From Candidatus Dormiibacterota bacterium (GTDB lineage: Bacteria; Chloroflexota; Dormibacteria; Aeolococcales; Aeolococcaceae), in contig CAVPXI010000013.1 in the NCBI GenBank assembly GCA_963709585.1, positions 1 through 64,000 of the forward strand: DNA of 64,000 nt, in the 5' to 3' direction. Below the pieces are notes generated by a model. The model worked only from the letters and a program-made list of their open reading frames with translations. It was not told where the DNA came from and ran no database searches. Shown here piece after piece: positions 1 through 64,000 of this stretch; positions within the stretch are counted from its first letter, which is position 1, and each line of letters begins with the position of its first letter. The position numbers were made by a program, and so were the translations under genes.

Positions 1-599
1 CACTGACTGGGCGAACGAATTCAGGAGGCAAGGCTGGGCCGGCCAGCGAGAGTATCGGCTTCTTGCGGAATTGGCGGACATCGAACCGAGGATCTGGCGT
101 CGCCTACTCGTGGCTGACACAACGCCGCTCCCGCTCCTCCATAGGATCCTGCAGGTCGCCTTCAGCTGGAAGGACCATCACCTGCACGAGTTCAAGGTTG
201 GCACCGTGTACTTCGGAGTTCCCGACGACGACGACCCGCCTCCGCACATTGACGAGAAGCACGTGCGCCTGTACCAGTTGGTCCGCGAACCTGGGGAGCG
301 CCTGACGTATCTGTACGATTTTGGCGACAGTTGGGAGCATGAACTGGTCCTGGAAGACATGCGAGCGGAGGAAGTCTCCCGTGACTCCCATCTGCTTGGA
401 CGGTGAACGCGCGGCGCCCCCCGAGGACTGCGGCGGAATCCCGGGTTACAAGGAGTTGCTTGAGGCGCTTCGCGATCCCCGCCATCCCGACCATTCGGAT
501 CTGACCCGGTGGGCAGGTAAATACGACCCCGAGAGCGTCGATCTCGAGTTCATCAATCGCCGCTTGGCGAGACTCCCCCGCGGCCGGGTGCGCGTCTGA
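1..599 (+). CDS. pRiA4b ORF-3-like family protein (5' partial; one frameshift at ~371-376)
   Basis: YRLLAELADIEPRIWRR, HLHEF, YLYDFGDSWEH in ORF 71..406, then CLDGERAAPPEDCGG in ORF 321..599; removing one A from GAAGTC joins the frames; the frame is open to the window edge. Confidence 0.85.
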
Positions 600-657
600 C
601 CGTCATATCAAACCGCCGAGGCGCAACAGAAGGCTCGGGTCGTGGCCACCGTAGGCG

Positions 658-1206
658 CTAGCGTGTGGCTCCAGCCAGTTCGTCCGCCGTCTCAATCACC
701 TCGCCTTCGATAGTGATTTGGATCTCGTTGCCAAGGACGAGCCGGCCGTCCATCACCATGTCGACGTTCAGACCGAAGTCCTTGCGCTGAATTCGCGTCT
801 CTGCCCCATAGCCAATTCGGTGGCCCATCCTCGGGTCGCTGAACTCGCCGTAGTTCACCACCGCCAGCGTCACCGGTCGGGTGTTGCCTTTGATTGTCAA
901 ATCGCCAGTCATGGAGTAGCGGTCCGCTGCTACCGCCTCGACCTTGGAACTCTTGAAGACCATGGTCGGGTGGTTCTCAACATCGAGGATGTCGGAGGTG
1001 CGCAGATGCTCGTCGCGGCGGTCGTTGTTCGTGCGAATACTCGCGGTCTGGATGACCACCTCGACCGACGAGTCCTCGGGATGCTGCACGTTGATGGCCC
1101 CCGAGGCCCGCACGTCTGCGAAGTAGCCACGCACCGTCATCATCCCGAGATGTTTGACGGCGAACTCGACTTGAGTATGGCTCGGATCCAACTGCCAAAC
1201 GCCCAT
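658..1206 (-). CDS. YceI family lipid/polyisoprenoid-binding protein
   Basis: WQLDPSHTQVEFAVKHLG...RDEHLRTSD...GDLTIKG; AGGAGG RBS upstream of ATG at 1206. Confidence 0.92.
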   Translation of the reverse strand: MGVWQLDPSHTQVEFAVKHLGMMTVRGYFADVRASGAINVQHPEDSSVEVVIQTASIRTNNDRRDEHLRTSDILDVENHPTMVFKSSKVEAVAADRYSMTGDLTIKGNTRPVTLAVVNYGEFSDPRMGHRIGYGAETRIQRKDFGLNVDMVMDGRLVLGNEIQITIEGEVIETADELAGATR

Positions 1207-1303
1207 CGAAAAACCTCCTGTTACCGCAGGGTCGCTGGCGACCCTTGCGCAACTATATGAACAGCAGATCATCAGTATAGCAGAGGATCTGACAAGCAGC
1301 GCT

Positions 1304-1894
1304 TTGCGAGCTATGATGGCGACCGTGGGTAACACCGTTGGTCGCCGTGACGAAGTTGGGGACGCCCCCAGCTGCGTCGGCGCGTTGGCAGGCGACCTCG
1401 GCTGGGGCCTGGGCGTGGTCCTGCGGGCGTACGCCATGGCCGCGCACACCGCGGTCGCCGACCTTCCCGGCGGTCCGCGGGGTTACCAGATCCTCTCCGC
1501 CGCGGCTCAGGGCACGGTGAGCAGCCAGCTCGCCCTCGCCCAGCACCTCGGGGTCGATCGAACGGTCATGACCTACCTCCTCGACGATCTGGAGGCGGCC
1601 AGGCTGATCGAGCGCCGGCCGGACCCGACCGACCGTCGAGCTCGCCGAGTTGTCGCCACGAAACGCGGCACCGAGCTCCTCGCGACCCTCAATGACCGGC
1701 TCCGGGCGGCGGAGGCCGATGTGCTCGCCCCGCTCGACGGAGAGGCACGCGAGACCTTCCGTGCCCAGGTTCGGTTGCTCGCGAGACGGGCCGACCCTCT
1801 CGCCCCGCCCAACACTCCATGTGATCTTGGGCAAGAGGTGGGCGCCGAGCTACCCCGGCCTCGCCAGCGCTCTCGTCTAGCTCGCACGCGATAA
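1304..1894 (+). CDS. MarR family transcriptional regulator
   Basis: SQLALAQHLGVDRTVMTYLLDDLEAARLIERRPDPTDRRAR winged HTH; divergent from YceI gene; start uncertain. Confidence 0.88.
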   Translation: MRAMMATVGNTVGRRDEVGDAPSCVGALAGDLGWGLGVVLRAYAMAAHTAVADLPGGPRGYQILSAAAQGTVSSQLALAQHLGVDRTVMTYLLDDLEAARLIERRPDPTDRRARRVVATKRGTELLATLNDRLRAAEADVLAPLDGEARETFRAQVRLLARRADPLAPPNTPCDLGQEVGAELPRPRQRSRLARTR

Positions 1895-1954
1895 CGGCAT
1901 AGAGAGACGGTCCAACAGGGGCCGGCGTCAGCGTCCGTTGGTATCGTGGCGTGA

Positions 1955-2560
1955 ATGGTCATCACAGGGCGCGAAGGCGTCGAGGCGAACGCTCGCCTGA
2001 CGGCGTCCACGTCCGCCGTCCTGTTCCTGCTCCTGGCGGCCGAGGGATTCACCATCCTCCGCATTCGCGGGCTGATCTCAGCGCATGTCTTCATCGGCAT
2101 GCTCCTGATTCCGCCGGTGCTGGTGAAGATCGGAAGCACGTCATACCGCGTCGTCCGCTATTACATCGGGTCACCGGCGTACCGACAAAGCGGCCCGCCG
2201 CAACCTGCGCTGCGTGTGCTCGGGCCTTTCGTAGTGGTCCTCACTGTCGCGGTGCTCGGCACCGGCGTCGCCCTGATGCTGGTACAGCCGTCGCTTCGTC
2301 CGACGCTGCTGTCGCTGCACAAGGCGAGCTTTGTTGTGTGGTTTGGCGCCATGGCACTCCACGTGGTCGGCCATATGGCCGACACGACGAGGGTCGCCTC
2401 ACTGGATTGGATGCGCCGGACGCGCCGGCTGGTGGCCGGAGCCCGTCTTCGCCAATGGACGCTGCTGTCGAGCGTCGGCGCCGGGGCACTCCTCGGGTGG
2501 TTGCTGCTCAGCCAGGTCGGACAGTGGCTGGCGTCGTCAGCCCCGGAAGTCGGACGCTGA
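1955..2560 (+). CDS. Multi-pass membrane protein with His residues in TM helices (possible heme b binding)
   Basis: About five hydrophobic segments; HVFIG, LHKASF, ALHVVGH. Confidence 0.7.
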   Translation: MVITGREGVEANARLTASTSAVLFLLLAAEGFTILRIRGLISAHVFIGMLLIPPVLVKIGSTSYRVVRYYIGSPAYRQSGPPQPALRVLGPFVVVLTVAVLGTGVALMLVQPSLRPTLLSLHKASFVVWFGAMALHVVGHMADTTRVASLDWMRRTRRLVAGARLRQWTLLSSVGAGALLGWLLLSQVGQWLASSAPEVGR

Positions 2561-2652
2561 CCCGTCGGTTCCCCACCCCTAGTCGAGACCGTCGACTGAA
2601 GGCACGTTGTGACCTGATCGTTACCAGCGTTACCGCCATGATTGACTAGAAG

Positions 2653-2668
2653 TCGGGGAGCCAGGACT
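2653..2668 (-). repeat. Possible decayed remnant of the tRNA-Pro 3'-end repeat
   Basis: TCGGGGAGCCAGGACT matches TCGGGGAGACAGGACT of the other copies at 15/16, same orientation, intergenic. Confidence 0.45.
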
Positions 2669-2693
2669 TGCTTTGAGGACTCGACTTGGTTTG

Positions 2694-3608
2694 TCAGGTG
2701 GCGAGTGTGGCGTGAGTAGTCGCAAAGTTCGCAGTTAGGAAGGTGGCCGCCCGATCAAGAGCCGCATCCCCCTCGTCGAGCACGGCCGCGTACGCCTGGA
2801 ACACGTGCGGGACCCCGGGAACGACGTCGAGGGTCACCGCGACGTTCGCGGTGGCTGCCCGTGCGGCCAGACGGATGGCGTCACTGAGGAGGATCTCGTG
2901 GGAACCCACCTGGATCAGCATCGGGGGCAGCCCAGCGAGATCACCTTGTACGGGGCTGATGTACGGATCAGAAGCGTCGGCGTCCGCTACATAGTCGGTC
3001 ACGCGCCGCCTGAGGTTGTCTGGCGTCAGGAGGGGATCGAGCGCCGCCTTGTCGACAATACTTTCCCCGGACAACGTCAGGTCGGCGTAGGGAGACATCA
3101 GGAAGGCCGATGACGGTAGCGGCTTGCCGGCGTCTCTCAACGCCAGGAGCGTTGCCATGGTCAGCCCAGCTCCAGCTGACTCGCCGGCAAATGCAATCCG
3201 GCCCGGGTCTATTCCTTGCTTGAGAAGTCCCTCGTAAGCGCTGCGGGCATCCTGGAGTGCGGCCGGATAAGGATTCTCTGGAGCCAGGCGGTAATCAACT
3301 GTGATGACCTTGGTAGCGGTCCGTCTGGCGAGATCGGATACCAGCGGCACCGTCGCTGCTGCCGACCCGATCACGTAGACGCCCCCGTGGAAGTACAGAA
3401 TCACGTCCGCCGCGTCTGTCCCGTCGATGGTGACCTCAATTGCGCCGATGCCCCCGACTGTTATCGGTGTCTTTCGGACATCAGGGGCCACGGGGACCTG
3501 CCGCATCAACTCCTCGAAGCTGGCCCGTAACGTCTGGACATCGGCTGTATTGTCGAGCGGCGCCTTGCGCAGCATCGCGTCAAGGTCGGTTTGCTGTTGC
3601 TTGCTCAT
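2694..3608 (-). CDS. Alpha/beta hydrolase (HSL-family esterase)
   Basis: YFHGGVY oxyanion motif, DYRLAPE, GESAG nucleophile elbow, PHVFQ. Confidence 0.92.
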   Translation of the reverse strand: MSKQQQTDLDAMLRKAPLDNTADVQTLRASFEELMRQVPVAPDVRKTPITVGGIGAIEVTIDGTDAADVILYFHGGVYVIGSAAATVPLVSDLARRTATKVITVDYRLAPENPYPAALQDARSAYEGLLKQGIDPGRIAFAGESAGAGLTMATLLALRDAGKPLPSSAFLMSPYADLTLSGESIVDKAALDPLLTPDNLRRRVTDYVADADASDPYISPVQGDLAGLPPMLIQVGSHEILLSDAIRLAARAATANVAVTLDVVPGVPHVFQAYAAVLDEGDAALDRAATFLTANFATTHATLAT

Positions 3609-3833
3609 CGGCGCATCTCCAGTCTTGAGTCCAACGGACATGTCGTTCACACCTGCGGGGAGGCCGGTCTTTGCAGGTTCCCGCTGCCTCGGATCACGAT
3701 CGTGAGTTGTGCGGCAGCTGGATCGCATCCAGGAAACCCGTAGTTCGGGCCGGGCGCCGAGATCGCCGAGCGGGCCGCCGGGTTTGGCTCCGCAGACAGA
3801 AGCGACCTCAGAGATGACGGGTAGGCGTCGCCG

Positions 3834-4100
3834 GACTACGTGTTCGCAACCAAGGCTGGGGCACCGTCGAACCCTGACTGGTACTACAACCTCACCGCCA
3901 TCAGCGCGGGCACCGTCGAACGCGGCACCGAGACGTACTCCGTCAGCGTACGCGAGCTCCAGGGCGACGAGCGCGACCGCATCTACGGCGAGCAGGCGCG
4001 CCGGTACCCGGGCTTCGCCGACTACGCGCAGCGCACTGCCGGCATACGTACGATCCCGGTCCTGGAATTGAAGCGCTCCTCCGGTTCCTCAGACGCCTAG
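3834..4100 (+). pseudogene. N-terminally truncated deazaflavin(F420)-dependent nitroreductase (DDN) family gene
   Basis: FATKAGAPSNPDWYYNL...YPGFADY...RTIPVLEL; no N-terminal portion recognisable upstream. Confidence 0.75.
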
Positions 4101-4279
4101 CTCGACAGACCGCAGGACGCGGTTTCCCCATTGTTCTCGTACCTCGAACTCCGCCGCATGGCCACGAAGCCACCACCCGCATGGGATAACCGTTACGGCT
4201 CGGGTTATTGGATTCGACCCTCCCCGGGCGCCTACACTGTTGTTTCAAGGTTCCGCCTACTCATTTGGCTTCCACCGCA

Positions 4280-4609
4280 CTAGTAGCGGATTTCCAGCAT
4301 GGTGCAACCGGCCTCCGTCCGGTATGGCCCATGAGCCATGCCGACGGGGCGACATGCGTACTCGCCGGCGTGGAAGGTGCGGTTCAGGGTCAGGTCGGTG
4401 AGGTCACCCTCGAGCAGATACACCTCTTCGATGTAGTCGTGTCGGATGACGCCCGCCTCGACAGTGTCCAGTCCGGGTTCCCATCGAGCCAGGCGGGTGA
4501 GGACCTCGCCGTCACCGGCGCTGAGGACCTTCTCCATCACTCCGTGGGTGCCAACCGATGCGGCCCAAGCGACGTCGGCCGGGTCGAAGAACTCCCGCTC
4601 CTGCTTCAC
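4280..4609 (-). CDS. ChrR-like cupin domain protein
   Basis: RHDYIEEVYLLEGDL...YACRPVGMAHGPY; GTG start inferred. Confidence 0.8.
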   Translation of the reverse strand: MKQEREFFDPADVAWAASVGTHGVMEKVLSAGDGEVLTRLARWEPGLDTVEAGVIRHDYIEEVYLLEGDLTDLTLNRTFHAGEYACRPVGMAHGPYRTEAGCTMLEIRY

Positions 4610-4740
4610 GGGCTTGAGTATGCTGGTAGCGAGCCGCCGCTGTGGCTGAGTTCGGGGCGAACGCAGGCCCGTGACGGAACCCCGGTGACTGCATGGTGGC
4701 TGTAGTGAACTCACGCCGCACCAACAGGAAAGAGAACACG

Positions 4741-5436
4741 ATGGTGAGTATCGCCAGCCTGGGTCGCGAGGTGCCGTTCCCTGATCGTTCGGCGCCGGCC
4801 CTGCTCGTGATCGGGTACGCCGGGCGCAATGAGGCCTCGGTCCGCACGCACATCGCGGAGCTGGCGGCGATCGGTGTCGCGCCTCCACCGCAGGTGCCGA
4901 TGGTCTACGACCTTGCTGCCGATCTCCTCACCACCGCGACCCACATTCCCGCGCCGGGACCACGAACCTCGGGTGAGGTCGAACCTGTGCTCGTGCGAGC
5001 AGCGGGCATTTGGCATCTGGCGCTTGGCTCCGACCACACCGACCGCGACCTCGAGGCGAGCGACGTCCGGAACTCCAAGGCGGCGTGTCCCAAGCCGGTC
5101 GCTCCTATTGTCATCCTCCTCGACGTCGACCCCCTCCGAGGTGGTGTCGACGCCGCCTGGGACGCTATCGAGGTGACCAGCTCTATCGACGACGTTGCCT
5201 ACCAGCGCGGCACCCTGGCCGAGCTGAGAATGCCAAGCGATCTCACATCTCGCGCAACCCAACAGAATCCGGCCGGCGACTTGGTCATCTTCTGCGGCAC
5301 CGTGCCCCTTCTTGACGGAGCCTTCCGTTACGGAGAGAAGTTCTCGGCGACGATGAGCGCAGGTGCCGAGTGGACGCTGCGGCTGGAGTACACGATGCAG
5401 ATTGGACCGATGGAACCGAGAGACGTCGAGAGCTGA
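4741..5436 (+). CDS. DUF2848 family protein (FAH-like)
   Basis: GYAGRNEASVRTHIAEL, TSGEVEPVL, GSDHTDRDLE, SKAACPKPVA. Confidence 0.85.
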   Translation: MVSIASLGREVPFPDRSAPALLVIGYAGRNEASVRTHIAELAAIGVAPPPQVPMVYDLAADLLTTATHIPAPGPRTSGEVEPVLVRAAGIWHLALGSDHTDRDLEASDVRNSKAACPKPVAPIVILLDVDPLRGGVDAAWDAIEVTSSIDDVAYQRGTLAELRMPSDLTSRATQQNPAGDLVIFCGTVPLLDGAFRYGEKFSATMSAGAEWTLRLEYTMQIGPMEPRDVES

Positions 5437-5446
5437 GGACGGCCCC

Positions 5447-6241
5447 GTGCGAGTAGCCCTTGTGCAGATGCTCAGCAGCCACGACATCGACGCGAACCTC
5501 GCGAAGATCACCGAGACCGCCCGCACGGCTGCGACAGCAGGCGCCTGCCTGGCAGTCTATCCCGAGGCGGCCATGCACGCCTTTGGTGCACCGCTGGCCG
5601 AGATCGCCGAGCCACCCGACGGTGCCTTCGGCTCCTCCGTCGAACGCCTGGCGCGTGATCTCGGCATCACGATCGTGGTCGGCATGTTTACGCCCGCGAC
5701 CGATGGGCGCGTGTTCAACACGCTCCTCGTGGCGGGTGCCGAGAAGACGTTCACTTACCACAAGATCCACCTTTTCGACGCCTTTGGATTCCGGGAATCG
5801 GACACCGTCGCCCCAGGTGACGAGAGGCAGGTGATCACGGTGGCCGGCGTGCCGATAGGACTGACCACGTGCTATGAGGTGCGCTTTCCAGCGCTGTACG
5901 TCGAGAACGCCGCCGCTGGAGCCCAGGTCTCTCTGGTGAGCGCGTCGTGGGCAGGCGGCCCGGGCAAGGTCGAGCAATGGGAGCTGCTCGTCCGCGCCCG
6001 AGCCCTCGACAGCACGACTTTCGTGCTGGCCTGCGACCAAGCGGACCCGGCCACGCAGGGACGAGCGGTCGGGTCCGCGCCCACGGGCATCGGGCACAGC
6101 ATGGTGGTCTCGCCGTTCGGCGTAATCCTCGGCAGCCTGGGGTCCGAGGAGGACACCCTGGTCGTCGACCTCGACCTCGATGACGTGGTCCGAGCGCGCG
6201 AGGCGATCCCGGTGCTCCACAACAGACGCCAAATCGACTGA
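5447..6241 (+). CDS. Carbon-nitrogen hydrolase (nitrilase/amidase superfamily)
   Basis: Catalytic E-K-C motifs YPEA, YHKIHLFDA, TCYEVRFP. Confidence 0.92.
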   Translation: MRVALVQMLSSHDIDANLAKITETARTAATAGACLAVYPEAAMHAFGAPLAEIAEPPDGAFGSSVERLARDLGITIVVGMFTPATDGRVFNTLLVAGAEKTFTYHKIHLFDAFGFRESDTVAPGDERQVITVAGVPIGLTTCYEVRFPALYVENAAAGAQVSLVSASWAGGPGKVEQWELLVRARALDSTTFVLACDQADPATQGRAVGSAPTGIGHSMVVSPFGVILGSLGSEEDTLVVDLDLDDVVRAREAIPVLHNRRQID

Positions 6242-6574
6242 CGAAGAACGCCGGCCTGCGTCCGACCCGCGACGCATTTGTCGCGATTTCCATTGCAATG
6301 AGCAACGGGATCCAGCCCCATCCGTATCGGCTGCACCGAGCTCCTCGCGACGCTTCGCATCAGCGTTCTTGCCATCCATCAGCGGAAAGTCCAGTGTGTT
6401 ACGTGGGGAACCTCGCTGGGGAGCGAGCACGAACTCCACGGTGCCCTCAGGGGGATACAAACGCCCAAGGACCACGAGCCAGTCCGTTCCGAAGGTCTCG
6501 CTGCTGACGCGACAGAGGCTGTCACCCGCGCACCGCTTCCGGTCGCGATCATCGAGGTCGCGTCGGGGCGGATC

Positions 6575-7501
6575 ATGGCGGCGAGCCCGCCGATGCATGA
6601 AATGTTTGCCTCGGGTGGGGGCCCGGTCTTGGGCAGGACGGTCGACGAATTCATGACCGACCACCCTTCCGGCGCGCTCGACCTGCTGCGCGCCGGTCAA
6701 CTCCAGGGCTACGTCACGACGCGTTCGCTCCGCCGCAGGCAAGAAGAGCCCATGCCGGTGCAGGTCTGGGTGCGCGGCCTGGGCAAGGACACTCCGCCGC
6801 GCTTTGCGGTCGCTGTGTTTGCGACCCCCCTCACCAGGACCGGCGCACTGCTGCCCGAGGTTGCGCGCTCGGATTTGACCCCGGTCGTGGGAACGTCGGA
6901 CGAGAGCCTGTTGATCGACCGCATCAGCAGCGACGTCGAAGCTCTGCTCGGATATCGGCCATCTGACGTCCTTGGGCAGTCGATTCTCTCCTTGATGACA
7001 GAAACCAGCGTCCCCGACCTTCTGGGCTCACTCGCTCAAGCCGCGGCGACCGGGGCGGGAGTCACCCTTAATCTCGTCGCCCGCTCCAAGCAGGGCGATC
7101 CAGTGTTGCTCGAAGCGGTTCTCTGGCCGCTGCGCCCGCCGCCACGCTGCGGGTTCGCGCTGCTCCCTGGCGCCTACGCGGAGTCTGCGTCCGGGACCGC
7201 GGCCGATGTGGAGAACTGGATGTCCCGGTTTGCGAGCAACTCTGGTGCCGTATCCCTCTCGCGCCATCTCGCCACATCCCCGCGCGAGGGGGAGCTCGCC
7301 GGCCTCTCCCGGCTGACCACCAGGGAGCTCGAGATCGTCAGCCGGCTGGTCTCAGGTGACAGGGTCCCGTCGATTGCGAAGGCGCTGTTCCTGAGCCCGA
7401 GCACCGTGCGCAATCACCTCCATTCGATCTATCAAAAGCTCGGCATCCATTCGCAGCAGGAGCTGATCCATGCATTCCGGAGAGGACCCGCGTTTCGCTG
7501 A
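6575..7501 (+). CDS. PAS-domain LuxR-family transcriptional regulator (true start probably further upstream)
   Basis: PAS-like LLGYRPSDVLGQS; C-terminal LTTRELEIV...LSPSTVRNHLHSIYQKLG HTH; frame stays open upstream of the ATG to at least ~6455. Confidence 0.85.
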   Translation: MAASPPMHEMFASGGGPVLGRTVDEFMTDHPSGALDLLRAGQLQGYVTTRSLRRRQEEPMPVQVWVRGLGKDTPPRFAVAVFATPLTRTGALLPEVARSDLTPVVGTSDESLLIDRISSDVEALLGYRPSDVLGQSILSLMTETSVPDLLGSLAQAAATGAGVTLNLVARSKQGDPVLLEAVLWPLRPPPRCGFALLPGAYAESASGTAADVENWMSRFASNSGAVSLSRHLATSPREGELAGLSRLTTRELEIVSRLVSGDRVPSIAKALFLSPSTVRNHLHSIYQKLGIHSQQELIHAFRRGPAFR

Positions 7502-7728
7502 TTGTCACGCCGGGGTGTGCGAGGTCATATCCCTTCTCTCGCTTCGATTTGGCAGGACGGATGACACTCCCGTCTACGACTGCGTGACATCACGTCGATT
7601 CCGATAAGGCCGCGGCGACCCTCACACTGACATCGATGTCCGTGCCCACTCACGTGGCCCAGCCCGGATCGATCGCGCCGTGCGATGCAGTTCGCCGCGT
7701 GTGGAGCAGTCCCTAACAGGTCACTGGA

Positions 7729-8364
7729 ATGTGGCAGGAACAGCTCGGCGCTGGGGTCGACGAGGTACACATCACCGCGAGCGCACTCATCTTCCGCGCC
7801 GGTCAGCTCCCAAGAATTGCATTGGTCGTGGCCGGCATCGTGCGAGAGTTCATCTCGACACAACTCGGCCGGCAGATGACGATCCGCTACGCGCGAGCTG
7901 GTGATCTCATCGGGCTTTCGCCCTACCTGGCGGGCACCGATCAGCGGAACGCTGAAGCGATCACCGACGTGAGCGTCAAGGTGCTCACCTTCGACCACTT
8001 GCGCAGCGCCGGAGCACATGATCCGGAGCTGCCCTGGAGAATCGCGCGACACGTCGCCTGTGTGGCCGCGGAGGCGTTGCGCTCCGTCGCCGACGCAAGC
8101 GGACAACCCATCACCGTGCGAGTAGCGCGCCACCTTAGCGAGATGGCGCTGCGCGGACCCAACGGTCGCGCCGTCGTGCACATCAGCCATCAGCGTTTGG
8201 CTGATGCGGTGGGCACCGTTCGCGAAGTGGTGAGTCGCGAGCTGACCGCATTGCGGGCAAACGGGGTGATTGACAGAACGCCGGGAGCAGTCAGGGTCAT
8301 CGACGACGATCGGCTCGCGAGCCTCGCCGCTGGCCAATCCACCCTGCGCACGATTAAGGATTGA
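7729..8364 (+). CDS. Crp/Fnr family regulator
   Basis: IRYARAGDLIG cNMP barrel; SHQRLADAVGTVREVVSREL HTH. Confidence 0.85.
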   Translation: MWQEQLGAGVDEVHITASALIFRAGQLPRIALVVAGIVREFISTQLGRQMTIRYARAGDLIGLSPYLAGTDQRNAEAITDVSVKVLTFDHLRSAGAHDPELPWRIARHVACVAAEALRSVADASGQPITVRVARHLSEMALRGPNGRAVVHISHQRLADAVGTVREVVSRELTALRANGVIDRTPGAVRVIDDDRLASLAAGQSTLRTIKD

Positions 8365-8509
8365 ACGCGGTCACGCAGAACCAATCGGGGTCACTGGTGT
8401 TTCCAGCCGGTGCCAGACGACCTTCGACTTCCCGGAGTCCGTCGAATCGCGACGACACGTCGCCGCCACGCTTCCGGGGCACTTCGCCGGCGAGGTTGGC
8501 TTCGAGGGT

Positions 8510-9060
8510 ATGGTCGAGCCCGCATACGTCCCTGCCGTCGATCTCATCTTTCGCCTGGGCTCGCGACCAAGGATGGCGCTCATCCGCGCCGCCATCGTCC
8601 GTGTCTTTCTTTCGGGGACAAATGGGCAGCATTTGACCATCCGTTACGCTCGACGGGGCGATTTGGTCTGATTGGCCCCGATGCTCGGTGGCAGCTGCAC
8701 GTGGAGTGCCGAGGCTGTCGTTGACACCACCGTCGAGCTCTTGACAATGAATCACGTCCACGCGGCCGCCGGGCGCGCCCCGACGTTCCATGGTTGATCG
8801 CGGAGCACGTCGCGACCTGGGCATCCAATGCCCTCCACGCCCTCGAGGAAAGTTGCTCGCTACCGACCGCAGCGCGTATCGCCCTCCACCTCGGAGAGAT
8901 CGCCCTGCCCTTCCATGATGGACTCGCGGGTCGCGCACATCACTCAGCAGCGACCCGCCGACGCAGCCGGCACTGCGCGCGAGGTTGTCAGTCACGAACT
9001 CAGTGCCCTTCGCGCCAGGGTCGGCGCGCGGGACATGCACCGGTGGCGCCGGACCCAGGT
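8510..9060 (+). pseudogene. Degraded tandem paralog of the Crp/Fnr regulator
   Basis: IRYARRGDLV then in-frame TGA at 8669-8671 where the paralog has Gly; ITQQRPADAAGTAREVVSHEL in another frame; several disruptions. Confidence 0.75.
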
Positions 9061-9244
9061 GATATGCGTGACGTGCGCTGTGCGCACAGCCGCACCCAAT
9101 GACTGCTGCGGCCATGGCTGCGCGCCGTCATCCTTGGTGCAAAGTCTGTCGCTGGACACAGCATGGCCGCTCGTATCAGTCGTCAACAATGTCCGCGAAT
9201 GCGGAGCCATCAGCGCTGTCGAGGCGGGGCTCGGTTACGGATGA

Positions 9245-9260
9245 CGTGACGCAAGTCACT
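9245..9260. promoter_or_regulatory. CRP-type palindrome upstream of GGDEF/EAL gene
   Basis: CGTGA-CGCAAG-TCACT fits TGTGA-N6-TCACA; next to Crp genes. Confidence 0.5.
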
Positions 9261-9355
9261 ATCCTGACCCGAAGAGCCCTGCGTGGTTCGAATCTCGCTC
9301 AGGTCTGCGACGAGCGCGCGACCATCTCGCCCCACGGCAATGCAACGTTCGTGGC

Positions 9356-11577
9356 ATGAGAAAGTGTTCGTCGCGCGTCGAGAATCGGCGCATCGACTCG
9401 GCGCCCGCCCCGCGCTGTGACCTCACCGCCGAGAACGCTGTCCATCCGGACCGAACCGTATCGGCCAGCCGGCTGGCGGCGCACGCGGTTGCTCTGCACG
9501 AGGGAGTGCGCCTCTACCAGACGATGTTCGAACGCAGCGCACTTGGACAGCTCATCGTCGACTTCCCGAGCTTTCGCATCGATGTCGTCAACAAGGCCTT
9601 CTGCTCCATGATCGGCTTCAGTGTCGACGAACTGGTCGGCAGTGATATTTCGCTCGTCTTTCCCAGCGGCAAGAGCCCCGCCGGCGACGTATTCGAGCGC
9701 CTGGCGGACGGTCAGGCCGACGGATACGCCGTGCAACGATTCCTGCAGCTCGCGATGGGACCATCCTCACAGCCTTGGTAACGGTCTCCGTGGCTCGCGA
9801 CGAACGCGGCAACCCCATCCAGCTCCTGGTTCATCTCCAGGACCAGAGTCAGCAGCGCGCGACTGAAACCGCGCAACTCCGCAGTCAGGCGCTGATCGAC
9901 GGCGCTATTGCGACCTTGCCCATGAGCTTCACGGCCTTCGATACCCACCTCCGCTTCACATACGCAGTTGGCGGTATGGAACGCGTCGGCAAGCGCGCCG
10001 AGGACTTCCTCGGCCGGCATGTGACCGAATTCACCAAACACCGGCCCACACTCCGGAGCCTCCACCGCGCCCTCGCCGGCGTCGAATCGACTACGCGAAC
10101 CATCGTCAACGGCCAGAACTACCTCAGCTTGATCGGACCCGTGCGTGACGATCGCAACGCGGTGGTGGGCGTCATTTCGGTGTCCACCAACATCACCGCC
10201 GAGGTCGCCGCGGAGACGTTGCGCCGGCAGGCCGAGGAGCTTCGTCTCTATGTCGCCCAACACGACGCGCTGACCGGCCTTCCCGGCCGATCTGCGCTGA
10301 TAGAACACCTCAACACCCTGGCCTCCTCCGCGAACGGTCCCGGCGCGCTGTTGCTCCTCGATCTTGACGACTTCACGCTCATCAACGAGGGCTTTGGCTA
10401 CGAGATCGGCGACGAGGTGCTGCTCGAGATCGCGAGCCGACTCTTTGATGCCTTCCCTGGCCTGATGGTCGCCCGAAACGGTGGCGATGAGTTCGCGCTC
10501 GTGGTTGCGTCCGATACCGATCAGGCGGCCGCCATGGCCGCAGCGGAGCTCGTGCGCGCGTCATTCGATGCCGAGCTGACGGTGCGCGGGCATGAACTCC
10601 GTGTGACCGCCGGCGTGGGGATTGCGATCAAGCAGGTGGGTGAGTCGTCATCCACGCTGATCGGCAACGCCAGCTCGGCGCTGTCCCAGGCCAAAGATGC
10701 AGGCGCCGGTCAATACCGACTCTACGGCGCCGAGATGCGCCGCCAGGTGGAGAGCCGCCTTGCGATCCAGCATGGGTTGCGGACCGCGCTCCAGGAAAAG
10801 GCACTACGCATTGCATACCAACCGAGCGTCAATCTCATTGATCGCCACGTCCTCGGTTCGGAAGCACTGCTCAGATGGACCCACCCCAAGCGCGGCTACA
10901 TCTCCCCGTCGGAGTTCATTCCGATTGCCGAGCAGAGTGGGCTCATCGTTCCGATAGGCGCCTGGGTCATGGACCAGGCGTGCCGTGACACTCGTCACCT
11001 GCAGCGCACCCACAAGATGGAGATCGCCGTCAACGTGTCCATCCGTCAATTGGCGGGCGGCGGATTCGCTGAGTGGCTGGAAGAACTGCTCGCGCATACC
11101 GGGCTGGCGCCGAACACGCTCACCGTGGAGGTGACAGAAAGCGTGCTGATGGATGAGATCGCTCCCATTCGCAGGGCGTTCGATCTCGTTCGTGCAATCG
11201 GTGTGAAGGTTGCCATCGATGACTTCGGCACCGGATACTCGTCCCTGGCACGGCTGCAGAACCTGCCCGTCGACGTGATCAAGCTCGACCGGGCGTTCGT
11301 CGCTGACCTTGATGTCCGATGCGAAGCGCGCGCCATGGCCACCGCCATATTGCACTTGAGCGCTGCGGTCGGTGCGGACATGATCGCCGAGGGTGTTGAG
11401 ACGGAAGCTGAAGCCTCCACGTTGATCGACCTTGGATACTCGGTCGCCCAAGGGTATCTCTTCGCGAAGCCGATGCCGATCGAAGACTTGACCCTTCTGC
11501 TTGGCACGGGCTTGGGACGTGGGGAGTGTCTGGCGCCAAACGATCCCGTCCCACGACTCAACCGTATGCGGCAATAG
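9356..11577 (+). CDS. PAS-PAS-GGDEF-EAL diguanylate cyclase/phosphodiesterase (frameshift ~9750)
   Basis: PAS VNKAFCSMIGFS; HDALTGLP, GGDEF, EALLRW, DDFGTGYSS, IKLDR. Confidence 0.9.
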
Positions 11578-11913
11578 AAACTGTAGGCGCTTTGCAAGCG
11601 CTGGGGCGTCATGATCCGATGCAATGAGCAGCGGAATACCTCCGTGACCATCGGGAATGATGCCTTTTGAAAGGTCCTTATTCCCGGTTGGAATACTCGA
11701 CCACGCAACGCCCAGCCGCACCACACACACCGCGAAACCGCTAGTTTCTTACTCGCATCCGCGTTCGTCGGGGAGAGGACTCGAACCTGCGACCCCTGAT
11801 CCCCCAGACCAGTACTTATTTCAGTTCAAGGGCTGAGTACGAGTTAGAGTGTTTTCGTGGGGAATTGGTTGGAATGACGACTAGTTCAGGTGCGATGGAA
11901 TCCATTGCAATTC
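11578..11913 (-). repeat. att-like repeat copy 1: left arm, 3' half of tRNA-Pro(GGG) (11768-11812; 2-nt deletion and 1 substitution), conserved right flank
   Basis: Reverse complement reads CTGGT-CTGGGGG-ATCAG...GGTTCGAGTCC...CCCCGA; flank ends GGAATTGGTTGGAATGACGACTAG as in the other copies; left arm aligns with 15027-15219. Confidence 0.9.
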
Positions 11914-11956
11914 CGGGCTCTGCGCCCGCCACTTGGCACGGACGGCAGGCGTAAAT

Positions 11957-12334
11957 TCACGCCTCCGCGATGACGCTGATCGACACCCGCATACCCGGCA
12001 CATCAACGGGCAGCTTCGCGCCTTGTCGAGCTGGTGGGTCGATGGGGAACCACGACTGCCACTCCTCGTTCATTCCAGCGAAGTCCTCGGGGTCCCGAAG
12101 GATGAAGGTCGCGCTGACCACCCTTTCGAGCGAGCTGTCTGCCGCAGAGAGTATCGCGGAGAGGTTTCCGAGACATTGGCGCGTCTGCTCTTGGATGGTA
12201 GTCCCGACCAGCTGTCCGGTCGCCGGGTCGAAGGCCGCCTGGCCGGACACAAACAGCAGTCCGGCGGCCTTCACTGCCTGGCTATAGAAGGCGGATTTCG
12301 GGGCCGCATCGGTCTTGACGGAATCTCTGGACAT
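11957..12334 (-). CDS. RidA/YjgF/UK114 family protein
   Basis: YSQAVKAAGLLFVSGQ...FAGMNEEW...PPAR. Confidence 0.9.
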   Translation of the reverse strand: MSRDSVKTDAAPKSAFYSQAVKAAGLLFVSGQAAFDPATGQLVGTTIQEQTRQCLGNLSAILSAADSSLERVVSATFILRDPEDFAGMNEEWQSWFPIDPPARQGAKLPVDVPGMRVSISVIAEA

Positions 12335-12456
12335 CTCGTCTCCTTCACGGACTTGCTGATGATCAAGGCGAAACCGGGGTGGAAGCGTTTTTTTCGAGAC
12401 CGAGATCGCCTCGAGCGTCGCGCGTATAGAAATGCAACTCGTCAGCAGACTGCACG

Positions 12457-13650
12457 TCAGCCTCCGACCACGGACTCGATCTGCTCTGCGGAGTACACGT
12501 CGTCGACCGGGATCATGCCGCCGAGCGCCCCGATAATCCGCGTCACTGCCTCGGGTCGTTGCGACGCAGCCTCGTAATAGCGTCGCAGGTGAGCTGGTAG
12601 GGGCTTGAGAGCCGCCGCGCTCAGGGTCAGGCGGAATCCACTCGCTGTCGCGTCATCGCGGCGCCGCTGGTAGTTGATGAGTGCCTCCGTCCACGGGCGA
12701 GTCCCGACGAGTGCCGAGTCGGCGGCCGCGGCCAGCATCTCCGCGGACGCGAACGCGTCCGACATGCCTAACCCGGTCGTCGGGTCCTTGTAGTGACCCG
12801 CATCGCCGGCAAGCGCCCAACCGTTGCCGTAGGACTTGCGGTAGAAGTTGGCAAGATCGCTCGCGCCTCGGAATCGCTCCTCGCGGCGTCCGGATGCGAT
12901 CTCATCGTGCAGACCGGGGATCGCCTCGAGCGACTTCATGAAATTCCCCTCGATGTCGCGCCGGAACTCGGCGAACTCTGCCTGGCGTCCGCCCACGTAG
13001 ACGCAGGTCAGGTCACCATTGGTCGGCCAGCGCAGAATCAGCCGGCCGGGGCGCATGTGATAGGTCGGCGATCGGGTAGGAACGCCGCTCCAATACGAGT
13101 AGTACACAAAGGTCAGCGGCGGCTCCAGCACGTACGGCTCAGCGCCGGCCTCCGCGGCGATCACCGAATGGCGTCCATCCGCGCCCACAACGAGGCGAGC
13201 ATCGATACGCCTGGCAGCACTGGACGATGGTTTGATATCGACACCGCAGGCGTGCCCATCAGACCACCTCAGCGATCGCACAGACGTGCGGTCGAAGAGT
13301 TCTACCCCCACCTCGAGAGCCGCACCAACCAGCATGCTGTCGAGTACGGTCCGCCGAGGGCAGAAAGCTGCGCTCACTTCTCGAACCGACGGTACCTGGC
13401 CAGTGAGCGAAACTGAGCCGAAGTCAAACGTCAGCGACGGGATCGGTTGGCAGCCACGTGATTGGAGGCGGTCGAGCAGCCCCCAGGACTCCAGCAGCGC
13501 GGCACCGTGCGGCCACAAAAAGTGGCTCGAGATGGTGTCGCTCGGGAACTCGGCTCTGTCGACCAGCGCGACGCGGTGACCGCGCCGCGCCAGGAGCATC
13601 GCGAGTGACGCTCCGGCGCAGCGCGCTCCCACGACGACGACGTCGTACAT
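12457..13650 (-). CDS. FAD-dependent oxidoreductase (geranylgeranyl reductase/monooxygenase-like)
   Basis: YDVVVVGARCAGAS, VVGADGRHS, LAGDAGHYKDPTTGLG. Confidence 0.9.
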   Translation of the reverse strand: MYDVVVVGARCAGASLAMLLARRGHRVALVDRAEFPSDTISSHFLWPHGAALLESWGLLDRLQSRGCQPIPSLTFDFGSVSLTGQVPSVREVSAAFCPRRTVLDSMLVGAALEVGVELFDRTSVRSLRWSDGHACGVDIKPSSSAARRIDARLVVGADGRHSVIAAEAGAEPYVLEPPLTFVYYSYWSGVPTRSPTYHMRPGRLILRWPTNGDLTCVYVGGRQAEFAEFRRDIEGNFMKSLEAIPGLHDEIASGRREERFRGASDLANFYRKSYGNGWALAGDAGHYKDPTTGLGMSDAFASAEMLAAAADSALVGTRPWTEALINYQRRRDDATASGFRLTLSAAALKPLPAHLRRYYEAASQRPEAVTRIIGALGGMIPVDDVYSAEQIESVVGG

Positions 13651-13675
13651 CGTCGGTCAGCCCAGGGCGGAGGGG

Positions 13676-13903
13676 TTAGCCGACGGGTTGACCAGCCGCG
13701 AGCGCCTTGACGTCGGCCGTCGTGAGGGGATTGCCGGCGATTCCCCAGTCCCCACTTTTGACCTCCTCAACGATGACCCACGTCACCGGACGCAACGCCT
13801 CGCCCTCGATCTCCACCATCGTATCCGTGAGCCTGCGGACGATGTCGCGCTTCTGGCTCTCATTGAACACTCCCTCGATCAGCTTGACGTTCACCAAGGG
13901 CAT
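13676..13903 (-). CDS. 4-oxalocrotonate tautomerase family protein
   Basis: N-terminal Pro (MPLVNVKL), VIVEEVKSGDWGIAG; AAGGAGGT RBS. Confidence 0.92.
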   Translation of the reverse strand: MPLVNVKLIEGVFNESQKRDIVRRLTDTMVEIEGEALRPVTWVIVEEVKSGDWGIAGNPLTTADVKALAAGQPVG

Positions 13904-13920
13904 CGTGGCCACCTCCTTGA

Positions 13921-13980
13921 ATAGCACGACCGATCGGTCGTTTGTTGTGGTGAGGACCATAACACGACCGTTCGTGCTAT
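13921..13980. promoter_or_regulatory. Paired palindromic operators between tautomerase and TetR genes
   Basis: Perfect palindrome ACGACCGATCGGTCGT at 13926-13941; imperfect ATAACACGACCGTTCGTGCTAT at 13959-13980. Confidence 0.7.
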
Positions 13981-13991
13981 ACAAGTCCCTG

Positions 13992-14648
13992 ATGCCATTA
14001 CAGACCACCCGCGGCCTCGCCACCAGGCAAGGAATCCTGGAGGCTGCGACGGCCATCGCGAGCGTGGAGGGTCTCGAGGGCCTGACGCTTGGTCGACTCG
14101 CCGCCGACCTCTCGATGAGCAAGAGCGGCCTCTTCGCCCACTTCGGCTCCAAGGAGGACCTGCAGCTGGCGACGATCGAACATGCCCGGCAGATCTATGT
14201 TGACCAGGTGATCCTTCCGGGCCTGGCCCACGCGCCCGGTATCGCGACGCTCTACCAACTCTGTGATCGGTACCTCGCCCTCATGGAGCGGCGAGCCTTC
14301 CCCGGTGGGTGCTTCTTTGCCGCGGCGATGGCGGAGTTCGACGCGCGGCCAGGTGTCGTACGCGACACGATCGCGATGTTGCAACGCCAGTGGCTGGACC
14401 TGCTCGAACGGGCAGCCCGGGACGGAGTGCGCCTCGGCGAGCTGAATCGCGGCGTCGATTCGGTCCAGCTCGGCTTCGAACTTGAGGCCGCGATGCTCTC
14501 CGCCAACTGGTACTTCCACCTCTACAGTGATGCCCGGTTCTTCGTGCTATCCCGGGCCGCCGTACAACGCACGCTGAGAGCGGCGGCTACGTCGAAGGGT
14601 CGACGCATGCTGGAGGGTACGGAAGAGGTGGTTACGCAGGGGCGCTGA
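13992..14648 (+). CDS. TetR/AcrR family regulator
   Basis: LTLGRLAADLSMSKSGLFAHFGSKEDL HTH; FPGGCFF. Confidence 0.92.
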   Translation: MPLQTTRGLATRQGILEAATAIASVEGLEGLTLGRLAADLSMSKSGLFAHFGSKEDLQLATIEHARQIYVDQVILPGLAHAPGIATLYQLCDRYLALMERRAFPGGCFFAAAMAEFDARPGVVRDTIAMLQRQWLDLLERAARDGVRLGELNRGVDSVQLGFELEAAMLSANWYFHLYSDARFFVLSRAAVQRTLRAAATSKGRRMLEGTEEVVTQGR

Positions 14649-14715
14649 GAGGGCGTTGCTGCGGGTTAGGCGCCCGGTTCAGGGGCGGACCGAACGTAGG
14701 CGGAGCCGGTCGCGC

Positions 14716-14955
14716 TCAGTCGTGGGTGTTCTGCGTCGCGCGGATTGCTCGCGAGAAGCGGTAGGCGCCGTAGAACGCCCAGACGGCTCCTAGTATCAGG
14801 GGCACGAAGCGCACCCAGCCACCAACGCCGAAGGCAATCAGGCAGATGGCGAGGGCGACCAGGACAATGCCGTCAACGATGCCAATGACAGCGATTGCCC
14901 GCGGGTGCCGGCGCTTCCATGGACCCAGCATCTTCACCAACTGTGTGTCGTTCAT
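14716..14955 (-). CDS. Small two-TM membrane protein
   Basis: GGAGGAG RBS, ATG at 14955, two hydrophobic stretches. Confidence 0.65.
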   Translation of the reverse strand: MNDTQLVKMLGPWKRRHPRAIAVIGIVDGIVLVALAICLIAFGVGGWVRFVPLILGAVWAFYGAYRFSRAIRATQNTHD

Positions 14956-15026
14956 AGCTCCTCCATTCTGAGCGCGTTGTGCGACGGCTAAGCGGGCTCG
15001 CTGTCGCCGTCTGTGGCGACGCCGCA

Positions 15027-15338
15027 AAACTGTAAGCGCCATGTATGCGCTGGACTGCCACAATCTCTTGCTATGAGCAGCGGCATCCGGCCTCAACCAT
15101 GGGATTGATGCCTTTTGCAGGAAAAGTACTCATTCCCGGTTAGAGCATTACACCCCGTCCGCCGACAGGCGCCCAACGCACCGCACAACCGCTCGTCGCG
15201 AACTCAAGTCGGGCGTCCGTCGGGGAGACAGGACTCGAACCTGCGACCCCTGGTCCCCCAGACCAGCACTTATTTCCCGATGCGGGCTGAGTTCGACTTT
15301 GAGTGCTTTCGTCGGGAAAGGGTTGGAATGACGACTAG
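15027..15338 (-). repeat. att-like repeat copy 2: left arm, intact 3' half of tRNA-Pro(GGG) (15220-15266), conserved flank
   Basis: Reverse complement CTGGT-CTGGGGG-ACCAG-GGGTC-GCAGG-TTCGAGT-CCTGT-CTCCCCG-A; D-arm and 5' acceptor strand absent. Confidence 0.92.
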
Positions 15339-15487
15339 AACCCGTAACTTCAACCTTGGGAAGGTGCCGGTACGTTGCTGAATTCAGGCGTACCCGACAA
15401 CGGACATTTGCTGGTCCCTGTTACCCTTTGGAGCCCTTACGCTGGTTCACTCATATCGACCTGAGGGACGTCCCTGTTGATGCGACA

Positions 15488-15558
15488 GGGCCTAACGTCA
15501 TCTCTTGGTAGTGAGTAAGTACCCCACTCAGCGCTGGTGTGCTGGTGACACTCGGCAC
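15488..15558. promoter_or_regulatory. DevR/DosR-box-like sites upstream of flavodoxin gene
   Basis: GGGCCTAACGTCAT (15488) and GTGACACTCGGCAC (15545) versus the DevR core GGGACTWWAGTCCC. Confidence 0.55.
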
Positions 15559-15607
15559 TTGGCTCGCGATACGCGCCCGGCACAAGATTGGCGCGGAGGT
15601 AAGAACC

Positions 15608-16154
15608 ATGACGACACTCGTCGGGTACGCAAGCCGATACGACGCGAACTCGGGGAATCGCTGAGAGAATTGCCGACACGCTGGCGTCGCTTGGACACCC
15701 AGCGCAGGCGCGACCACTCCAGGCGGTCGGCGATCTCGCCAGATACGACGCCTATGTTATTGGCAGCGCTGCCTATATGGGGTCCTGGCTCAGGGAGGCC
15801 AGGGAGTTCGTGCGGATCAACCAGAAGTTGTTGGCCACGCGCCCCGTATGGCTATTCAGCAGTGGGCCGCTCGGCACTGCAACCACGGATGCGAAAGGGC
15901 GCGACGTGCTGGCAACCTCGGAGCCGAAGGAATTCGCCGAATTTCGCGAGGCCGTGAGCCCGCGTGCGACTCGGGTGTTCTTCGGAGCGCTGAATCCGCG
16001 CAAGCTGAGCTTCTCACATCGAGCGGCCCAACTCATTCCGGCTGCGCGGGTGCTCATGCCGGAAGGCGATTTTCGGAACTGGGCGGACATCGATGCATGG
16101 GCCACTAGCATCGCTTCGGAGTTGACCGAAGTGTTGGAGCCGGCGCTCACTTAG
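15608..16154 (+). CDS. Flavodoxin-domain protein (HemG-like; frameshift at 15646-15651)
   Basis: MTTLVGYASRYDA/TRGIAERIA...YDAYVIGSAAYMGSW...VWLFSSGPLG...GDFRNW; GGAGG RBS. Confidence 0.88.
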
Positions 16155-16274
16155 CAGCTATTCCAGAAGATCACGCTCGGGGTTTGCCGGGCTGGCACCG
16201 CCTCGCATGGATTCATCGACCAGCAAATCGGTCTTTCTGGGTTTCCGGGATCCGGCTGCCGACGCATCTGGTGG

Positions 16275-17702
16275 CTAGCGCACGTCAATCGGCTCAAACC
16301 GCGCAGTGAAGTGGCGCAGCGCGGGCGGTTCATCGACGATCCGATATCCGGGAAGGTCGGCGGCGCGCGATGCCACATCCTCGCACGCTGCAACGACGTA
16401 GTCGATGTGGCTCTGTGTGTAGGTCCGCCGCGGGATCGCCAGCCGAACGAGGTCCATATCCGCAGCCCGCTCCGAACCGTCGGGTTGCCGCCCGAACATC
16501 ACCGTGCCTATCTCGCAACTGCGGATCCCACCCGTCTCATACAGAGCGACTGCCAGCGCCTGACCCGGATAGTGCAAAGGATCGATGTGCCGTAGCAGCG
16601 CCCGTGCGTCGATGTAGATCGCGTGACCGCCTGGAGGCTGAATGATCGGGATGTCAAAGTGAGTCAGTGCCTCACCGAGATACGCGGTCGAGCGGATCCG
16701 GTAGCGCAGGTAGTCGTGCTGCACCACCTCGTGCAGGCCCTGGGCGATTGCCTCGAGGTCACGACCGGCCAGACCACCATATGTTGGGAACCCCTCCGTG
16801 AGGATGAGCAGGTTGCGACATTGCACAGCGAGCTCATCGTCATTCATCGCAAGCCAGCCGCCGATATTGGCGAGCCCGTCCTTCTTGGCACTCATCGTCA
16901 TGCCATCGACGAGGCTCGCCATTTCGCGGACGATGTCGCGCACCTCACGATCCTGCTGCCCCGGCTCTCGTTCGCGAATGAACCAGGCGTTCTCCGCGAA
17001 CCGGCACGCGTCGAGAAACAACGGAACACCATACTGGTCGCACACCTGACGCACCGCGCGCAGGTTCGCAAGCGAGACCGGTTGCCCGCCTCCCGAATTG
17101 TTCGTGACGGTGACGAATACGACCGGCACCGACCCCTCGCGGGCGGCAAGGAACGCTTCCAGCCGCTCAACGTCCATGTTGCCCTTGAAAGGATGCAACG
17201 CGGAGGGATCGTGCCCTTCACGCGCGGGCAGGTCCACCGCAAGTGCGCCCGTGAACTCGACATTGGCACGTGTGGTGTCAAAGTGGGTGTTGTTCGGTAC
17301 GCTCTTGCCCGGACCGCCGATGGCGGTGAAGAGGATCTTTTCGGCGGCTCTACCCTGGTGCGTTGGGATGATATGCCGGAAGGGGAAGAGGTCCTGGACC
17401 GCATCGAGGAAACGAAACCATGAAGGAGAGCCCGCGTAGCTCTCGTCACCGTGCTGCACGGCCGCCCACTGGTCGCGTGACATCGCGCCGGTGCCTGAGT
17501 TGGTGAGCAGGTCGATAAGGACGTCATCGGAATGCAGGGCGAAAAGGTTGTAACCGGCTGCCGCGATGGCGCCCCGTCGCTCCTCTTCCGTGGTCATTCG
17601 CAGTGGCTCCACGGAGTGGATGCGGAATGGTTCGATGATTGTGTCGAACTCTCGGGGCGGCAGCACGCGCGCAAACTCCCGCTCACGCACGGCACTCACC
17701 AC
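16275..17702 (-). CDS. tnaA: Tryptophanase (beta-eliminating lyase; tyrosine phenol-lyase not excluded)
   Basis: EPFRIHSVEP, GDESYAGS, THQGRAAE, FDTTRAN, MSAKKD (PLP Lys), EGFPTYGG, LRHFTARF. Confidence 0.88.
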   Translation of the reverse strand: MVSAVREREFARVLPPREFDTIIEPFRIHSVEPLRMTTEEERRGAIAAAGYNLFALHSDDVLIDLLTNSGTGAMSRDQWAAVQHGDESYAGSPSWFRFLDAVQDLFPFRHIIPTHQGRAAEKILFTAIGGPGKSVPNNTHFDTTRANVEFTGALAVDLPAREGHDPSALHPFKGNMDVERLEAFLAAREGSVPVVFVTVTNNSGGGQPVSLANLRAVRQVCDQYGVPLFLDACRFAENAWFIREREPGQQDREVRDIVREMASLVDGMTMSAKKDGLANIGGWLAMNDDELAVQCRNLLILTEGFPTYGGLAGRDLEAIAQGLHEVVQHDYLRYRIRSTAYLGEALTHFDIPIIQPPGGHAIYIDARALLRHIDPLHYPGQALAVALYETGGIRSCEIGTVMFGRQPDGSERAADMDLVRLAIPRRTYTQSHIDYVVAACEDVASRAADLPGYRIVDEPPALRHFTARFEPIDVR

Positions 17703-17974
17703 ACTTGAGACCGGCGAAGTTCATCGCGACCCCACACAAGTGTCGGCACGTCGGGCACGAGCTCGAGGAGCCGGAGGGCCTGCCCAGCGTTACTGCTGAG
17801 ATGCACCGGACTGTCGACTGCCTGGTCGACGTCGGGAATCACTCCGTCGTGCCAACGGCGGTAGCGATCCTGTGCTCGCCGTCGCTCCCAGAGCGCCATG
17901 AGCGCCTCATACGCACGTCCATTCCAGTGCACGCAGTGGCCCGCCAGCGCCACACGGGAGCCGGTAGAGATCAA
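17696..17974 (-). pseudogene. Fragment of a conserved actinobacterial-type hypothetical protein
   Basis: NGRAYEAL...WHDGVIPDVDQAVDSP...VPTLVWGRDEL recalled from longer proteins; appears truncated. Confidence 0.45.
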
Positions 17975-18081
17975 TCGACGAGCGGACGCCGGCTGCCGCG
18001 GTCACTTGACCTCGCATCGTCACTTCCATCCCGATCTTCAACCCCGTTCGACTGTTGCGGGTAGCCCTTCGAGCCTGGGTC

Positions 18082-18312
18082 TCAGGGAGCGTCCTGGGCA
18101 AGCGTCAACGGGCAGCGCCCAGGCGCCATCTTCGTCACTGTGAGCGAGATCTCGTGATCCGAAAGGCCCCCCACGCCGATCAGGTGCAACCCGGCGCAGA
18201 TGTATGGCGGTTTGTCGCTCACCGGACAGCGGCCATCGGATGTCGGACCGCTGCACTGTTCCAGCACCTGGTCAGTCGACGGGTCGAGCATCACATACGT
18301 TTGGCGATCCAT
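18082..18312 (-). CDS. Small four-Cys protein (paralog of 36603..36851)
   Basis: DPST...CSGPTSDGRC...C.G...CPL pattern shared with the paralog; DevR-like boxes directly upstream. Confidence 0.7.
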   Translation of the reverse strand: MDRQTYVMLDPSTDQVLEQCSGPTSDGRCPVSDKPPYICAGLHLIGVGGLSDHEISLTVTKMAPGRCPLTLAQDAP

Positions 18313-18347
18313 TTGAGAAGCATGTCGCTCGCTATGAACTGCGGCTA

Positions 18348-18383
18348 GTGCCGAAGGTCTCTCATGCGAGTGCCATTGGTCCC
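18348..18383. promoter_or_regulatory. Tandem DevR-box-like pair
   Basis: GTGCCGAAGGTCTC (18348) and GTGCCATTGGTCCC (18370), 22 bp apart. Confidence 0.65.
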
Positions 18384-18513
18384 AAGACACGCCGGATCGT
18401 GCAAGTTGAGGAATCGGCGCAACGGTCCAGTGCCCACCGGCTTCGTGTTCGTCGACCTAATCAAGCCCGTTTCGGACGAGTGGCCAGGGTGGTGTCGCGA
18501 GCAGGCAACTCTG

Positions 18514-18909
18514 TCACCCGGAGCTCACAACAATGGTGCCGACCATTCCCGTGTGAATCGTGCACGAGTACTGATAGGTACCCGGGATGGTGAATTTCAC
18601 CTCCCAAACTCCCCCACCCGCAAGCACCGGATCGCTGATTGACGTGTCCTGAGGGAAGACGAGGTTGTGTGTCACTGATCCGATGTTCTTCCACTCGATG
18701 ATCTCGTCGACGGTCGCATTCTGCACTGCTGGATCGAACGTGTTCTGATCGGTCGCTGAGATGGTCACTACGGCCGCGCCGAGGTTGCCTCCTGCGATTC
18801 CTACCGCCCGTGAACTCGTGGATACACTCGGGGATATCGCACCGCCACCACACGCTGCCACGCCAAGGGGTAGCGGCGCCAGGCCAGCGAGTAGTCGAGC
18901 GCTCATCAT
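18514..18909 (-). CDS. Plastocyanin/cupredoxin-like copper-binding lipoprotein
   Basis: Lipobox VAAC; THN and YSCTIHTGM type-1 Cu ligands. Confidence 0.85.
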   Translation of the reverse strand: MMSARLLAGLAPLPLGVAACGGGAISPSVSTSSRAVGIAGGNLGAAVVTISATDQNTFDPAVQNATVDEIIEWKNIGSVTHNLVFPQDTSISDPVLAGGGVWEVKFTIPGTYQYSCTIHTGMVGTIVVSSG

Positions 18910-18991
18910 CTTCGATGCGGTCCTGGCTTCTTTAGCAGGGGTCCGCATCATCCGCAACGAACCTGGCCGGCGGGTACGTCTCGGGGGTCGG

Positions 18992-19273
18992 TCACTCTCC
19001 CTCGTCCCCAGGAAAGAAGTCGTCCAGTCCTGCATCGAGATCGGCGCAGCGGTTGCACAACTGGCGCCCATCCGTGCCAGGCACGGCATAACCGTCCTGT
19101 TTGATCCTTTGGCCATGGACGCAGTCACCACGATCGTGATAGACGCCCCGTTCTCTCTGCGGGTATGTAAGGGAATCCGTGTGGAACGGGTGAACCTTCA
19201 GCGTGAGCTTGAAGTCGTTCGGCGCGCTGTCCTCAGGGGGAAGGATTTCGGCGATATTTCTCGGGTTGATCAT
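18992..19273 (-). CDS. Small His/Cys-rich hypothetical protein
   Basis: GGAGG RBS before ATG at 19273; KVHPFHT...VYHDRGDCVHG...GRQLCNRC. Confidence 0.65.
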   Translation of the reverse strand: MINPRNIAEILPPEDSAPNDFKLTLKVHPFHTDSLTYPQRERGVYHDRGDCVHGQRIKQDGYAVPGTDGRQLCNRCADLDAGLDDFFPGDEGE

Positions 19274-19627
19274 CGTTGCCTCCACAGTGAGCACTTGGTT
19301 CGGCTGGATAGACGGTTCGAAAGAGCGGAACGATTCATTCGATCTGAACAGGTCTATCGTGTAACCCGGCGTCCATATTCGACAGAGGCGAAGGTCCCTA
19401 AGTCCAAAGGGCCGTTGGCTGGTCGCCGACGCCCGCCGAAGGGATCGGTTCCCCGGGATCCCGCCTTCATTCCTGCGCCAAGGGCTTGGGCGCATTGAAC
19501 CGGCTGATTGGTGACCTTCGACCCTAGCGGCTTGCGGATTTCTCGCCGGATGATCGTGATGCCGCCGGCGACAAGACGGGGCGGTCCGGAGAGCCTCCCG
19601 GAAGCTCGCGTCGGAGCACCCTAGGTT

Positions 19628-19897
19628 GTGAAAAAGTACGACGAGTTGCAGAGCCGGGAGACGCTTCCCGCATCGTGTCCACACGGAAACGACGAACGCT
19701 CGCCCGTCCGCGTCGATGAGCCCGTCCTCTGCCCGTATTACGAGGAGACGGTCGCTGGCTGTCGCCACTACCGCGCGAAATCCGAGCACGGTGACTTCCC
19801 GGACGCTGCCGAGTGCCGGTGGGTTGTCGTTGTCAGTCTGTCGAGCCATCAGCGCCAGCGCATCTGCGGGCGCCCTGGAGCCCAAACCGCACCCTAG
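19628..19897 (+). CDS. Possible small Cys-rich protein
   Basis: CPHG, CPYY, GCRHY, ECRW; DevR-like box at 19511 upstream; no family recognised. Confidence 0.4.
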   Translation: MKKYDELQSRETLPASCPHGNDERSPVRVDEPVLCPYYEETVAGCRHYRAKSEHGDFPDAAECRWVVVVSLSSHQRQRICGRPGAQTAP

Positions 19898-20068
19898 GAC
19901 CAGTGCTGCGCGTCGCCTTCCCCGGCGGCGGTTTGGCCATGAACGCGGCGACCCGGCGCGGCGGGAAAAGGAAGCGCGTAAGCCACGCACGCAGAGGCAT
20001 TTGTCCCCCAGATTCGAGCCAAGATGCTCTATCCAAGCTGGGCGGCGTGGACGGATCGTAGACGCGCG

Positions 20069-20534
20069 ATGTTCATACAGGATTTCGTACAGGTCGACCG
20101 CTGCTTCGATGAGGTGCGGACACTGATCCGCGCCGATCCGCGGGCGTTGCTGGTTGGAAACGCGCGCGACGCTTACCGCGACGGCGAACGGTTCTTCGTG
20201 CGTCTCGAGCCTTCCACAGACCATCCGACCTTCGGCAAGAAGGTTCAGGTGGAGCTCGCCGAGCCATATGAGTGCCAAGAACTCCTTAGTGGTGCCGATG
20301 CACTGGTGGGCGCTGGGTGCCACGCGGCTCTTTCCGCACCTCGATGCCGTCCTCGAGTTTGCGCCGTTGGGCTCGACGTGGACGCAGATCACACTGATGG
20401 GGGGCTACGATCCACCAGCCGGGGTGATTGGACGACGGGCCGACGCCCTGGTGCTGCATCGCGTCGCCGAGGCGAGTATCCGCTCATTCGTCACCAGGGT
20501 TGCGCGCGGATTACACGCCCCGCCCTGGCATTGA
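20069..20534 (+). CDS. Uncharacterised protein, paralog of 40170..40661 (frameshift at 20279-20284)
   Basis: LFPHLDAVLE...TQITLMGGYDPPAG...HRVAEASIRSF aligns with the paralog. Confidence 0.8.
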
Positions 20535-20650
20535 CTCATACCATCGCCTTCTGGCGGGCGAGTTTCGCCGCGCTCCCGAGCGCAGGCATGTGGCAGTGAG
20601 CCGAACGACACCTCGCGGATCGGACAGCCCTCAGTCCATGCGCCGGTGAG

Positions 20651-21091
20651 TCAGCGCGTAACCATCGCGAACCGACTGACAGAGTTCTCGGGATCGTCTC
20701 GATGCTCTGCACAGGCGGCCGCCAGCTCGTTGCGCAGCCCGTCGACGGCGCCGTGAAGCGGCTGAGACATCAACGGATCCTCGGCATTGGCTTCGAGCCG
20801 CCACACCAGCTCTTGCACCTCGATGAGCACTTCGAGTGCCACGTGAGGAACCAATCGCATGGCGGCGGACACACTGAGCCGCGACCGCACGCTACCGTCC
20901 ACAAGCCACCATCCCAAGCCGCGGCGCCAATCCTCCTCCAAATGGATGAACCGATCGCCACCACAAAAGATGTCAACACTCGGCGTCACATTCGGCACTC
21001 GCAGTATGCCCCGAACGTCAATGTCGTCCTTGATCACCTTGCTCCTCGGGTTCATCGAGTTACGTCCCATCAACGGTGTGTTACACCCCAC
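20651..21091 (-). CDS. Hypothetical protein
   Basis: Co-directional ORF downstream of DUF779 gene, plausible composition; no family recognised. Confidence 0.4.
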   Translation of the reverse strand: MGCNTPLMGRNSMNPRSKVIKDDIDVRGILRVPNVTPSVDIFCGGDRFIHLEEDWRRGLGWWLVDGSVRSRLSVSAAMRLVPHVALEVLIEVQELVWRLEANAEDPLMSQPLHGAVDGLRNELAAACAEHRDDPENSVSRFAMVTR

Positions 21092-21476
21092 GGGTCGCGC
21101 TTAGCAACGATACGTCGGCAGGACAGTAGAGGCGGGAGTGCGTCACGAAGTGTTGGCCCCTCCCGGCAGGGAGCGAGAAGCCTTCGGGGAGACCCTCGCT
21201 CACGTCGAGGATGAGTTGCGTATGCTTCCAGGCCGCGAACTGACGGTGGTCCATGTAGAAGGGACAACCACCAACCTGGCCGAGGAGCACGTCGTGGTCG
21301 CTCAACACGAACTCGCCGAGATCGAAACACATCGGGAGGCTGCCATCACAGCAGCCTCCCGACTGGAAGAACATGATCCGCCCTCGCTCGGCGACGAGAT
21401 CGCGAATCGCTTGCAGGGCCGCCGGCGTGGCGACCACACGCGCGGTTGATGTCGCCGCGGAGGTGTGATCGCTCAT
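21081..21476 (-). CDS. DUF779 family protein
   Basis: FFQSGGCCDGSLPMC...WKHTQLILDV; typical partner downstream of AldB/ExaC-type genes. Confidence 0.9.
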   Translation of the reverse strand: MSDHTSAATSTARVVATPAALQAIRDLVAERGRIMFFQSGGCCDGSLPMCFDLGEFVLSDHDVLLGQVGGCPFYMDHRQFAAWKHTQLILDVSEGLPEGFSLPAGRGQHFVTHSRLYCPADVSLLSATRGV

Positions 21477-21491
21477 GCCGAATCTCGCCTT

Positions 21492-23063
21492 CTAGAAGAA
21501 GCCCAGCGCCTTGGCGCTGTAGCTGACCAGAAGGTTCTTCGTCTGCGAGTAGTGCTCCAGCATCATCTGGTGATTCTCGCGGCCGACGCCCGAGATCTTG
21601 TATCCGCCAAAGGCGGCACCGGCAGGATACAGGTGGTAGCAGTTGGTCCAGACCCTGCCCGCCTTGATCGCACGGCCCATGCGATACGCTCGGCTCCCGT
21701 CACGGGTCCAGACGCCGGCGCCAAGACCGTACAGTGTGTCGTTGGCGAGTGCGATGGCCTCGGCCTCATCTTTGAACGTGGTCACCGCGAGCACCGGCCC
21801 GAAGATCTCCTCTTGGAACACGCGCATCTTGTTGTTGCCTTCCAGGACCGTGGGTTGAAAGTAGTAGCCGTTCGCGATCCCGGCATCGACGGTGGCGCGC
21901 TCGCCGCCGATCAGGCACTTCGCACCCTCCTCGCGTCCGATCTTCACGTAGGACTCGATCTTCTCGAGCTGTTGCGCGGAGTTCTGGGCGCCGATCATGG
22001 TGCTCACGTCGAGCGGATTACCCTGCTTGATCCCGCGAATGCGAGCGAGGCAACGCGCCATGAACCTGTCGTAGATCAACTCCTGGATCAGTGCGCGCGA
22101 CGGGCATGTGCAGACCTCGCCCTTGTTGAAAGCGTACAAGACCAAGCCTTCGATGGCCTTGTCAAGAAAGTCGTCGTCCGCGGCCATCACGTCGTCGAAG
22201 AAAATGTTCGGCGACTTGCCACCGAGTTCGACGGTCGACGGGATGAGGTTCTGCGCTGCGTACTGCATGATGAGCCGGCCAGTAACTGTCTCTCCGGTGA
22301 ACCCGATCTTTGCGATGCGCGGGCTGGATGCCAGCGCCTTGCCGATCTCACCACCTGGGCCTGTCACGATATTGATCACGCCCGGCGGCACGATCTCTTC
22401 GATGACCTCGGCCAGCTTGAGAATCGACCACGGCGTCGGGGATGCCGGCTTCAACACCGTGCAGTTTCCCGCCGCTAGAGCAGGAGCCATCTTCCAGGCA
22501 GCCATAAGGAGTGGGAAGTTGAACGGGATGATCTGTCCCACGACCCCAAGTGGCTCGTGGAAGTGATACGCCACTGTGTCCTTGTCGACCTCCGTGCTAC
22601 GACCTTCGAGCGAGCGGGTCGCGCCGGCGAAGTACCGGAAGTGGTCGACGGCGAGCGGCAGGTCCGCCGCGAGCGTCTCGCGTACTGGCTTTCCGTTCTC
22701 CCAACTCTCCGCCACCGCCAGCATCTCGATGTTGGCCTCGATTGCGTCAGCGATGCGGTTGAGAACCGCAGCGCGCTCGGTCAGTGAGGTCGCACCCCAG
22801 GCGTCCTTGGCGGCGTGTGCCGCGTCAAGCGCGAACTCGACGTCTTCCGCTGTTGATTTGGCGACCTCGCAGAACACCTTGCCGTTGACAGGGCTGATAT
22901 TCGGCATGTACCTGCCGAAAACCGGTGGCACCCAGCGCCCGCCGATGAAGTTGTCGTAGCGCGGCTTTACCTGGACCAGACTGCCGGGCTGACCCGGCTG
23001 CGTGTACACCCCGTTCTCTATGGGTTTGGTCTCAACGTGGACCGGCTCCATGGTGAGTGTCAT
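21492..23063 (-). CDS. aldB: NAD-dependent aldehyde dehydrogenase (AldB/ExaC/AcoD type)
   Basis: [38 protein letters not shown]; GGAGG RBS. Confidence 0.92.
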
Positions 23064-23236
23064 CGCCACACCTCCAGTTAACGGTTGTTGTCGTTTGGGA
23101 CCCACGTTAGAGGTACGGGTCTGGAGGACAAAAGAGCCGAACGTCACCAGTCGGGCAGGCACATCGTCAGATGCAACTCCCGGCGACGGTGGTCAGGAAG
23201 AAACATGCGACAAGCAGCCCTCCGGTGATCCCGGAC

Positions 23237-24277
<1,041 letters not shown>

Positions 24278-24525
24278 TCATCCGTGCTGCTGAAGAAAGG
24301 CGCGTCTATGCCCATGACGTCGATGCTCGGCCATCGCGGGCCAGGCCGCCCAGTGTCGAAAGGCCCCTTTCTCGAAGGTAGATGGGCACCAGCAGCGACC
24401 GCCGGAGTGGCTGACGATCGGCGTTGAGTTCAGACGATGTGCTGTCGCGGCCCGAGCGTTCGCGGCGTCAGACGCCACGCCTCGATGACGCGCGCCCTAG
24501 GCGCAGGCTGTGCGTCCCAACTGGC

Positions 24526-26157
24526 TCAGATCGCCTCGGGAACCATCTCCAACGCGCCACACGGACACTCAGCCACACACATGCCGCAACCCTTGCAGTA
24601 GTCGAGGTCGATCGCGTAGCCGTAGGCCACCCCGGGCTCGAGCTTGACCACCGCGTTGTCGGGACAGACGCCGTAACAGTTGTCGCACGCAAAACAGTTG
24701 CCGCACGACAGGCACCGGCGCGCCTCGAACAGAGCGTTGGATTCATCGAGCCCGCCGATCACCTCGTCGAACGTCGACTGGCGTCGTGCCGCGTCGAGTT
24801 GCGGGCGGATGGTTGCGGGCGCGTCGCTGTAATACCAGGGATTGAGCTTGTCGAACGTGGCCAGCTCGTGTTTCGGGAGTGGGACGTGCTGCGCGCCGCG
24901 CAGCCACGCATCGATATGACGCGCGGCCTTCTTGCCGTGGCCGATCCCGACGGTGACGGTGCGTTCGGCAGGCACCATGTCGCCGCCGGCAAAGATCCCG
25001 GCATGACCGGTCATCATGTTCGCGCCGACCGTGACAACGTGATCCTCGATCTCGATGCCCGGGATGCCGTCGAGGAGCGACAGGTCGGCCTCCTGACCCA
25101 GCGCCAGGATCAGGGAGTCGGCTTCGAGCTCCTCGAATTGGCCGGTGGGCTGCGGGAAGCCGGTGGCGTCCAGCTCCATCTTCTCGAGTTGCAGCCTGCC
25201 GCCCTCGGCGTGGGTGATGGTCGAGAGCCACTTCATGGTCACACCCTCGTCGAGCGCCTCCTCGACCTCGAAGTCGTGAGCAGGCATGCGATCTCGCGTT
25301 CGCCGGTAGACGACGACCGCGTCCGTGGCGCCGAGGCGCTTGGCGGTTCGCGCCGCATCCATGGCGGTGTTGCCGCCGCCGTAGACGATCACGCGGCGGC
25401 CAAGCATCGGAGGCTGCTCGCCCTCCATGCTGCGCAACAGGGAGACCGCATCGAGGATGTGCGTCGAGTCGCCGGCCGGAAGATAGGCGCGCTTGCCGAT
25501 GTGCGCGCCGATCGCCAGGAAGGCGGCGTCGAAGCCTCCCTCGTGCATGGTCGCGAGGACGTTGCTGACCTTGTGGTTGAGCTCGAGAACGACGCCCATG
25601 TCGAGGATGCGCCCCACCTCGGCGTCCAGCACGTCGCGCGGCAGGCGGTACTTCGGGATGCCGAAGCGCATCATGCCGCCGGCTGCCGAACCCGAGTCGA
25701 TGATGGTCACCGCGTGACCAAGTCGGGTCAGGTGGTACGCGGCGGACAGCCCGGACGGGCCGGCGCCGATGACGAGCACCCGCTTGCCGGTCGATGCACC
25801 CGACGCCTCGACGGTCCATCCCCGCTCGATCGCCTCATCGCCGAGAAAGCGTTCGACGGAGTTGATGCCGACCGTCTGGTCGAGTTCAGCGCGGTTGCAG
25901 GCGGTCTCGCAGGGGTGGTAGCAGACACGACCCATGACCGCAGGCAGCGGGTTGTCCTCCATGATCTGCCGCCACGCGGCCTCGTAGTCGGGCCCCTCAG
26001 CCTCGTACAGCCATTGCTGCACGTTCTCGCCGGCGGGGCACGCATTGGCGCACGGAGGCAGCCGATGCACGTACACCGCCCGCTCGGTGCGCCACGACCC
26101 CGTCTTGTTCGCAAGGCTGGAGCCCACGTTCAACGTGATCGCGAACGGCTTGTCCAT
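24526..26157 (-). CDS. GltD-like NAD(P)H flavoprotein with C-terminal 2x[4Fe-4S] (PorD-like) domain
   Basis: TGSWRTERA, CANACPAG, GRVCYHPCE, GAGPSG, GGGNTAMD, CLSCGNCFACDNCYGVCP, CKGCGMCVAECP. Confidence 0.9.
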   Translation of the reverse strand: MDKPFAITLNVGSSLANKTGSWRTERAVYVHRLPPCANACPAGENVQQWLYEAEGPDYEAAWRQIMEDNPLPAVMGRVCYHPCETACNRAELDQTVGINSVERFLGDEAIERGWTVEASGASTGKRVLVIGAGPSGLSAAYHLTRLGHAVTIIDSGSAAGGMMRFGIPKYRLPRDVLDAEVGRILDMGVVLELNHKVSNVLATMHEGGFDAAFLAIGAHIGKRAYLPAGDSTHILDAVSLLRSMEGEQPPMLGRRVIVYGGGNTAMDAARTAKRLGATDAVVVYRRTRDRMPAHDFEVEEALDEGVTMKWLSTITHAEGGRLQLEKMELDATGFPQPTGQFEELEADSLILALGQEADLSLLDGIPGIEIEDHVVTVGANMMTGHAGIFAGGDMVPAERTVTVGIGHGKKAARHIDAWLRGAQHVPLPKHELATFDKLNPWYYSDAPATIRPQLDAARRQSTFDEVIGGLDESNALFEARRCLSCGNCFACDNCYGVCPDNAVVKLEPGVAYGYAIDLDYCKGCGMCVAECPCGALEMVPEAI

Positions 26158-27167
26158 CAGTGCGCTCCCACAGGCTGGGCTTCGAGGAGGTCGTATCGCG
26201 CGATGTTGTGATCGGCCTGCGCCTGTAGGCGAGCGACGATATCGGGTCGAGCCGACTTCCCAAAGAGGTGCGCGTATCGCTTCTGGAGCTTCAGGTACTC
26301 CTCCACCGGCACCTGCCGGCGGATCTTGGTGACCGCCGTGATCTCGCCCTGCTCGGCCTCGAAAACGGGGAACAGTCCGCTCTGGGTTGCCAGCCGCGCA
26401 ACCCGGATGGTGTCGGCTGAGTCGCACCCCCACCCGAGCGGGCAGGTGACCAGGATGTGCAGGTAGCGGGCGCCATGGAACGACATGGCGCGCCCGACTT
26501 TGTACTCGATGTCGCGGAGGTCCGCGACGGTGGCGGTGGCGACGTAGGGAATCTCGTGCGCCATCGCGATCATCGGCACGTTCTTGCCCTGGCCGAAGCG
26601 ATTGCCGGGCTCCGGGCCGACCGCGTCGGTGGTCGCCGTCCGAGCGGCCGGCGGGGTTGCACCGGATCGCTGCACGCCGGTGTTCATGTACGCCTCGTTG
26701 TCGTAGCAGATGAAGAGGACATCGTCGTTGCGCTCGAACATTCCGGACAGACAGCCGAGACCGATGTCCACCGTCCCGCCGTCGCCTGCCTGTCCGACGA
26801 CGCGAACGTCGTGGCGTCCCTTGACCCGAAGCGCGGCGGCGATCCCGGTGGCCACTGCCGGCGCGTTGCCGAAGAGCGAATGCATCCAGGGCAGCTGCCA
26901 AGAGGACTCGGGATACGGCGTGGAGAACACCTCGAGGCATCCCGTGGCGTTGGCGGCGATGAGGCGATTGTTGGTGGCGCGCATGGCGGCGTCGAGCGCG
27001 TAGCGCGCTCCCAGGGCTTCACCACAGCCCTGGCAGGCACGGTGTCCCGAGGTCAGCGTGTTCGAGCGATCAGCATCGGACTGCACGGAGCGCTGTTCTG
27101 GGTCGAGCAGGCGGTTGCCGGCGACGAAGCTGCCCGCCTGGTAGAACTTGATGGGCTGAAAGGGCAT
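26157..27167 (-). CDS. porB: Pyruvate/2-oxoacid:ferredoxin oxidoreductase beta subunit
   Basis: GHRACQGCG, ATGCLEV, GDGG...YDNEAYMNTG ThDP motif, CPLGW. Confidence 0.93.
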   Translation of the reverse strand: MPFQPIKFYQAGSFVAGNRLLDPEQRSVQSDADRSNTLTSGHRACQGCGEALGARYALDAAMRATNNRLIAANATGCLEVFSTPYPESSWQLPWMHSLFGNAPAVATGIAAALRVKGRHDVRVVGQAGDGGTVDIGLGCLSGMFERNDDVLFICYDNEAYMNTGVQRSGATPPAARTATTDAVGPEPGNRFGQGKNVPMIAMAHEIPYVATATVADLRDIEYKVGRAMSFHGARYLHILVTCPLGWGCDSADTIRVARLATQSGLFPVFEAEQGEITAVTKIRRQVPVEEYLKLQKRYAHLFGKSARPDIVARLQAQADHNIARYDLLEAQPVGAH

Positions 27168-27178
27168 GTCCCGTCTCC

Positions 27179-28433
27179 TCAGACCGGGCCCGCGGCGACC
27201 GCGCCGAGGTCACGAAGCAGGTTCTCCGCGTGGGGACCCGACTTCCGCTTCGCGTCACGGCGGGCAAGCTCCCGTTCAACAAGCCCGCGGTCGAGGTCCA
27301 GGAATGTGGTCTCGGCCAAGTCACCAACGACGGCACTCCGAAAAACCCGGTGCAGCGATGTCGTTGTGATCGGCCGCCCACCGAGACCAGCGATGACCGT
27401 GTGCACCGCCTGATTCATTCCTGAGAGCGCAACCCGCACGTCGAGCGACACGACGCCGCCGATGCCCACGGCCAGCGCCTTCTCGATCACGACGATCCGT
27501 TTGGCTCCGCGCAGGGCTCGGCGCACCTCCTCGCTCGGCCACGGCCGGAACGTCGTGATACCGAGTGCGCCGACGCGCTCGCCCTCAGCGCGCAACTCGT
27601 CGACCGTGTCCTTGATGGTGCCCAGCACCGACCCGAGCGCCACAACGATGGTCTCGGCATCCTCGGTCCGATAGGGGCGGATCAGACCTCCGGAGGCGCG
27701 CCCAAAGACGCCTTCGAACGTCCGGCTGATCTCGGGGATGAGATCGAGCGCCTGCATCTGGGTCACGTGCGCCAGGAAGCGCACCTCCATGAAGGCCTCG
27801 GGCCCGACCATCGCACCAATGGAGACGGGATCGTCGGGATCGAGGACCTGACGGGGCTCGAACCGCGGCAGGAACGCGTCCACCTCTTCCTGGGACGGCA
27901 GGTCCACCTGCTCGACCGCGTGGGTGAGGATGAAGCCGTCCATGCAGACCATGACCGGCACCGAGAGCTCTTCCGCGAGCCGGAAGGCCTGGATGTGCAT
28001 GTCGACCGCCTCCTGGTTGCTCTCGGCATAGAGTTGGATCCACCCGGAGTCACGTTGCGACATCGAGTCGGAGTGGTCGTTCCAGATGTTGATCGGTGCG
28101 CCGATCGCGCGATTGGCGACGGTCATGACGATGGGCAGTCCCAGCCCGGATGCGTTGTAGATCGCCTCGACCATGAAGAGCAGGCCCTGACTCGCGGTCG
28201 CGGTATAGGCACGTGCCCCCGTGGCGGAGGCGCCGATGGCGACCGACATGGCGGCGAACTCCGAACTCGACGTTGATGAACTCACACGGGGTGAGCTGTC
28301 CGCTCTTCACGAGCGTCGACAGCGCCTCGACAATGTGCGTCTGCGGCGAGATGGGATAGGCGCAGATCACCTCCGGCCTCGACAGGGCGACTGCCTCGGC
28401 GACCGCGCGCGAACCCTCAACCTGCCTGAGCAC
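27179..28433 (-). CDS. porA: Pyruvate/2-oxoacid:ferredoxin oxidoreductase alpha subunit (frameshift at 28263-28268)
   Basis: AYPISPQT, VE/SEFAAMS, TATASQGL, NRAIGAPINIWNDHSD. Confidence 0.92.
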
Positions 28434-29010
28434 CGGCGACCTCCGCGATCTGCTGATGGACGAAGTCGTAGGCACGTTCGGCACCCGCCACGTTGCCTTC
28501 GGCGAGCTGCCCCGAGAATCTGTCCCGTATGGCAGCGATCACCGCGGCGAGGGAGATCACTCCGGTGAGGGCGGCGAAGCTGCCGAGCAGTACGGCGTTG
28601 GCGATTGGTCGGCCCACCGTCTCTCGAGCGATTTCCGTCGCCGGCACCGCCACCACTCGCGAGGCGCGAAACGTCGCTGCCAGATCGTCGAGACCCAGCT
28701 CCGAGAAGCCGCGACTGGAGTTGATGAGCAGGTAGCTTTCGTCCGACAGCCCGCTGAAGAGGTCGACCTGGTGGAGCAGCGTCGGGTCCTGGATGATCAG
28801 GGCGTCAGGGCTCGCAATCGGCTCGTGCGCCCGGATCTCGCGGTCCGCGATGCGACAGAACGCGACCACGGGCGCCCCGGTGCGCTCTGAGCCGAAGCTC
28901 GGAAAGGCCTGGGCCTGCCGACCTTCGCGGAAGGCCGCGACAGAGAGCAACTCCGCTGCCGTGACCACGCCCTGGCCGCCACGGCCGTGGATGCGCACCT
29001 GAAAGAGCAT
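28417..29010 (-). CDS. porC: 2-oxoacid:ferredoxin oxidoreductase gamma subunit
   Basis: RIHGRGGQGVVT, FPSFGSERTGAPV. Confidence 0.93.
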   Translation of the reverse strand: MLFQVRIHGRGGQGVVTAAELLSVAAFREGRQAQAFPSFGSERTGAPVVAFCRIADREIRAHEPIASPDALIIQDPTLLHQVDLFSGLSDESYLLINSSRGFSELGLDDLAATFRASRVVAVPATEIARETVGRPIANAVLLGSFAALTGVISLAAVIAAIRDRFSGQLAEGNVAGAERAYDFVHQQIAEVAGAQAG

Positions 29011-29045
29011 GCCTCGAGCCTACCCAGCCCGCCCTGCGAGGACCA

Positions 29046-29081
29046 GTGCCAAATGTCCTCGCTCGCGGTGACCGTATGCTC
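29046..29081. promoter_or_regulatory. DevR-box-like pair in the divergent por/hydrogenase promoter
   Basis: GTGCCAAATGTCCT (29046) and weaker GTGACCGTATGCTC (29068). Confidence 0.55.
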
Positions 29082-29118
29082 TCCTCGCTCAGCGCGACGA
29101 GGCATCAGAATAGCCGCC

Positions 29119-30267
29119 ATGGCGGTGTCAGCTGGCGCAGCACGCGTCCTGGATGACGGGGGCCTGGAGGCCCTGATCGCCGGACTGCGGGAACGAGGCT
29201 ACACGGTGATCGCACCAACGGTCCATGACGGAGCCATCGAGTACGCGCCGGTGACCGGTGCGTCCCAACTTCCCCGCGGTATCGGTGACGAGCAGTCGCC
29301 CGGCCGCTATCGTCTGCGCGACCGTGACGATGGCGCGCGCTTTGGATTTGCGACCGCACCGTCGTCGTGGAAACGGCACCTCTTTCCTCCGACCACGACG
29401 CTCTGGCGAGCCCGACACGACGACCACGGAGCCCTGGTCTTCGAAGAGAGCGCAGCACCGCCCCCTCGCTACGCCTTCCTTGGTGTGCGAGGCTGCGAAT
29501 TGGCCGCCATCCTCGTCCAGGACCGGGTGTTCGCGACCAGCTCGCATCCGGATCCCACCTACGCCGCGCGTCGACGTGACCTGTTCATCATCGCGGTGCA
29601 CTGCGGCTCGCCGTCGGAGGTCTGCTTCTGCACATCCATGGGGACCGGGCCTCGGGTGCGCGACGGTTTTGACCTGGGCATCACCGAGTTGCTCGACGCC
29701 GCGGAACCGCGGTACGTCATCGAAGCCGGAAGTCCTGCGGGCCAGGAGTTGCTGGATGCGCTCCCCACGCATCCTGCAAATGCTGCCGACCTCGGGGCGG
29801 CCGAAGCGGTCACCGACGCATCCGCTGCGCGCATGGGGCGCACCATGGACACGCAAGGGCTGCCCGAGTTGCTGCAGCGCAATCTCGAGCACCCGCGCTG
29901 GGACGATGTCGCCGCACGCTGCTTGAGCTGCGGCAACTGCACGCTGGCCTGCCCGACCTGCTTCTGCAGTGACGACGTCGAGGCGCAGTCGGCGGACGGC
30001 GACACGAGTGAGCGGGTGCGGGAATGGGCGTCCTGCTTCTCGCGCGACTTCTCGTACATCCACGGTGGACCGGTGCGCCAGACGGTGCGCAGCCGCTACC
30101 GCCAGTGGATGACCCACAAACTGGGTACGTGGTGGGATCAGTTCGGGACCTCGGGCTGCGTCGGCTGCGGTCGGTGCATCGCCTGGTGTCCGGTCGGCAT
30201 CGACATCACCGAGGAAGCGGCGGCGATCCGATCCACCGACGGCGCTCGAGCGGCGACGGCGAGTTGA
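29119..30267 (+). CDS. hyhB: Group 3b [NiFe]-hydrogenase Fe-S (beta) subunit
   Basis: [43 protein letters not shown]. Confidence 0.9.
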
Positions 30268-30731
30268 ACAGCATCGCCAATGAGCTGACGGCACATCGCT
30301 TCTTCGCGGGGATGGACCCGGACCATCTCGAGGTGCTGACCGGATGCGGTCGAAACGTCGTCATCCCGGCGGGCACCTCGATCATCCGGGAGGGTGCCCA
30401 CGCCGACGCGTTCTGGGCGCTGCGGGCCGGCAGGGTTGCTCTCGGAGTCACGGCGCCTGGGAGAGGGATGCAGACCCTCGACACGCTCCACGCCGGCGAT
30501 GTCCTCGGATGGGCGTGGCTGTTTCCTCCCTACCGGTGGCATTTCGACGCTGACGCTCTCGACGATGTGCACGCGGTGGTGTTCGACGCCGTCTGCCTCC
30601 GCGGCAAGTGTGCGGACGATCCCAAGCTCGGTTTCGATCTCGCGCAGCGCGTCGCCGGGATCCTCGGCGACCGGTTGCACGCCGCCCGCCTCCGCCTCCT
30701 GGACGTCTATGGCGCTCCCACTCCACGCTGA
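30264..30731 (+). CDS. Stand-alone cyclic nucleotide-binding domain protein
   Basis: IIREG...[19 protein letters not shown]; no HTH; overlaps neighbours. Confidence 0.85.
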
Positions 30732-31560
30732 AACCCGGACGCTCGCTCCGATGACCCCGGTGAGCCATCGCATCGTCGGACGCCGTCAGGAGACCTCAGA
30801 CGCGGTGACCCTTGTGCTCGAGGCTGCGGACGGCTCCCGACTGCGCTACTCGGCCGGTCAGTTCAACATGCTCTACGCCTTCGCCGTCGGCGAGGTGGCG
30901 ATCTCCATCAGCGCGAACCCGGTCGCGGACGGACCGATCGCCCACACGGTGCGCAACGTCGGCGCCGTGACGCGCGCACTGTGCGAGCTGCAGCCCGGCG
31001 ACAGCCTCGGCGTGCGCGGTCCATTCGGATCCGACTGGGGTCTGGACACGGCGGCCGGGCGTGACCTCGTGATCGTGGCCGGCGGCATCGGTCTGGCACC
31101 GCTTCGATCGGTGATCACCCAGGTGATCTCGCAGCGTGAACGCTTCGGCCAGGTGGAGGTCGTGATCGGCACGCGCACCCCCGAGGACCTCCCTTTCAAG
31201 GAGGAGGTCGACACATGGAGAGAGCGGGACGATCTCGCTGTCCACGTCACCGTCGACCGCGCGACGCCTGGCTGGCGTGGCACCGTCGGCGTGGTCACTA
31301 CCGTGCTCCCGCGCATCCACTGTGATCCCGGAGGCATCGCCATGATCTGCGGTCCCGAGGTGATGATGCGGTTCACCGCCCTCGCGCTCATGGAGCGCGG
31401 CGTGCCCGCCTCGGGCATCCGTGTGTCCATGGAACGGAACATGCAATGCGCCATCGCGCAGTGCGGACACTGCCAGTTGGGATCGGTGTTCGTTTGCTCC
31501 GACGGTCCGGTATTGACCTGGGATCGTGTCGAACCCTTGCTCGCGGTGCGTCAGCGATGA
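30709..31560 (+). CDS. hyhG: Group 3b hydrogenase FAD/NAD(P)-binding (gamma) subunit
   Basis: [37 protein letters not shown]...C. Confidence 0.9.
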
Positions 31561-32351
31561 ACGCCGTCAAGAAACCGACGCTCGCGGTCTGGAAGTTCTC
31601 ATCGTGCGACGGGTGCCAGCTCACCCTCCTGGACTGCGAGGACGAGTTGCTGGCCGTGGCCGGGCAGGTTGAGATCGCCTATTTCCTCGAGGCTTCGCGC
31701 GCTGTGCTCTCCGGGCCGTACGACCTCTCGATCGTCGAGGGTTCGATGACCACGGCCGACGATATCGAGCGCATTCGCGAGGTTCGTCGCCTCAGCGGCC
31801 ATGTGGTGTCCATCGGGGCGTGCGCCACGGCCGGCGGGATTCAGGCACTCCGGAACTTCGCCGACGTGCGCGAGTTCACCTCCATCGTGTATGCGCATCC
31901 GGAGTACATCCGCACCCTCGAGCATTCGACGCCACCATCGGCCCATATCGATGTCGACTTCGAGCTCCACGGCTGTCCGATCGACAAGCACCAGTTGCTC
32001 GAGGTGATCACGGCATTCCTCCGCGGTCGGCGACCGCAGATCGCATCGCATTCCGTCTGTGTCGAATGCAAGCGGCGAGGCACTGTGTGCGTGATGGTCT
32101 CGAAGGGTATCCCCTGTCTCGGACCGGTCACCCATGCCGGCTGCGGCGCGATCTGCCCCACCTATGATCGTGGTTGCTATGGGTGCTTCGGGCCCGCGGA
32201 TACCACCAATGTTCCTGCGTTCGTCGCTGCCCTGGGCAGTGCGGGGATCTCAGGCTTCGACCTGGTTCGGGTCTTTCGAACCTTCAACGCCGATGCGCCG
32301 GCGTTTCGCGATGCAAGTACGAGTGCGGAGGCCGCGGTGACCAACCCATGA
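31557..32351 (+). CDS. hyhS: Group 3b hydrogenase small (delta) subunit
   Basis: [44 protein letters not shown]. Confidence 0.92.
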
Positions 32352-33652
32352 CCCATACCAACGGCGGCTCGCGTACGCTCTCGGTCGCGTCGCTCGCTCG
32401 CATCGAGGGCGAGGGGAGCATGCACGTGGTCGTGCGCGACGGGATTGTTCGTGACGTCGAACTGCGTATCTTCGAGCCACCCCGATTCTTTGAAGCCTTC
32501 CTCCGCGGACGTTCATACACCGAGCTGCCCGACATCACGGCTCGGATCTGCGGGATCTGTCCGGTCGCATATCAGATGAGTGCCTGCCAGGCGATCGAGA
32601 ACGCCTGCGGGGTCGTCATCGACGACCAGGTCCGCGCACTGCGCCGCCTGCTTTACTGCGGCGAGTGGATCGAGAGCCACACGTTGCACATCTATCTGCT
32701 GCATGCGCCCGACTTCCTCGGGTACGAGAGTTCGATCGACCTGGCTCGTGATCATCGCGACATCGTCGAACGCGGCCTCAAGCTTAAGAAGATCGGTAAC
32801 GACATCCTCAACGTGCTTGGCGGACGCGCGATCCATCCTGTCAACGTGCGCGTCGGCGGCTTCTACAAGGCGCCCCTGGTCGGCGACCTCGAGGCGCTCG
32901 CCGAGCGTCTCCAGTGGGCGCGGGATGCCGCGATCACCACCGCGCGTTGGGTTGCAGGGTTCGAGTTCCCTGACCTCACGCTGGAGGGAGACCTGGTCGC
33001 GTTGCACAACGACAACGAGTATCCGGTCCTCGAAGGGCGCATCGCCTCGACCGCGGGTCTGGACATCGCCGTCGCGGACTTTCCCGACCATTTCACCGAA
33101 GAACACGTGGCGCATTCCACAGCGCTCCAGGGGCACGCTCGAACCGGCGACCTGTATACGCTCGGACCCCTCGCCCGCTACAACCTCAACTTCGATGTGC
33201 TGCCTCCGCTCGTCAGGCAGGTGGCGGCCGACGTCGGCGTCGCCGGCAGCTGTCGAAACCCGTTTCAGAGCATCATCGTCCGCGCGCTGGAGGTGGTATT
33301 CGCCTGCGACGAAGCGCTGCGAATCATCGCCGCGTACGAGCCTCCGGCCGCACCGCATGCCGTGATGCCCGCGCGCGCCGGCACCGGTCATGGATGCACC
33401 GAGGCACCACGGGGCTCGCTGTACCATCGCTACACGATCGACGCCGGCGGCCTCATCCGTGATGCGGTGATCGTGCCGCCGACCTCACAGAACCAGCCAT
33501 CGATCGAACACAGCCTCCGCCAGTTCGTCCAGGATCGTCTCAATCTCGATGATGCCGAGCTGACCCGGCAGTGCGAGCAGGCGATCCGCAATTACGACCC
33601 TTGCATCTCCTGCGCGACCCACTTCCTCGATCTCAGCGTGGACCGCGGGTGA
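32348..33652 (+). CDS. hyhL: Group 3b [NiFe]-hydrogenase large (alpha) subunit
   Basis: RIEGEG, EPPRFFE, L1 RICGICP, EAPRG, L2 DPCISCATH plus C-terminal tail. Confidence 0.95.
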
Positions 33653-34149
33653 GCGGCCCGACGGTTGTCATCGGGATCGGCAACCGCTTCCGTCGAGACG
33701 ACGGCGCCGCACTTCACGTCATCGAGATGCTGCGCGACCGCGTTCCGGCGTCCGTGCTCCTTGTGGAAAGTGACGGTGAACCCACCCGGCTCATCGATTC
33801 CTGGACGGATGTCCAGCTCGCCGTCGTCGTCGAGACCGTTCGCCGTGGCGAGCCCCCGGGGACCGTCTTCGCAGTCGAGTGGGAGATGTGGACTGACTTT
33901 ACTGCGACCCCCCATCGCGAACACGGCTCGCACAGCCTCGGGGTGCTCGAGGCAATCGCGCTCGGCGACGCCGTCGGTCGCATGCCAGGCCGGCTTCGTC
34001 TCATCGGCATCGAGCCCGAGGATGTCGGATGGGGTGAGGGACTGTCGCCGGCCATTGCGACGGGTGTCGACAACGCCGCGCGCCTCGTCCTTGACTACTT
34101 GGGGGTGACGCCCCCTGCGTCGGGTGTGAGCGGGCGCACACGTCGATAG
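33649..34149 (+). CDS. Hydrogenase maturation protease
   Basis: [20 protein letters not shown]; follows the large subunit. Confidence 0.88.
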
Positions 34150-35867
34150 GCAGGCTCCCACATGGCCATCCGGACCTGAGCGCTGGCGGCACGCACCTCC
34201 GCACGAGCCACTCCTTCAGCCTTCGCTGCTCGCGCCACGGCGGCCGCGACTTGCAGGGAGACCTCTCTCACCTGATCCACCGGCGGCATGACCGGTGCCC
34301 CTGGACGCGATGCGTCCACGAACTCCGCGACCGTGTCGGCTGCAGCCAGCAGCATGCCGTCGCTGACCGCCCGGGCTCTAGCCACGATAGTGCCGAGCCC
34401 AAGGCCCGGAAAGACCAGCGCGTTGTTCGCCTGGCCGATCGTGTACGTCACGCCCCCGTGCTCGACCGGAGGGAACGGGCTGCCGGTTGCGACCAGGGCG
34501 CGACCGTCGCTCCACCTGATCAGATCCGACGGTACCGCCTCGGAAAGCGAGGTCGGGTTAGACAGCGCGAAGATGATCGGCCGCTCCGCATGGGAGGCCA
34601 TCTCGCGAACCACCGCCTCGGTAAACGATGAGGGTTGGGCGGCGCAGCCAATCAACACAGTGGGCTGCACCGCTCGCACCACTTCGAGCAGGCCGATCTC
34701 CCCTCCGTCACATTGCCAGGTGCGTACCTCCGCCCAAGCCCGGGCGTAGGCACGCTGGAAATCGCGCATCCCGGCGGCCATGCCCTCGACGAGGAGACCA
34801 TGGCTGCCCAGACACCAGACCCGGCGTCTCGCCTCGTCGCCTGACATGCCGTCGCGCACCATCGCGCTGCAGATGAAGTCGGCGATGCCAACCCCGGCGG
34901 TCCCCGCACCGAACACCACCACGCGTTGGTCGCTGAGTGTTGTCCCCGCGGCGCGCGCTGCCGCCATTACCCCGCCGAGCACGACTGCCCCGGTTCCCTG
35001 CATGTCGTCGTTGAACGTGCAGGTCGTCTCGCGATAGCGATCGAGAATCCGCCGCGCGTTGCTGGCGCCGAAGTCTTCCCAGTGGAGGAGCGCGTTGGGG
35101 AAGCGAGACGTCGCAGAGCGGACAAACCGGTCGATGAACCTGTCGTAGGCGTCCCCGCGCACGCGCGGGTGCCGAGCGCCCATGTAGGCCGGGTACTCGA
35201 GTAACTCCTGGCGATCGGTGCCGACGTCGAGCATCACCGGAATCGCCCGGGTGGGGTCGATTCCCGCGGCGGCGGTATACACCGCGAGCTTGCCGACCGA
35301 GATCGCGATGCCTCCTATCCCCCAGTCGCCGATGCCGAGGATCTGTTCGGCGTCGGTCGCGACGATCAGGTCGATGTCTTCGGGAGCAGCACCGTAATTC
35401 TTGAAGGTCACGTCGATATCGTCTGGGTCGTCAACACAGAGGTAGACGCCACGCGGACGTTGGAATTCCTTGCTGTACCGTTCGATCGCCTCGCCGACCG
35501 TGGGCGTGTAGACGATCGGGAGCATCTCGGCGAGATGCTCGCTGAGCACACGGTAGTACAGCACCTCATTGCGATCGTGGAGCGAGTCCAGAAAGAGGTG
35601 CTTGGCGAGATCGTCTCCCTGGTGGCGATATTGCACGTAGGATCGCTCCGCCTGCAAATCGATCGTGGTGACCGCAGTCGGCAGCAGTCCCCGCAGACCG
35701 AGCGCGGTCCGCTCCTCGAGTGTGAAGGCGGACCCCTTGTTGAGCACCGGTGCCTCCAGGATGTCCCGGCCGCGTCGGCTGGTCTCGTACGCCCCGTCGG
35801 GCGCGACCCGAAATGGCCGCTGCGGCTGCGGCGATTCCGGCCGTGCCGTCAGGGAAGCGCTTCTCAA
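34095..35867 (-). CDS. maeA: NAD-dependent malic enzyme
   Basis: LNKGSAF, VYTPTVG, ILGIGDWG, WEDFG, FNDDMQGT, GAGTAG, LSNPT, QANNALVFPG. Confidence 0.93.
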   Translation of the reverse strand: MRSASLTARPESPQPQRPFRVAPDGAYETSRRGRDILEAPVLNKGSAFTLEERTALGLRGLLPTAVTTIDLQAERSYVQYRHQGDDLAKHLFLDSLHDRNEVLYYRVLSEHLAEMLPIVYTPTVGEAIERYSKEFQRPRGVYLCVDDPDDIDVTFKNYGAAPEDIDLIVATDAEQILGIGDWGIGGIAISVGKLAVYTAAAGIDPTRAIPVMLDVGTDRQELLEYPAYMGARHPRVRGDAYDRFIDRFVRSATSRFPNALLHWEDFGASNARRILDRYRETTCTFNDDMQGTGAVVLGGVMAAARAAGTTLSDQRVVVFGAGTAGVGIADFICSAMVRDGMSGDEARRRVWCLGSHGLLVEGMAAGMRDFQRAYARAWAEVRTWQCDGGEIGLLEVVRAVQPTVLIGCAAQPSSFTEAVVREMASHAERPIIFALSNPTSLSEAVPSDLIRWSDGRALVATGSPFPPVEHGGVTYTIGQANNALVFPGLGLGTIVARARAVSDGMLLAAADTVAEFVDASRPGAPVMPPVDQVREVSLQVAAAVARAAKAEGVARAEVRAASAQVRMAMWEPAYRRVRPLTPDAGGVTPK

Positions 35868-36286
35868 TGGGCGACCATGACGGGCACTTTGGCGGTGTGA
35901 ACGAGCTTGTTCGAGACACTGCCCACGAGCATGCCAGTCAGGCTCGACAATCCACGCCGCCCCACGACGATGAGATCCGCACCGCTCTCGTCCGCAAATT
36001 CAGTGATCTTGCGCGGGACGTCGCGGGTGTGTGCTTGTAGCAGGTGACCGTGGGCGACGACTCCGCTCTCCTTCAACTGCTGAATCGCTGCCGCGACGAC
36101 TGCCTGGGCCTCGGCGGGCGTTTCGAGATCGGGGGACATGCCTGCTTTTGAAGGCACGGGGTCGTGCTCATGGACGTGGACCACCTCGACAGCCGAACCC
36201 GTCTTGACGGCAAGGCCGGCAGCGGCAGTCAGCGCGGCCTGAGAGAACTCAGAACCGTCGATCGCAACCACGATTTTGTCGAACAT
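35864..36286 (-). CDS. Universal stress protein
   Basis: KIVVAIDGS...ADLIVVGRRG...GSVSNKL. Confidence 0.93.
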   Translation of the reverse strand: MFDKIVVAIDGSEFSQAALTAAAGLAVKTGSAVEVVHVHEHDPVPSKAGMSPDLETPAEAQAVVAAAIQQLKESGVVAHGHLLQAHTRDVPRKITEFADESGADLIVVGRRGLSSLTGMLVGSVSNKLVHTAKVPVMVAH

Positions 36287-36421
36287 GTCGGTCGGCCTCC
36301 TTGTGATCTTCCGAGTTGTGTGCTCATAAGCTTCTGGCGGGTTCCCTGTCCACGTGCCCCATGCAGCGGCGTGAAGCCGTTCGCCATGACAAGCAGAACG
36401 GGTTGCGGCACCACCGCGCAA

Positions 36422-36566
36422 GGGTCATTGGTCGCGTGATCAGAGGTCATCCGGAGGACGTTGGCGCCGAGCGCCCTGAGCCGATCGGCTGCCTCTCGGA
36501 CGACAGCCCTTACCTCGCCACGTCATCCTGTGACCAAAGGCCCTGTAGACACGGGCCATTCGACAC
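36422..36566. promoter_or_regulatory. DevR-box-like sites in the divergent USP/four-Cys gene promoter
   Basis: GGGTCATTGGTCGC (36422), GTGACCAAAGGCCC (36530), GGGCCATTCGACAC (36553). Confidence 0.7.
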
Positions 36567-36602
36567 TGTGCGGCACCTCCGGATCGCGACCAACCTTACG
36601 GT

Positions 36603-36851
36603 GTGCGCAACACCGATCGTCTCTTCAGCATCGTGGACCCGAACACTCGCCGGCTGGTTGGCCTGTGCTCTGGACCGGAAGAGGACGGAACGTGCCTGAC
36701 GACGCGTATGGGCGCCCTCCCGTGTGAAGGGCGGCAGATCATTCCCCTGCACGGCACGTCCGTTGACGGATTGCCTTTCACGGTCGTCGGCGGACATTCT
36801 CCCGCCTGTCCACTCGCATGGGTCGACGGTGCTCGTCCGCGGGTGCCGTGA
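36603..36851 (+). CDS. Small four-Cys protein (paralog of 18082..18312)
   Basis: DPNT...CSGPEEDGTC...CEG...CPL. Confidence 0.7.
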   Translation: MRNTDRLFSIVDPNTRRLVGLCSGPEEDGTCLTTRMGALPCEGRQIIPLHGTSVDGLPFTVVGGHSPACPLAWVDGARPRVP

Positions 36852-36972
36852 CCTGATCGAGGGAACGCGAACCCAAGCCGGCGATCGCCGTGCCGCACGA
36901 GGAGGAACGTTCTCGGGCGGATCATCCACCATGTTGGTTTAAGGCTGGATGCTCATCGGCGCGGGTCACGAG

Positions 36973-37977
36973 TTAAGGTGAGCTCGCGCCCGTGCCGGGC
37001 CGTCGCCTCATCTCCGCGTAATGACGCCGCCAGATCAACCGGTGAATCGGAATCCAGCGGGGGATATCTCGCAAGCCGGGAATGAACGGCACCAGCAGAA
37101 GCAGAGCGGTCAGCAGGAGCATCACCCCGACCACTGCAAGGTCCGTGTTCGCACTGCTGATGCCGAGGAATCCGGTGGACGAGTTGAAGGGTGGAACCTG
37201 GTACCACATCGTATAGAGCCAGAGCCACGCTGAACCCGGGTAGCGCCCGGTCTCGTTCATCACGCCCCAGTCACTGCCGATGAGCTTCTGTTGCGCCGCG
37301 AGGGCGGCGATGTAGCCTCCGTCATCGAGGAACAACAGCGGCCGGGAGAAATCGGTCTGATAGAAGTGGTTGCTGGTCAGGAGCAGCGCGTCGAGGCCGC
37401 CGGACCTGGCCAGCGTGAGCATGCGGTCCATGAGCACCGACACCGGGCCATAGTCCCCCGAGGGAACGGTCACGGTGCCGTCCGCCGCCACCGACGCCGT
37501 ACCGAGACCGGTGGTGTAGTTGGTGAGCCATTTCTGCTGCTGATCGCCCGACGCCGTGTTGTATGCGGTCAACGCCAGGGCAAGCCCCGAATCCCCGGCG
37601 GTTGCCTGGGTGAGCGGCTGGAGCACGAAATCGTTGGGCGCGTCGACGGGGACATGCACCCCCGCCCACTGCTGCGGAGACAGCGGACCCCAGCTCTGCA
37701 CCGACCCACTCCCCGAGTTGTACGGCGGCCCGTACGAGGCGACCACAGTAGAACCGGCGAGTTCGCCGGAGGCGGTCGTGAGGAAGTCCACGGGGTCCGC
37801 CTTAGACCAGCTCTGCAGCGTCACCGACGGCACGTCCGGCGACGACAGCACCGCTGAGAGCACCAGCACGAGACCCAGCACGCCGACCATCGCGATCGTG
37901 ACCTCTTTCAGGAGGTCGTAGGGAATCATCCTGACGCCCCGGTAGTAGGTCTTCTTGTCGACCTTGGAGGTCTTCAC
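36973..37977 (-). CDS. Membrane protein coupled to the cytochrome b gene
   Basis: PYDLLKEV then TM, large soluble region, WLWLYTMWYQVPPF and C-terminal TM; GTGA overlap with cyt b stop. Confidence 0.8.
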   Translation of the reverse strand: MKTSKVDKKTYYRGVRMIPYDLLKEVTIAMVGVLGLVLVLSAVLSSPDVPSVTLQSWSKADPVDFLTTASGELAGSTVVASYGPPYNSGSGSVQSWGPLSPQQWAGVHVPVDAPNDFVLQPLTQATAGDSGLALALTAYNTASGDQQQKWLTNYTTGLGTASVAADGTVTVPSGDYGPVSVLMDRMLTLARSGGLDALLLTSNHFYQTDFSRPLLFLDDGGYIAALAAQQKLIGSDWGVMNETGRYPGSAWLWLYTMWYQVPPFNSSTGFLGISSANTDLAVVGVMLLLTALLLLVPFIPGLRDIPRWIPIHRLIWRRHYAEMRRRPGTGASSP

Positions 37978-38651
37978 GGCGCCACCTGCATCGGATCGTC
38001 GATCGGCCGCACCACGCCTTTGGCTCGCACCTGAATGATGTGCAGCACCACCAGGAGGGTCACTCCGATCGGGAACAGCATCACGTGCAGCCCGTACATC
38101 TGACCGAAGTTGAGTGCGTTGAACAGTCCGCCGAAGCCCGTGGAGTTGATCGCGTCCTTGGCGTTGATCGCGATCCATTGCGAGTCGAAGTTCTGCTGAA
38201 CGACGTACCCGGTGAAGGCCGTGCCGACGCTGACCGCAAAGATCACTACGCCGATCATCCAGGTCTTGGCCCTCCCGTCTCGCCAGCCGGCTCCCCAATA
38301 CTGTCCCCAGAGGTGGAGCACCATGAAGATGAAGAACATCTGGACGGACCAGAAATGAATGCTGTTGAAGAAATGTCCAATTGATGACACGTGCCACCAC
38401 TCGGATCCAAAGAATGCGAGCACCACGCCGCTGAGCACCACCCAGAACAACGCGGCGATGGTCACCACTCCGAAAACGTAGACCCACGAGCCGACGTAGG
38501 CGGGCTGCTTGGTGGGGAGCAGTTCGCTGATGGGTAGCGTCTTCTCAACACGCCGGCGTACGGACGCCGTCCATCCTGTCTCATCGTCGACGCCGGAGGG
38601 GGCGGTCGTGACCGACGCGTCGAGGGTGACGGGTGCGCTCTCGTCAGTCAT
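37974..38651 (-). CDS. Cytochrome b/b6 N-terminal domain protein
   Basis: Heme-ligand His pairs IHFWS...VLHL and LHVM...VLHI; AFTGY; four TM helices. Confidence 0.88.
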   Translation of the reverse strand: MTDESAPVTLDASVTTAPSGVDDETGWTASVRRRVEKTLPISELLPTKQPAYVGSWVYVFGVVTIAALFWVVLSGVVLAFFGSEWWHVSSIGHFFNSIHFWSVQMFFIFMVLHLWGQYWGAGWRDGRAKTWMIGVVIFAVSVGTAFTGYVVQQNFDSQWIAINAKDAINSTGFGGLFNALNFGQMYGLHVMLFPIGVTLLVVLHIIQVRAKGVVRPIDDPMQVAP

Positions 38652-38793
38652 CGTGCGGCTCCTTCGGCCGATGCGACGGGAACGGCGCGACAAGCGCCAC
38701 CACGAAGAGCGCCACCATCACGCAGATGAGGACGAAATTCGGCAGCGAGATGAGGATGAAGCCCCAGTGAATGTAGGGAGCCGGCGCGTCCAT
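38644..38793 (-). CDS. 49-aa single-TM protein (below ORF-track cutoff)
   Basis: Translated by hand: MDAPAPYIHWGFILISLPNFVLICVMVALFVVALVAPFPSHRPKEPHDD; GGAGG RBS; overlaps the cyt b start. Confidence 0.75.
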   Translation of the reverse strand: MDAPAPYIHWGFILISLPNFVLICVMVALFVVALVAPFPSHRPKEPHDD

Positions 38794-38882
38794 TGGCAGC
38801 CTCCGTGTGTCGTTGGAGTGTCACTCGCGAGTTTGTGTGCCCCCGCGAACGAGGTGGAAGGGAACGAGGTCGCCGGAATCGG

Positions 38883-38918
38883 GTGACGTAAGGCACCCGG
38901 GCGTGTGACCAACGACCC
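38883..38918. promoter_or_regulatory. Tandem DevR-box-like pair upstream of cyt b cassette
   Basis: GTGACGTAAGGCAC (38883), GTGACCAACGACCC (38905). Confidence 0.65.
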
Positions 38919-38949
38919 TGGGCGGCTCGTCGTTGCTTCCGACTTGTGG

Positions 38950-39367
38950 TCAGGTTCCGGGGATGCGCCTGCCCGTCACCTCATCCATCGAAATCCGTAC
39001 CCAGTGTTGGGTGGACCGCGTTGCCCACGAATGCAGCGGCCCCCGCCGCAACGCCTCCAGCTCGTCTTCGTCGGTGATCTCGCGCGCCGTCCCCTTGACG
39101 AGGACACTCCACCCGGCGTGGTACAGGGGCCGGCTGTCGTCGACTTCGAAGACGACCGGCGCGCCAGCGCCGACAGCGCTCAACTTGGTCCCCCGGCTCC
39201 GTGCAGAAGACGATGGACTCGTCGTCGGCGAGGTAGTTGACAGGGACGATCAACGGACGTCCATCGACGACAAGACCAACCCTGCCCACGTATGCATGGA
39301 GCTGGAGCAGTTCGATCGACTCGGTCCTGCTGAGTTCGTGCACTCTCGTTTGGGATGTGCTCTCCAC
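38950..39367 (-). CDS. Pyridoxamine 5'-phosphate oxidase-like flavin-binding protein (homopolymer frameshift ~39192)
   Basis: ELSRTESIELL...VGRVG...PVNY...VVFEVD...GWSVLVKG...VTGRRI. Confidence 0.85.
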
Positions 39368-39378
39368 TTGCTCTCCTC

Positions 39379-40053
39379 TCACGACCAATCGTTGGTTTGT
39401 CGCTTACCGGCGCTCCGCCGCGCCATGAAGGCGGCCGCCTCCGCTCGGCGTGACAACCCCAGCTTCATGAGGATGTTGGATACGTAGTTCTTCACGGTCT
39501 TCTCCGCGAGGAACACCTTCTCGGCGATCTGACGGTTGGTCATCCCTTCCGCGACCAGGTCGAGAATCTTCCGCTCCTGCGGGGTCAGGTCGGCGGTGCC
39601 GTCGTCGGGCTGCGCCCCATCGCCGCGGAGCCGGGCGAGCACCCTCGCCGTCACCGTCGGGTCGAGCAACGATTCGCCCCGGGCGACCTGCCGGATGGCC
39701 CCGACCAGGTCACTGCCGCGAACCTGCTTGAGGACGAAGCCCGCAGCGCCGGCCATGATCGAGCTGAACAGCGCCTCGTCGTCGGAATGCGCCGTGAGCA
39801 TCAGGACCTTGGTGTCGGGAAACGCTGACCGGATCTCGCGGCAGGCCTCGATCCCCGATCGGCCGGGAAGGCGGACGTCCATGATCACCACGTCCGGGCG
39901 GCTGGCCTCGACGGCCTTGAGCGCCGCGTCGGCGTCCCCGGCCTCGGCGACCACCGTGATGCCGCCGACACCCTCGAGGATGCTGCTGAGACCGCGGCGA
40001 ACAAGTTCGTGGTCGTCACAGAGCATGATCCGGATCGCGGGCTCGTCAGGCAC
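39379..40053 (-). CDS. devR: DevR/DosR-like NarL-family response regulator
   Basis: DDHELVRRGL, DVRLP..SGIEACRE, DDEALFSSIMAGAAGFVLKQ, FLAEKTVKNYVSNILMKLG. Confidence 0.85.
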   Translation of the reverse strand: MPDEPAIRIMLCDDHELVRRGLSSILEGVGGITVVAEAGDADAALKAVEASRPDVVIMDVRLPGRSGIEACREIRSAFPDTKVLMLTAHSDDEALFSSIMAGAAGFVLKQVRGSDLVGAIRQVARGESLLDPTVTARVLARLRGDGAQPDDGTADLTPQERKILDLVAEGMTNRQIAEKVFLAEKTVKNYVSNILMKLGLSRRAEAAAFMARRSAGKRQTNDWS

Positions 40054-40169
40054 GTCTGCACTGTAGCAGCGTGCCGGGGCGCCATCCGGTCAATCGGCCC
40101 GCCGAGATGGTGACCTTCTCCCCTTGGCACCTGTCGGTCGTGGATCCACCATGACAACACCGGAACGCC

Positions 40170-40661
40170 ATGAACACAATGCTTCTCCACGACTTCGCTT
40201 ACGTCCCCGTCTCCGCCGAGCGGGTGTGCGATCGAATCATGGCCGAGGATCGGGAGTGGCTCGCTCCTCTGGCCGCGGCAGCCATGAGCGAAGGGGACGC
40301 GCTTCGCCTCAGGATCGGACCGTTCGGCGCCGTGCCGTTGCTCGCAAAGACCGTGAGCCTGGAGGTCGGCGAGCCCCTCAAGCGTGACGAGGTGACCGTC
40401 GTGCCGCTCACTTGGAAGGCGACGGCGACCCCGGGGCTCTTTCCAGTGATGAGTGCCGATCTCGAGGTTGTGGCGCTGGATGCCGAGCTCACCCAGATCA
40501 CACTCAGGGGGCGCTATGAACCTCCGCTCGGTGCCGTCGGACGCCGGTTCGACCGGCTCCTCATGCATCGCATCGCAGAGGCGAGTGTCCGTTCGTTCCT
40601 CAGCCGGCTGGTTGCAACACTCACAGCCACGGAAACCGTCGCACCCGCAACCGTGCGCTGA
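40170..40661 (+). CDS. Uncharacterised protein (possible SRPBCC-like fold), paralog of 20069..20534
   Basis: LFPVMSADLE...TQITLRGRYEPPLG...HRIAEASVRSFL. Confidence 0.8.
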   Translation: MNTMLLHDFAYVPVSAERVCDRIMAEDREWLAPLAAAAMSEGDALRLRIGPFGAVPLLAKTVSLEVGEPLKRDEVTVVPLTWKATATPGLFPVMSADLEVVALDAELTQITLRGRYEPPLGAVGRRFDRLLMHRIAEASVRSFLSRLVATLTATETVAPATVR

Positions 40662-40753
40662 ACGGGACGGCCCATCGACCTTCTCGCGTGACGCCCAAAC
40701 GCGAGCCGCCACCGGTTCGTCGGCGCTCACGGCCGGGATATGATCCCGATCGG

Positions 40754-42365
40754 ATGGCACTGAGTGGCAGCCGTGCGGCGCGTTTGTTGGACACAGGGCT
40801 CGCCTTGGCTGCAGAGCTGTCTCTCCCGGCACTCCTCCAGAGGATCGTCGACGTTGCCGTCGACCTGACCGAGGCTCGGTACGGTGCGCTCGGGGTGCTG
40901 TCATCAGGTGGATCCGACCTCAGCGACTTCATCACGAGTGGGCTGAGCGCGGAACAGCGTGCCGCTATCGGTGAGTTGCCTCGCGGTCTTGGCATCCTCG
41001 GCGTGCTGATTCGTGAACCTGCGGTGCTCCGCATCCGGGACATCGCCGAGGACGCGCGTGCCACCGGCTTTCCGCCCAACCACCCGCCGATGCACTCGTT
41101 TCTCGGAGCGCCGATCCGCGCCCACGGCCGCGTCTTCGGCAACATCTACCTCACGGACAAGAAGGGGGCGCTCGAGTTCACAGAGGACGACGAGGCTGCG
41201 GCCCTCGTTCTGGCGACCCAGGCAGGGGTTGCGATCGCCAACGCGCAACTGTACGCGGAGCTGCAGCAACGCGAACGCTGGTTGGACTCGGTGCGCGAGG
41301 TGACGACCGCGCTGCTTTCCGGTGACACGGCCCGCAAGGCGCTGCGGTTGATCGCCCAGCACGCCCGCGAGCTCGGCAATGCGGACATGGCCACCATCAG
41401 CGTTCCGGATGGTCAGGGGCTGCGCATCATCGTTGCCGACGGAGCCGGAGCGCACGACCTGCTCGACGTCGAGGTGCCACTTGCCGGTTCTCTGTCGGCC
41501 GACGTGATCCGCACCGAGCGCACCATGATCGTGACCGACGCGAGCCACTCGACGTTGACGCAGCCGATGGTGAGTGTCGCCGGCGTCGGCCCGATGATCC
41601 TGGTGCCGCTCGCGCTCCGGACGAGTACCGCCGGCGTCCTGGCTGTCGGCCGTGTCGCGGGGCGCCCGGCTTTCGGATCGGCGGACACGCCTGTGCTCGA
41701 GAGCTTCGCTGAGCAGGCGAGCCTGGCCCTTGAATACGCCCGCGCCGTCTCAGAAATATCGCGTTTGGAAATCATCGAGGACCGGGAGCGGATCGCGCGT
41801 GACCTGCACGACGGCGTCATCCAGTCGCTGTTTGCGGTTGGCATCGGACTGCAAGGAACCGCTGCGGTCGTCGGTGATCCGCATCTTGCCGATCGCATCC
41901 AGCAGTTCGTCAGCGAGATCGACCGCGTGATCGGCGACGTGCGCAGTTACATCTTCGGGCTCCGCCCGAGCGTGCTGACCGCGGGCAACCTCACCAACAC
42001 CCTGGAGCAGCTCGCCCACGAGGTTGAGGAGCGGACCGGCGTCACCGTGATCGTTGAGATCGACGTTTCACTTGAAGCCGCCCTCGCCAACGCATCCGCG
42101 CAGATCGTGCATATCGTCCGCGAAGCGCTGTCGAACATGGGACGTCATTCGGGCGCGACGACCTGCCGCGTCTCGATTCTCCGCGACGCCGCATCTGCGG
42201 TCATCCAGATCGACGACGACGGGCGAGGTTTCGACGCCGCCTCGGCGCCGCGGGGGATGGGGATGGGGAACCTGGTGGAGCGGGCCGAGGCTATCGGTGG
42301 GCAATTGGAGATCGAGTTCGAAACCCGGATCGGGCACCACCATCACCGTGACCGTCCCACTGTGA
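40754..42365 (+). CDS. devS: DevS/DosT-like GAF-GAF sensor histidine kinase (frameshift at 42314-42319)
   Basis: ARYGALGV, GFPPNHPPMHSFLG, ERIARDLHDGVIQSLF, EALSN, DDGRGF; corrected C-terminus ESKPGSGTTITVTVPL*. Confidence 0.88.
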
Positions 42366-45068
42366 GCGACGCGAATCCACACGGATACCCATCGGCCTGG
42401 GCGATCGACGCGGTCCTCGCCGATGGTGGCACCGTGCACATACGACCCATCCGGCCGGATGACGCAACCGCGCATCGTGCATTCTTCGCACGCCAATCCG
42501 AGCAGAGCGTGTACTTCCGCTTCTTCGGTCCGCGGTCGGACCTGACCGATCGCGAAGTCACCCGTTTCACGACCGTCGATTACCACGACCGCATGGCCTT
42601 CGTCGCGTTCCTGCGCGAGGAGATGATCGCCGTCGGTCGCTACGATCGACTCGCCCACGGTGACGAGGCCGAGGTCGCCTTCGCGGTCGCCGACGCCCAC
42701 CAGGGCCGCGGGCTGGCCACGTTGCTGCTCGAGTATCTCGCGACCTACGCGGCGACCCAGGGCATCACCCGCTTCAGCGCCGACACGCTCATCGACAACC
42801 GGCGGATGCTCGAAGTCTTCCAGACCGCGGGGTTCCGGCGCGAGCGCCGATCCATCGAGTACGGCGTCGTCCACCTCGCCTTCGACATCGAGCCGACCGG
42901 CGAGTCACTGGCGGCGAGTGAGCATCGCGCCTGGACAGCCGGGGTCGCCAGCATCACCAGGATCCTCCAGCCGCAATCGGTCGCGGTCATCGGCGCGGGA
43001 CGCAACCCGCAGGGCATCGGACATGCGGTCGTCCGCAACCTCATCGACGCGGGCTTCCACGGACGGGTATACCCTGTCAACCCGAAGTCCGCCGAGCTGC
43101 TCGGCCTCGCATGCTCGCCGAGCGTCGAGGCGATCGACGGTCCGGTCGACCTCGCTGTCCTCGCCATCCCGGCTGCCCAGTGCATCGAAGCAGTTGACGC
43201 CTGCGGACGCAAGGGTGTGAAGGGGCTCGTGGTGATTACCTCCGGATTCGCGGAAGTCGGCGCCGACGGCATCGAATTGCAGCGCGAACTGCTGCTGCGA
43301 GCCCACCGCGGCGGTATGCGGGTGGTGGGCCCGAACTGCTTCGGGGTGATCAACACCGCGCCCGATGTGCGCCTCAATGCCACCTTCGCTTCGCGCGCGC
43401 CGGCTCACGGCGGAATCGCCTTCGCATCACAGTCCGGGGCGCTCGGCATCGCCGTCCTGGAGCAGTCGCTCAGCTCGGGGCTTGGGCTATCGAGCTTCGT
43501 CAGCATGGGCAACAAATCCGATGTCAGCAGCAATGATCTGCTCAGGTACTGGCAGCAGGATGGGCAGACCCGGGCGATCCTGCTCTATCTCGAGTCATTC
43601 GGCAATCCGCGGGCGTTCGCTCGAGTTGCCCCGGTCGTGTCGCGCACCACACCGATTGTGGTCGTGAAATCGGGTCGCAGCTCGGCAGGCACTCGTGCGG
43701 CCGCTTCGCACACGGCTGCGCTGGCGAGCCCCGACACCGTCGTCGACGCTCTGTTCCGCCAGGCAGGTGTGATTCGCGTCGACACCCTCGAGGAGCTGCT
43801 CGATTGCGGCCAGCTGCTGGCGAATCAGCCCGCGCTGGAGGGCCACCGCCTGGCCGTCGTCGGCAACGCCGGAGGAGCGGCGGTGCTCGCGGCCGACGCC
43901 TGCGAGGCTGCTGATCTGAGCGTTCCCGAATTCGATGCGGCAACCCAGGCGGCGCTTCGTGCCCTCGGCGGGCCGAATGCGGGTGTGAGCAACCCGGTCG
44001 ATCTCGGCGCGGGCGCGACCCCGGAGCTCTTTGAGGAGGCGCTGCGAATTGTCCTGGCATCGCCGTCGATCGACGGCGCCGTGGTGATTCTCGCCCCGGT
44101 TGCAACCGCCGATCCAGAGCAGGTCGCCCGTGCCGTCGTCGGAATCGATGCCGGGACGCGGCCGATCGTGTTCGTGCACCTCGGCGACAGTGCATCGCCC
44201 GGCGGCGCTCAGCCAGGGACCTCGAAAGGTACCGTCGTACGCGTTTCCGGAGCGTGCGGTTCGAGCGTTGGGACGCATCGCCGAGCATTCGAGCTGGAAG
44301 ACTCGACCTGTCGGTCACGCCCCACACCTGGCGGACGTCGACACCGATGCGGCGCGGACGATCGTCAAGACGTACCTCGCCGCGAACAGTGACGGTGGAT
44401 GGTTGTCACCGGACGAGGCGGTGGCGATAGTTGGAGCCTTCGGCATCGCGACACCCGGTGAGACCGCGGTCTCCTCGGCAGCCGAGGCGGCAGGTGCAGC
44501 ATCGCACCTCGGCTTCCCGGTGGCCCTGAAGGCCATGGGACCAACGATCCTGCACAAATCGGACGTCGGCGGCGTGCACCTCGACCTCAGCACTGCTGAC
44601 GATGTCGCGATGGCGTTCGCAGCGATGGCTCTCCACCTCGGCGACGCCATGGAGGGAGCGATCGTGCAGCAGATGCTGCGCGGCGTGGAGCTCATCGCCG
44701 GGGTGATCACCGATCCGCTCTTCGGCCCGGTGGTGATGTTCGGGAGCGGCGGGATCGCCGTCGAGCTCTTTGGCGACCGCGTGCTCCGCATCCTGCCGAT
44801 GACGGATCAGGACGCGCACGAGATGGTGCGGTCGATTCGCGGCGCGCCCCTGCTCTTCGGTCACCGCGGCACTCAGCCATGCGACGTGACCGCTGTGGAG
44901 GACGTGCTCTTGCGAGTCGCCCGCCTTGCTGAGGAGGTGCCCCAGCTCGCCGAGATGGACCTCAACCCGGTGATCGCATCCCCGGACGGCGCCGTGGCCG
45001 TCGACGTGCGAATCCGCCTGATGCCCTGGCGCCGCCACGCCGAGAGCGAGGTCCGGCGCCTGCGCTGA
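42362..45068 (+). CDS. GNAT plus NDP-forming acyl-CoA synthetase-like protein (Pat type; frameshift ~44198)
   Basis: GNAT HQGRGLAT; CoA-binding VYPVNP, GPNCFG, SQSG, AASHTAAL; ATP-grasp HKSDVGGV, EMDLNP. Confidence 0.88.
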
Positions 45069-45078
45069 TCTCACGCAA

Positions 45079-45116
45079 GGGTCGGACGGCACTGTGCGCC
45101 GAGGGACCGATGGCCC
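45079..45116. promoter_or_regulatory. Tandem DevR-box-like pair
   Basis: GGGTCGGACGGCAC (45079), GGGACCGATGGCCC (45103). Confidence 0.65.
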
Positions 45117-45236
45117 CCGCCGAATGGGACTCCAACCCGGAATCTCATGGCGCGTGGCTCTGTCGTCAATACGCTCCTGGGGTCGAGCATGTGCATACCG
45201 GGTCAGATGGAACTCGAGAACAACAACAAAAGGGAT

Positions 45237-45836
45237 ATGGCCATGACAAACGGACTTCGTTGGCGGATCTTCGTCCTCCAGGTCGGACTGATCGGCATCC
45301 TCGCCTTCGTGAGCGGGTTCGCTTTCTGGGCGAGCAACTTCGCGACGTCGACCGTGCACGATCAGCTCGCCGCGCAGCAGATCTACTTCCCGGCTGCCGG
45401 CTCGACGGCTATCACCTCACTGCCGAAGGCGGATGCCGCGGCCATGACGCCGTACGCGGGCCAGGAGTTGCTCACCGGCCAGCAGGCTCAGGTCTACGCC
45501 AACAACTTCATCAACATCCATCTCGGCGAGATCGCTAACGGCAAGACCTACTCCCAGTTGAGCACAGAGGCCCAGGCCGCTCCCAACGACACCAAGCTCG
45601 CCGGCCAGGTGGCGACCATCTTCAAGGGCACGACGCTCCGCAGCATGTTGCTCAATGCCTATGGATGGTCTGAGATTGGCGTGTTCGCCGGCTACGCGGC
45701 CATCGGACTTGCCATAGCAGCGGTCGTCGTCCTTGGGGCCTTCCTCTTCGAGATCGTCCGCTGGCGCGAGACGGCCAATGCGGGACGGACCGCCCGCCCA
45801 GCAGCACAGCCGACGCCACTTCGGCAGCACGCGTAA
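45237..45836 (+). CDS. Two-TM membrane protein with extracytoplasmic domain
   Basis: TM, VHDQLAAQQIYFP...QAQVYANNFI.IHL...GKTYSQL...FKGTTLRSMLLNAYGW, TM. Confidence 0.78.
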   Translation: MAMTNGLRWRIFVLQVGLIGILAFVSGFAFWASNFATSTVHDQLAAQQIYFPAAGSTAITSLPKADAAAMTPYAGQELLTGQQAQVYANNFINIHLGEIANGKTYSQLSTEAQAAPNDTKLAGQVATIFKGTTLRSMLLNAYGWSEIGVFAGYAAIGLAIAAVVVLGAFLFEIVRWRETANAGRTARPAAQPTPLRQHA

Positions 45837-46093
45837 GGGACGCCCCCCGGCACGGTCCCTTGTGACCCACCGGCCTCCAGGCCGGTGGGTCTTCGTTATA
45901 TGGGTCGTCTCCTTGAGGGCCCAGCGCATCGCTCATTCGGTGCGCAGGGTTACCGCCTTGCGCAGCACAGCTGAGAAGGCGAGCGTGGACCGCCGTGTGG
46001 TGCTGCGACGCTTTCGGCAGGAGCGCTCGCACCATCGGCACCTCGTCTACGCCGTCGATACGCTGAGAATGAGGGGCTGGCACCGTCACGATG

Positions 46094-46669
46094 TCAGCGC
46101 AGATACGCCTCGATGACCGGAGCGACGCGTGACACCAGCTCCTCATTGCTCGCCGATGCCACCGCGTCAGCTTTCACCACGTGGCGGAGCATCGCGATAC
46201 CGATCAGCTGTGCAACCACCAGCGACGCCCGGAGTTGCCTGTCGGGATGGTCGATGAGCGGGCTCAGGGATGAAAGCATCGCCTGGCCCAGGAACTCCCT
46301 CAGCATCGTCGCCGCTCGCTCGCTGGATACCGCCGAGCGCACGAGCCCGAGCATCACGTCTCGGGTCTGCTCCTGATCCAACACGAGCAGGTATCGACGG
46401 ACGATCAGCTTGGCTGCCTCGGAAATGCTCACGCTGGCCAGCCCGTCGAACATCGACATCGAACTCATCGTGACCTCGAGTGCAGCGAGAAACAGCGCCT
46501 CCTTCGTACCGAAGTAATGGACGACGAGAGCGGGGTCGACATCAGCCTGTTTGGCGATGCTCCGCAGGGAGGTGGCGTCGTACCCACGGGCGCCGAACGA
46601 ACGCCGTGCGACCAGCAGGATGTCGTCTCGCGTCTGCGGCCACCCGGGACGGCGGCCCGAGCGGCTCAA
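46094..46669 (-). CDS. TetR family regulator
   Basis: GRRPG...TSLRSIAKQADVDPALVVHYFGTKEALF. Confidence 0.92.
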   Translation of the reverse strand: MSRSGRRPGWPQTRDDILLVARRSFGARGYDATSLRSIAKQADVDPALVVHYFGTKEALFLAALEVTMSSMSMFDGLASVSISEAAKLIVRRYLLVLDQEQTRDVMLGLVRSAVSSERAATMLREFLGQAMLSSLSPLIDHPDRQLRASLVVAQLIGIAMLRHVVKADAVASASNEELVSRVAPVIEAYLR

Positions 46670-47530
46670 CGGCCTGCTCCCGCTGAGACTATGCTGACGA
46701 ACGCCTCCTCGAGGTTCGCGGGCACCGTCGCCACGTCGCCTCGGAGGTGGTGCCGCGCGAGCGCCTCAACGACGTGCTGGGGCGATGCGGGCACTCGGAG
46801 GACGTCGCCTTGCACCTGAACGATGAGCCCCTCCGCGTCGAGCGCCGAGAACGCCTTCTGCCAGCTGTCGCACCGTGCCTCAACCACATGACGGTCACCA
46901 ATCACCTCGGCCACCGTGCCCTCGGCGACGACGCGTCCGCCGGCCATGACGACGAGCCGGTCGCATTGCTCGGCCTCCTCCATGTTGTGGGTCGTCACCA
47001 GGACGCCGGTACCGTGTTCGGCGCTGTCCCGGATGTCCTGCCACAGCCGAGCCCGGCTGAGCGGCCCAACCCCGGAGGTGGGCTCGTCGAGCACGAGCAG
47101 TTCAGGCTGGTGAGAGAACGCCACGGCAAAGGCGACCCGCCGCTGCAAACCCAGTGGGAGCGCCCCGACGAGTTGATCCCTCGCGTCACGGATGCTCGGC
47201 GCCAGCGCGAGACGAGTCGAATGAAAGGCGGACGCTGTGAACGTCCAATTCTCCTCGACCGTCAGGTCGTCGTAGAGGCCGAGCGTTTGCGGCACGTAGC
47301 CGATCCGGCGCCGCGTCGCCATCGACGGCGGTGCACCGAAGAGCGAGACCTCGCCCTGCGACGGCCGCACGAGCCCGAGCAGGAGTCGTATCAACGTGGT
47401 CTTGCCGGCACCGTTCGCACCGACGAGCCCGACGACCTCGCCGCCGCCGACGCTGGAACTCGCTGAAGTCCACGGCGGTGAAGTCACCGAAGCGCATGGT
47501 CACGTCACGGGTTTCAGCGAACGCAACCAT
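46666..47530 (-). CDS. ABC transporter ATP-binding protein (frameshift at 47465-47470)
   Basis: MRFGDFTAVD, GANGAGKT, LLVLDEPTSGV, TTH. Confidence 0.9.
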
Positions 47531-47534
47531 CGAT

Positions 47535-48354
47535 CTAACTCTTCTGCTCGTCCGATAGAGCGGCGATGACTACGGCATCCTCGAAGTCGGGCTGCAAGGA
47601 TCCGCCCCGGGTGGGAGCTCCAGCGACGGAGCCCAGAACTCGCCAGGTTTTGCCCCAACGCCAGGAGAGCCCCTGCGGCTGTTCCGTCGAACTCAACGAC
47701 GCCCAACTTGCCGGGAACCGCGGCAATGATGTCGGACGGCGACCCGATCGCGATGGACCGTCCCTGTTCCAACAGGACAACAGTTGACGCGCGATGGGCC
47801 TCGTCGACATAGGTGGTCGCGACGACGACGGCGCTGCCTTCTGCTGCGGCTCCGGAGATGAGCCGCCACAGCTCTGCGCGGCTCACTGGATCGACTCCGG
47901 TGGTCGGCTCATCGAGCACGAGCATGGCTGGGCGATGCAGGAGCGCCATCCCGACCGCGAGCTTCCGCTGCATGCCACCCGAAAGCTGCCCGCCGAGGCG
48001 GGTCCGAGCGTCCGCCAGGCCGATTCTTTCGAGCAATTCGGTCGATCGCCTTGCCAACTCGGGTCCGCGCACGCCGTACGCACCGGCGGAAAACGCCACG
48101 TTCTCGTCGACAGTGAGGTCGACATAAAGTCCAGCCGTGGCGGGGATGTAGCCGATCTCCTTCTTCGCAGGTCGCCGAGCGACGCCGTCGCTCAGACGGA
48201 CAAGTCCAACCAGCGCTCGCAGGAGCGTGGACTTACCCGCGCCATCTCCACCGACGACGATGCTCACTGTCGAAGGCTCGACCGGCAGGGTCAGGTGGTC
48301 GAGAGCGGTTCGCGACCCGAACACAACGCTCGCGTCCTCGAGCCCCCAGGTCAT
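47535..48354 (-). CDS. ABC transporter ATP-binding protein (frameshifts in C-terminal part)
   Basis: GGDGAGKST, LSGGM, LDEPTTGVDP; C-terminal QPDFEDAVV in another frame. Confidence 0.88.
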
Positions 48355-49436
48355 GCGGCCACCGCCTTCGAATCTGCCTCCGTCGTGCGTCCTCGCCCGG
48401 CGCTCGGCGCAAGGTCGCGTCGGAACCGAAGCACGGCCAACCCGAGAACGACGACCGCCATTCCTGCAAGAACGAGCAGGGGCCCCCACAGAGCGGTCAG
48501 TGGCGCGGCTTTCAGCATCACCCCGCGACTGATGTCGATGAAGTACTTGAGCGGGAGGACGTAGGCGATCCACTGAACTCCGCTCGCCATCGACGAGACG
48601 GGGAATATCAGCCCTGACAAGAGGATCTGGGGAACGACGAACATGATGGCGAGCTGGATCGCCTGGCCCTGATTCTGCGACACAGTTGAGACCAGGACAC
48701 CCATGCCCAGGGTCACGAGCAGCAACAGGAGGGCGCCGAGCGCGAAGGTGGCGACGTTGCCGACGAACGGCACTCCGAAGAGCAGCATGCCGATGACCAC
48801 GATCGCAATGAGATCCAGAGCTGCCAGCAGGAGATACGGGACGATCTTTCCGAAGATGACGTCCCAGGGCCTGAATGGCATGACCGCGAGCTGCTCGATG
48901 GTCCCCGTTTGCCGTTCCCGAACGATCCCGAGGCTTGTGATCAGGGTGCCGATGAAGAGCAGGATCAGACCCGTGAGCCCAGGAATCATGATCCAGGAGG
49001 TTGTGAGGTTCGGGTTGTAGAGGATCTGGAGGGCGATGGCGGGTGCCGCCGCGCCATTCGCCTTGGCCGCCTGAGCCATGTGCGCGAACGCACTCTGCGC
49101 GGCTTCCACGGCGAAGAGTTGAGTTCCATCCATCAGCGCCGAGATCTGGGTCGGTCCAGTGACCACCGCGACCACCGCCGTTCCATCCTGGAGGCGACTC
49201 TGAGCCAGAGACCTCCCTCCGTTCGGATCGATCTCCACGACGTCAAACGGCGCACGGAGGTGGGCGGCGACAGCCTCTGCCTGCGGGCCGACCACGACGG
49301 TCGTGACCTTGGAGACGTCGAACCTGGCCGCGTAGCCAAAGACCACGAGCAGCAGGACGGGCAGCACGATCAGCAGCGCGAGGGTTCGCCGGTCTCGCTT
49401 CAGCTGTCGGAACTCCTTGACGATCATCGTCCACAC
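48351..49436 (-). CDS. ABC-2 type exporter permease
   Basis: KEFRQLKRDRRT, IVRERQTGTIEQL, GKIVPY, LLSGLIFP. Confidence 0.92.
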   Translation of the reverse strand: MWTMIVKEFRQLKRDRRTLALLIVLPVLLLVVFGYAARFDVSKVTTVVVGPQAEAVAAHLRAPFDVVEIDPNGGRSLAQSRLQDGTAVVAVVTGPTQISALMDGTQLFAVEAAQSAFAHMAQAAKANGAAAPAIALQILYNPNLTTSWIMIPGLTGLILLFIGTLITSLGIVRERQTGTIEQLAVMPFRPWDVIFGKIVPYLLLAALDLIAIVVIGMLLFGVPFVGNVATFALGALLLLLVTLGMGVLVSTVSQNQGQAIQLAIMFVVPQILLSGLIFPVSSMASGVQWIAYVLPLKYFIDISRGVMLKAAPLTALWGPLLVLAGMAVVVLGLAVLRFRRDLAPSAGRGRTTEADSKAVAA

Positions 49437-49735
49437 GGCTCGCCTCCTAATTCACTGACTGTTGAAGTCTACGCGTGCAGAATTCTGGACTTCAGCCGCC
49501 ACACGGCGAGGTGCCGGTCCACGCCCGACGTCGACGTCACCCCAATCGCGCGCTCACTCCTGGCACTGTCCGAACACCATCGCGATGGATGGATCCGGGT
49601 CGTAGCGGGATCGCCGCTCGGCACGACCAGTTAGGGTCAATCGCCGGTCGATCAGGTGACAAACGACTGTGGTCGCGCGATGGCCCAGCCTGGTTTCCTT
49701 GACCTACGGGTCAGTGATTACCGGAGATTCGAGCG

Positions 49736-50806
49736 ATGCAAGTGCTCAGCCTTGACGAGAGATTGGGGCAACGTTCTGTCCGCCTTCGGAACATCCTGCT
49801 TGCCACCGACGGTACCCCGGCTGCTCACCTGGCGCTGGGTGCCGCGGCGGACCTGGCGAGACGGTCCGGGGCGTCACTTCATCTGGTCACGGCGTACGAA
49901 TTCGCTCCATCTAGCGTGCTGGCGTATGCGCCCTATATCGGGCCGAACAGCGCATGGGATTCGCTCGAAGCTGACGCCCGAAGGTTGCTCGACGACGAGC
50001 GGGATCGCGTGGTGGCGCTCGGCGCGACCGTCGGGAGCCTTCACGTCGCACGCGAACCGGCTTTCAGCGCCGTGATGGACGTGGCCGAGATGGTCGAGGC
50101 CGATCTCGTCGTTCTCGGTAGCCGCGAGCTCAACGGCCTGAAGCGTCTCGTGGTTGGAAGCGTCTCGGAGCATGTCGTGCACCACGTGCATCGCCCCGTG
50201 CTGATCGTGAGGGGGGGTGAAGGTACCTGGCCGCCGGCGCATGTGATCGTCGGCTTCGACAACAGCAGTGGCGCCAGATGCGCGGCGCGGTTCGCCGCCA
50301 CGATCACGCACCTCTACAAGGATCTCCCCATCGAATTGGTTGAAGCCGACGCAGAGCTGTCGGTGGCCGCGGATCGGTTTCTCAGCCCCGACGATAGAGA
50401 ACATGTCGACGCCGAGAGCCTGTTCGAGTACGCCAGGAGCCTGGACACGATCGCCGGCCGCACCGTCGAGACGGCCGTCGTGGTCGGTGATCCGGCCGAC
50501 GCTCTGAATGCGACCGGCAGCCAGCGACCCGACACGAAGCTCATCGTCGTGGGCAGTCGCGATCTCGGTGCAGTGCGACGCTTCTTGCTCGGCAGCGTGT
50601 CGACCAAGCTCCTGCACTCAGGGCACGCAGCGCTGCTGGTTGTGCCGGAGCACGCGACCCAGGGCTGCACCAACGAAAGCGATGACAAGCCAACCAACTC
50701 AATTTGGCAGGACGGCGCGTCCGCTTTGCGACATCTGTCCGCCCTGGGTGCGCGACGCGCTGTCCCTGACAAAGGTGGCGTGGAGCTTCGTATCAGTTCG
50801 ACGTGA
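49736..50806 (+). CDS. Tandem-domain universal stress protein
   Basis: ILLATDG...LVVLGSR...GSVSEHV and second domain IVVGSR...GSVSTKL; DevR-like boxes at 49634 and 49656. Confidence 0.9.
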   Translation: MQVLSLDERLGQRSVRLRNILLATDGTPAAHLALGAAADLARRSGASLHLVTAYEFAPSSVLAYAPYIGPNSAWDSLEADARRLLDDERDRVVALGATVGSLHVAREPAFSAVMDVAEMVEADLVVLGSRELNGLKRLVVGSVSEHVVHHVHRPVLIVRGGEGTWPPAHVIVGFDNSSGARCAARFAATITHLYKDLPIELVEADAELSVAADRFLSPDDREHVDAESLFEYARSLDTIAGRTVETAVVVGDPADALNATGSQRPDTKLIVVGSRDLGAVRRFLLGSVSTKLLHSGHAALLVVPEHATQGCTNESDDKPTNSIWQDGASALRHLSALGARRAVPDKGGVELRISST

Positions 50807-50868
50807 CCCTGAAGTGCGCCCGAGCCTCGCACCTTCCCCAATCCGCAAGCTCTTTGCGGACCTGAGCA

Positions 50869-52044
50869 CTAGCAGCTGTTGATGCAGGTTTGTGCTGCAT
50901 ACGTTGAATTGATAAGCGTTGCCATACCAGACGTCGCAACTGAGTAGGTCTTGTGATCGCCCAACTCGGTTGCAATCAAGATGCCGTCCGGCGTCCAGAG
51001 CGTCGGGGTCAAGTTGCTGGCACCGGTGACAGTCACGACATAGCCGCTCGCCAGATCCAGCAGGACGAGCCGAGTACCCGATGCAGTGGGGCACAAGATG
51101 GAGACCGCTGCGAAGCTGGCATCCGCTGATAGCTGCACCCCTCCATTGATGCATCGCCGTGAGGTCAACCCCGAAATGCTGTAGTTGGTCTGCGTGCCGT
51201 CGGGTGCGATGACTCGAATCGCTGCTGACGAACCACCAAGTGAACAGACGATAGTCCCGTCGTCGACGATGTCTTCGAAATTGCAGTCGCTTCCGATGCG
51301 ACCTGCGAGACCAGTGGCCGCGCCCGTCGCAGGATCGATGAGGATCGCCGGTGAGATCGCCAACGTCGAGGGTTCGGCAGGACCGCCGCACGCGTTGTCG
51401 CCCTGCGCCACGATGCCGGCAGCCGTCCACGCCACAAGACTGACCTGCGTGACTCCCGCGCCGAACGACGCACTCACGATCTTCCTCGCTCCGTTGCCAT
51501 CGTCTGTGTACACGTCGAATACCGCTCGCGTTGACGATCCGCAGGCCGGCGCATCGGTCTGCACCGCCCAGGCCCATGCCTGACCATCATCGCGTCCGAT
51601 CACCGACGGAGAACCGACAACGTTCTTCTCGAGTGTTGTGAGGGTGCCATCCGACGATATCGCGACGATTGAAACCGGTCCGCCCGGCCCGCCGACCTGC
51701 TGGCCGTCAGTTCCAATCATTCGAGCGCCAAATGTGCCGGAGATCGCCAATGTCGGATAACCGCCGACGATGGGCCCCGATGGAATTGGACCAGTCGTCT
51801 GTCCGCTCGCCAGCATCAACACACCCGGGTCGGGGTCGTGGTCGGTGAATGCGACGAGGAGCGGCTCGAACGATGGACGTGTCGGTGTGGGAGACGCTGT
51901 CCCCCCGCCGGAACCGCTTGTCGGTGCCGTGGACGGCGTCGGTGCCGTCGATGGCGTCGGTGACCTTGATGGGGTCGTCGCCGCGCCGCAGGCTGCCAGG
52001 GCAGCTGCGCTGGCGATCAAAAGCGCGGCACGTTGGATCCGCAT
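50869..52044 (-). CDS. Secreted lipoprotein, Pro/Thr/Ser linker plus beta-rich domain
   Basis: Lipobox LAAC; PTPST repeats; DevR-like box at 52201. Confidence 0.75.
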   Translation of the reverse strand: MRIQRAALLIASAAALAACGAATTPSRSPTPSTAPTPSTAPTSGSGGGTASPTPTRPSFEPLLVAFTDHDPDPGVLMLASGQTTGPIPSGPIVGGYPTLAISGTFGARMIGTDGQQVGGPGGPVSIVAISSDGTLTTLEKNVVGSPSVIGRDDGQAWAWAVQTDAPACGSSTRAVFDVYTDDGNGARKIVSASFGAGVTQVSLVAWTAAGIVAQGDNACGGPAEPSTLAISPAILIDPATGAATGLAGRIGSDCNFEDIVDDGTIVCSLGGSSAAIRVIAPDGTQTNYSISGLTSRRCINGGVQLSADASFAAVSILCPTASGTRLVLLDLASGYVVTVTGASNLTPTLWTPDGILIATELGDHKTYSVATSGMATLINSTYAAQTCINSC

Positions 52045-52535
52045 CGCCCAAACTCCTCTTAACTAGATGTGAAACCGCTGCATCTTCGTTTGGGTTATGC
52101 GTCGAAGCCTTCGCCGGCCTGGCATGGCAATCGCGGACATCTCGCGCCTCCCTTGTGCTCCTAGTTCTGCCGGTCTATCGCAGCGAAGGGCGTCGCGATA
52201 GGGCCGATGGTCACAACATTCGACCCGTCTTTAGGGCGAAGGATCGCCTCCCACTCCTGGTCAGCGCCAAACCGAAAGCTATTTCAGGATCGGTGCACTA
52301 GTAGGCTCGGGAAGCTACGGAGCCGCGTCCTTAGACGTCGGCTATCGCGTCGGAATCCGCTCGTGACCGTCGCGTCGCCATCCCGGACCTTCGGCTCGCA
52401 GTCCACACAGAGCGCGGATAGGAACCCGTCATCTCCGCCGAGCCGACACGAGGGCTGGAGCGGCACCACCCGCCGCGCAGCGCGGCCAGTCGGGTCCGGC
52501 GCCGCGGTGGGGAGACATGAACGGCGGTCATCGGT

Positions 52536-52772
52536 CTACGGCCGTTGACGGCCCTCCACCATCGCCCGAATAATGCCCACGACGTTGCCAAGCTCCCAGA
52601 GAGCAAGGGCACCCCAGGCCGCGCGACGCGACATCCGCTCGGCCTTGACGGCGCGTGCTATGAAGACGCCTGCCGCCGAGGAAGCCGCCGCGACCCACGC
52701 CCCCGCAAGGCGAAGGTGATGCGCGATGAAGGTCGCTGCGGCGAGCCACCGTGATGTCATTGGAGCATCCAT
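52536..52772 (-). CDS. Small hydrophobic hypothetical protein
   Basis: AGGAGGT RBS before ATG at 52772; no family recognised. Confidence 0.45.
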   Translation of the reverse strand: MDAPMTSRWLAAATFIAHHLRLAGAWVAAASSAAGVFIARAVKAERMSRRAAWGALALWELGNVVGIIRAMVEGRQRP

Positions 52773-52968
52773 CGTGTGCACCTCCTGTCGTTGTTGCGCG
52801 GCCTCCCGATTACCCACCGCCGCATCCGGTCGCACCACGGCTAGTCGGACCGCCCCCACGGTGGGGTGAGACGCAAGCTCTCGACATCTTTCGGGCAGAT
52901 CAGGCTGGTGCAAGAACGCCACAGCAAATACGACCCGTCCGTTCGCACCGAGGAGCCGGTCGACAGAG

Positions 52969-53580
52969 CTACCGAATCAGTTCTAGCACGCCGGCTGCGA
53001 CCTCATCGATATGATCGCCGGTCCGATCCGACCAAGTCTGCCTCGGCGTAGGCGCGGTTCGTTGATCCCGTCCAATGGCGCCGATTGCTTCGAAGTGCAT
53101 CGCCAAAGGAATCAACGCAAAGGGACGCCGTGCTTTGTGGCTCAACTCGTGAGCAACACTCCCGAGGAAGAGATCCTCCATCGTGCTGTGTTGCCCATTG
53201 CCGACCACGATGAGGTCTGCGTCCTCGGTGTCGGCGACGTGCAATATCCCTGTTGCTGGATGCCCTTCGACAACGACGATCCGATGCTTGACGTCCTTGC
53301 TGGTCAGGGGCCCAAACAACTCCTTCTTGACATGAGATCGCACATCGTCGCCCAGGTAGTCGAACTCCCGCAGGCGAACGTCCGTCACTGTCGTACCGCC
53401 AGAGGCGCCGATAGGCTTCAGCACATGCACCGCGATGATCTCGGCGCCGCGGGATGCTGCCTCCTGGATTGCCCATTCGAGTGCGGCGTCCGATGCCGCC
53501 GACCCATTCACTCCCACAACGATCTTCTGCGTGCTCACAACGTCCGCCTTGGCATTTGAGGATTGTTCGCTCAGGGTCAT
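52969..53580 (-). CDS. Universal stress protein
   Basis: KIVVGVNGS...ADLIVVG...LGSVAHEL; DevR-like box GAGGCGTTGGTCCC at 53608. Confidence 0.88.
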   Translation of the reverse strand: MTLSEQSSNAKADVVSTQKIVVGVNGSAASDAALEWAIQEAASRGAEIIAVHVLKPIGASGGTTVTDVRLREFDYLGDDVRSHVKKELFGPLTSKDVKHRIVVVEGHPATGILHVADTEDADLIVVGNGQHSTMEDLFLGSVAHELSHKARRPFALIPLAMHFEAIGAIGRDQRTAPTPRQTWSDRTGDHIDEVAAGVLELIR

Positions 53581-53809
53581 CTAATCGCCAGGTCGGAGGC
53601 CTGTCAAGAGGCGTTGGTCCCGACTTATCATCACGCCTGCCGTGTCGCGCCGCGATGGCTGGCCCGCTCCGCACGCCCTCGACCGGCTGCGCCAGCTGCG
53701 GCAATGCAGCGGCATCCTCACCGAGACACCGATTGGGCTCCGCAAACGAGGGCCTTCGTACTCATCCAAGCCTCCGGCGGCCACGCCGTCGCGCGTGCCT
53801 GACCTGCCG

Positions 53810-53991
53810 CTGTCCCGCACATTACGAGCCAGTAATGTCCGAGCGGCAGCGGGGACGATGTCGGCCGGATCCGCCGTCGCAACCGGGGATGACTTCAGCT
53901 CTCCAACGACCTCGGCATCCACGCGCTTGCCGATGAAGTCCGTGGCCGAAATGATGCCGACGAGGGCTCCGTCGATCCCGATCACCGGCAT
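53810..53991 (-). pseudogene. CBS-domain gene fragment
   Basis: MPVIGIDGALVGIISATD...PVATADP...AAARTL. Confidence 0.6.
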
Positions 53992-53998
53992 GGCGACC

Positions 53999-55282
53999 TC
54001 ACACGCCCTTTGGCGCCGACGCAAAACGTGACTGTGCTTCGCGGAGCGGGTCGGGGATGCGGCCGCCGAGTCGAAGCAGGACGGCTCCGGCCACCACCGC
54101 GGCAAGCGCGCCACCCCACCAGACGGCGTCTGGCGAGGTCTGCAGGAGCAGGCCACCAATCGCCGGGCCGAGGGCCAGGGAGATGCTGAAGGTCAGGCTG
54201 TAGACAGACAGGTAGCGGCCGAGCAGATGGGCTGGGGCCATGTCCGCGACCAGTGGCCCGAGAACGACAATGTGTACGCATTCACCGATTGCGAAGACGA
54301 TCGCAACGCCGGCGAGGAGACTGGTCGCAGCGAGCTCCGAGTGGATGAGCGTCGCTGGCAGCACCGCGAGCAGGCTGACCGCAAAAAGCGCGCTGGCCGC
54401 CGCGAAGGCGTGTGTGCGTTCCATCCGTGCCACGACGCGCACTGCCGGGATCTGCGCGATGACGACGAAGCACGTGTTGACGAGGACGAGGATCCCGATC
54501 GCGGCGGGGCCGAGCGATGTGTGGGTCTTTGCAAATGGCGGCAGGATGTTGGAGAAGAACGTGTGGCCGACGACGACGAGCACGATATTGGCTGCGATCA
54601 CAGTGAGGAACAGCCGATCTCGAGCGACGGCGCGAAAGCCGGTTCCGTTGGCGTCTGTCACTGTGACGGTCTCGGCTCGCGGGTTCGGTACGGCAGCGAG
54701 CACGATCAGCGCGAATCCGGCGTAGGTGACGGCGTCGAAGAAATAGAGCGTTTGGAACGAGCTGAGCTGCTGTGCGGATGCGATGACGAAGCCGGCTGCG
54801 GTCGCGCCGGCGCCGAGACCGAAGTTGCCCGCGACGCGATTGAGCGCGAAGGCTGCCGCTCGCTGATCGCGCTTGACCAACCTGATGGTCAATTGCCGGT
54901 TGGCCGTCCCTGCCGCGCCGATTCCGGCTCCGCTGACAATCGAGCAGGCAAAGGCCTGCCAGGGACGGTCTACGTAGGCGAAGCCGGCGTAGCCTAGGGC
55001 GCTCGCCAGGCTTCCTGCGACCACGATCGCTTTAGCGGAGTGCCGGTCGAGCAGCGCTCCCGTCGGCAGGGTGGCGATTGCGGCTGTCCCCATGGTCGCC
55101 GCGAGAACCAGTCCGGCTATTGACGTCGAAAAGCCACGTATCTGGTGCAGATAGATGATCTCAAAGGGAAGAATGAGCCCGTAACCGAAGTAGTTGAGGG
55201 CGTTTCCCGCTTGAAGAATGAGCACGGGGCGAGAGAGCCCGGTGCGCCAACCCGCGATGAAGTGTGAGACGCCGCGGTTCAT
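53999..55282 (-). CDS. MFS transporter
   Basis: About 12 TM segments; GALLDRHS motif-A-like; APAHLLGRY. Confidence 0.9.
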   Translation of the reverse strand: MNRGVSHFIAGWRTGLSRPVLILQAGNALNYFGYGLILPFEIIYLHQIRGFSTSIAGLVLAATMGTAAIATLPTGALLDRHSAKAIVVAGSLASALGYAGFAYVDRPWQAFACSIVSGAGIGAAGTANRQLTIRLVKRDQRAAAFALNRVAGNFGLGAGATAAGFVIASAQQLSSFQTLYFFDAVTYAGFALIVLAAVPNPRAETVTVTDANGTGFRAVARDRLFLTVIAANIVLVVVGHTFFSNILPPFAKTHTSLGPAAIGILVLVNTCFVVIAQIPAVRVVARMERTHAFAAASALFAVSLLAVLPATLIHSELAATSLLAGVAIVFAIGECVHIVVLGPLVADMAPAHLLGRYLSVYSLTFSISLALGPAIGGLLLQTSPDAVWWGGALAAVVAGAVLLRLGGRIPDPLREAQSRFASAPKGV

Positions 55283-55361
55283 CCGCCTATAGGCCTCGCC
55301 GCGGGCCGAATCGCCGCGACGGGAAGCGCCTCAGGCACTGCCGCCGCGATACCGTTAACTC

Positions 55362-56297
55362 ATGCGGCCGACGGTACGAGGCGCCGATGCTGACCGTCTT
55401 GAACGATCCTGCGGCCGACGCTCGGACTCGATCAGGTTCGGACCTGGCGCTTACGGCGTCGAGCGCGCAGAGGTCTACATCTCGACGCGCGGCTTCGATC
55501 CGCACCGGCACGGCACTTACGGGATCGGCGTCACGACGGCCGGCGTGCAGGTATTTCGTTACCGCGGCTCGCAACGTGTCTGCCTGCCCGGTCAGCTGCA
55601 CGTCCTGCATCCCGACGAGACGCACGACGGCGGCCCGGGAACCGAGGACGGCTTCGGTTACCGGATCCTCTACATCGCGCCCGAGCTCGTCCGGGGCGCC
55701 CTAGGTGGTCGCGCGCTACCGTTCGTCGCCGATCCCGTCCAGGAGCCGAAGCCGACGGCTCGACCCATCGTTGCCCTGCTCGCCGACATCGACGACCCGA
55801 TCAGCGAGCTGAGCTGCGCCGAGATCGCGGTGGCGGTCGCCGACTGCCTCCTGTCGCTCGGTGACTGCCCCGACCGCCACCGAGCCACGGTCGACATCAG
55901 GGCAGTCGAGCTCGTACGCGAGTATCTCGCGGCCCATGCACGGGAGCAGACGCCGGCGTCGACTCTCGAAAAGATCGCGGGCACCGACCGCTTCACGATC
56001 ACCCGCCACTTCCGATGGGCGTTCGGGACAAGCCCCGACCGCTACCGGACGCTGCGCCGCCTGGCGCTCGCGCAAGCCGCGATCGAGAGCGGGCAGTCAC
56101 TCGCGCAAGTCGCTGCCGAGGCGGGTTTCGCCGACCAGAGCCACATGACGCGACACTTCAAGCGGACCTACGGATTGACGCCGACCCGGTGGAGGGCCCT
56201 CACAGCCGCCTCGTCGACTGAACGTCTCGAGACCAATGGCCACCTGCCACAGTCGCGGTCTTTGCGGCTAACGTCCGCCGAGAGTCGCGCGATTTAG
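55362..56297 (+). CDS. AraC family regulator
   Basis: FDPHRH, LHPDETHDG, AAEAGFADQSHMTRHFKRTYGLTP. Confidence 0.92.
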   Translation: MRPTVRGADADRLERSCGRRSDSIRFGPGAYGVERAEVYISTRGFDPHRHGTYGIGVTTAGVQVFRYRGSQRVCLPGQLHVLHPDETHDGGPGTEDGFGYRILYIAPELVRGALGGRALPFVADPVQEPKPTARPIVALLADIDDPISELSCAEIAVAVADCLLSLGDCPDRHRATVDIRAVELVREYLAAHAREQTPASTLEKIAGTDRFTITRHFRWAFGTSPDRYRTLRRLALAQAAIESGQSLAQVAAEAGFADQSHMTRHFKRTYGLTPTRWRALTAASSTERLETNGHLPQSRSLRLTSAESRAI

Positions 56298-56550
56298 AGT
56301 GGTTTTGCAGGAAAGAACATCAATCAGGGAATGAGTACTAGTCCCTGCAAAGTGACCGATCCCCGCAAGTTGGAATCCACTACAGCGCAATGGTCTGCGA
56401 ATCGGGGAGACAGGACTCGAACCTGCGACCCCTGGTCCCCCAGACTAGTACTCATTTCCCGATGAGTGCTGAGTTCGATTTAGAGTGGTTTTGTGGGGAA
56501 TTGGTTGGAATGACGACTAGAGCGCGTGTGATGGAATCCGCTGGAATCGC
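56290..56550 (-). repeat. att-like repeat copy 3: 3' half of tRNA-Pro(GGG) (56402-56448), conserved flank, rearranged left arm
   Basis: Core near-identical to copy 4; 18-bp direct repeat 56290-56307/56476-56493; inverted GGGAATGAGTACTAG to the left. Confidence 0.92.
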
Positions 56551-56646
56551 CGAGAATCCCTCAGCGCTCTTCGACAGAGACCATCGCCTATCCCCTTGAG
56601 CCTCCAGCCTTTCCCAGGACGGATCACCGCTTAGCAAACGTGTCAG

Positions 56647-56742
56647 TCAAACCGGGGCACGCCCCCTGGCCCTGACCACCTTCCACCCGCCCTCATGCAA
56701 CCAGTGATGACGGTGGCAGAGGAGTACCAGGTTAGCCAGCAT
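56647..56742 (-). pseudogene. HNH endonuclease C-terminal remnant (DUF222/REP13E12-like)
   Basis: Hand translation: NLVLLCHRHHWLHEGGWKVVR. Confidence 0.65.
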
Positions 56743-56960
56743 CGCCCTCATACGCCGTAGATGGCGATGTGCTTCGCCTGCATAACACCAACCAACAACT
56801 CTCCCGCTCTCAGGTCGAGGATGCGGCGAGAAGGAAGGGCATCGCCAGCCCGTTCGATCTCCGCAACCTCAGGGGAAGCTCATAGTTGTCGCTTGCACTC
56901 TGCCAGCTGCTCGAAGCTGGGTTCGCGTTTGCACTGTCCCGAATGCTCTGAGCGGGGGGG

Positions 56961-57629
56961 TCACGACAGACGGCGTTCCGTGGCCCAGCGCGTGAGCTGA
57001 TGCCGCGTCGAGAGCTGGAGCTTGCGCAGCACCGACGAGACGTGGCTCTCCACCGTCTTCGCGGAGATGAACAGCTCCCGGGCGATTTCCTTGTACGTGA
57101 AACCGCGCGCGATGAGACGGAGAACCTCGCGTTCGCGGGGTGTCAGCTGGTCGAGCTCGGAGTCGAACGACGGTCGCTCCTGATCGGCGGCGGGCAATGC
57201 CGCGAAGGCGTCGAGCACGAAACCGGCGAGCCGCGGCGAGAAGACCGCCTCACCATCGGCCACCCGGTACACCGCATCGACGAGGTCGGCGCCGGAAATC
57301 GTCTTGGTCACGTAGCCGCGCGCGCCGGCGCGGATGATGGCGATCACATCCTCAGGCGCGTCCGACGCGGAGAGCGCGAGGAAACGGACCTGCGGGTTGG
57401 AGGCCTTCAGTGCGGTCACCACGGCGTGCCCGCCGCCCCCTGGGAGATGCACGTCGAGCACGACCACGTCAGGTTCGCTCTGCGCGATCGCTGTGATAGC
57501 CGGTTCAACGTCGTCCGCCTCGCCGATCACCTCCACCTGGTCGCCGAGCTCGGCGCGTACGCCCGATCGGAACAGGCCGTGGTCGTCGACGATGAAGACA
57601 CGGGGCCGGCGGCCACGCGAGACGCTCAC
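56961..57629 (-). CDS. NarL/LuxR response regulator
   Basis: VDDHGLFRSG, LDVHLP, LTPREREVL, ISAKTVESHVSSVLRKL. Confidence 0.93.
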   Translation of the reverse strand: MSVSRGRRPRVFIVDDHGLFRSGVRAELGDQVEVIGEADDVEPAITAIAQSEPDVVVLDVHLPGGGGHAVVTALKASNPQVRFLALSASDAPEDVIAIIRAGARGYVTKTISGADLVDAVYRVADGEAVFSPRLAGFVLDAFAALPAADQERPSFDSELDQLTPREREVLRLIARGFTYKEIARELFISAKTVESHVSSVLRKLQLSTRHQLTRWATERRLS

Positions 57630-58885
57630 GCAGGCGCCGGCTGGCTCACCGCGGCTGAGCGGGGCATCGATAAGCGGACCTCGGTGCCCTCGCCGGGAGC
57701 GCTCCGAACCTCAGCGCTGCCGCCACGGCGGAGCATCCTGGCGTGGACAGACTCGGACAAGCCCTTGCGGTCCGCGGAGACTGCGGCTGGATCGAACCCT
57801 CGGCCGCGGTCGCGGATGAACACAGACACCTGGCCCGCCTCCACCTCGGCGTAGAGCGAGATGGCCCGCGCCTCGGACCACTTCGCCGCGTTGACCGTCG
57901 CCTCGCGAGCGGCGGCGAGCAGCGCCTTGAGGTCGTCATCGAGCGGGCAGTCCCCGACGCTCACCACTTCGACGGCGACCCCGTGTTGAGCCTCGACGTC
58001 GCTCTGGATCAGGCGCACACCGGCAGCGAACGTGGTGTCAGAGGCGATCGATCCGGGCGCGCGCCCGTCGAAGAGCCAGGAGCGCAATTCGCGCTCCTGG
58101 GCACGCGCAAGCTGGATCACCTGTTGGGGTTCGGTGGCCCGGCGCTGGATCAGCGCGAGTGTCTGGAGCACCGAGTCGTGGGCGCGCGACGCCATGTCAG
58201 CGCGTTCCTCGGCGCGGATACGGGCCTGACGCTCGGCGACGAGCTCACGCCCGACGCGCAACCACCATGGTCCCAGGACGACCACGATCGCGGCGATGAC
58301 CAATGCCACGCCGGCGAGCGGACGGAGCAGTGCCGTCGTCGTGTGCCCGATCAGCAACGTGGTCACGCCGGCAATCAGCAGGACAGCCGCAATCAGCGCG
58401 CGGAGCGCGATTCGCGAGCGGCGCGTGTCACCGGTAAAGCCGATCAAGGGATCGGCAAGACGCCGCAAGGTCATCTGCTCGTAGGCGGGAGCGTTTCTCG
58501 AGATCAGGACAATCGCGATGACGCTGATCACGAATGACCAGGCGAGCGAGCCGATCCACCCGGCGCCGACCAGCGACAACAGCACGAAGAGCGCCGTGAC
58601 CAGCGATGCGAGCCCCGCGGCGAGGGTGATCCCGGTGCGGTCGGCCAGCGCCGCGCTGCCGATGCTAGTCCGCTCCCCTATCGCCGGAATGAGCAGCCAG
58701 GCCGCCAGATAGCAGGCGATCCCGAAGCCTCCGGCCAACGCGAGGACCACGAAGACCGTCCGCACGATCGTGACATCGACTCCGATCCTCGCCGAGACGC
58801 CGGCAGCGACGCCACCGAGACGGCGCTGTTCGGGGAGGCGACGCCAGGAGCCTTTCCGTCGCTTGGCCTGGGTCTGCTCCGCCAT
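57626..58885 (-). CDS. PspC-domain membrane sensor histidine kinase
   Basis: LGGVAAG PspC N-terminus; HDSVLQTLALIQ, EATVNAAK, DRGRGF. Confidence 0.9.
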   Translation of the reverse strand: MAEQTQAKRRKGSWRRLPEQRRLGGVAAGVSARIGVDVTIVRTVFVVLALAGGFGIACYLAAWLLIPAIGERTSIGSAALADRTGITLAAGLASLVTALFVLLSLVGAGWIGSLAWSFVISVIAIVLISRNAPAYEQMTLRRLADPLIGFTGDTRRSRIALRALIAAVLLIAGVTTLLIGHTTTALLRPLAGVALVIAAIVVVLGPWWLRVGRELVAERQARIRAEERADMASRAHDSVLQTLALIQRRATEPQQVIQLARAQERELRSWLFDGRAPGSIASDTTFAAGVRLIQSDVEAQHGVAVEVVSVGDCPLDDDLKALLAAAREATVNAAKWSEARAISLYAEVEAGQVSVFIRDRGRGFDPAAVSADRKGLSESVHARMLRRGGSAEVRSAPGEGTEVRLSMPRSAAVSQPAPA

Positions 58886-58920
58886 GTCCCCATCATGGGC
58901 CTCGCCAGCCTACGGGACCA

Positions 58921-58979
58921 TCGGGGAAGACCCTGAAGCGCTGACGGGCGTCTCAGGGTTGAATCCGGGATCCCACGGA
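58921..58979. promoter_or_regulatory. Palindromic sites between PspC kinase and PspC gene
   Basis: TCGGGG-AAGA-CCCTGA (58921-58936), TCAGGG half-site (58953), TCCGGG-ATCC-CACGGA (58964-58979). Confidence 0.5.
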
Positions 58980-59014
58980 TTGTTCTGTAGCACCGGCGGC
59001 TCTACGGTGGGGTC

Positions 59015-59275
59015 ATGAACACACCCACCTCGACCCAGCGCCACCTCCACCGCCCCACCGACGATCGGATGATCGCGGGCGTCGCCGCCGGCATTGCCGA
59101 GTACTTCGATGTTGATGTCACGATCGTCCGGATCGCGATCGCGGTCTTCTCGGTGTTCGGCGGCGCGGGCATCGCTCTGTACATCGCCGGCTGGCTGCTG
59201 ATGCCGACTGAGGGCTCGGATCGGTCCATCGCGAACAAGCTCACCCGGACAGCCCGGCACTGCACGCAGTCATGA
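59015..59275 (+). CDS. PspC domain protein
   Basis: LHRPTDDRMIAGVAAGIAEYFDVDVTIVR...YIAGWLLMP. Confidence 0.9.
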   Translation: MNTPTSTQRHLHRPTDDRMIAGVAAGIAEYFDVDVTIVRIAIAVFSVFGGAGIALYIAGWLLMPTEGSDRSIANKLTRTARHCTQS

Positions 59276-59396
59276 GCGCGTGATCCCACCACCGGTGACC
59301 CTATCCCCACTGCGGCTCCTACCCTGACTTGTGGAACTGCTGGACCCCGCTCAGCGCTGCCCGACGATGGTGATCCTCGCGAGAACGCAAATTGCA

Positions 59397-59550
59397 CGTC
59401 CGTCGGGGAGACAGGACTCGAACCTGCGACCCCTGGTCCCCCAGACTAGTACTCATTTCCCGATGAGTGCTGAGTTCGATTTAGATTGCTTTTGTCGGGA
59501 ATTGGTTGGAATGACGACTAGCGCGCATATTGGAATCAAGTGGAATCGCA
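59397..59550 (-). repeat. att-like repeat copy 4: 3' half of tRNA-Pro(GGG) (59403-59449) and conserved flank
   Basis: Near-identical to copy 3 across ~119 bp; CGTCCG trailer shared with copy 2. Confidence 0.92.
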
Positions 59551-59849
59551 TCGACATCCGGAGGGGCTGGCCGCCGTAGCCCGTGGCTCCACTTCCCGGC
59601 CACCTCGCGACTTTGGGCATTCTGGTCGCCGTGGTAACGATCCGAGCCCTGAGCAACTGTTCCCCACATCATGGTGGTCCGTCTCATCGGGTCAAGCCCG
59701 GCGGATAGGCGCCCGACACTATCCGTCACGCTGGCTTAGCGCGCCAGCCTCGACCCGCAGCTCGCATCGCTACGGGGCGATTGCGCTCCCAATGGTCGAC
59801 TGACCCGGCCTATGTGGACGGTGTGGGCAGTCGCCCCAGCGGTGACCTC

Positions 59850-60742
59850 CTAATGTCCGCTGGCCGGGCTGTTCTTCCGCGCGACCTCTGTTCTGGCGGA
59901 GTGCCAGAGCGTGCGGCCGTTGGCCCAAGCGGGATACAGCTCGACCATGCGAGCGACGATGCTGGCCACGGTGGTCTCGTCTGCCGCGATTCGGGAGAAG
60001 TCCCGCAGATATTGCTGGGATTCCCCGATGATCTTCGGGTCGTTGGTGTTCTCGACTTTCTTGTGGCCGGCGACGACGATGTGCGGTTCGAGCGCGGCGA
60101 CCCTGTCTAGGTTGGAGATCCACTCAGCACGCTCGGGTTCACCGGCCTCGGCGGTCATCATGTGGACCTCGTTGTAGGCCAGATCCCCGGTGACGACAGC
60201 GGCGACCGACGGAACATGGAGCACGGTGGAGTCGGCGGTATCGGCTCGACCGATCCGGATGACCCGCAGCTCGTTGCCCTCCAGGTCGATCGTGTCCGTG
60301 GTCAACGGTTGGGGCAACACCTTCTTCGTTCCGATCGGCACCTCGCCGGGGAAGATGGCCTCCCAGTACCCGGCGATGCCAGGGTTTGCCGACTGAGCGA
60401 CAACTTCAGCCGTCGCAAGGCCTACTGCTCCCGGAAAGCGCTGGGTCGGTCGCGCCAGACCGAGCCAGTGGTCGCCATGGCCGCGGGCAATGTAGATGCG
60501 CGACAGCTTCCGCCCCTTCGTGTCGATCCAGTCCGCCAGAGCGTCGACCTGCCCATAGGTGGCCAGCGCGTCGACGAGGATCGCGTCGCGGTCGCCGTAG
60601 TCAGCGTCGCTGAAGACGGGGACCAAGTCGGCTCATCACCCGGCCCTTGGGGCGCGATTGCGCTCACAAACGTTCGGCCCGGGGCCGTGTACACCTCAAT
60701 CCTGAGTTGCGTTGGGACGTGCTCAGCAGCCACAGATGCCAT
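59850..60742 (-). CDS. MBL-fold metallo-hydrolase (frameshift ~60600; first His of HxHxDH is Arg)
   Basis: TWSPSSATL/YGDRDAILVD, ARGHGDHWLG, VTGDLAYN, VVAGH. Confidence 0.8.
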
Positions 60743-60874
60743 GGTTTCCGCCTCTCAAAACGGGCTCGAAACGGGCTCGATTGAAGAGGACGGTCGTCAT
60801 CCTCACGTCGAAGGAGGATGACGGATACAATCTTCTTTTGTCAAGCAACGACGGGAGCGGTTGGAGGATTCAGC

Positions 60875-61453
60875 GTGGGGACGTCTCAAGCAGCGAAGGC
60901 TGCGAGCCATGACCGCATCCTCGACATCGCCGCGGCGCGGATCCGCCGCGATGGCGTGGACAACCTGTCGGTCGACGAGCTCATGAAGGAAGCGGGGCTC
61001 ACCCACGGGGGCTTCTACCGTCACTTTGAGTCACGCGACCAACTCGTCGCCGAGGCAGCGCAGCGAGCTCTCACGCAGGGGAGCGCCTGGACCATCGCTG
61101 CCGCTCGACGCGGCGGACGGCGTGCATACGTCTCGCTCGTCGACGGTTATCTGAGCGTGCAGCATCGAGATCATCCTGAGGACGGCTGCGGCCTGGCCGG
61201 CGTCGCCGCAGACGTGGCGCGTGCGGGAGGCCCGGCGCGCGCGAGCTACACCCGCCAAGTCGAGATCTGCCTCGACGCCCTCGCTAACCTCCTCGATACC
61301 CCCGACCGCCAGGTCGATGAACGCGAAGCCGTCCTCACCCTCAGTGTCCTGGTCGGCGCCATCTCCATGGCTCGGGCCGTCGACGACCCCGACCTGTCCC
61401 AACAGATACTGACCCACGCCGCAGCCGCGTTGAAAGAACGAACCCCAAACTAG
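60875..61453 (+). CDS. TetR family regulator
   Basis: ELMKEAGLTHGGFYRHFESRDQL; 10-bp inverted repeat CGTCATCCTC/GAGGATGACG at 60795-60823. Confidence 0.92.
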   Translation: MGTSQAAKAASHDRILDIAAARIRRDGVDNLSVDELMKEAGLTHGGFYRHFESRDQLVAEAAQRALTQGSAWTIAAARRGGRRAYVSLVDGYLSVQHRDHPEDGCGLAGVAADVARAGGPARASYTRQVEICLDALANLLDTPDRQVDEREAVLTLSVLVGAISMARAVDDPDLSQQILTHAAAALKERTPN

Positions 61454-61471
61454 GGGACTTGGTGCTCGATT

Positions 61472-61880
61472 GATGCTTCTCTTGTTTGTCAAGCCGCTGC
61501 GGCGAGTGCGGCTCGAGGTATGAGCTCGCGATACATCTCGCGAGCGACGTAGCGCTTGAGGCACCGGATGATCTCCGGTTTGGACATGCCCACCTGGGTG
61601 CGCCGAGCCGTGTAGTTCCTCGTCGGCGCATCGGCGGCGAAGCGCACGATGACGACACGCCAGAGTGCGCAGTTGGCGTACCGATCGCCGCCACGGTTGA
61701 GCCGATGGCGACCGGTGGACTTGCCGGACGACGCCAGCAGCGGGGCCCCGCCACAAAGATTCGCAAACGCACCCTCTGGTCGAAGTCGCTCCGGGTTGTC
61801 GCCCTGCGGCTACGAGTACGGCACCAGCGACGTCGGTGCCGACACCCTTGAGCGCGCAGAGTGTCGGTGCAGCCTCCCAA
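61472..61880 (-). mobile_element. Truncated IS110-family element (transposase C-terminus and right end)
   Basis: Hand translation: GVGTDVA...DNPERL...FANLCG.APLLASSGKSTGRHRLNRGGDR.AN.ALWRVV...IIRCLKRYVARE; TGA at 61489-61491 inside TTGACA. Confidence 0.85.
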
Positions 61881-61901
61881 TCGAGCGCAGAACCCTACGC
61901 G

Positions 61902-62225
61902 TCAGGTCAGTGGCCACACCTCGATAACACCGTGTGCGACCGCACAAGGGCTATTGGCGGCAAGGCTGATCGCCTCCTCGACCGTGGCGGCCTCGATAAC
62001 CCCGAACCCGGCGATCGGTAAGTCCGACCGCATAAACGGTCCCTCGCTTGTCTCTACGCCCGCCCCGTCGTGGTTGCGCACCTGCACCGGCTGCCCCGCG
62101 ATACCCATCAACGCTCCTGCCGCGACTAGGCGCATGTCGTGTTGATGGGCCGCATCGCGGATTGCGGGGTCAGTCTGGTCGTAGCCTGCCCGACCTCCAT
62201 ATCCGATAGTCACGAATCTCGGCAC
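61902..62225 (-). CDS. YciI/DGPF-like protein
   Basis: EGPFMRSDLPIAGFGVIEAATVEEAI...GVIEVWPL; GAGGAGG RBS. Confidence 0.8.
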   Translation of the reverse strand: MPRFVTIGYGGRAGYDQTDPAIRDAAHQHDMRLVAAGALMGIAGQPVQVRNHDGAGVETSEGPFMRSDLPIAGFGVIEAATVEEAISLAANSPCAVAHGVIEVWPLT

Positions 62226-62510
62226 GTACCGTACCTCCTCACTTCATTTGGCGCAGTATGCGCCGGATCACTGGGTCGGTCAGTTTGAGCAAAGTGGTGA
62301 ACCGGACTCGAACCGCTTTCCGTAAAGCGCTTCGCCTTCGCTCCCTTTGTTCGTCACAGCCGTTTTCCCGAACTCTTCTCCTTCATGTTGGGGTAACTGC
62401 TGTGTGCTCGACCGACTTAACGTGTGCGTCAACGCAGGCGAGGTCCACAATCCCGCAGAGGAGAATCAGATGCTCCACCTAGCCCCACATCATCATGGTG
62501 CTGAGGAAGA

Positions 62511-62924
62511 GTGAAGACCCTGCACACGGCGCTCCGCGTCACCAACCTGCCTGCCTCGGTCCGGTTCTATACAACGCTCGGGTACAGCGAAGTTGGCCGC
62601 GTCGACAGCGGTGACGGTGAAACGCTAACCCTCCTTAGGTTTCCGGCGGAGGAGGTCGCGACACTCGAGCTTGTCCACCGGGCTGCCGAGAACCCGGTAG
62701 AGATCGGTACCGGGTTCCACCACCTCGTCGTGCAGGTAGACGACCTCGGCGCCACCGTCGACGTGCTTTCGCGCGCGGGCATGGAAACCGGGCCGATGGA
62801 GCGTCCCGGGGGCCCGGACGGCCCACGGACGTCATGGCTGACGGACCCCGACGGGTATCGGATCGAACTTGTGCAATGGCCGCCTGGACATCCCAGCGGG
62901 ATTACCGTTGCCGACTTCCCTTAA
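62511..62924 (+). CDS. VOC/glyoxalase family protein
   Basis: LHTALRV, LELVH, GFHHLVVQVDD, DPDGYRIELVQ. Confidence 0.9.
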   Translation: MKTLHTALRVTNLPASVRFYTTLGYSEVGRVDSGDGETLTLLRFPAEEVATLELVHRAAENPVEIGTGFHHLVVQVDDLGATVDVLSRAGMETGPMERPGGPDGPRTSWLTDPDGYRIELVQWPPGHPSGITVADFP

Positions 62925-63368
62925 GGGGCCTGGCCGGCGGCAAAAGGCGCGTGAGAGCTGGCGGAGTCCCTGTCTTAATTCCGTTCCAGTTGGGCGGATG
63001 CGCCTTTCTGGGTGCTGCGCACCGCGGAGCCGACGCGTTGCGGCTTGGTTGAGGGCAAGCCAATGATCGCTGTCGCCGAATCCCTTCCGTGACGGTCACG
63101 GTTGGTATCCGGCCTCCTCCGTCGTCAACTCCAGCTTGCTGGGCGAGATCGGAGGCCGATCGCTCAACAGGTGTCGGATTCGGGTCGAACGAGGCGCCCG
63201 ATCGATCCGGTTCGCTGTCGAAGGACCCGAAGCGAACGGCGTCGGCCACGCTCGAACCGGCAACAATCGGGATGAGCCCTGAGCGCAGCGCTGCGCTCGA
63301 TCGTCACGTCAACGAACTCATCACCAACACGGTCCTGAGCGTCGCGGGCCGCGACACTCGGGCTACCC

Positions 63369-64000
63369 ATGGGAAGGCGCCCCTTTCGTCTGCTCGTCGC
63401 GGCGGTGGTCATTGTGGGAGGCGTCAACGGCGTGATGCTCGTCGTGGCACCGGTACTGCGACAGACGATCGTGGTCGACGACTTCTCCGAGACCCTGTCG
63501 GCACTCCTGGCGGCGACCGCCTGCCTCATCACCGCGGCTCGAGGCCGGGGTCGCACCAGGCAGGCTTGGGGGCTGATCGGCGTCGCTGCAGGCTTGTGGG
63601 GTCTCGGCCAGGCGGCCTGGACCTACCAGGAAGTCTTTCTCCACCTGGCCCCAGCGACCCTCTTTCCCTCGTTTCCGGATCTGGGCTACCTGCTCTCGGT
63701 ACCGTTCGCGATCGCCGGCCTGCTCCGTCTCCCCGGAGCCGCCACCACCAACGAGGCGCGGATGCGTACGGTGCTCGATGGCGTGTTGATCGCCGGCGGA
63801 TTGCTATTCATCAGCTGGGACGTTGTGCTCGGACCCGTGTACGCGTCGTCCTCAACAGACACCTTTGCGCAGATCGTCGGTCTCGCCTACCCGATCAGCG
63901 ATATCGCGATGGTGACCATCGTGGTGCTCACGCTGTCGCGCCTGCATGCCGGACAGCGACTGCCGCTCGTCCTGCTTGCGTTTGGCGTCCTGCTCAATGC
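63369..64000 (+). CDS. Multi-TM N-terminal sensor region of a signalling protein (3' partial)
   Basis: Hand translation: AWGLIG...FPSFPDLGYL...LDGVLIAGG...LAYPISDI, a membrane region I recall from GGDEF/kinase proteins. Confidence 0.7.
   Translation, partial: MGRRPFRLLVAAVVIVGGVNGVMLVVAPVLRQTIVVDDFSETLSALLAATACLITAARGRGRTRQAWGLIGVAAGLWGLGQAAWTYQEVFLHLAPATLFPSFPDLGYLLSVPFAIAGLLRLPGAATTNEARMRTVLDGVLIAGGLLFISWDVVLGPVYASSSTDTFAQIVGLAYPISDIAMVTIVVLTLSRLHAGQRLPLVLLAFGVLLN

Follow-up and report, generated by a model that had tools for sequence, protein, structure and literature searches.

Repeat Copies and Modules in the Window

The window analyzed here, the whole 64,000-nucleotide stretch, comes from a soil bacterium in Dormibacterota, a phylum without cultured members, and contains four co-oriented copies of the 3′ part of tRNA-Pro(GGG), as the sequence-only reading had proposed. 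The copies start at 11768, 15220, 56402, and 59403, and their spacings of 3452, 41182, and 3001 bp agree with the module sizes of ~3.4, ~41, and ~3 kb given in that reading. All four belong to a larger series of 16 on the contig of the window (C13). The 16-mer TTGGAATGACGACTAG occurs exactly four times in the window (11869, 15323, 56505, and 59506, all on the + strand) against an expectation of 0.03, and four or more occurrences were reached in 0 of 100 shuffles. The aligned copies share an invariant block running from TCGGGGAG... to ...CCCCCAGAC, which is followed by a common flank. Comparison with the intact gene by blast identifies the block as the reverse complement of tRNA-Pro(GGG) positions ~23/24–75; thus, it extends from the D-stem/anticodon-stem border to the discriminator, close to the anticodon stem at which the earlier reading had placed its start. 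According to ARAGORN, the window lacks a complete tRNA, and the sole Rfam match is a D-arm-less tRNA (29.2 bits) at 15220-15279 in copy 2. The features are as follows, with the strand given where one was assigned.

9775-11577: GGDEF-EAL gene; left-arm-like sequence begins right after its stop
11578..11767: diverged sequence resembling a left arm, on the chromosomal, outer flank of copy 1; class-A-like in alignment
11768..11915, − strand: copy 1, tRNA-Pro(GGG) 3′ part (with a 2-nt deletion) and right arm of M1 (16-mer, alignment)
11916..15004: cargo of module M1 (Pfam), including a 79-aa ORF and the next three genes
11957-12334, − strand: RidA/L-PSP
12457-13650, − strand: FAD monooxygenase
13773-14648, + strand: TetR regulator
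15005..15219: class A left arm of M1, ~215 bp (alignment)
15220..15338, − strand: copy 2, tRNA-Pro 3′ part and right arm truncated after TTGGAATGACGACTAG
15335..15365, − strand: 3′ piece of a tRNA-Gly(CCC), truncated and joined to the shortened right arm of copy 2
15366..56277: cargo of module M2 (41 kb; Pfam), without recombinase; tryptophanase-like lyase, cupredoxin, aldehyde dehydrogenase, GAPDH, 2-oxoacid:ferredoxin oxidoreductase, NiFe hydrogenase and its protease, malic enzyme, Usp proteins, cytochrome b, LuxR-type response regulator, a 1212-aa GAF-kinase/GNAT/CoA-ligase-like fusion, ABC transporter, MFS, and AraC
56278..56401: class B left arm of M2
56402..56550, − strand: copy 3, tRNA-Pro 3′ part and full right arm, with GGAAT at +95, +105, +131, and +141
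56551..59402: cargo of module M3, whose left arm is recognizable over ~30 bp only
56961-57629, − strand: LuxR-type response regulator of M3
57626-58885, − strand: PspC-domain histidine kinase of M3
59015-59275, + strand: PspC protein of M3
59403..59550, − strand: copy 4, tRNA-Pro 3′ part and full right arm
59551..64000: start of module M4 (which continues to C13:66126, past the window end), with metallo-beta-lactamase fold, TetR, YCII, and glyoxalase genes in the window

None of the 71 window ORFs, called with our own script, has a recombinase match in Pfam. The proposal that each module is functionally coherent holds for M1 and M3 but not for the 41-kb M2, which carries a mixed set of energy-metabolism, stress, and regulator genes. 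Within M1, the segment 12456-14659 is 97.6% identical to C13:124226-126430. Both boundaries of this 2.2-kb duplicate lie inside modules, and some rearrangement has therefore not been bounded by att sites.

Anatomy of the Junctions

Each copy consists of ~52 nt of the tRNA 3′ part joined to a right arm with phased GGAAT motifs. A common flank of ~72 bp had been described on each copy from the sequence; the common flank stands, but its length does not, as the conserved right arm runs to ~115 nt in most copies. The earlier description was also confined to the right flank, whereas a conserved left arm of at least 105 bp is retained at most copies. Among the 20 full copies in the assembly, mean pairwise identity falls from 96% in the tRNA part to 79% across the right arm and to 60% beyond it. 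The GGAAT motif is present at a density of 2.95 per 122-bp right arm, compared with a genome expectation of 0.13, and keeps the fixed offsets of +95, +105, +131, and +141. These motifs may be protein-binding arm sites. However, the integrase described below has ~30 residues before its core-binding domain, so that the classical arm-binding domain may be missing.

The left arms fall into classes. The class A arm (~215 bp, roughly 90% identical) is common to 10 junctions, namely nine half copies and the intact tRNA on C13, and the cargo next to these junctions is unrelated. Three sister-family genomes, compared with this arm as a possible native flank of the tRNA, match across the tRNA itself only. 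The ~215-bp arm matches no RNA family in Rfam, and a small ORF within it was rejected as coding on account of a 1-nt deletion in the conserved stretch of one copy. Left arms of this assembly (G000) resemble the integrase-bearing arms of two congeners, G019 and G008, until ~13 bp upstream of the integrase ATG.

Several junctions are altered. Core substitutions are found at copies 11768, 145370, 148956, and C14:56565 (C14 being the second array contig), M3 is nearly without a left arm, and the right arm of copy 2 is truncated and fused to the tRNA-Gly fragment. The outermost junction is 75.6% identical to its G019 orthologue, compared with 89% for the neighboring genes, and thus shows no sign of constraint.

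The Array and Its tRNA Anchor

The 20 full copies in the assembly all lie on the + strand, 16 on C13 and four on C14, and each series terminates in an intact tRNA-Pro(GGG) gene with der behind it. On C13, the intact gene is found at c[211509-211583], 147 kb to the right of the window, and 12 further co-oriented copies occupy the interval. This agrees with the earlier proposal that one element family had inserted repeatedly at a tRNA-Pro gene beyond the right end of the window. The arrays extend over ~200 kb on C13 and ~72 kb on C14. The terminal tRNA and der fragment of C13 may run on into C14:1, which would make one array of at least 284 kb, or may derive from a co-occurring congener. In the whole assembly, tRNA-Pro(GGG) is represented by 21 genomic fragments and any other tRNA by at most four. 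All 22 repeat matches are co-oriented on the + strand and confined to the two contigs, each series being tRNA-ended, and are not scattered in random orientation.

Modules range from 1.8 to 41 kb, with their own regulators and with genes on both strands. Module identity between C13 and C14 is mosaic, with values of 89%, 94%, and 97% in adjacent segments. Next to the tRNA of C13 lies an extra integrase-less module of 12.6 kb, which separates the tRNA from a module that shares 97% identity with the one next to the tRNA on C14.

The claim that the modules encode no recombinase was borne out in both arrays. A six-frame search with PF00589 returned 11 matches genome-wide, none of them on C13 or in C14:1-72 kb, and Pfam detected neither tyrosine nor serine recombinases among 237 ORFs of C13 and 78 ORFs of C14:1-71.7 kb. 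With tblastn (E ≤ 1), the cognate integrase or its remnants gave no match on C13 or on C14:1-90 kb, and 0 of the 20 junctions carry an integrase remnant. The absence of the integrase holds for the assembled DNA of an assembly that is 88.8% complete, and unassembled DNA could carry one.

Cognate Integrase and Conjugative Element in Related Genomes

A Xer-like tyrosine integrase of 332 aa fits these sites; its matches to the XerA and integron-integrase models are weak and sub-threshold. Orthologues of at least 87% identity are found in eight of 41 other genomes of the genus, one in each, and none in this assembly; the tRNA linked to the array is present here, and the cognate integrase in relatives. 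At seven of nine integrase loci, the intact tRNA lies 123 bp upstream of the integrase start. Relative to the tRNA, the gene is positioned on the side of the array; in G008 it is part of a ~90-kb conjugative element whose two ends are the tRNA and an att copy at a distance of 90.6 kb. This element encodes the integrase (P0002), a TraA-type relaxase, a TraG/VirB4-like P-loop ATPase, ParA/ParB, SSB, and ArdC; the relaxase match is TraA_Ti-like (1.3e-98), under the curated cut-off. By its gene content, the element qualifies as an ICE, with integrase, relaxase, and coupling/T4SS ATPase between att sites. Small ORFs beside the G008 integrase, considered as excisionase candidates, have no Pfam or NCBIfam match.

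The G008 genome carries both the occupied and the empty site, with flanks that are 98.9–99.2% identical. The two sequences diverge directly after ...CCCCCAGAC, which places the crossover within the anticodon loop or on its 3′ side, consistent with the anticodon-loop crossover suggested from the sequence of the window. At its distal end, the G008 ICE carries the same right arm as the G000 copies. The ICE itself is absent from G000, where contig C8 holds only a 75.6% identical relaxase region beside tRNA-Gly(GCC), together with an integrase 30% identical to the integrase P0001.

Arrays Across the Genus

The repeat was found in all 24 genomes of the genus that were searched, with 2–14 matches each, and one of these genomes is a single-contig chromosome. 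In the sister family, 15 of 16 genomes are positive, and among the matches listed each spans the tRNA part only. The closed genome G019 has five integrase-less modules between its sole integrase-bearing module and the tRNA. It also contains one integrase remnant (residues 8–52) beside a degenerate copy, which indicates that decay of integrase-bearing modules does occur. Homologous blocks are permuted in order between G000 and G019, and window positions 21093-50663 in M2 are ~90% identical to, and colinear with, a G019 block adjoining tRNA-Phe. Module content and order are not fixed among relatives, as both vary between species.

Proposed Origin of the Array

The modules keep att sites but are without recombination and transfer genes and are therefore CIME-like by definition. 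We consider the best explanation of the locus to be a site-specific accretion array of integrase-less CIME-like islands at tRNA-Pro(GGG), served by a mobile integrase, and assign this reading a probability of about 0.6. Modules would move without an integrase of their own, presumably by mobilization in trans; the extra 12.6-kb module of C13, the five tRNA-proximal modules of G019, and the permuted block order are indirect evidence for movement with, or by means of, an ICE. In the proposed mechanism, an ICE would integrate by crossing over within the anticodon loop or 3′ of it, displacing older modules outward. Each junction consists of the displaced tRNA 3′ part as the core, flanked by the right arm of one module and mostly by the left arm of its neighbor. 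The ICE integrase may also be able to recombine any pair of junctions, in which case integrase-less modules could be deposited, re-ordered, or carried off with the ICE, being mobilized in cis or in trans alongside it. Since the integrase is absent from the G000 assembly, the array there would currently be frozen.

A further-reaching proposal, offered tentatively and with more doubt than confidence, is that the junctions are maintained recombination sites. The arrays would then form a genus-wide, ICE-serviced cassette system, or "macro-integron" with a mobile integrase, in which self-regulated modules of 1.8–41 kb are cut out, shuffled, and passed between Dormibacterota species and reach islands at tRNA-Gly(CCC) and tRNA-Phe, with one Xer-like integrase acting on composite attP-like junctions.

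It may instead be that the modules arrived as autonomous integrase-bearing islands or ICEs and lost the integrase later, leaving a fossil array in which integrase-less modules were never mobile as such. Such three-step decay is the standard account of CIME formation (PMC5704250), and Tycheposon islands are described with fragmented integrases and scattered partial tRNAs (10.1101/2020.12.28.424599). The N-terminal integrase remnant beside the degenerate copy in G019, the damage to several G000 junctions, and an outermost junction that diverged faster than its flanking genes point in the same direction. However, the absence of remnants from the 20 G000 junctions contrasts with a ~105-bp arm that is mostly kept to ~13 bp from the would-be ATG. 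Each orthologue-bearing genome has a single integrase match at the 87% level, as opposed to up to 14 repeat matches per genome, and the class A arm has been retained at its 10 junctions despite unrelated cargo. We regard decay as the principal history of the array as unlikely. It could also be that the main force that built and reshuffled the array was not an integrase but unequal crossing-over, with gene conversion, between the ~0.3-kb repeats. The repeats are long enough to serve as substrate, and the mosaic C13/C14 identity, the 97.6% internal duplicate, and the block order permuted relative to G019 are compatible with such events. Yet homologous recombination offers no source for the unrelated cargo or for the first junctions, the occupied and empty sites of G008 represent site-specific insertion at an exact site, and strict co-orientation with a tRNA anchor is an integrase signature; as the main force, it is improbable.

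The earlier suggestion of integron-like cassettes draws on a layout of co-oriented cargo units without recombinases, and the weak matches of the integrase to the XerA and integron-integrase models would suit it. It would require a resident integrase beside a fixed site that captures promoterless cassettes through folded attC-like sites. The integrase is instead missing from 33 of 41 congeners and from G000 and, where present, lies on the mobile side of the tRNA, in G008 within the ICE. Single-stranded folds of two junctions, computed for both strands, are no better than those of shuffles (z from −0.1 to −1.5). With multi-gene modules that have genes on both strands and their own regulators, and with neither a resident integrase nor attC-like hairpins, the suggestion is not supported as it stood, and we consider an integron-like platform very improbable. 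A tRNA-derived MITE- or SINE-like repeat, or an assembly artefact, would account for a short unit with a tRNA-like fold at its start whose depth in soil metagenome contigs is 10–40 times that of its surroundings. The single orientation of 22 of 22 copies and their confinement to two tRNA-ended stretches refute a dispersed repeat, and the occurrence of arrays in 24 of 24 congeners searched, including the single-contig chromosome, leaves the artefact hardly credible.

In public Logan contigs, at most 0.23 of the sampled words are contained. In short contigs of four runs from soil metagenomes, the att copies are 10–40 times deeper than the modules and have many alternative flanks. One joint, 59442 -> 56379 (going back 3064), is found in one contig with 47 letters on its shorter side; it falls between two repeat copies and is thus indistinguishable from a junction in another organism. 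Neither circles nor vacated sites of integrase-less modules were seen in these short pieces.

Comparison With Known Systems

The array is a variant of the known accretion/CIME type, unusual in scale. CIMEs and their site-specific accretion with ICEs are described for the ICESt1/ICESt3-related elements of Streptococcus thermophilus and for other streptococci (PMC5704250). As in those accounts, the modules keep attL and attR without integration and transfer genes, stand next to an ICE in a tandem arrangement at a gene 3′ end (there of a tRNA or protein gene), and are proposed to move with the ICE or via its integrase (PMC5704250). The att sites of a CIME should resemble those of an ICE or IME, and in G000 both the core and the ~105-bp left arm can be aligned to the integrase-bearing arms in G019 and G008; the G000 modules likewise lack integration and conjugation genes. 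In contrast to the published cases considered, which describe two or three partners (PMC5704250), 16 modules stand in tandem on C13 and four on C14. The Dormibacterota arrays also differ in being genus-wide in an uncultured phylum, where they are known here from sequence alone.

Like the tRNA islands cataloged by Islander and TIGER, the array has an intact tDNA and co-oriented 3′ fragments at island ends, an anticodon-centered att class, and a tyrosine integrase (PMC4383910, PMC12424338). The tDNA and 3′ fragments of the Islander definition are present, 16 of the latter on C13, but the integrase inside each island is not. Islander reports tandems of three or more only four times in 2168 genomes (PMC4383910). 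As described, both pipelines demand an integrase per island; integrase-less arrays are consequently filtered out, and a 200-kb integrase-less stack is invisible to them (PMC4383910, PMC12424338). The Prochlorococcus islands built by Tycheposons offer another parallel in their repeated integration at one tRNA, with a partial tRNA as the sole separator of neighbors, the inward displacement of older elements by newer ones, adaptive cargo, and scattered remnants (10.1101/2020.12.28.424599). Tycheposons are, however, defined by their own integrase and by replication or packaging modules (10.1101/2020.12.28.424599), which G000 modules do not have. The proposed driver here is instead an ICE with a relaxase and T4SS-type ATPase, and full arms are retained by modules that have no integrase. 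The ssrA-linked tandem islands of Dehalococcoides share a single-copy small-RNA gene target and a Chloroflexota-related lineage with the present array, although the target gene differs (PMC3146451).

The array differs from integrons in having no resident intI at the insertion site, tRNA-derived duplex att sites with arms in place of attC hairpins, and multi-gene, self-regulated units. What integron arrays have in common with it is the arrangement of co-oriented, recombinase-less cargo units between recombination sites, handled by one tyrosine recombinase.

Implications for Dormibacterota

A literature search returned no paper joining Dormibacter, genomic island, and integrase. The array carries hydrogenase, 2-oxoacid:ferredoxin oxidoreductase, stress, and regulator genes in a phylum known from metagenomes alone. 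If the junctions are maintained recombination sites, the array would represent 6–8% of the genome and much of its flexible pool of energy-metabolism and stress genes. Exchange of modules by one mobile integrase, if true, would explain the sharing of large metabolic gene sets among these slow-growing soil bacteria and would make the array a natural example of one integrase serving many large cargo units.

The tRNA-Pro(GGG) Repeat Array

The sequence-only reading described four co-oriented copies of the tRNA-Pro(GGG) 3′ half with a common flank in the window, and a 16-mer count, shuffles, an alignment, and blast all bear this out. The 16-mer closing the flank occurs there exactly four times (11869, 15323, 56505, and 59506, all on the + strand) against an expectation of 0.03, and none of 100 shuffles reached four. 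Aligned, the copies, spaced 3452, 41182, and 3001 bp apart, contain an invariant block, TCGGGGAG...CCCCCAGAC, followed by the common non-tRNA flank; blast of the intact gene identifies the block as the reverse complement of tRNA-Pro(GGG) positions ~23/24-75. No complete tRNA was called by ARAGORN in the window; Rfam identifies 15220-15279 (-) as a tRNA lacking the D arm, its 29.2 bits only just reaching the gathering score. Of the 7 acceptor positions, 5 pair with the opening bases of the flank (CGGGAAA). The repeat array is a real, non-chance feature, and we read it, with a probability of about 0.9, as site-specific accretion of integrase-less islands at tRNA-Pro(GGG).

In the whole assembly (GCA_963709585.1; 3.52 Mb, 24 contigs, 88.8% complete), there are 20 full-length copies, every one on the + strand, divided between the window's contig, C13, and a second contig, C14. 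Each series ends at an intact gene, which on C13 is the tRNA-Pro gene anticipated to the right of the window.

Copies and intact tRNA-Pro(GGG) genes
C13, 11768 to 198798, +, 16 copies
C13, c[211509-211583], intact tRNA-Pro(GGG), end of the C13 series
C14, 17964, 50391, 52359, and 56565, +, 4 copies
C14, c[71628-71703], intact tRNA-Pro(GGG), end of the C14 series

The C13 array extends over 199.8 kb in modules of 1.8 to 41.2 kb. In a census of tRNA fragments, tRNA-Pro(GGG) accounts for 21, and no other tRNA exceeds 4.

Next to the tRNA on C13 comes the C-terminal end of der/engA, to which the sequence beyond the C14 tRNA is 87% identical. One bin holds two intact tRNA-Pro(GGG)+der ends (C13:211509-212147 and C14:71628-72262). 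The C13 der fragment is 92% identical to those of the relatives G016 and G017 and 85% to that of G048, the nearest relative, to which the C14 fragment is 94% identical. No second copy of the C13 left flank was found in the assembly. C13 is possibly the contig of a co-occurring congener binned with this genome; alternatively, its tRNA+der piece may be internal and horizontally acquired, with C13 continuing into C14. The 16-copy array on a single contig is independent of which reading holds, though the 20 copies together may come from two genomes.

Fragments of a second tRNA, tRNA-Gly(CCC), lie co-oriented near module ends within the array, and in the copy at 15220 the truncated right arm is fused directly to one of them. 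These fragments suggest that modules passed through islands at other tRNAs. Small integrase-less islands also occur at two tRNAs on contig C15, which has no PF00589 match.

tRNA-Gly(CCC) sequences and islands at other tRNAs
Window 15335-15365, tRNA-Gly(CCC) 3′ fragment
C13:66433-66476, tRNA-Gly(CCC) 3′ fragment
C13:110903-110945, tRNA-Gly(CCC) 3′ fragment
C4:124614-124685, intact tRNA-Gly(CCC)
C15:33416-40732, island at tRNA-Pro(TGG) c[40658-40732], two 3′ fragments (33420 and 35480)
C15:156746-176086, island at tRNA-Phe(GAA) c[176011-176086], one 3′ fragment (156750)

Junction Anatomy and the Insertion Site

Across the 20 copies, mean pairwise identity is 96% from the tRNA 3′ end through the anticodon loop, 76% over the 9 nt that follow, 79% in the right arm as far as the 16-mer, and 60% beyond it. 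The ACCAGT of both intact genes is ACTAGT in many copies; since this change would unpair the anticodon stem, the position must stay with the element arm, placing the crossover 3′ of it. Right arms contain GGAAT 2.95 times per 122 bp, at fixed offsets of +95, +105, +131, and +141, and left arms 1.1 times per 130 bp, against a genome expectation of 0.13. We read these motifs as candidate protein-binding arm sites.

In most copies, a conserved left arm is kept across the core from the right arm. A ~215-bp arm (class A), in which mostly at least 90% of columns are conserved, is common to 10 junctions (nine half copies and the intact C13 tRNA), and a second type (class B) to five (four C13 half copies and the intact C14 tRNA). 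Past the common left arm, class A carries a ~100-bp extension (window 15005-15110, AAAACTGTAAGCGCTATGTATGCGC...) that is ~90% conserved in the 10 junctions and gave no Rfam match and no consistent ORF.

The relative G008 carries two versions of the locus. Its contig C1 runs der-tRNA-integrase-integrative element (ICE)-right arm-core before the contig ends, and its contig C3 runs array-left arm-core-tRNA-der. Between the two, identity is 99.2% on the der side (2.1 kb) and 98.9% on the array side (269 bp). Because these occupied and empty versions part directly after ...CCCCCAGAC, the ICE was inserted site-specifically at exactly that site.

The Cognate Integrase in Relatives

The repeat was found in all 24 genus genomes searched, each having 2-14 matches. 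Of 16 sister-family genomes, 15 also gave matches, and those listed are all confined to the tRNA part; the tally counts the unpublished G027 and G036. When five contiguous relatives were searched with PF00589, two matches lay next to the repeat: one at ~120 bp from the intact tRNA of G008, the other beside an internal half copy in G019. Both integrases (P0002 in G008 and P0001) have 332 aa, and they are 87% identical. NCBIfam returns only sub-threshold Xer-type matches, the best, to XerA/integron-integrase, scoring 101-105 bits where the cut-off is 220. Of 41 other genus genomes, 8 have an orthologue of at least 87% identity; the studied assembly has none, its best match being 30% identical. 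At seven of nine integrase loci in the species collection, the intact tRNA lies 123 bp upstream of the integrase start; the other two have a half copy and a partial core, respectively.

The G008 element, which spans the 90.6 kb between the tRNA and the next att copy, is an ICE encoding a TraA-type relaxase, a TraG/VirB4-like ATPase, ParA, ParB, SSB, ArdC, and RadC. It is absent from the studied assembly. A second ICE-like element lies beside tRNA-Gly(GCC) at C8:85872-91987; its relaxase region shares 75.6% DNA identity with the corresponding region of the G008 ICE, and the integrase shares 30% with P0001. The backbone is related, the target different.

Cargo of the Modules

The modules had been described as encoding no recombinase, and on C13 this held. 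A six-frame PF00589 search of the assembly gave 11 matches, none on C13 and a single one on C14, at 321 kb beside a tRNA-Gly. Pfam found no tyrosine or serine recombinase in all 237 script-called C13 ORFs (batches of 71, 30, and 136 at E<=1e-3, 1e-5, and 1e-8, respectively), nor in 78 ORFs of at least 60 aa in C14:1-71.7 kb (E<=1e-10). The only transposase-type genes in the C13 array belong to the IS110 family. The full gene makes up most of the 3.4-kb module between the copies at 145370 and 148956, and the fragment lies in the module after the copy at 129435. Array cargo is otherwise metabolic, regulatory, and stress-related.

IS110-family genes and window ORFs
C13:147132-148388, full IS110-family transposase
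C13:130913-131293, IS110-family transposase fragment
Window 40754-44392, +, 1212-aa ORF with two GAF, HisKA_3/HATPase, GNAT acetyltransferase, and CoA-binding/succinyl-CoA-ligase-like domains
Window 71-599, +, overlapping ORFs 71-406 and 381-599, matching consecutive parts of PF07929 (PRiA4_ORF3)

Judged by its domains, the 1212-aa ORF would be a putative fusion of a sensor kinase with a Pat-like protein acetyltransferase architecture. The two overlapping ORFs are probably one gene split by a frameshift.

Mobile Modules or Decayed Islands

The modules could be mere fossils of decayed islands, yet we somewhat favor their being serviced by the ICE integrase. A tblastn search with the integrase (E<=1) gave no match on C13 or C14:1-90 kb, and left arms in the assembly resemble the integrase-bearing arm up to ~13 bp before the integrase ATG. 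Over 5.3 kb, the tRNA-adjacent C14 module shares 97% identity with the module second in line from the tRNA on C13, where an extra 12.6-kb integrase-less module lies between the tRNA and the C14-like module; the first 3.3 kb of this extra module from the core are 91-94% identical to a differently neighbored G019 module. In the closed G019 chromosome, five integrase-less modules separate the sole integrase-bearing module from the tRNA, and blocks homologous to C13 modules 4, 5, 6, and 8 are ordered 6-4-5a-8-5b. The majority of modules are confined to one species. Module M3 (window 56551..59402) has matches in 28 of 41 congeners at only 70-79%, which, where located (G019 and G008), lie far from the tRNA-Pro array. 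Within module M2, window 21093-50663, encoding 2-oxoacid:ferredoxin oxidoreductase, NiFe hydrogenase, malic enzyme, and the sensor-kinase fusion, is ~90% identical to and colinear with G019:C1:2922219-2949639, compared with 83% identity in der-adjacent core DNA; the G019 block lies ~10 kb from tRNA-Phe(GAA), outside the G019 Pro array.

Mobility, on the other hand, is opposed by one integrase remnant in G019 beside a degenerate copy, by several damaged junctions in the studied assembly, and by the orthologous outermost junction, which is 75.6% identical between the assembly and G019 while its flanking genes are 89% identical. Two further points also speak against it. A 2.2-kb duplicate (FAD monooxygenase and TetR; window 12456-14659 and C13:124226-126430, 97.6% identical) is shared by the outermost module and module 9 with boundaries within the modules rather than at att copies. 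In the public data, which are short Logan contigs only, integrase-less modules showed neither circular nor empty forms.

Comparison With Known Systems

The suggestion that the modules may be integron-like cassettes finds no support: by the features tested the array is not an integron, and junction single strands fold no better than shuffles. The modules are CIME-like (cis-mobilizable elements) under the definition given in PMC5704250, in which att sites are kept and integration and transfer genes are absent. The process agrees with tandem accretion and with the model of tRNA islands, as outlined in PMC4383910, and island building resembles that described for tycheposons (10.1101/2020.12.28.424599). 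Islander, in the counts of PMC4383910, records tandems of at least three only four times in 2168 genomes, an integrase being required per island; against that scale, with its integrase requirement, 16 copies on one contig are unusual. Also unusual are the complete lack of integrase remnants in the studied assembly, the arms conserved on both sides, the occurrence of arrays in each of the genus genomes where the repeat was sought, and the host phylum.

Follow-up and report, generated by a model that had tools for sequence, protein, structure and literature searches.

Group 3b [NiFe]-hydrogenases are bidirectional enzymes. A parallel is offered by Mycobacterium smegmatis, where the hydrogenase Hyh, under DosR-type control together with USPs, has been described as evolving H2 in hypoxia (10.1101/2023.09.11.557286), and for the M. 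tuberculosis regulator DosR, roles of residues K179, K182, and N183 have been described (PMC5999986). The locus analyzed here lies in a 64,000-nt stretch of DNA (the window) on contig C13 of a 3.52-Mb bin (G000), and its host is an uncultured member of the Dormibacterota from soil rather than a mycobacterium-like actinobacterium. A mycobacterium-like oxygen sensor, the H2-making enzyme, and pyruvate-oxidising enzymes are gathered in one compact, probably movable stretch, and the sensor appears to turn these enzymes on at oxygen depletion. On the sequence evidence we lean towards a genuine DosR-type hypoxia/H2 regulon block, probably relocatable, and not a self-contained island.

Searches with Pfam, NCBIfam, and PDB placed 11 of the 12 items in the gene list of the preliminary description where it had put them (Table 1), namely DevR/DevS, the group 3b hydrogenase, porCAB with the GltD-like gene, gap, malic enzyme, aldB (as an ExaC-type aldehyde dehydrogenase), tnaA, the Pat-type enzyme, three USPs, and the PNPOx-like gene. 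For the remaining item, a CBS gene, only a sub-threshold match was obtained (53581-54192(-), E 5.9e-4). The PNPOx-like gene was split into two frames in the assembly, with indels at 39194 and 39320 relative to the related genome G019, whose intact orthologue matched PF12900 with E 1.2e-25; six-frame searches of the window with PF00571 and PF01243 gave no match. The interval first described began at 15339, the base after a repeat copy (15197-15338), and ended at 53621, where the rightmost DosR-like box also ends.

Table 1. Features of the window, with coordinates, strand, and supporting matches.
Feature	Position	Strand	Evidence or remark
Left att-type repeat	15178..15346	-	Rfam tRNA 29.2 bits at 15220-15279(-)
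Predicted boxes, Flavodoxin_5-like gene	15486, 15545
Flavodoxin_5-like gene, two frames in assembly	15505..16154	+	PF12724 on 15777-16154, profile positions 55-129 of 145
Tryptophanase (tnaA-like)	16275..17702	-	NF009709, 666.7 bits, cut-off 285; PF01212
Small blue-copper protein (plastocyanin/amicyanin-like)	18514..19131	-	PF00127, E 4.1e-8
Predicted boxes in 19383..20007, no confident gene	19383, 19511, 19992		16.9, 18.7, 16.8 bits
DUF779 protein	21081..21476	-	PF05610, E 3.3e-37
ExaC-type (acetaldehyde) aldehyde dehydrogenase	21492..23162	-	NF050026, 895.6 bits vs cut-off 900
Predicted box, aldehyde dehydrogenase	23132-23147		18.8 bits
gap, type I GAPDH, extra copy	23237..24244	-	TIGR01534, 440 bits
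GltD/NfnB-like NAD(P)H oxidoreductase with C-terminal PorD (2x[4Fe-4S])	24526..26211	-	NF009410, 755.6 bits, cut-off 516
porB (TPP-binding beta)	26157..27167	-	PorB NF008819, 324.7 bits, below cut-off 405
porA (alpha)	27179..28285	-	PorA_Arch model, positions 56-385 of 387
porC (gamma)	28417..29010	-	TIGR02175, 191 bits, cut-off 81
Predicted box, porC/hyhB divergent intergenic	29044..29059		18.0 bits; kept in G019, G006, G002
hyhB	29120..30267	+	Sulfhydrogenase beta-like, Fer4_22 (Pfam, NCBIfam)
hyhG	30394..31560	+	FAD/NAD(P)-binding gamma subunit (Pfam, NCBIfam)
hyhS	31446..32351	+	Small, delta subunit; top NCBIfam matches sulfhyd_HydD/ShyD models
hyhL	32348..33652	+	Group 3b [NiFe] large subunit; top NCBIfam, sulfhydrogenase alpha models
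Hydrogenase maturation endopeptidase	33571..34149	+	TIGR00072, 99.1 bits, cut-off 47
NAD-type malic enzyme	34095..35867	-	NF010052, 808.6 bits
USP gene 1	35864..36421	-	Pfam
Predicted boxes, USP gene 1 upstream	36420, 36530, 36553
Cytochrome b (N-terminal domain)-like membrane protein	37974..38793	-	PF13631/PF00033; start 38793 read from sequence
Predicted box, cytochrome b-like gene upstream	38905-38920		18.0 bits
PNPOx-like gene (Pyridox_ox_2, PF12900)	38950..39388	-	Directly downstream of devR
devR, NarL/LuxR-type response regulator	39379..40053	-	Pfam, PDB
Predicted box, devR / SRPBCC-devS-patA divergent gap	40110..40125		15.9 bits; kept in G019, G006, G010, G023
Small ORF upstream of devS	40170..40661	+	Weak SRPBCC/Polyketide_cyc2 match, E 7.5e-4, below cut-off
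devS, GAF-GAF-HisKA_3-HATPase_c	40688..42365	+	True stop TGA 42363-42365
patA, SlPatA-type	42362..45068	+	N-terminal GNAT + NDP-forming acyl-CoA synthetase (alpha + ATP-grasp parts)
Conserved ~197-aa protein	45147..45836	+	Two predicted membrane helices; no Pfam family
TetR regulator, two ABC ATPases, ABC-2 permease	46094..49436	-	Pfam
Predicted box, tandem USP gene upstream	49656..49671		17.9 bits; kept in 5 relatives
USP gene 2, two USP domains	49736..50806	+	Pfam
391-aa protein	50869..52044	-	PD40/TolB-like beta-propeller, lead only (atlas)
Predicted box, 391-aa protein gene upstream	52199-52214
USP gene 3	52969..53580	-	Pfam
Possible CBS-domain gene	53581..54159	-	Sub-threshold, 20.6 bits vs cut-off 24, E 5.9e-4
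Predicted box, USP gene 3 upstream	53606-53621
MFS transporter (-), AraC regulator (+)	53999..56297		Same inter-repeat segment; no boxes
Right att-type repeat	56359..56529	-	Bounds 41-kb segment

The top PDB match of DevR was M. tuberculosis DevR (3C3W, E 7.3e-60), followed by VraR (E 3e-40), and the stretch with K179, K182, and N183, by which M. tuberculosis DosR reads DNA, was identical in the alignment. DevS GAF-A was closest to the heme domains of DosT and DevS (PDB, E 4.6e-36 to 8.7e-34), and the aligned heme-GAF His and Tyr were kept. As assembled, the window contains a single open frame (40688-44392) with GAF, HisKA_3, GNAT, and CoA-ligase domains, and the ATP-grasp domain in a different frame, which would fit a true 1234-aa sensor-kinase/acetyltransferase fusion in this strain, with the ATP-grasp part as a separate gene. 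Such a fusion is very improbable: a canonical DevS C-terminus and stop codon were found in the +1 frame, the GTG start of patA overlapping the devS stop (GTGA), 1-nt indels relative to G019 recurred at GA(A)CTC-type contexts, and gltB on bin contig C7 was likewise split. Two extra bases, at 42317 and 44198, were both missing in G019, which has separate ORFs of 555 aa and 901 aa for devS and patA. They were checked against contigs from four public runs (three studies); at 42317 the entire depth was without the extra base in all four, and at 44198 three runs were wholly without it, as was 27.3 of the depth of 52 in run X1, these two positions being the sole indels over the 4.5 kb compared. The fusion ORF was therefore rejected as an assembly artefact, and the fusion reading is already refuted for the sampled population; devS and patA are, on this sequence evidence, separate intact genes.

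A box model was built using a Gibbs sampler on 24 upstream regions of six relatives, with the bin itself and G019 excluded, producing one 16-mer that was found in all 24 regions at matching distances to orthologous genes. Scanning the bin at a cutoff of at least 14 bits gave 60 boxes, 16 of them within 15339-53621 (0.65 expected), and at 16 bits or more, 10 of 22 boxes lay there. All 18 boxes of at least 12.5 bits in the window fell in 15486-53621, and most transcription units in the block had a DosR-like box upstream. Since the model was trained on orthologous promoters, five of these 18 are expected by descent; the other 13 are not orthologous to training promoters. Among sliding windows of 38.3 kb along the bin, the richest (15 boxes) were all at the block, 971 of 1459 contained none, and the shuffled interval (n = 200) gave 0.58 boxes on average and never more than 4. 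The mycobacterial core in its strict form (GGGAC-N4-GTCCC, up to 2 mismatches) was not enriched in the window (49 vs 64 expected), and the local box is a variant of it. With a box between devR and the devS-patA operon, and boxes concentrated in the interval, the earlier proposal of self-regulation is therefore supported in silico. The concentration of the boxes, and their retention in relatives, make the block look like a DevR-controlled regulon.

For HyhL, encoded in a hyhBGSL operon (29120-33652(+)) of four-subunit order, the top PDB match was sulfhydrogenase I alpha (9NEZ, 224.6 bits; Mvh 174, Frh 134.6, Hox 126.3), and N- and C-terminal Cys motifs were seen in the translation. porCAB is divergent from this operon, with 110 nt between porC and hyhB, and the N-terminus of porA is shifted by a 1-nt indel at ~28265 (vs G019). 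The Por subunits scored below equivalog cut-offs, and VOR, oxalate, and phenylglyoxylate enzyme models matched as well (NCBIfam), so the substrate is not fixed. In the GltD/NfnB-like protein, PorD models covered residues 500-559 (NCBIfam), and the top PDB matches were NfnA/NfnI-type proteins and the PFOR delta subunit. The block-type gap is missing from the G019 block, and another gap lies on bin contig C14. The true start of the aldehyde dehydrogenase is at ~23000-23090; DUF779 proteins are the usual partners of ExaC-type aldehyde dehydrogenases.

We propose that, as O2 drops, the heme-GAF kinase DevS would phosphorylate DevR, which would bind the boxes and switch on its own operons together with the remaining block genes. 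Malic enzyme, tryptophanase, and the second GAPDH would provide pyruvate and reductant, and the Por enzyme would convert pyruvate to acetyl-CoA and CO2, its electrons passing via the PorD domain and the fused NfnB/GltD-type module to NAD(P)H, which the group 3b hydrogenase would re-oxidise, releasing H2. PatA could make ATP and acetate from acetyl-CoA by its ACD part, acetylate target proteins, or both. Of the fermentative route proposed earlier, the stretch from pyruvate to acetyl-CoA and NAD(P)H, and on to H2, is consistent with the gene set, and the direction of H2 flux would follow by analogy with M. smegmatis alone. The same enzymes could instead serve H2-driven or sulfur-linked redox balancing, the hydrogenase acting mainly in uptake, in reductant supply, or as a sulfhydrogenase, and Por-GltD as a pyruvate synthase or on another 2-oxoacid. 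This would suit the bidirectionality of group 3b enzymes, the sulfhydrogenase name borne by the closest solved enzymes to HyhL, the loose substrate assignment of Por, and a second [NiFe]-hydrogenase on bin contig C16, with which H2 cycling would be possible. However, the putatively co-regulated malic enzyme, tryptophanase, GAPDH, and aldehyde dehydrogenase all yield pyruvate or NAD(P)H, as fits reductant disposal, NAD(P)H-driven pyruvate synthesis at the ferredoxin level should be uphill, and the predicted DosR-type control together with USPs parallels M. smegmatis with its H2-evolving Hyh (10.1101/2023.09.11.557286). Redox balancing of this kind is thus decidedly improbable, and fermentative H2 release is preferred.

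The block is not self-sufficient, DevRS being lineage-wide, and the hydrogenase maturation genes and integrase being elsewhere. The hyp genes lie on a contig other than the block's, with HypD in the bin on C16 only. DevS occurs in 19 of the 24 genus relatives (the 19 include 7 without a HyhL match) and extends to the sister family at 40-45% identity. It is therefore no sensor private to the island, and the claim that the block is carried with one is not supported.

On C13, the block makes up a 41-kb segment within a tRNA-Pro(GGG) att array, in which 16 tRNA-Pro(GGG)-derived att units (four of them in the window) follow one another in one orientation, ending at the real tRNA. The left repeat consists of a conserved non-tRNA arm, the D-arm-less 3' part of tRNA-Pro(GGG), and a conserved 3' flank, and the right repeat lies 2.7 kb past the end first described. 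The att-like repeats reported earlier thus exist at both sides, but as two of the 16 array units and not as a private pair. The most probable origin of the array is serial site-specific integration. No integrase was found on C13, and no integrase or transfer genes among its 121 further ORFs; in G019, an integrase ORF starts 73 nt from a repeat copy, and the closest bin match to this array integrase is 30% identical. Since the bin has two diverged tRNA-Pro-derived loci, vs one each in four relatives, C13 may be from a co-binned sister strain, which would weaken statements about the same genome.

In six relatives, the block was found at no fewer than four other loci, which argues for relocation. 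G019 shares 21093-50663 (29.6 kb, same order) with C13 at ~90% identity, its block lying 10-38 kb from tRNA-Phe, a different tRNA from that on C13; in G006, G010, and G023 the block occupies an ftsH/DAHP-synthase locus, and in G021 a C11-like one. In G021 and G002, devS and hyhL are on separate contigs. The cluster occurred in at least four flank contexts, and the tRNA-Pro(GGG)-derived repeats were near the block in none of the six relatives examined. An ordinary, vertically inherited DosR-regulon neighborhood in a plastic chromosomal region, with a block that had never moved as one piece and that an unrelated array happens to surround, would account for the breadth of DevS, the one locus common to three relatives, the varying gene order within the cluster, the lack of integrase and transfer genes among the further C13 ORFs, and the GC content of the block (61-68%, no contrast with flanks). 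It is nevertheless unlikely, since only 12 of the 24 genus relatives gave a HyhL match, two of the flank contexts adjoin tRNA genes, C13 and G019 keep the shared order beside different tRNAs, and the C7 locus of the bin is without the cluster yet keeps ftsH. A relocatable block remains the preferred reading. Within it, the conserved ~197-aa protein has 1970 homologues, and the palindromic box upstream of its gene is kept in 5 genomes.

Gene identities in the interval 15339-53621 were assigned by Pfam searches of 101 candidate ORFs, NCBIfam searches of 36 ORFs, and sequence searches of the PDB, and nearly every gene named in the preliminary description was matched by one of these. The group 3b [NiFe]-hydrogenase was borne out by a four-subunit operon with a maturation protease gene, by sulfhydrogenase best matches in the PDB and NCBIfam, and by its Cys motifs. 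The hyhBGSL genes lie on one strand in the order Fer4_22, NAD_binding_1, Oxidored_q6, NiFeSe_Hases (Pfam), and the best NCBIfam matches of all four products are sulfhydrogenase subunits, those of the large subunit (HyhL) being ShyA and HydA. HyhL scored 224.6 bits against sulfhydrogenase I alpha, 174 against Mvh, 134.6 against Frh, 126.3 against Hox, and below 100 against group 1 enzymes (PDB); on this ranking, with sulfhydrogenase I alpha above Mvh, Frh and Hox, it was assigned to group 3b, its sequence being nearer to the sulfhydrogenase/Hyh alpha subunit than to groups 3a, 3c, 3d, 1 or 2. Both the N- and C-terminal Cys pairs, which we take to fit the CxxC nickel-binding motif definitions, are present in the translation, with a 10-residue tail past the His. 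The best PDB relatives of HyhL are sulfhydrogenase I of Pyrococcus furiosus/Thermococcus (9NEZ, 9E15, 5YXY; E 2.1e-65), with which the block shares the beta-gamma-delta-alpha subunit set; unlike the archaeal enzyme, all four block subunits score far under the archaeal equivalog cut-offs (NCBIfam), and the bacterial context is hypoxia regulation rather than sulfur metabolism. The closest named relatives of HyhL (83% identity) come from MAGs labelled Candidatus Dormibacteraeota, which places the organism in Dormibacterota and not among the actinobacteria. In one relative, G012, three HyhL matches were found on separate contigs (C5, C15 and C12; 91-93% identity to the query), which could reflect duplication or mixed strains.

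For the Por alpha, beta and gamma subunits, Por models were the best NCBIfam matches, yet with scores under the equivalog cut-offs, and Pad models matched PorC, PorA and PorB with lower scores than the Por models. The GltD-like protein combines a GltD/NfnB-type NAD(P)H flavoprotein and a C-terminal PorD domain in one chain (NCBIfam, PDB), its best PDB matches are Nfn proteins, and this domain is the sole form in which the delta (ferredoxin) subunit was seen. The set resembles PadEFGHI, the five-subunit NAD+-reducing phenylglyoxylate dehydrogenase, and NfnAB in joining Por alpha/beta/gamma to a GltD/NfnB-like flavoprotein predicted to be able to reduce NAD(P)+; it differs from PadEFGHI in that a single 561-aa chain comprises both the flavoprotein and the ferredoxin-like delta subunit, pyruvate being the putative Por substrate. 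Divergent pairing of porCAB/GltD-PorD with hyh recurs outside Dormibacterota, in an Acidimicrobiales MAG and a Ca. Binatia MAG (fetched loci L042 and L050), and may represent a recurrent functional module. Among the 80 group 3b loci most similar to that of the block in other species, PorA was found within 10 kb in 7, the GltD-PorD protein in 6, a PatA-like gene in 8, and DevR/DevS in 3. In the proposed route, pyruvate would be supplied from malate, tryptophan and triose phosphate and oxidised by Por, electrons would pass via the fused PorD to the NfnB/GltD module and to NAD(P)H, and Hyh would re-oxidise NAD(P)H, releasing H2.

As for the other genes named before, porCAB with a GltD-like gene was recovered by Pfam, NCBIfam and PDB searches, with the fusion to PorD as a further feature, gap, malic enzyme and tnaA (tryptophanase) all have family matches in the interval (Pfam, NCBIfam), and three USP genes are present, one beside malic enzyme, a tandem USP, and a third. 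As for aldB, an aldehyde dehydrogenase gene is present, of the ExaC type and with a DUF779 partner. The PNPOx-like gene gave a PF12900 match once both frames were read, the gene being in two frames in the window and intact in the complete relative G019. The CBS gene was not confirmed: its match was sub-threshold, six-frame searches of the bin with PF00571 and PF01243 gave zero matches inside the window, and Pfam searches of 50 further ORFs (50.6-54.2 kb and other gaps) returned only weak CBS and weak SRPBCC matches. The ORF starting at 45147 was considered as a PNPOx-like gene and ruled out; it belongs instead to a small two-helix membrane protein family. Its product (45147-45836; ~197 aa) is conserved, has two predicted membrane helices and 1970 homologues, many labelled Dormibacteria, and falls into no Pfam family; the gene always follows patA in the relatives checked, with a conserved palindromic box upstream. 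For the ORF at 50869-52044, a protein atlas look-up gave a beta-propeller lead only.

Features of the window, with positions and strand where assigned
Feature	Position	Strand	Remarks
tRNA-Pro(GGG)-type repeat copies	11727-11892; 15178-15346; 56359-56529; 59361-59530
gap, ExaC-type aldehyde dehydrogenase gene, DUF779 gene		as por genes	beyond the GltD-PorD gene
porC, porA, porB			divergent from hyhB across 110 nt; followed by the gene for the 561-aa GltD/NfnB-type protein
hyhBGSL	29120-33652	+	four-subunit sulfhydrogenase make-up; maturation protease gene downstream
malic enzyme gene and USP gene			on the other side of hyh from the por genes
devR	39379-40053	-	followed by a PNPOx-like gene (PF12900)
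small ORF, devS, SlPatA-type GNAT-ACD gene			divergent from devR
Rest of the interval			tryptophanase, flavodoxin-like, cupredoxin, tandem USP, third USP, TetR-ABC transporter set, several unknown ORFs
DosR-like boxes in intergenic gaps	29044; 40110		porC/hyhB gap; gap between devR and the devS-patA operon
DosR-like boxes upstream of other genes	49656 (USP gene 2); 38905 (cytochrome b-like)		three USP genes, exaC, gap, cytochrome b-like, flavodoxin-like, 391-aa ORF
1-nt indels relative to G019	28265, 39194, 39320, 40237, 42317, 44198, 45211, 47467-47691

As assembled, the window contains a 1234-aa DevS-Pat ORF, which was rejected as a fusion: the canonical DevS C-terminus and its stop codon are read in the +1 frame, where the stop and the patA start share a GTGA. 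In G019 a single base is missing at each of 42317 and 44198, and devS and patA form two ORFs, of 555 and 901 aa. Both extra bases are also absent from contigs of four public runs (three studies), in which they were the sole indels over the 4.5 kb compared, and the 1234-aa ORF is an assembly error. Relative to G019, 1-nt differences cluster in GA(A)CTC / GAGT(T)C contexts and break several genes; among the genes split are porA and the PNPOx-like gene in the window and gltB on a different contig. We read these recurrent indels as a systematic base-calling error, possibly linked to DNA methylation. Elsewhere in the window, a PAS ORF abuts a PAS-GGDEF-EAL ORF in a differing frame (9356-11577), the pair probably being a single gene for c-di-GMP turnover that an indel has divided.

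The devR/devS assignment was upheld for both proteins. The best PDB match of DevR, a NarL-type regulator, is M. tuberculosis DevR (3C3W, E 7.3e-60; runner-up E 3e-40), and the stretch of its recognition helix with K179, K182 and N183 is identical to that of M. tuberculosis DosR in the alignment, these three being DNA-contact residues of DosR according to one report (PMC5999986). DevS consists of tandem GAF, HisKA_3 and HATPase_c domains (Pfam). The best matches of GAF-A are the heme domains of DosT (2VZW) and DevS (2W3D), the aligned His and Tyr, which we take to be the heme-ligating residues, are retained, and GAF-A is a predicted heme-binding sensor domain.

The strict mycobacterial core GGGAC-N4-GTCCC, allowing up to two mismatches, showed no enrichment (49 matches, 64 expected), and motif discovery was therefore carried out de novo in relatives. 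The training set comprised 24 sequences from upstream of seven block genes in relatives; the bin itself (G000) and G019 were left out of it to avoid circularity. A Gibbs sampler returned one 16-mer in 24/24 sequences, at matching distances to the orthologous genes, with a left half GTGAC/GGGAC, an A/T-rich centre, and a right half GNCCC, similar to the DosR box. Scanning the whole bin at ≥14 bits gave 60 matches, 16 of them within the interval (0.65 expected), and at ≥16 bits the interval held 10 of 22. At ≥12.5 bits, all 18 boxes in the window fall inside 15486-53621, and 13 are not orthologues of training promoters. When 38.3-kb windows were slid along the bin, the top ones all lay at the block (15 boxes), and 971 of 1459 windows had zero; shuffling the interval 200 times gave a mean of 0.58 boxes (maximum 4). 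Three strong boxes at 19.4-20.0 kb lie in a stretch without a callable gene. The earlier proposal of self-regulation is supported in silico by this enrichment together with the box between devR and devS-patA: low O2 would activate DevS, DevS would activate DevR, and DevR would induce the block, devR/devS themselves included. A search of public runs for the stretch listed none from RNA. A second cluster (6 of the 60 matches at ≥14 bits) was seen beyond the window at C13:66000-90500, C13 being the contig of the window, where the genes encode DsrE/DsrC-like proteins, two P-type ATPases (one with a hemerythrin domain), an HtrA-like protease, PspC, a flavodoxin-like protein and a DUF4389 protein.

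The Pat-type enzyme was likewise recognised, with the SlPatA arrangement of a GNAT domain N-terminal to an NDP-forming acyl-CoA synthetase-like body (Pfam, PDB), as in Streptomyces lividans PatA, in a single 901-aa ORF in G019. The GNAT part matched chains 4NXY and 4U5Y (E ~2e-38), presumably the SlPatA GNAT domain. Classical Pat is not known to carry the phosphohistidine, and its synthetase body would be catalytically dead. Unlike SlPatA, the synthetase part in the block is nearest to genuine ADP-forming ligases (4XYL, E 2.7e-87) with the aligned phosphohistidine-loop His kept, so that ATP-yielding acetate formation by PatA is possible, and the patA start overlaps the devS stop codon. In M. 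tuberculosis DosR, acetylation of K182 abolishes DNA binding, as stated in PMC5999986, and PatA may therefore set DevR activity, a second role that the GNAT domain and the devS stop/start overlap suggest by analogy.

According to two reports (10.1101/2023.09.11.557286; 10.64898/2026.10.24.761498), the group 3b hydrogenase Hyh of M. smegmatis is established as being under DosR control, is induced by hypoxia, and evolves H2. Like the M. smegmatis Hyh (Hyd3)/DosS/T-DosR system, the block combines a group 3b hydrogenase of four subunits, linked to NAD(P), with a two-component system of the DevR/DevS type whose palindromic box resembles that of DosR, and its regulon includes USP genes and a PNPOx-like gene. 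In contrast to M. smegmatis, the block belongs to the phylum Dormibacterota, with HyhL ~60% identical to that of Mycobacterium loci, its hydrogenase genes run divergently from those of a Por enzyme in which PorD and an NfnB/GltD module are fused, translation of its devS is coupled to that of an SlPatA-type gene, and its box varies from the mycobacterial consensus. Dormibacterota, which are abundant in soil and uncultured, are known chiefly as aerobic trace-gas scavengers. By analogy with M. smegmatis, the presence of a fermentative hydrogenase in a DosR-type regulon suggests that these bacteria survive O2 loss in a similar way, and, if true, DosR-controlled H2 fermentation would reach beyond Actinomycetota. 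Among the titles and abstracts listed by literature searches, there was no work that connects Dormibacterota to group 3b hydrogenases or to DosR, and none in which Dormibacterota, hydrogenase and fermentation occurred together. The block proposes an electron path from Por through the Nfn/GltD module to the group 3b hydrogenase, with defined candidate DevR sites, and the devS/patA overlap brings the known DosR K182 acetylation switch, as an idea, to a new lineage; the chief interest lies in the Por-Nfn wiring to Hyh, the devS-patA coupling, and the surrounding array.

That array was delineated using nhmmer, which found 16 same-orientation repeat copies on C13 and an intact tRNA-Pro(GGG) at the contig end (array up to 211.5 kb), and 5 more copies with a second tRNA-Pro(GGG) on contig C14 of the same bin (13-72 kb), each array closing at its intact tRNA. 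The unit (~165-240 nt) consists of an arm with repeated ATTCCA-like words, the tRNA sequence from the anticodon stem to the 3' end, and a conserved 3' flank of one of two types, corresponding to the flanks of the two tRNA genes, and looks like a full attP at internal junctions of serially integrated elements. The att-like repeats described previously are real as direct repeats of a tRNA 3' part, but are not a private pair of the block, C13 having 16 copies. Repeats are present in 39 of 40 genus relatives searched. ARAGORN found zero tRNA genes in the window, PF00589 (integrase) had no match on C13, no recombinase occurred among the Pfam matches of the window, and 121 further C13 ORFs, which include regulators, transporters and redox/stress enzymes, held no recombinase or transfer genes. 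An integron was considered and rejected on three grounds: no integrase lies at the tRNA end, where a der fragment follows the tRNA, the segments between repeats measure 1.8-41 kb and carry genes in both orientations, and the repeats are tRNA-derived. In the array of G019, a tyrosine integrase ORF starts 73 nt from a repeat (fetched locus L131:9380-10457; G019 C1 ~2205380-2206457) and is a candidate builder of the arrays; no close orthologue was found in the bin, where the best match is 30% identical. Tandem accretion and integrase-less cis-mobilizable elements at tRNAs, a concept reportedly the subject of a review (PMC5704250), share with these arrays same-orientation repeats carrying the tRNA 3' part, an intact tRNA at one end, internal attP-like junctions (arm, core, arm), and a majority of segments without integrase. 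Integration into tRNA-Pro is known from pSAM2. Compared with known tRNA accretion, the arrays here are larger, with 16 units spread over 200 kb of a single contig, they are present in 39 of the 40 genus relatives searched, and their segments carry regulators, transporters and redox genes, with no transfer genes among the 121 ORFs scanned. The tRNA-Pro array may be a general way for the genus to acquire and reshuffle adaptive gene sets.

C13 (212 kb), whose first 64 kb form the window, is one of 24 contigs of a 3.52-Mb bin. Its tRNA-Pro-der end (C13:211509-212147) is 86.7% identical to C14:71629-72268, and four relatives with long contigs (G019, G003, G006 and G046) have one such locus each; with two diverged loci in the bin against one per relative, C13 may therefore derive from a co-binned sister strain. 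This doubt falls on comparisons of C13 with the bin (the empty C7 site, HypD, and a second hydrogenase), not on those among relatives. To place the block, 80-100 kb around it was fetched in six relatives, and none had tRNA-Pro-type repeats near it. In G019, gene order is conserved over 29.6 kb (~90% identity) and the block lies 10-38 kb away from a tRNA-Phe 3' end; the surroundings of the block contained no direct repeat of that tRNA. Block genes surround ftsH, in other orders, in G006, G010 and G023, and are missing from the ftsH locus on contig C7 of the bin; they occupy a locus like that of contig C11 in G021, and lie within a mosaic region in G002. Because placement differs among relatives, with at least four flank contexts, the block has probably been relocated, and on C13 is seated in the capture array. 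The portable island proposed previously was thus retained as to its differing loci, with no fixed position among relatives, but not as to a mobile unit bounded by its repeats, the block being unlinked to them in six relatives, C13 having no integrase, and HypD being on another contig of the bin. HyhL occurs in 12 of 24 genus relatives, and DevS orthologues in 19, among them all 12 with HyhL; DevS is also found in the sister family at 40-45% identity (sister-family counts including the unpublished genomes G027 and G036). The idea that the block carries its own sensor does not hold, and judged by gene distribution, the block is one module within a DevRS system found across the lineage rather than an island complete in itself.

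A joint reading, which we put forward tentatively and consider rather unlikely, combines a tRNA-Pro(GGG) gene-capture array shuffled in trans with devS-linked feedback of PatA on DevR. On the capture side, dozens of integrase-less segments with attP-like joints would be moved by a tyrosine integrase that is rarely present, and whole regulatory modules would travel via the array, here an entire DosR-type hypoxia/H2 regulon. On the PatA side, acetyl-CoA status would determine acetylation of the K182-equivalent lysine of DevR and so feed back on fermentation. Two array segments (12457-14648 and C13:124180-126419) contain a paralogous module, an FAD_binding_3 monooxygenase gene with a divergent TetR_C_13 regulator gene, to which a tautomerase gene is added in the window copy.
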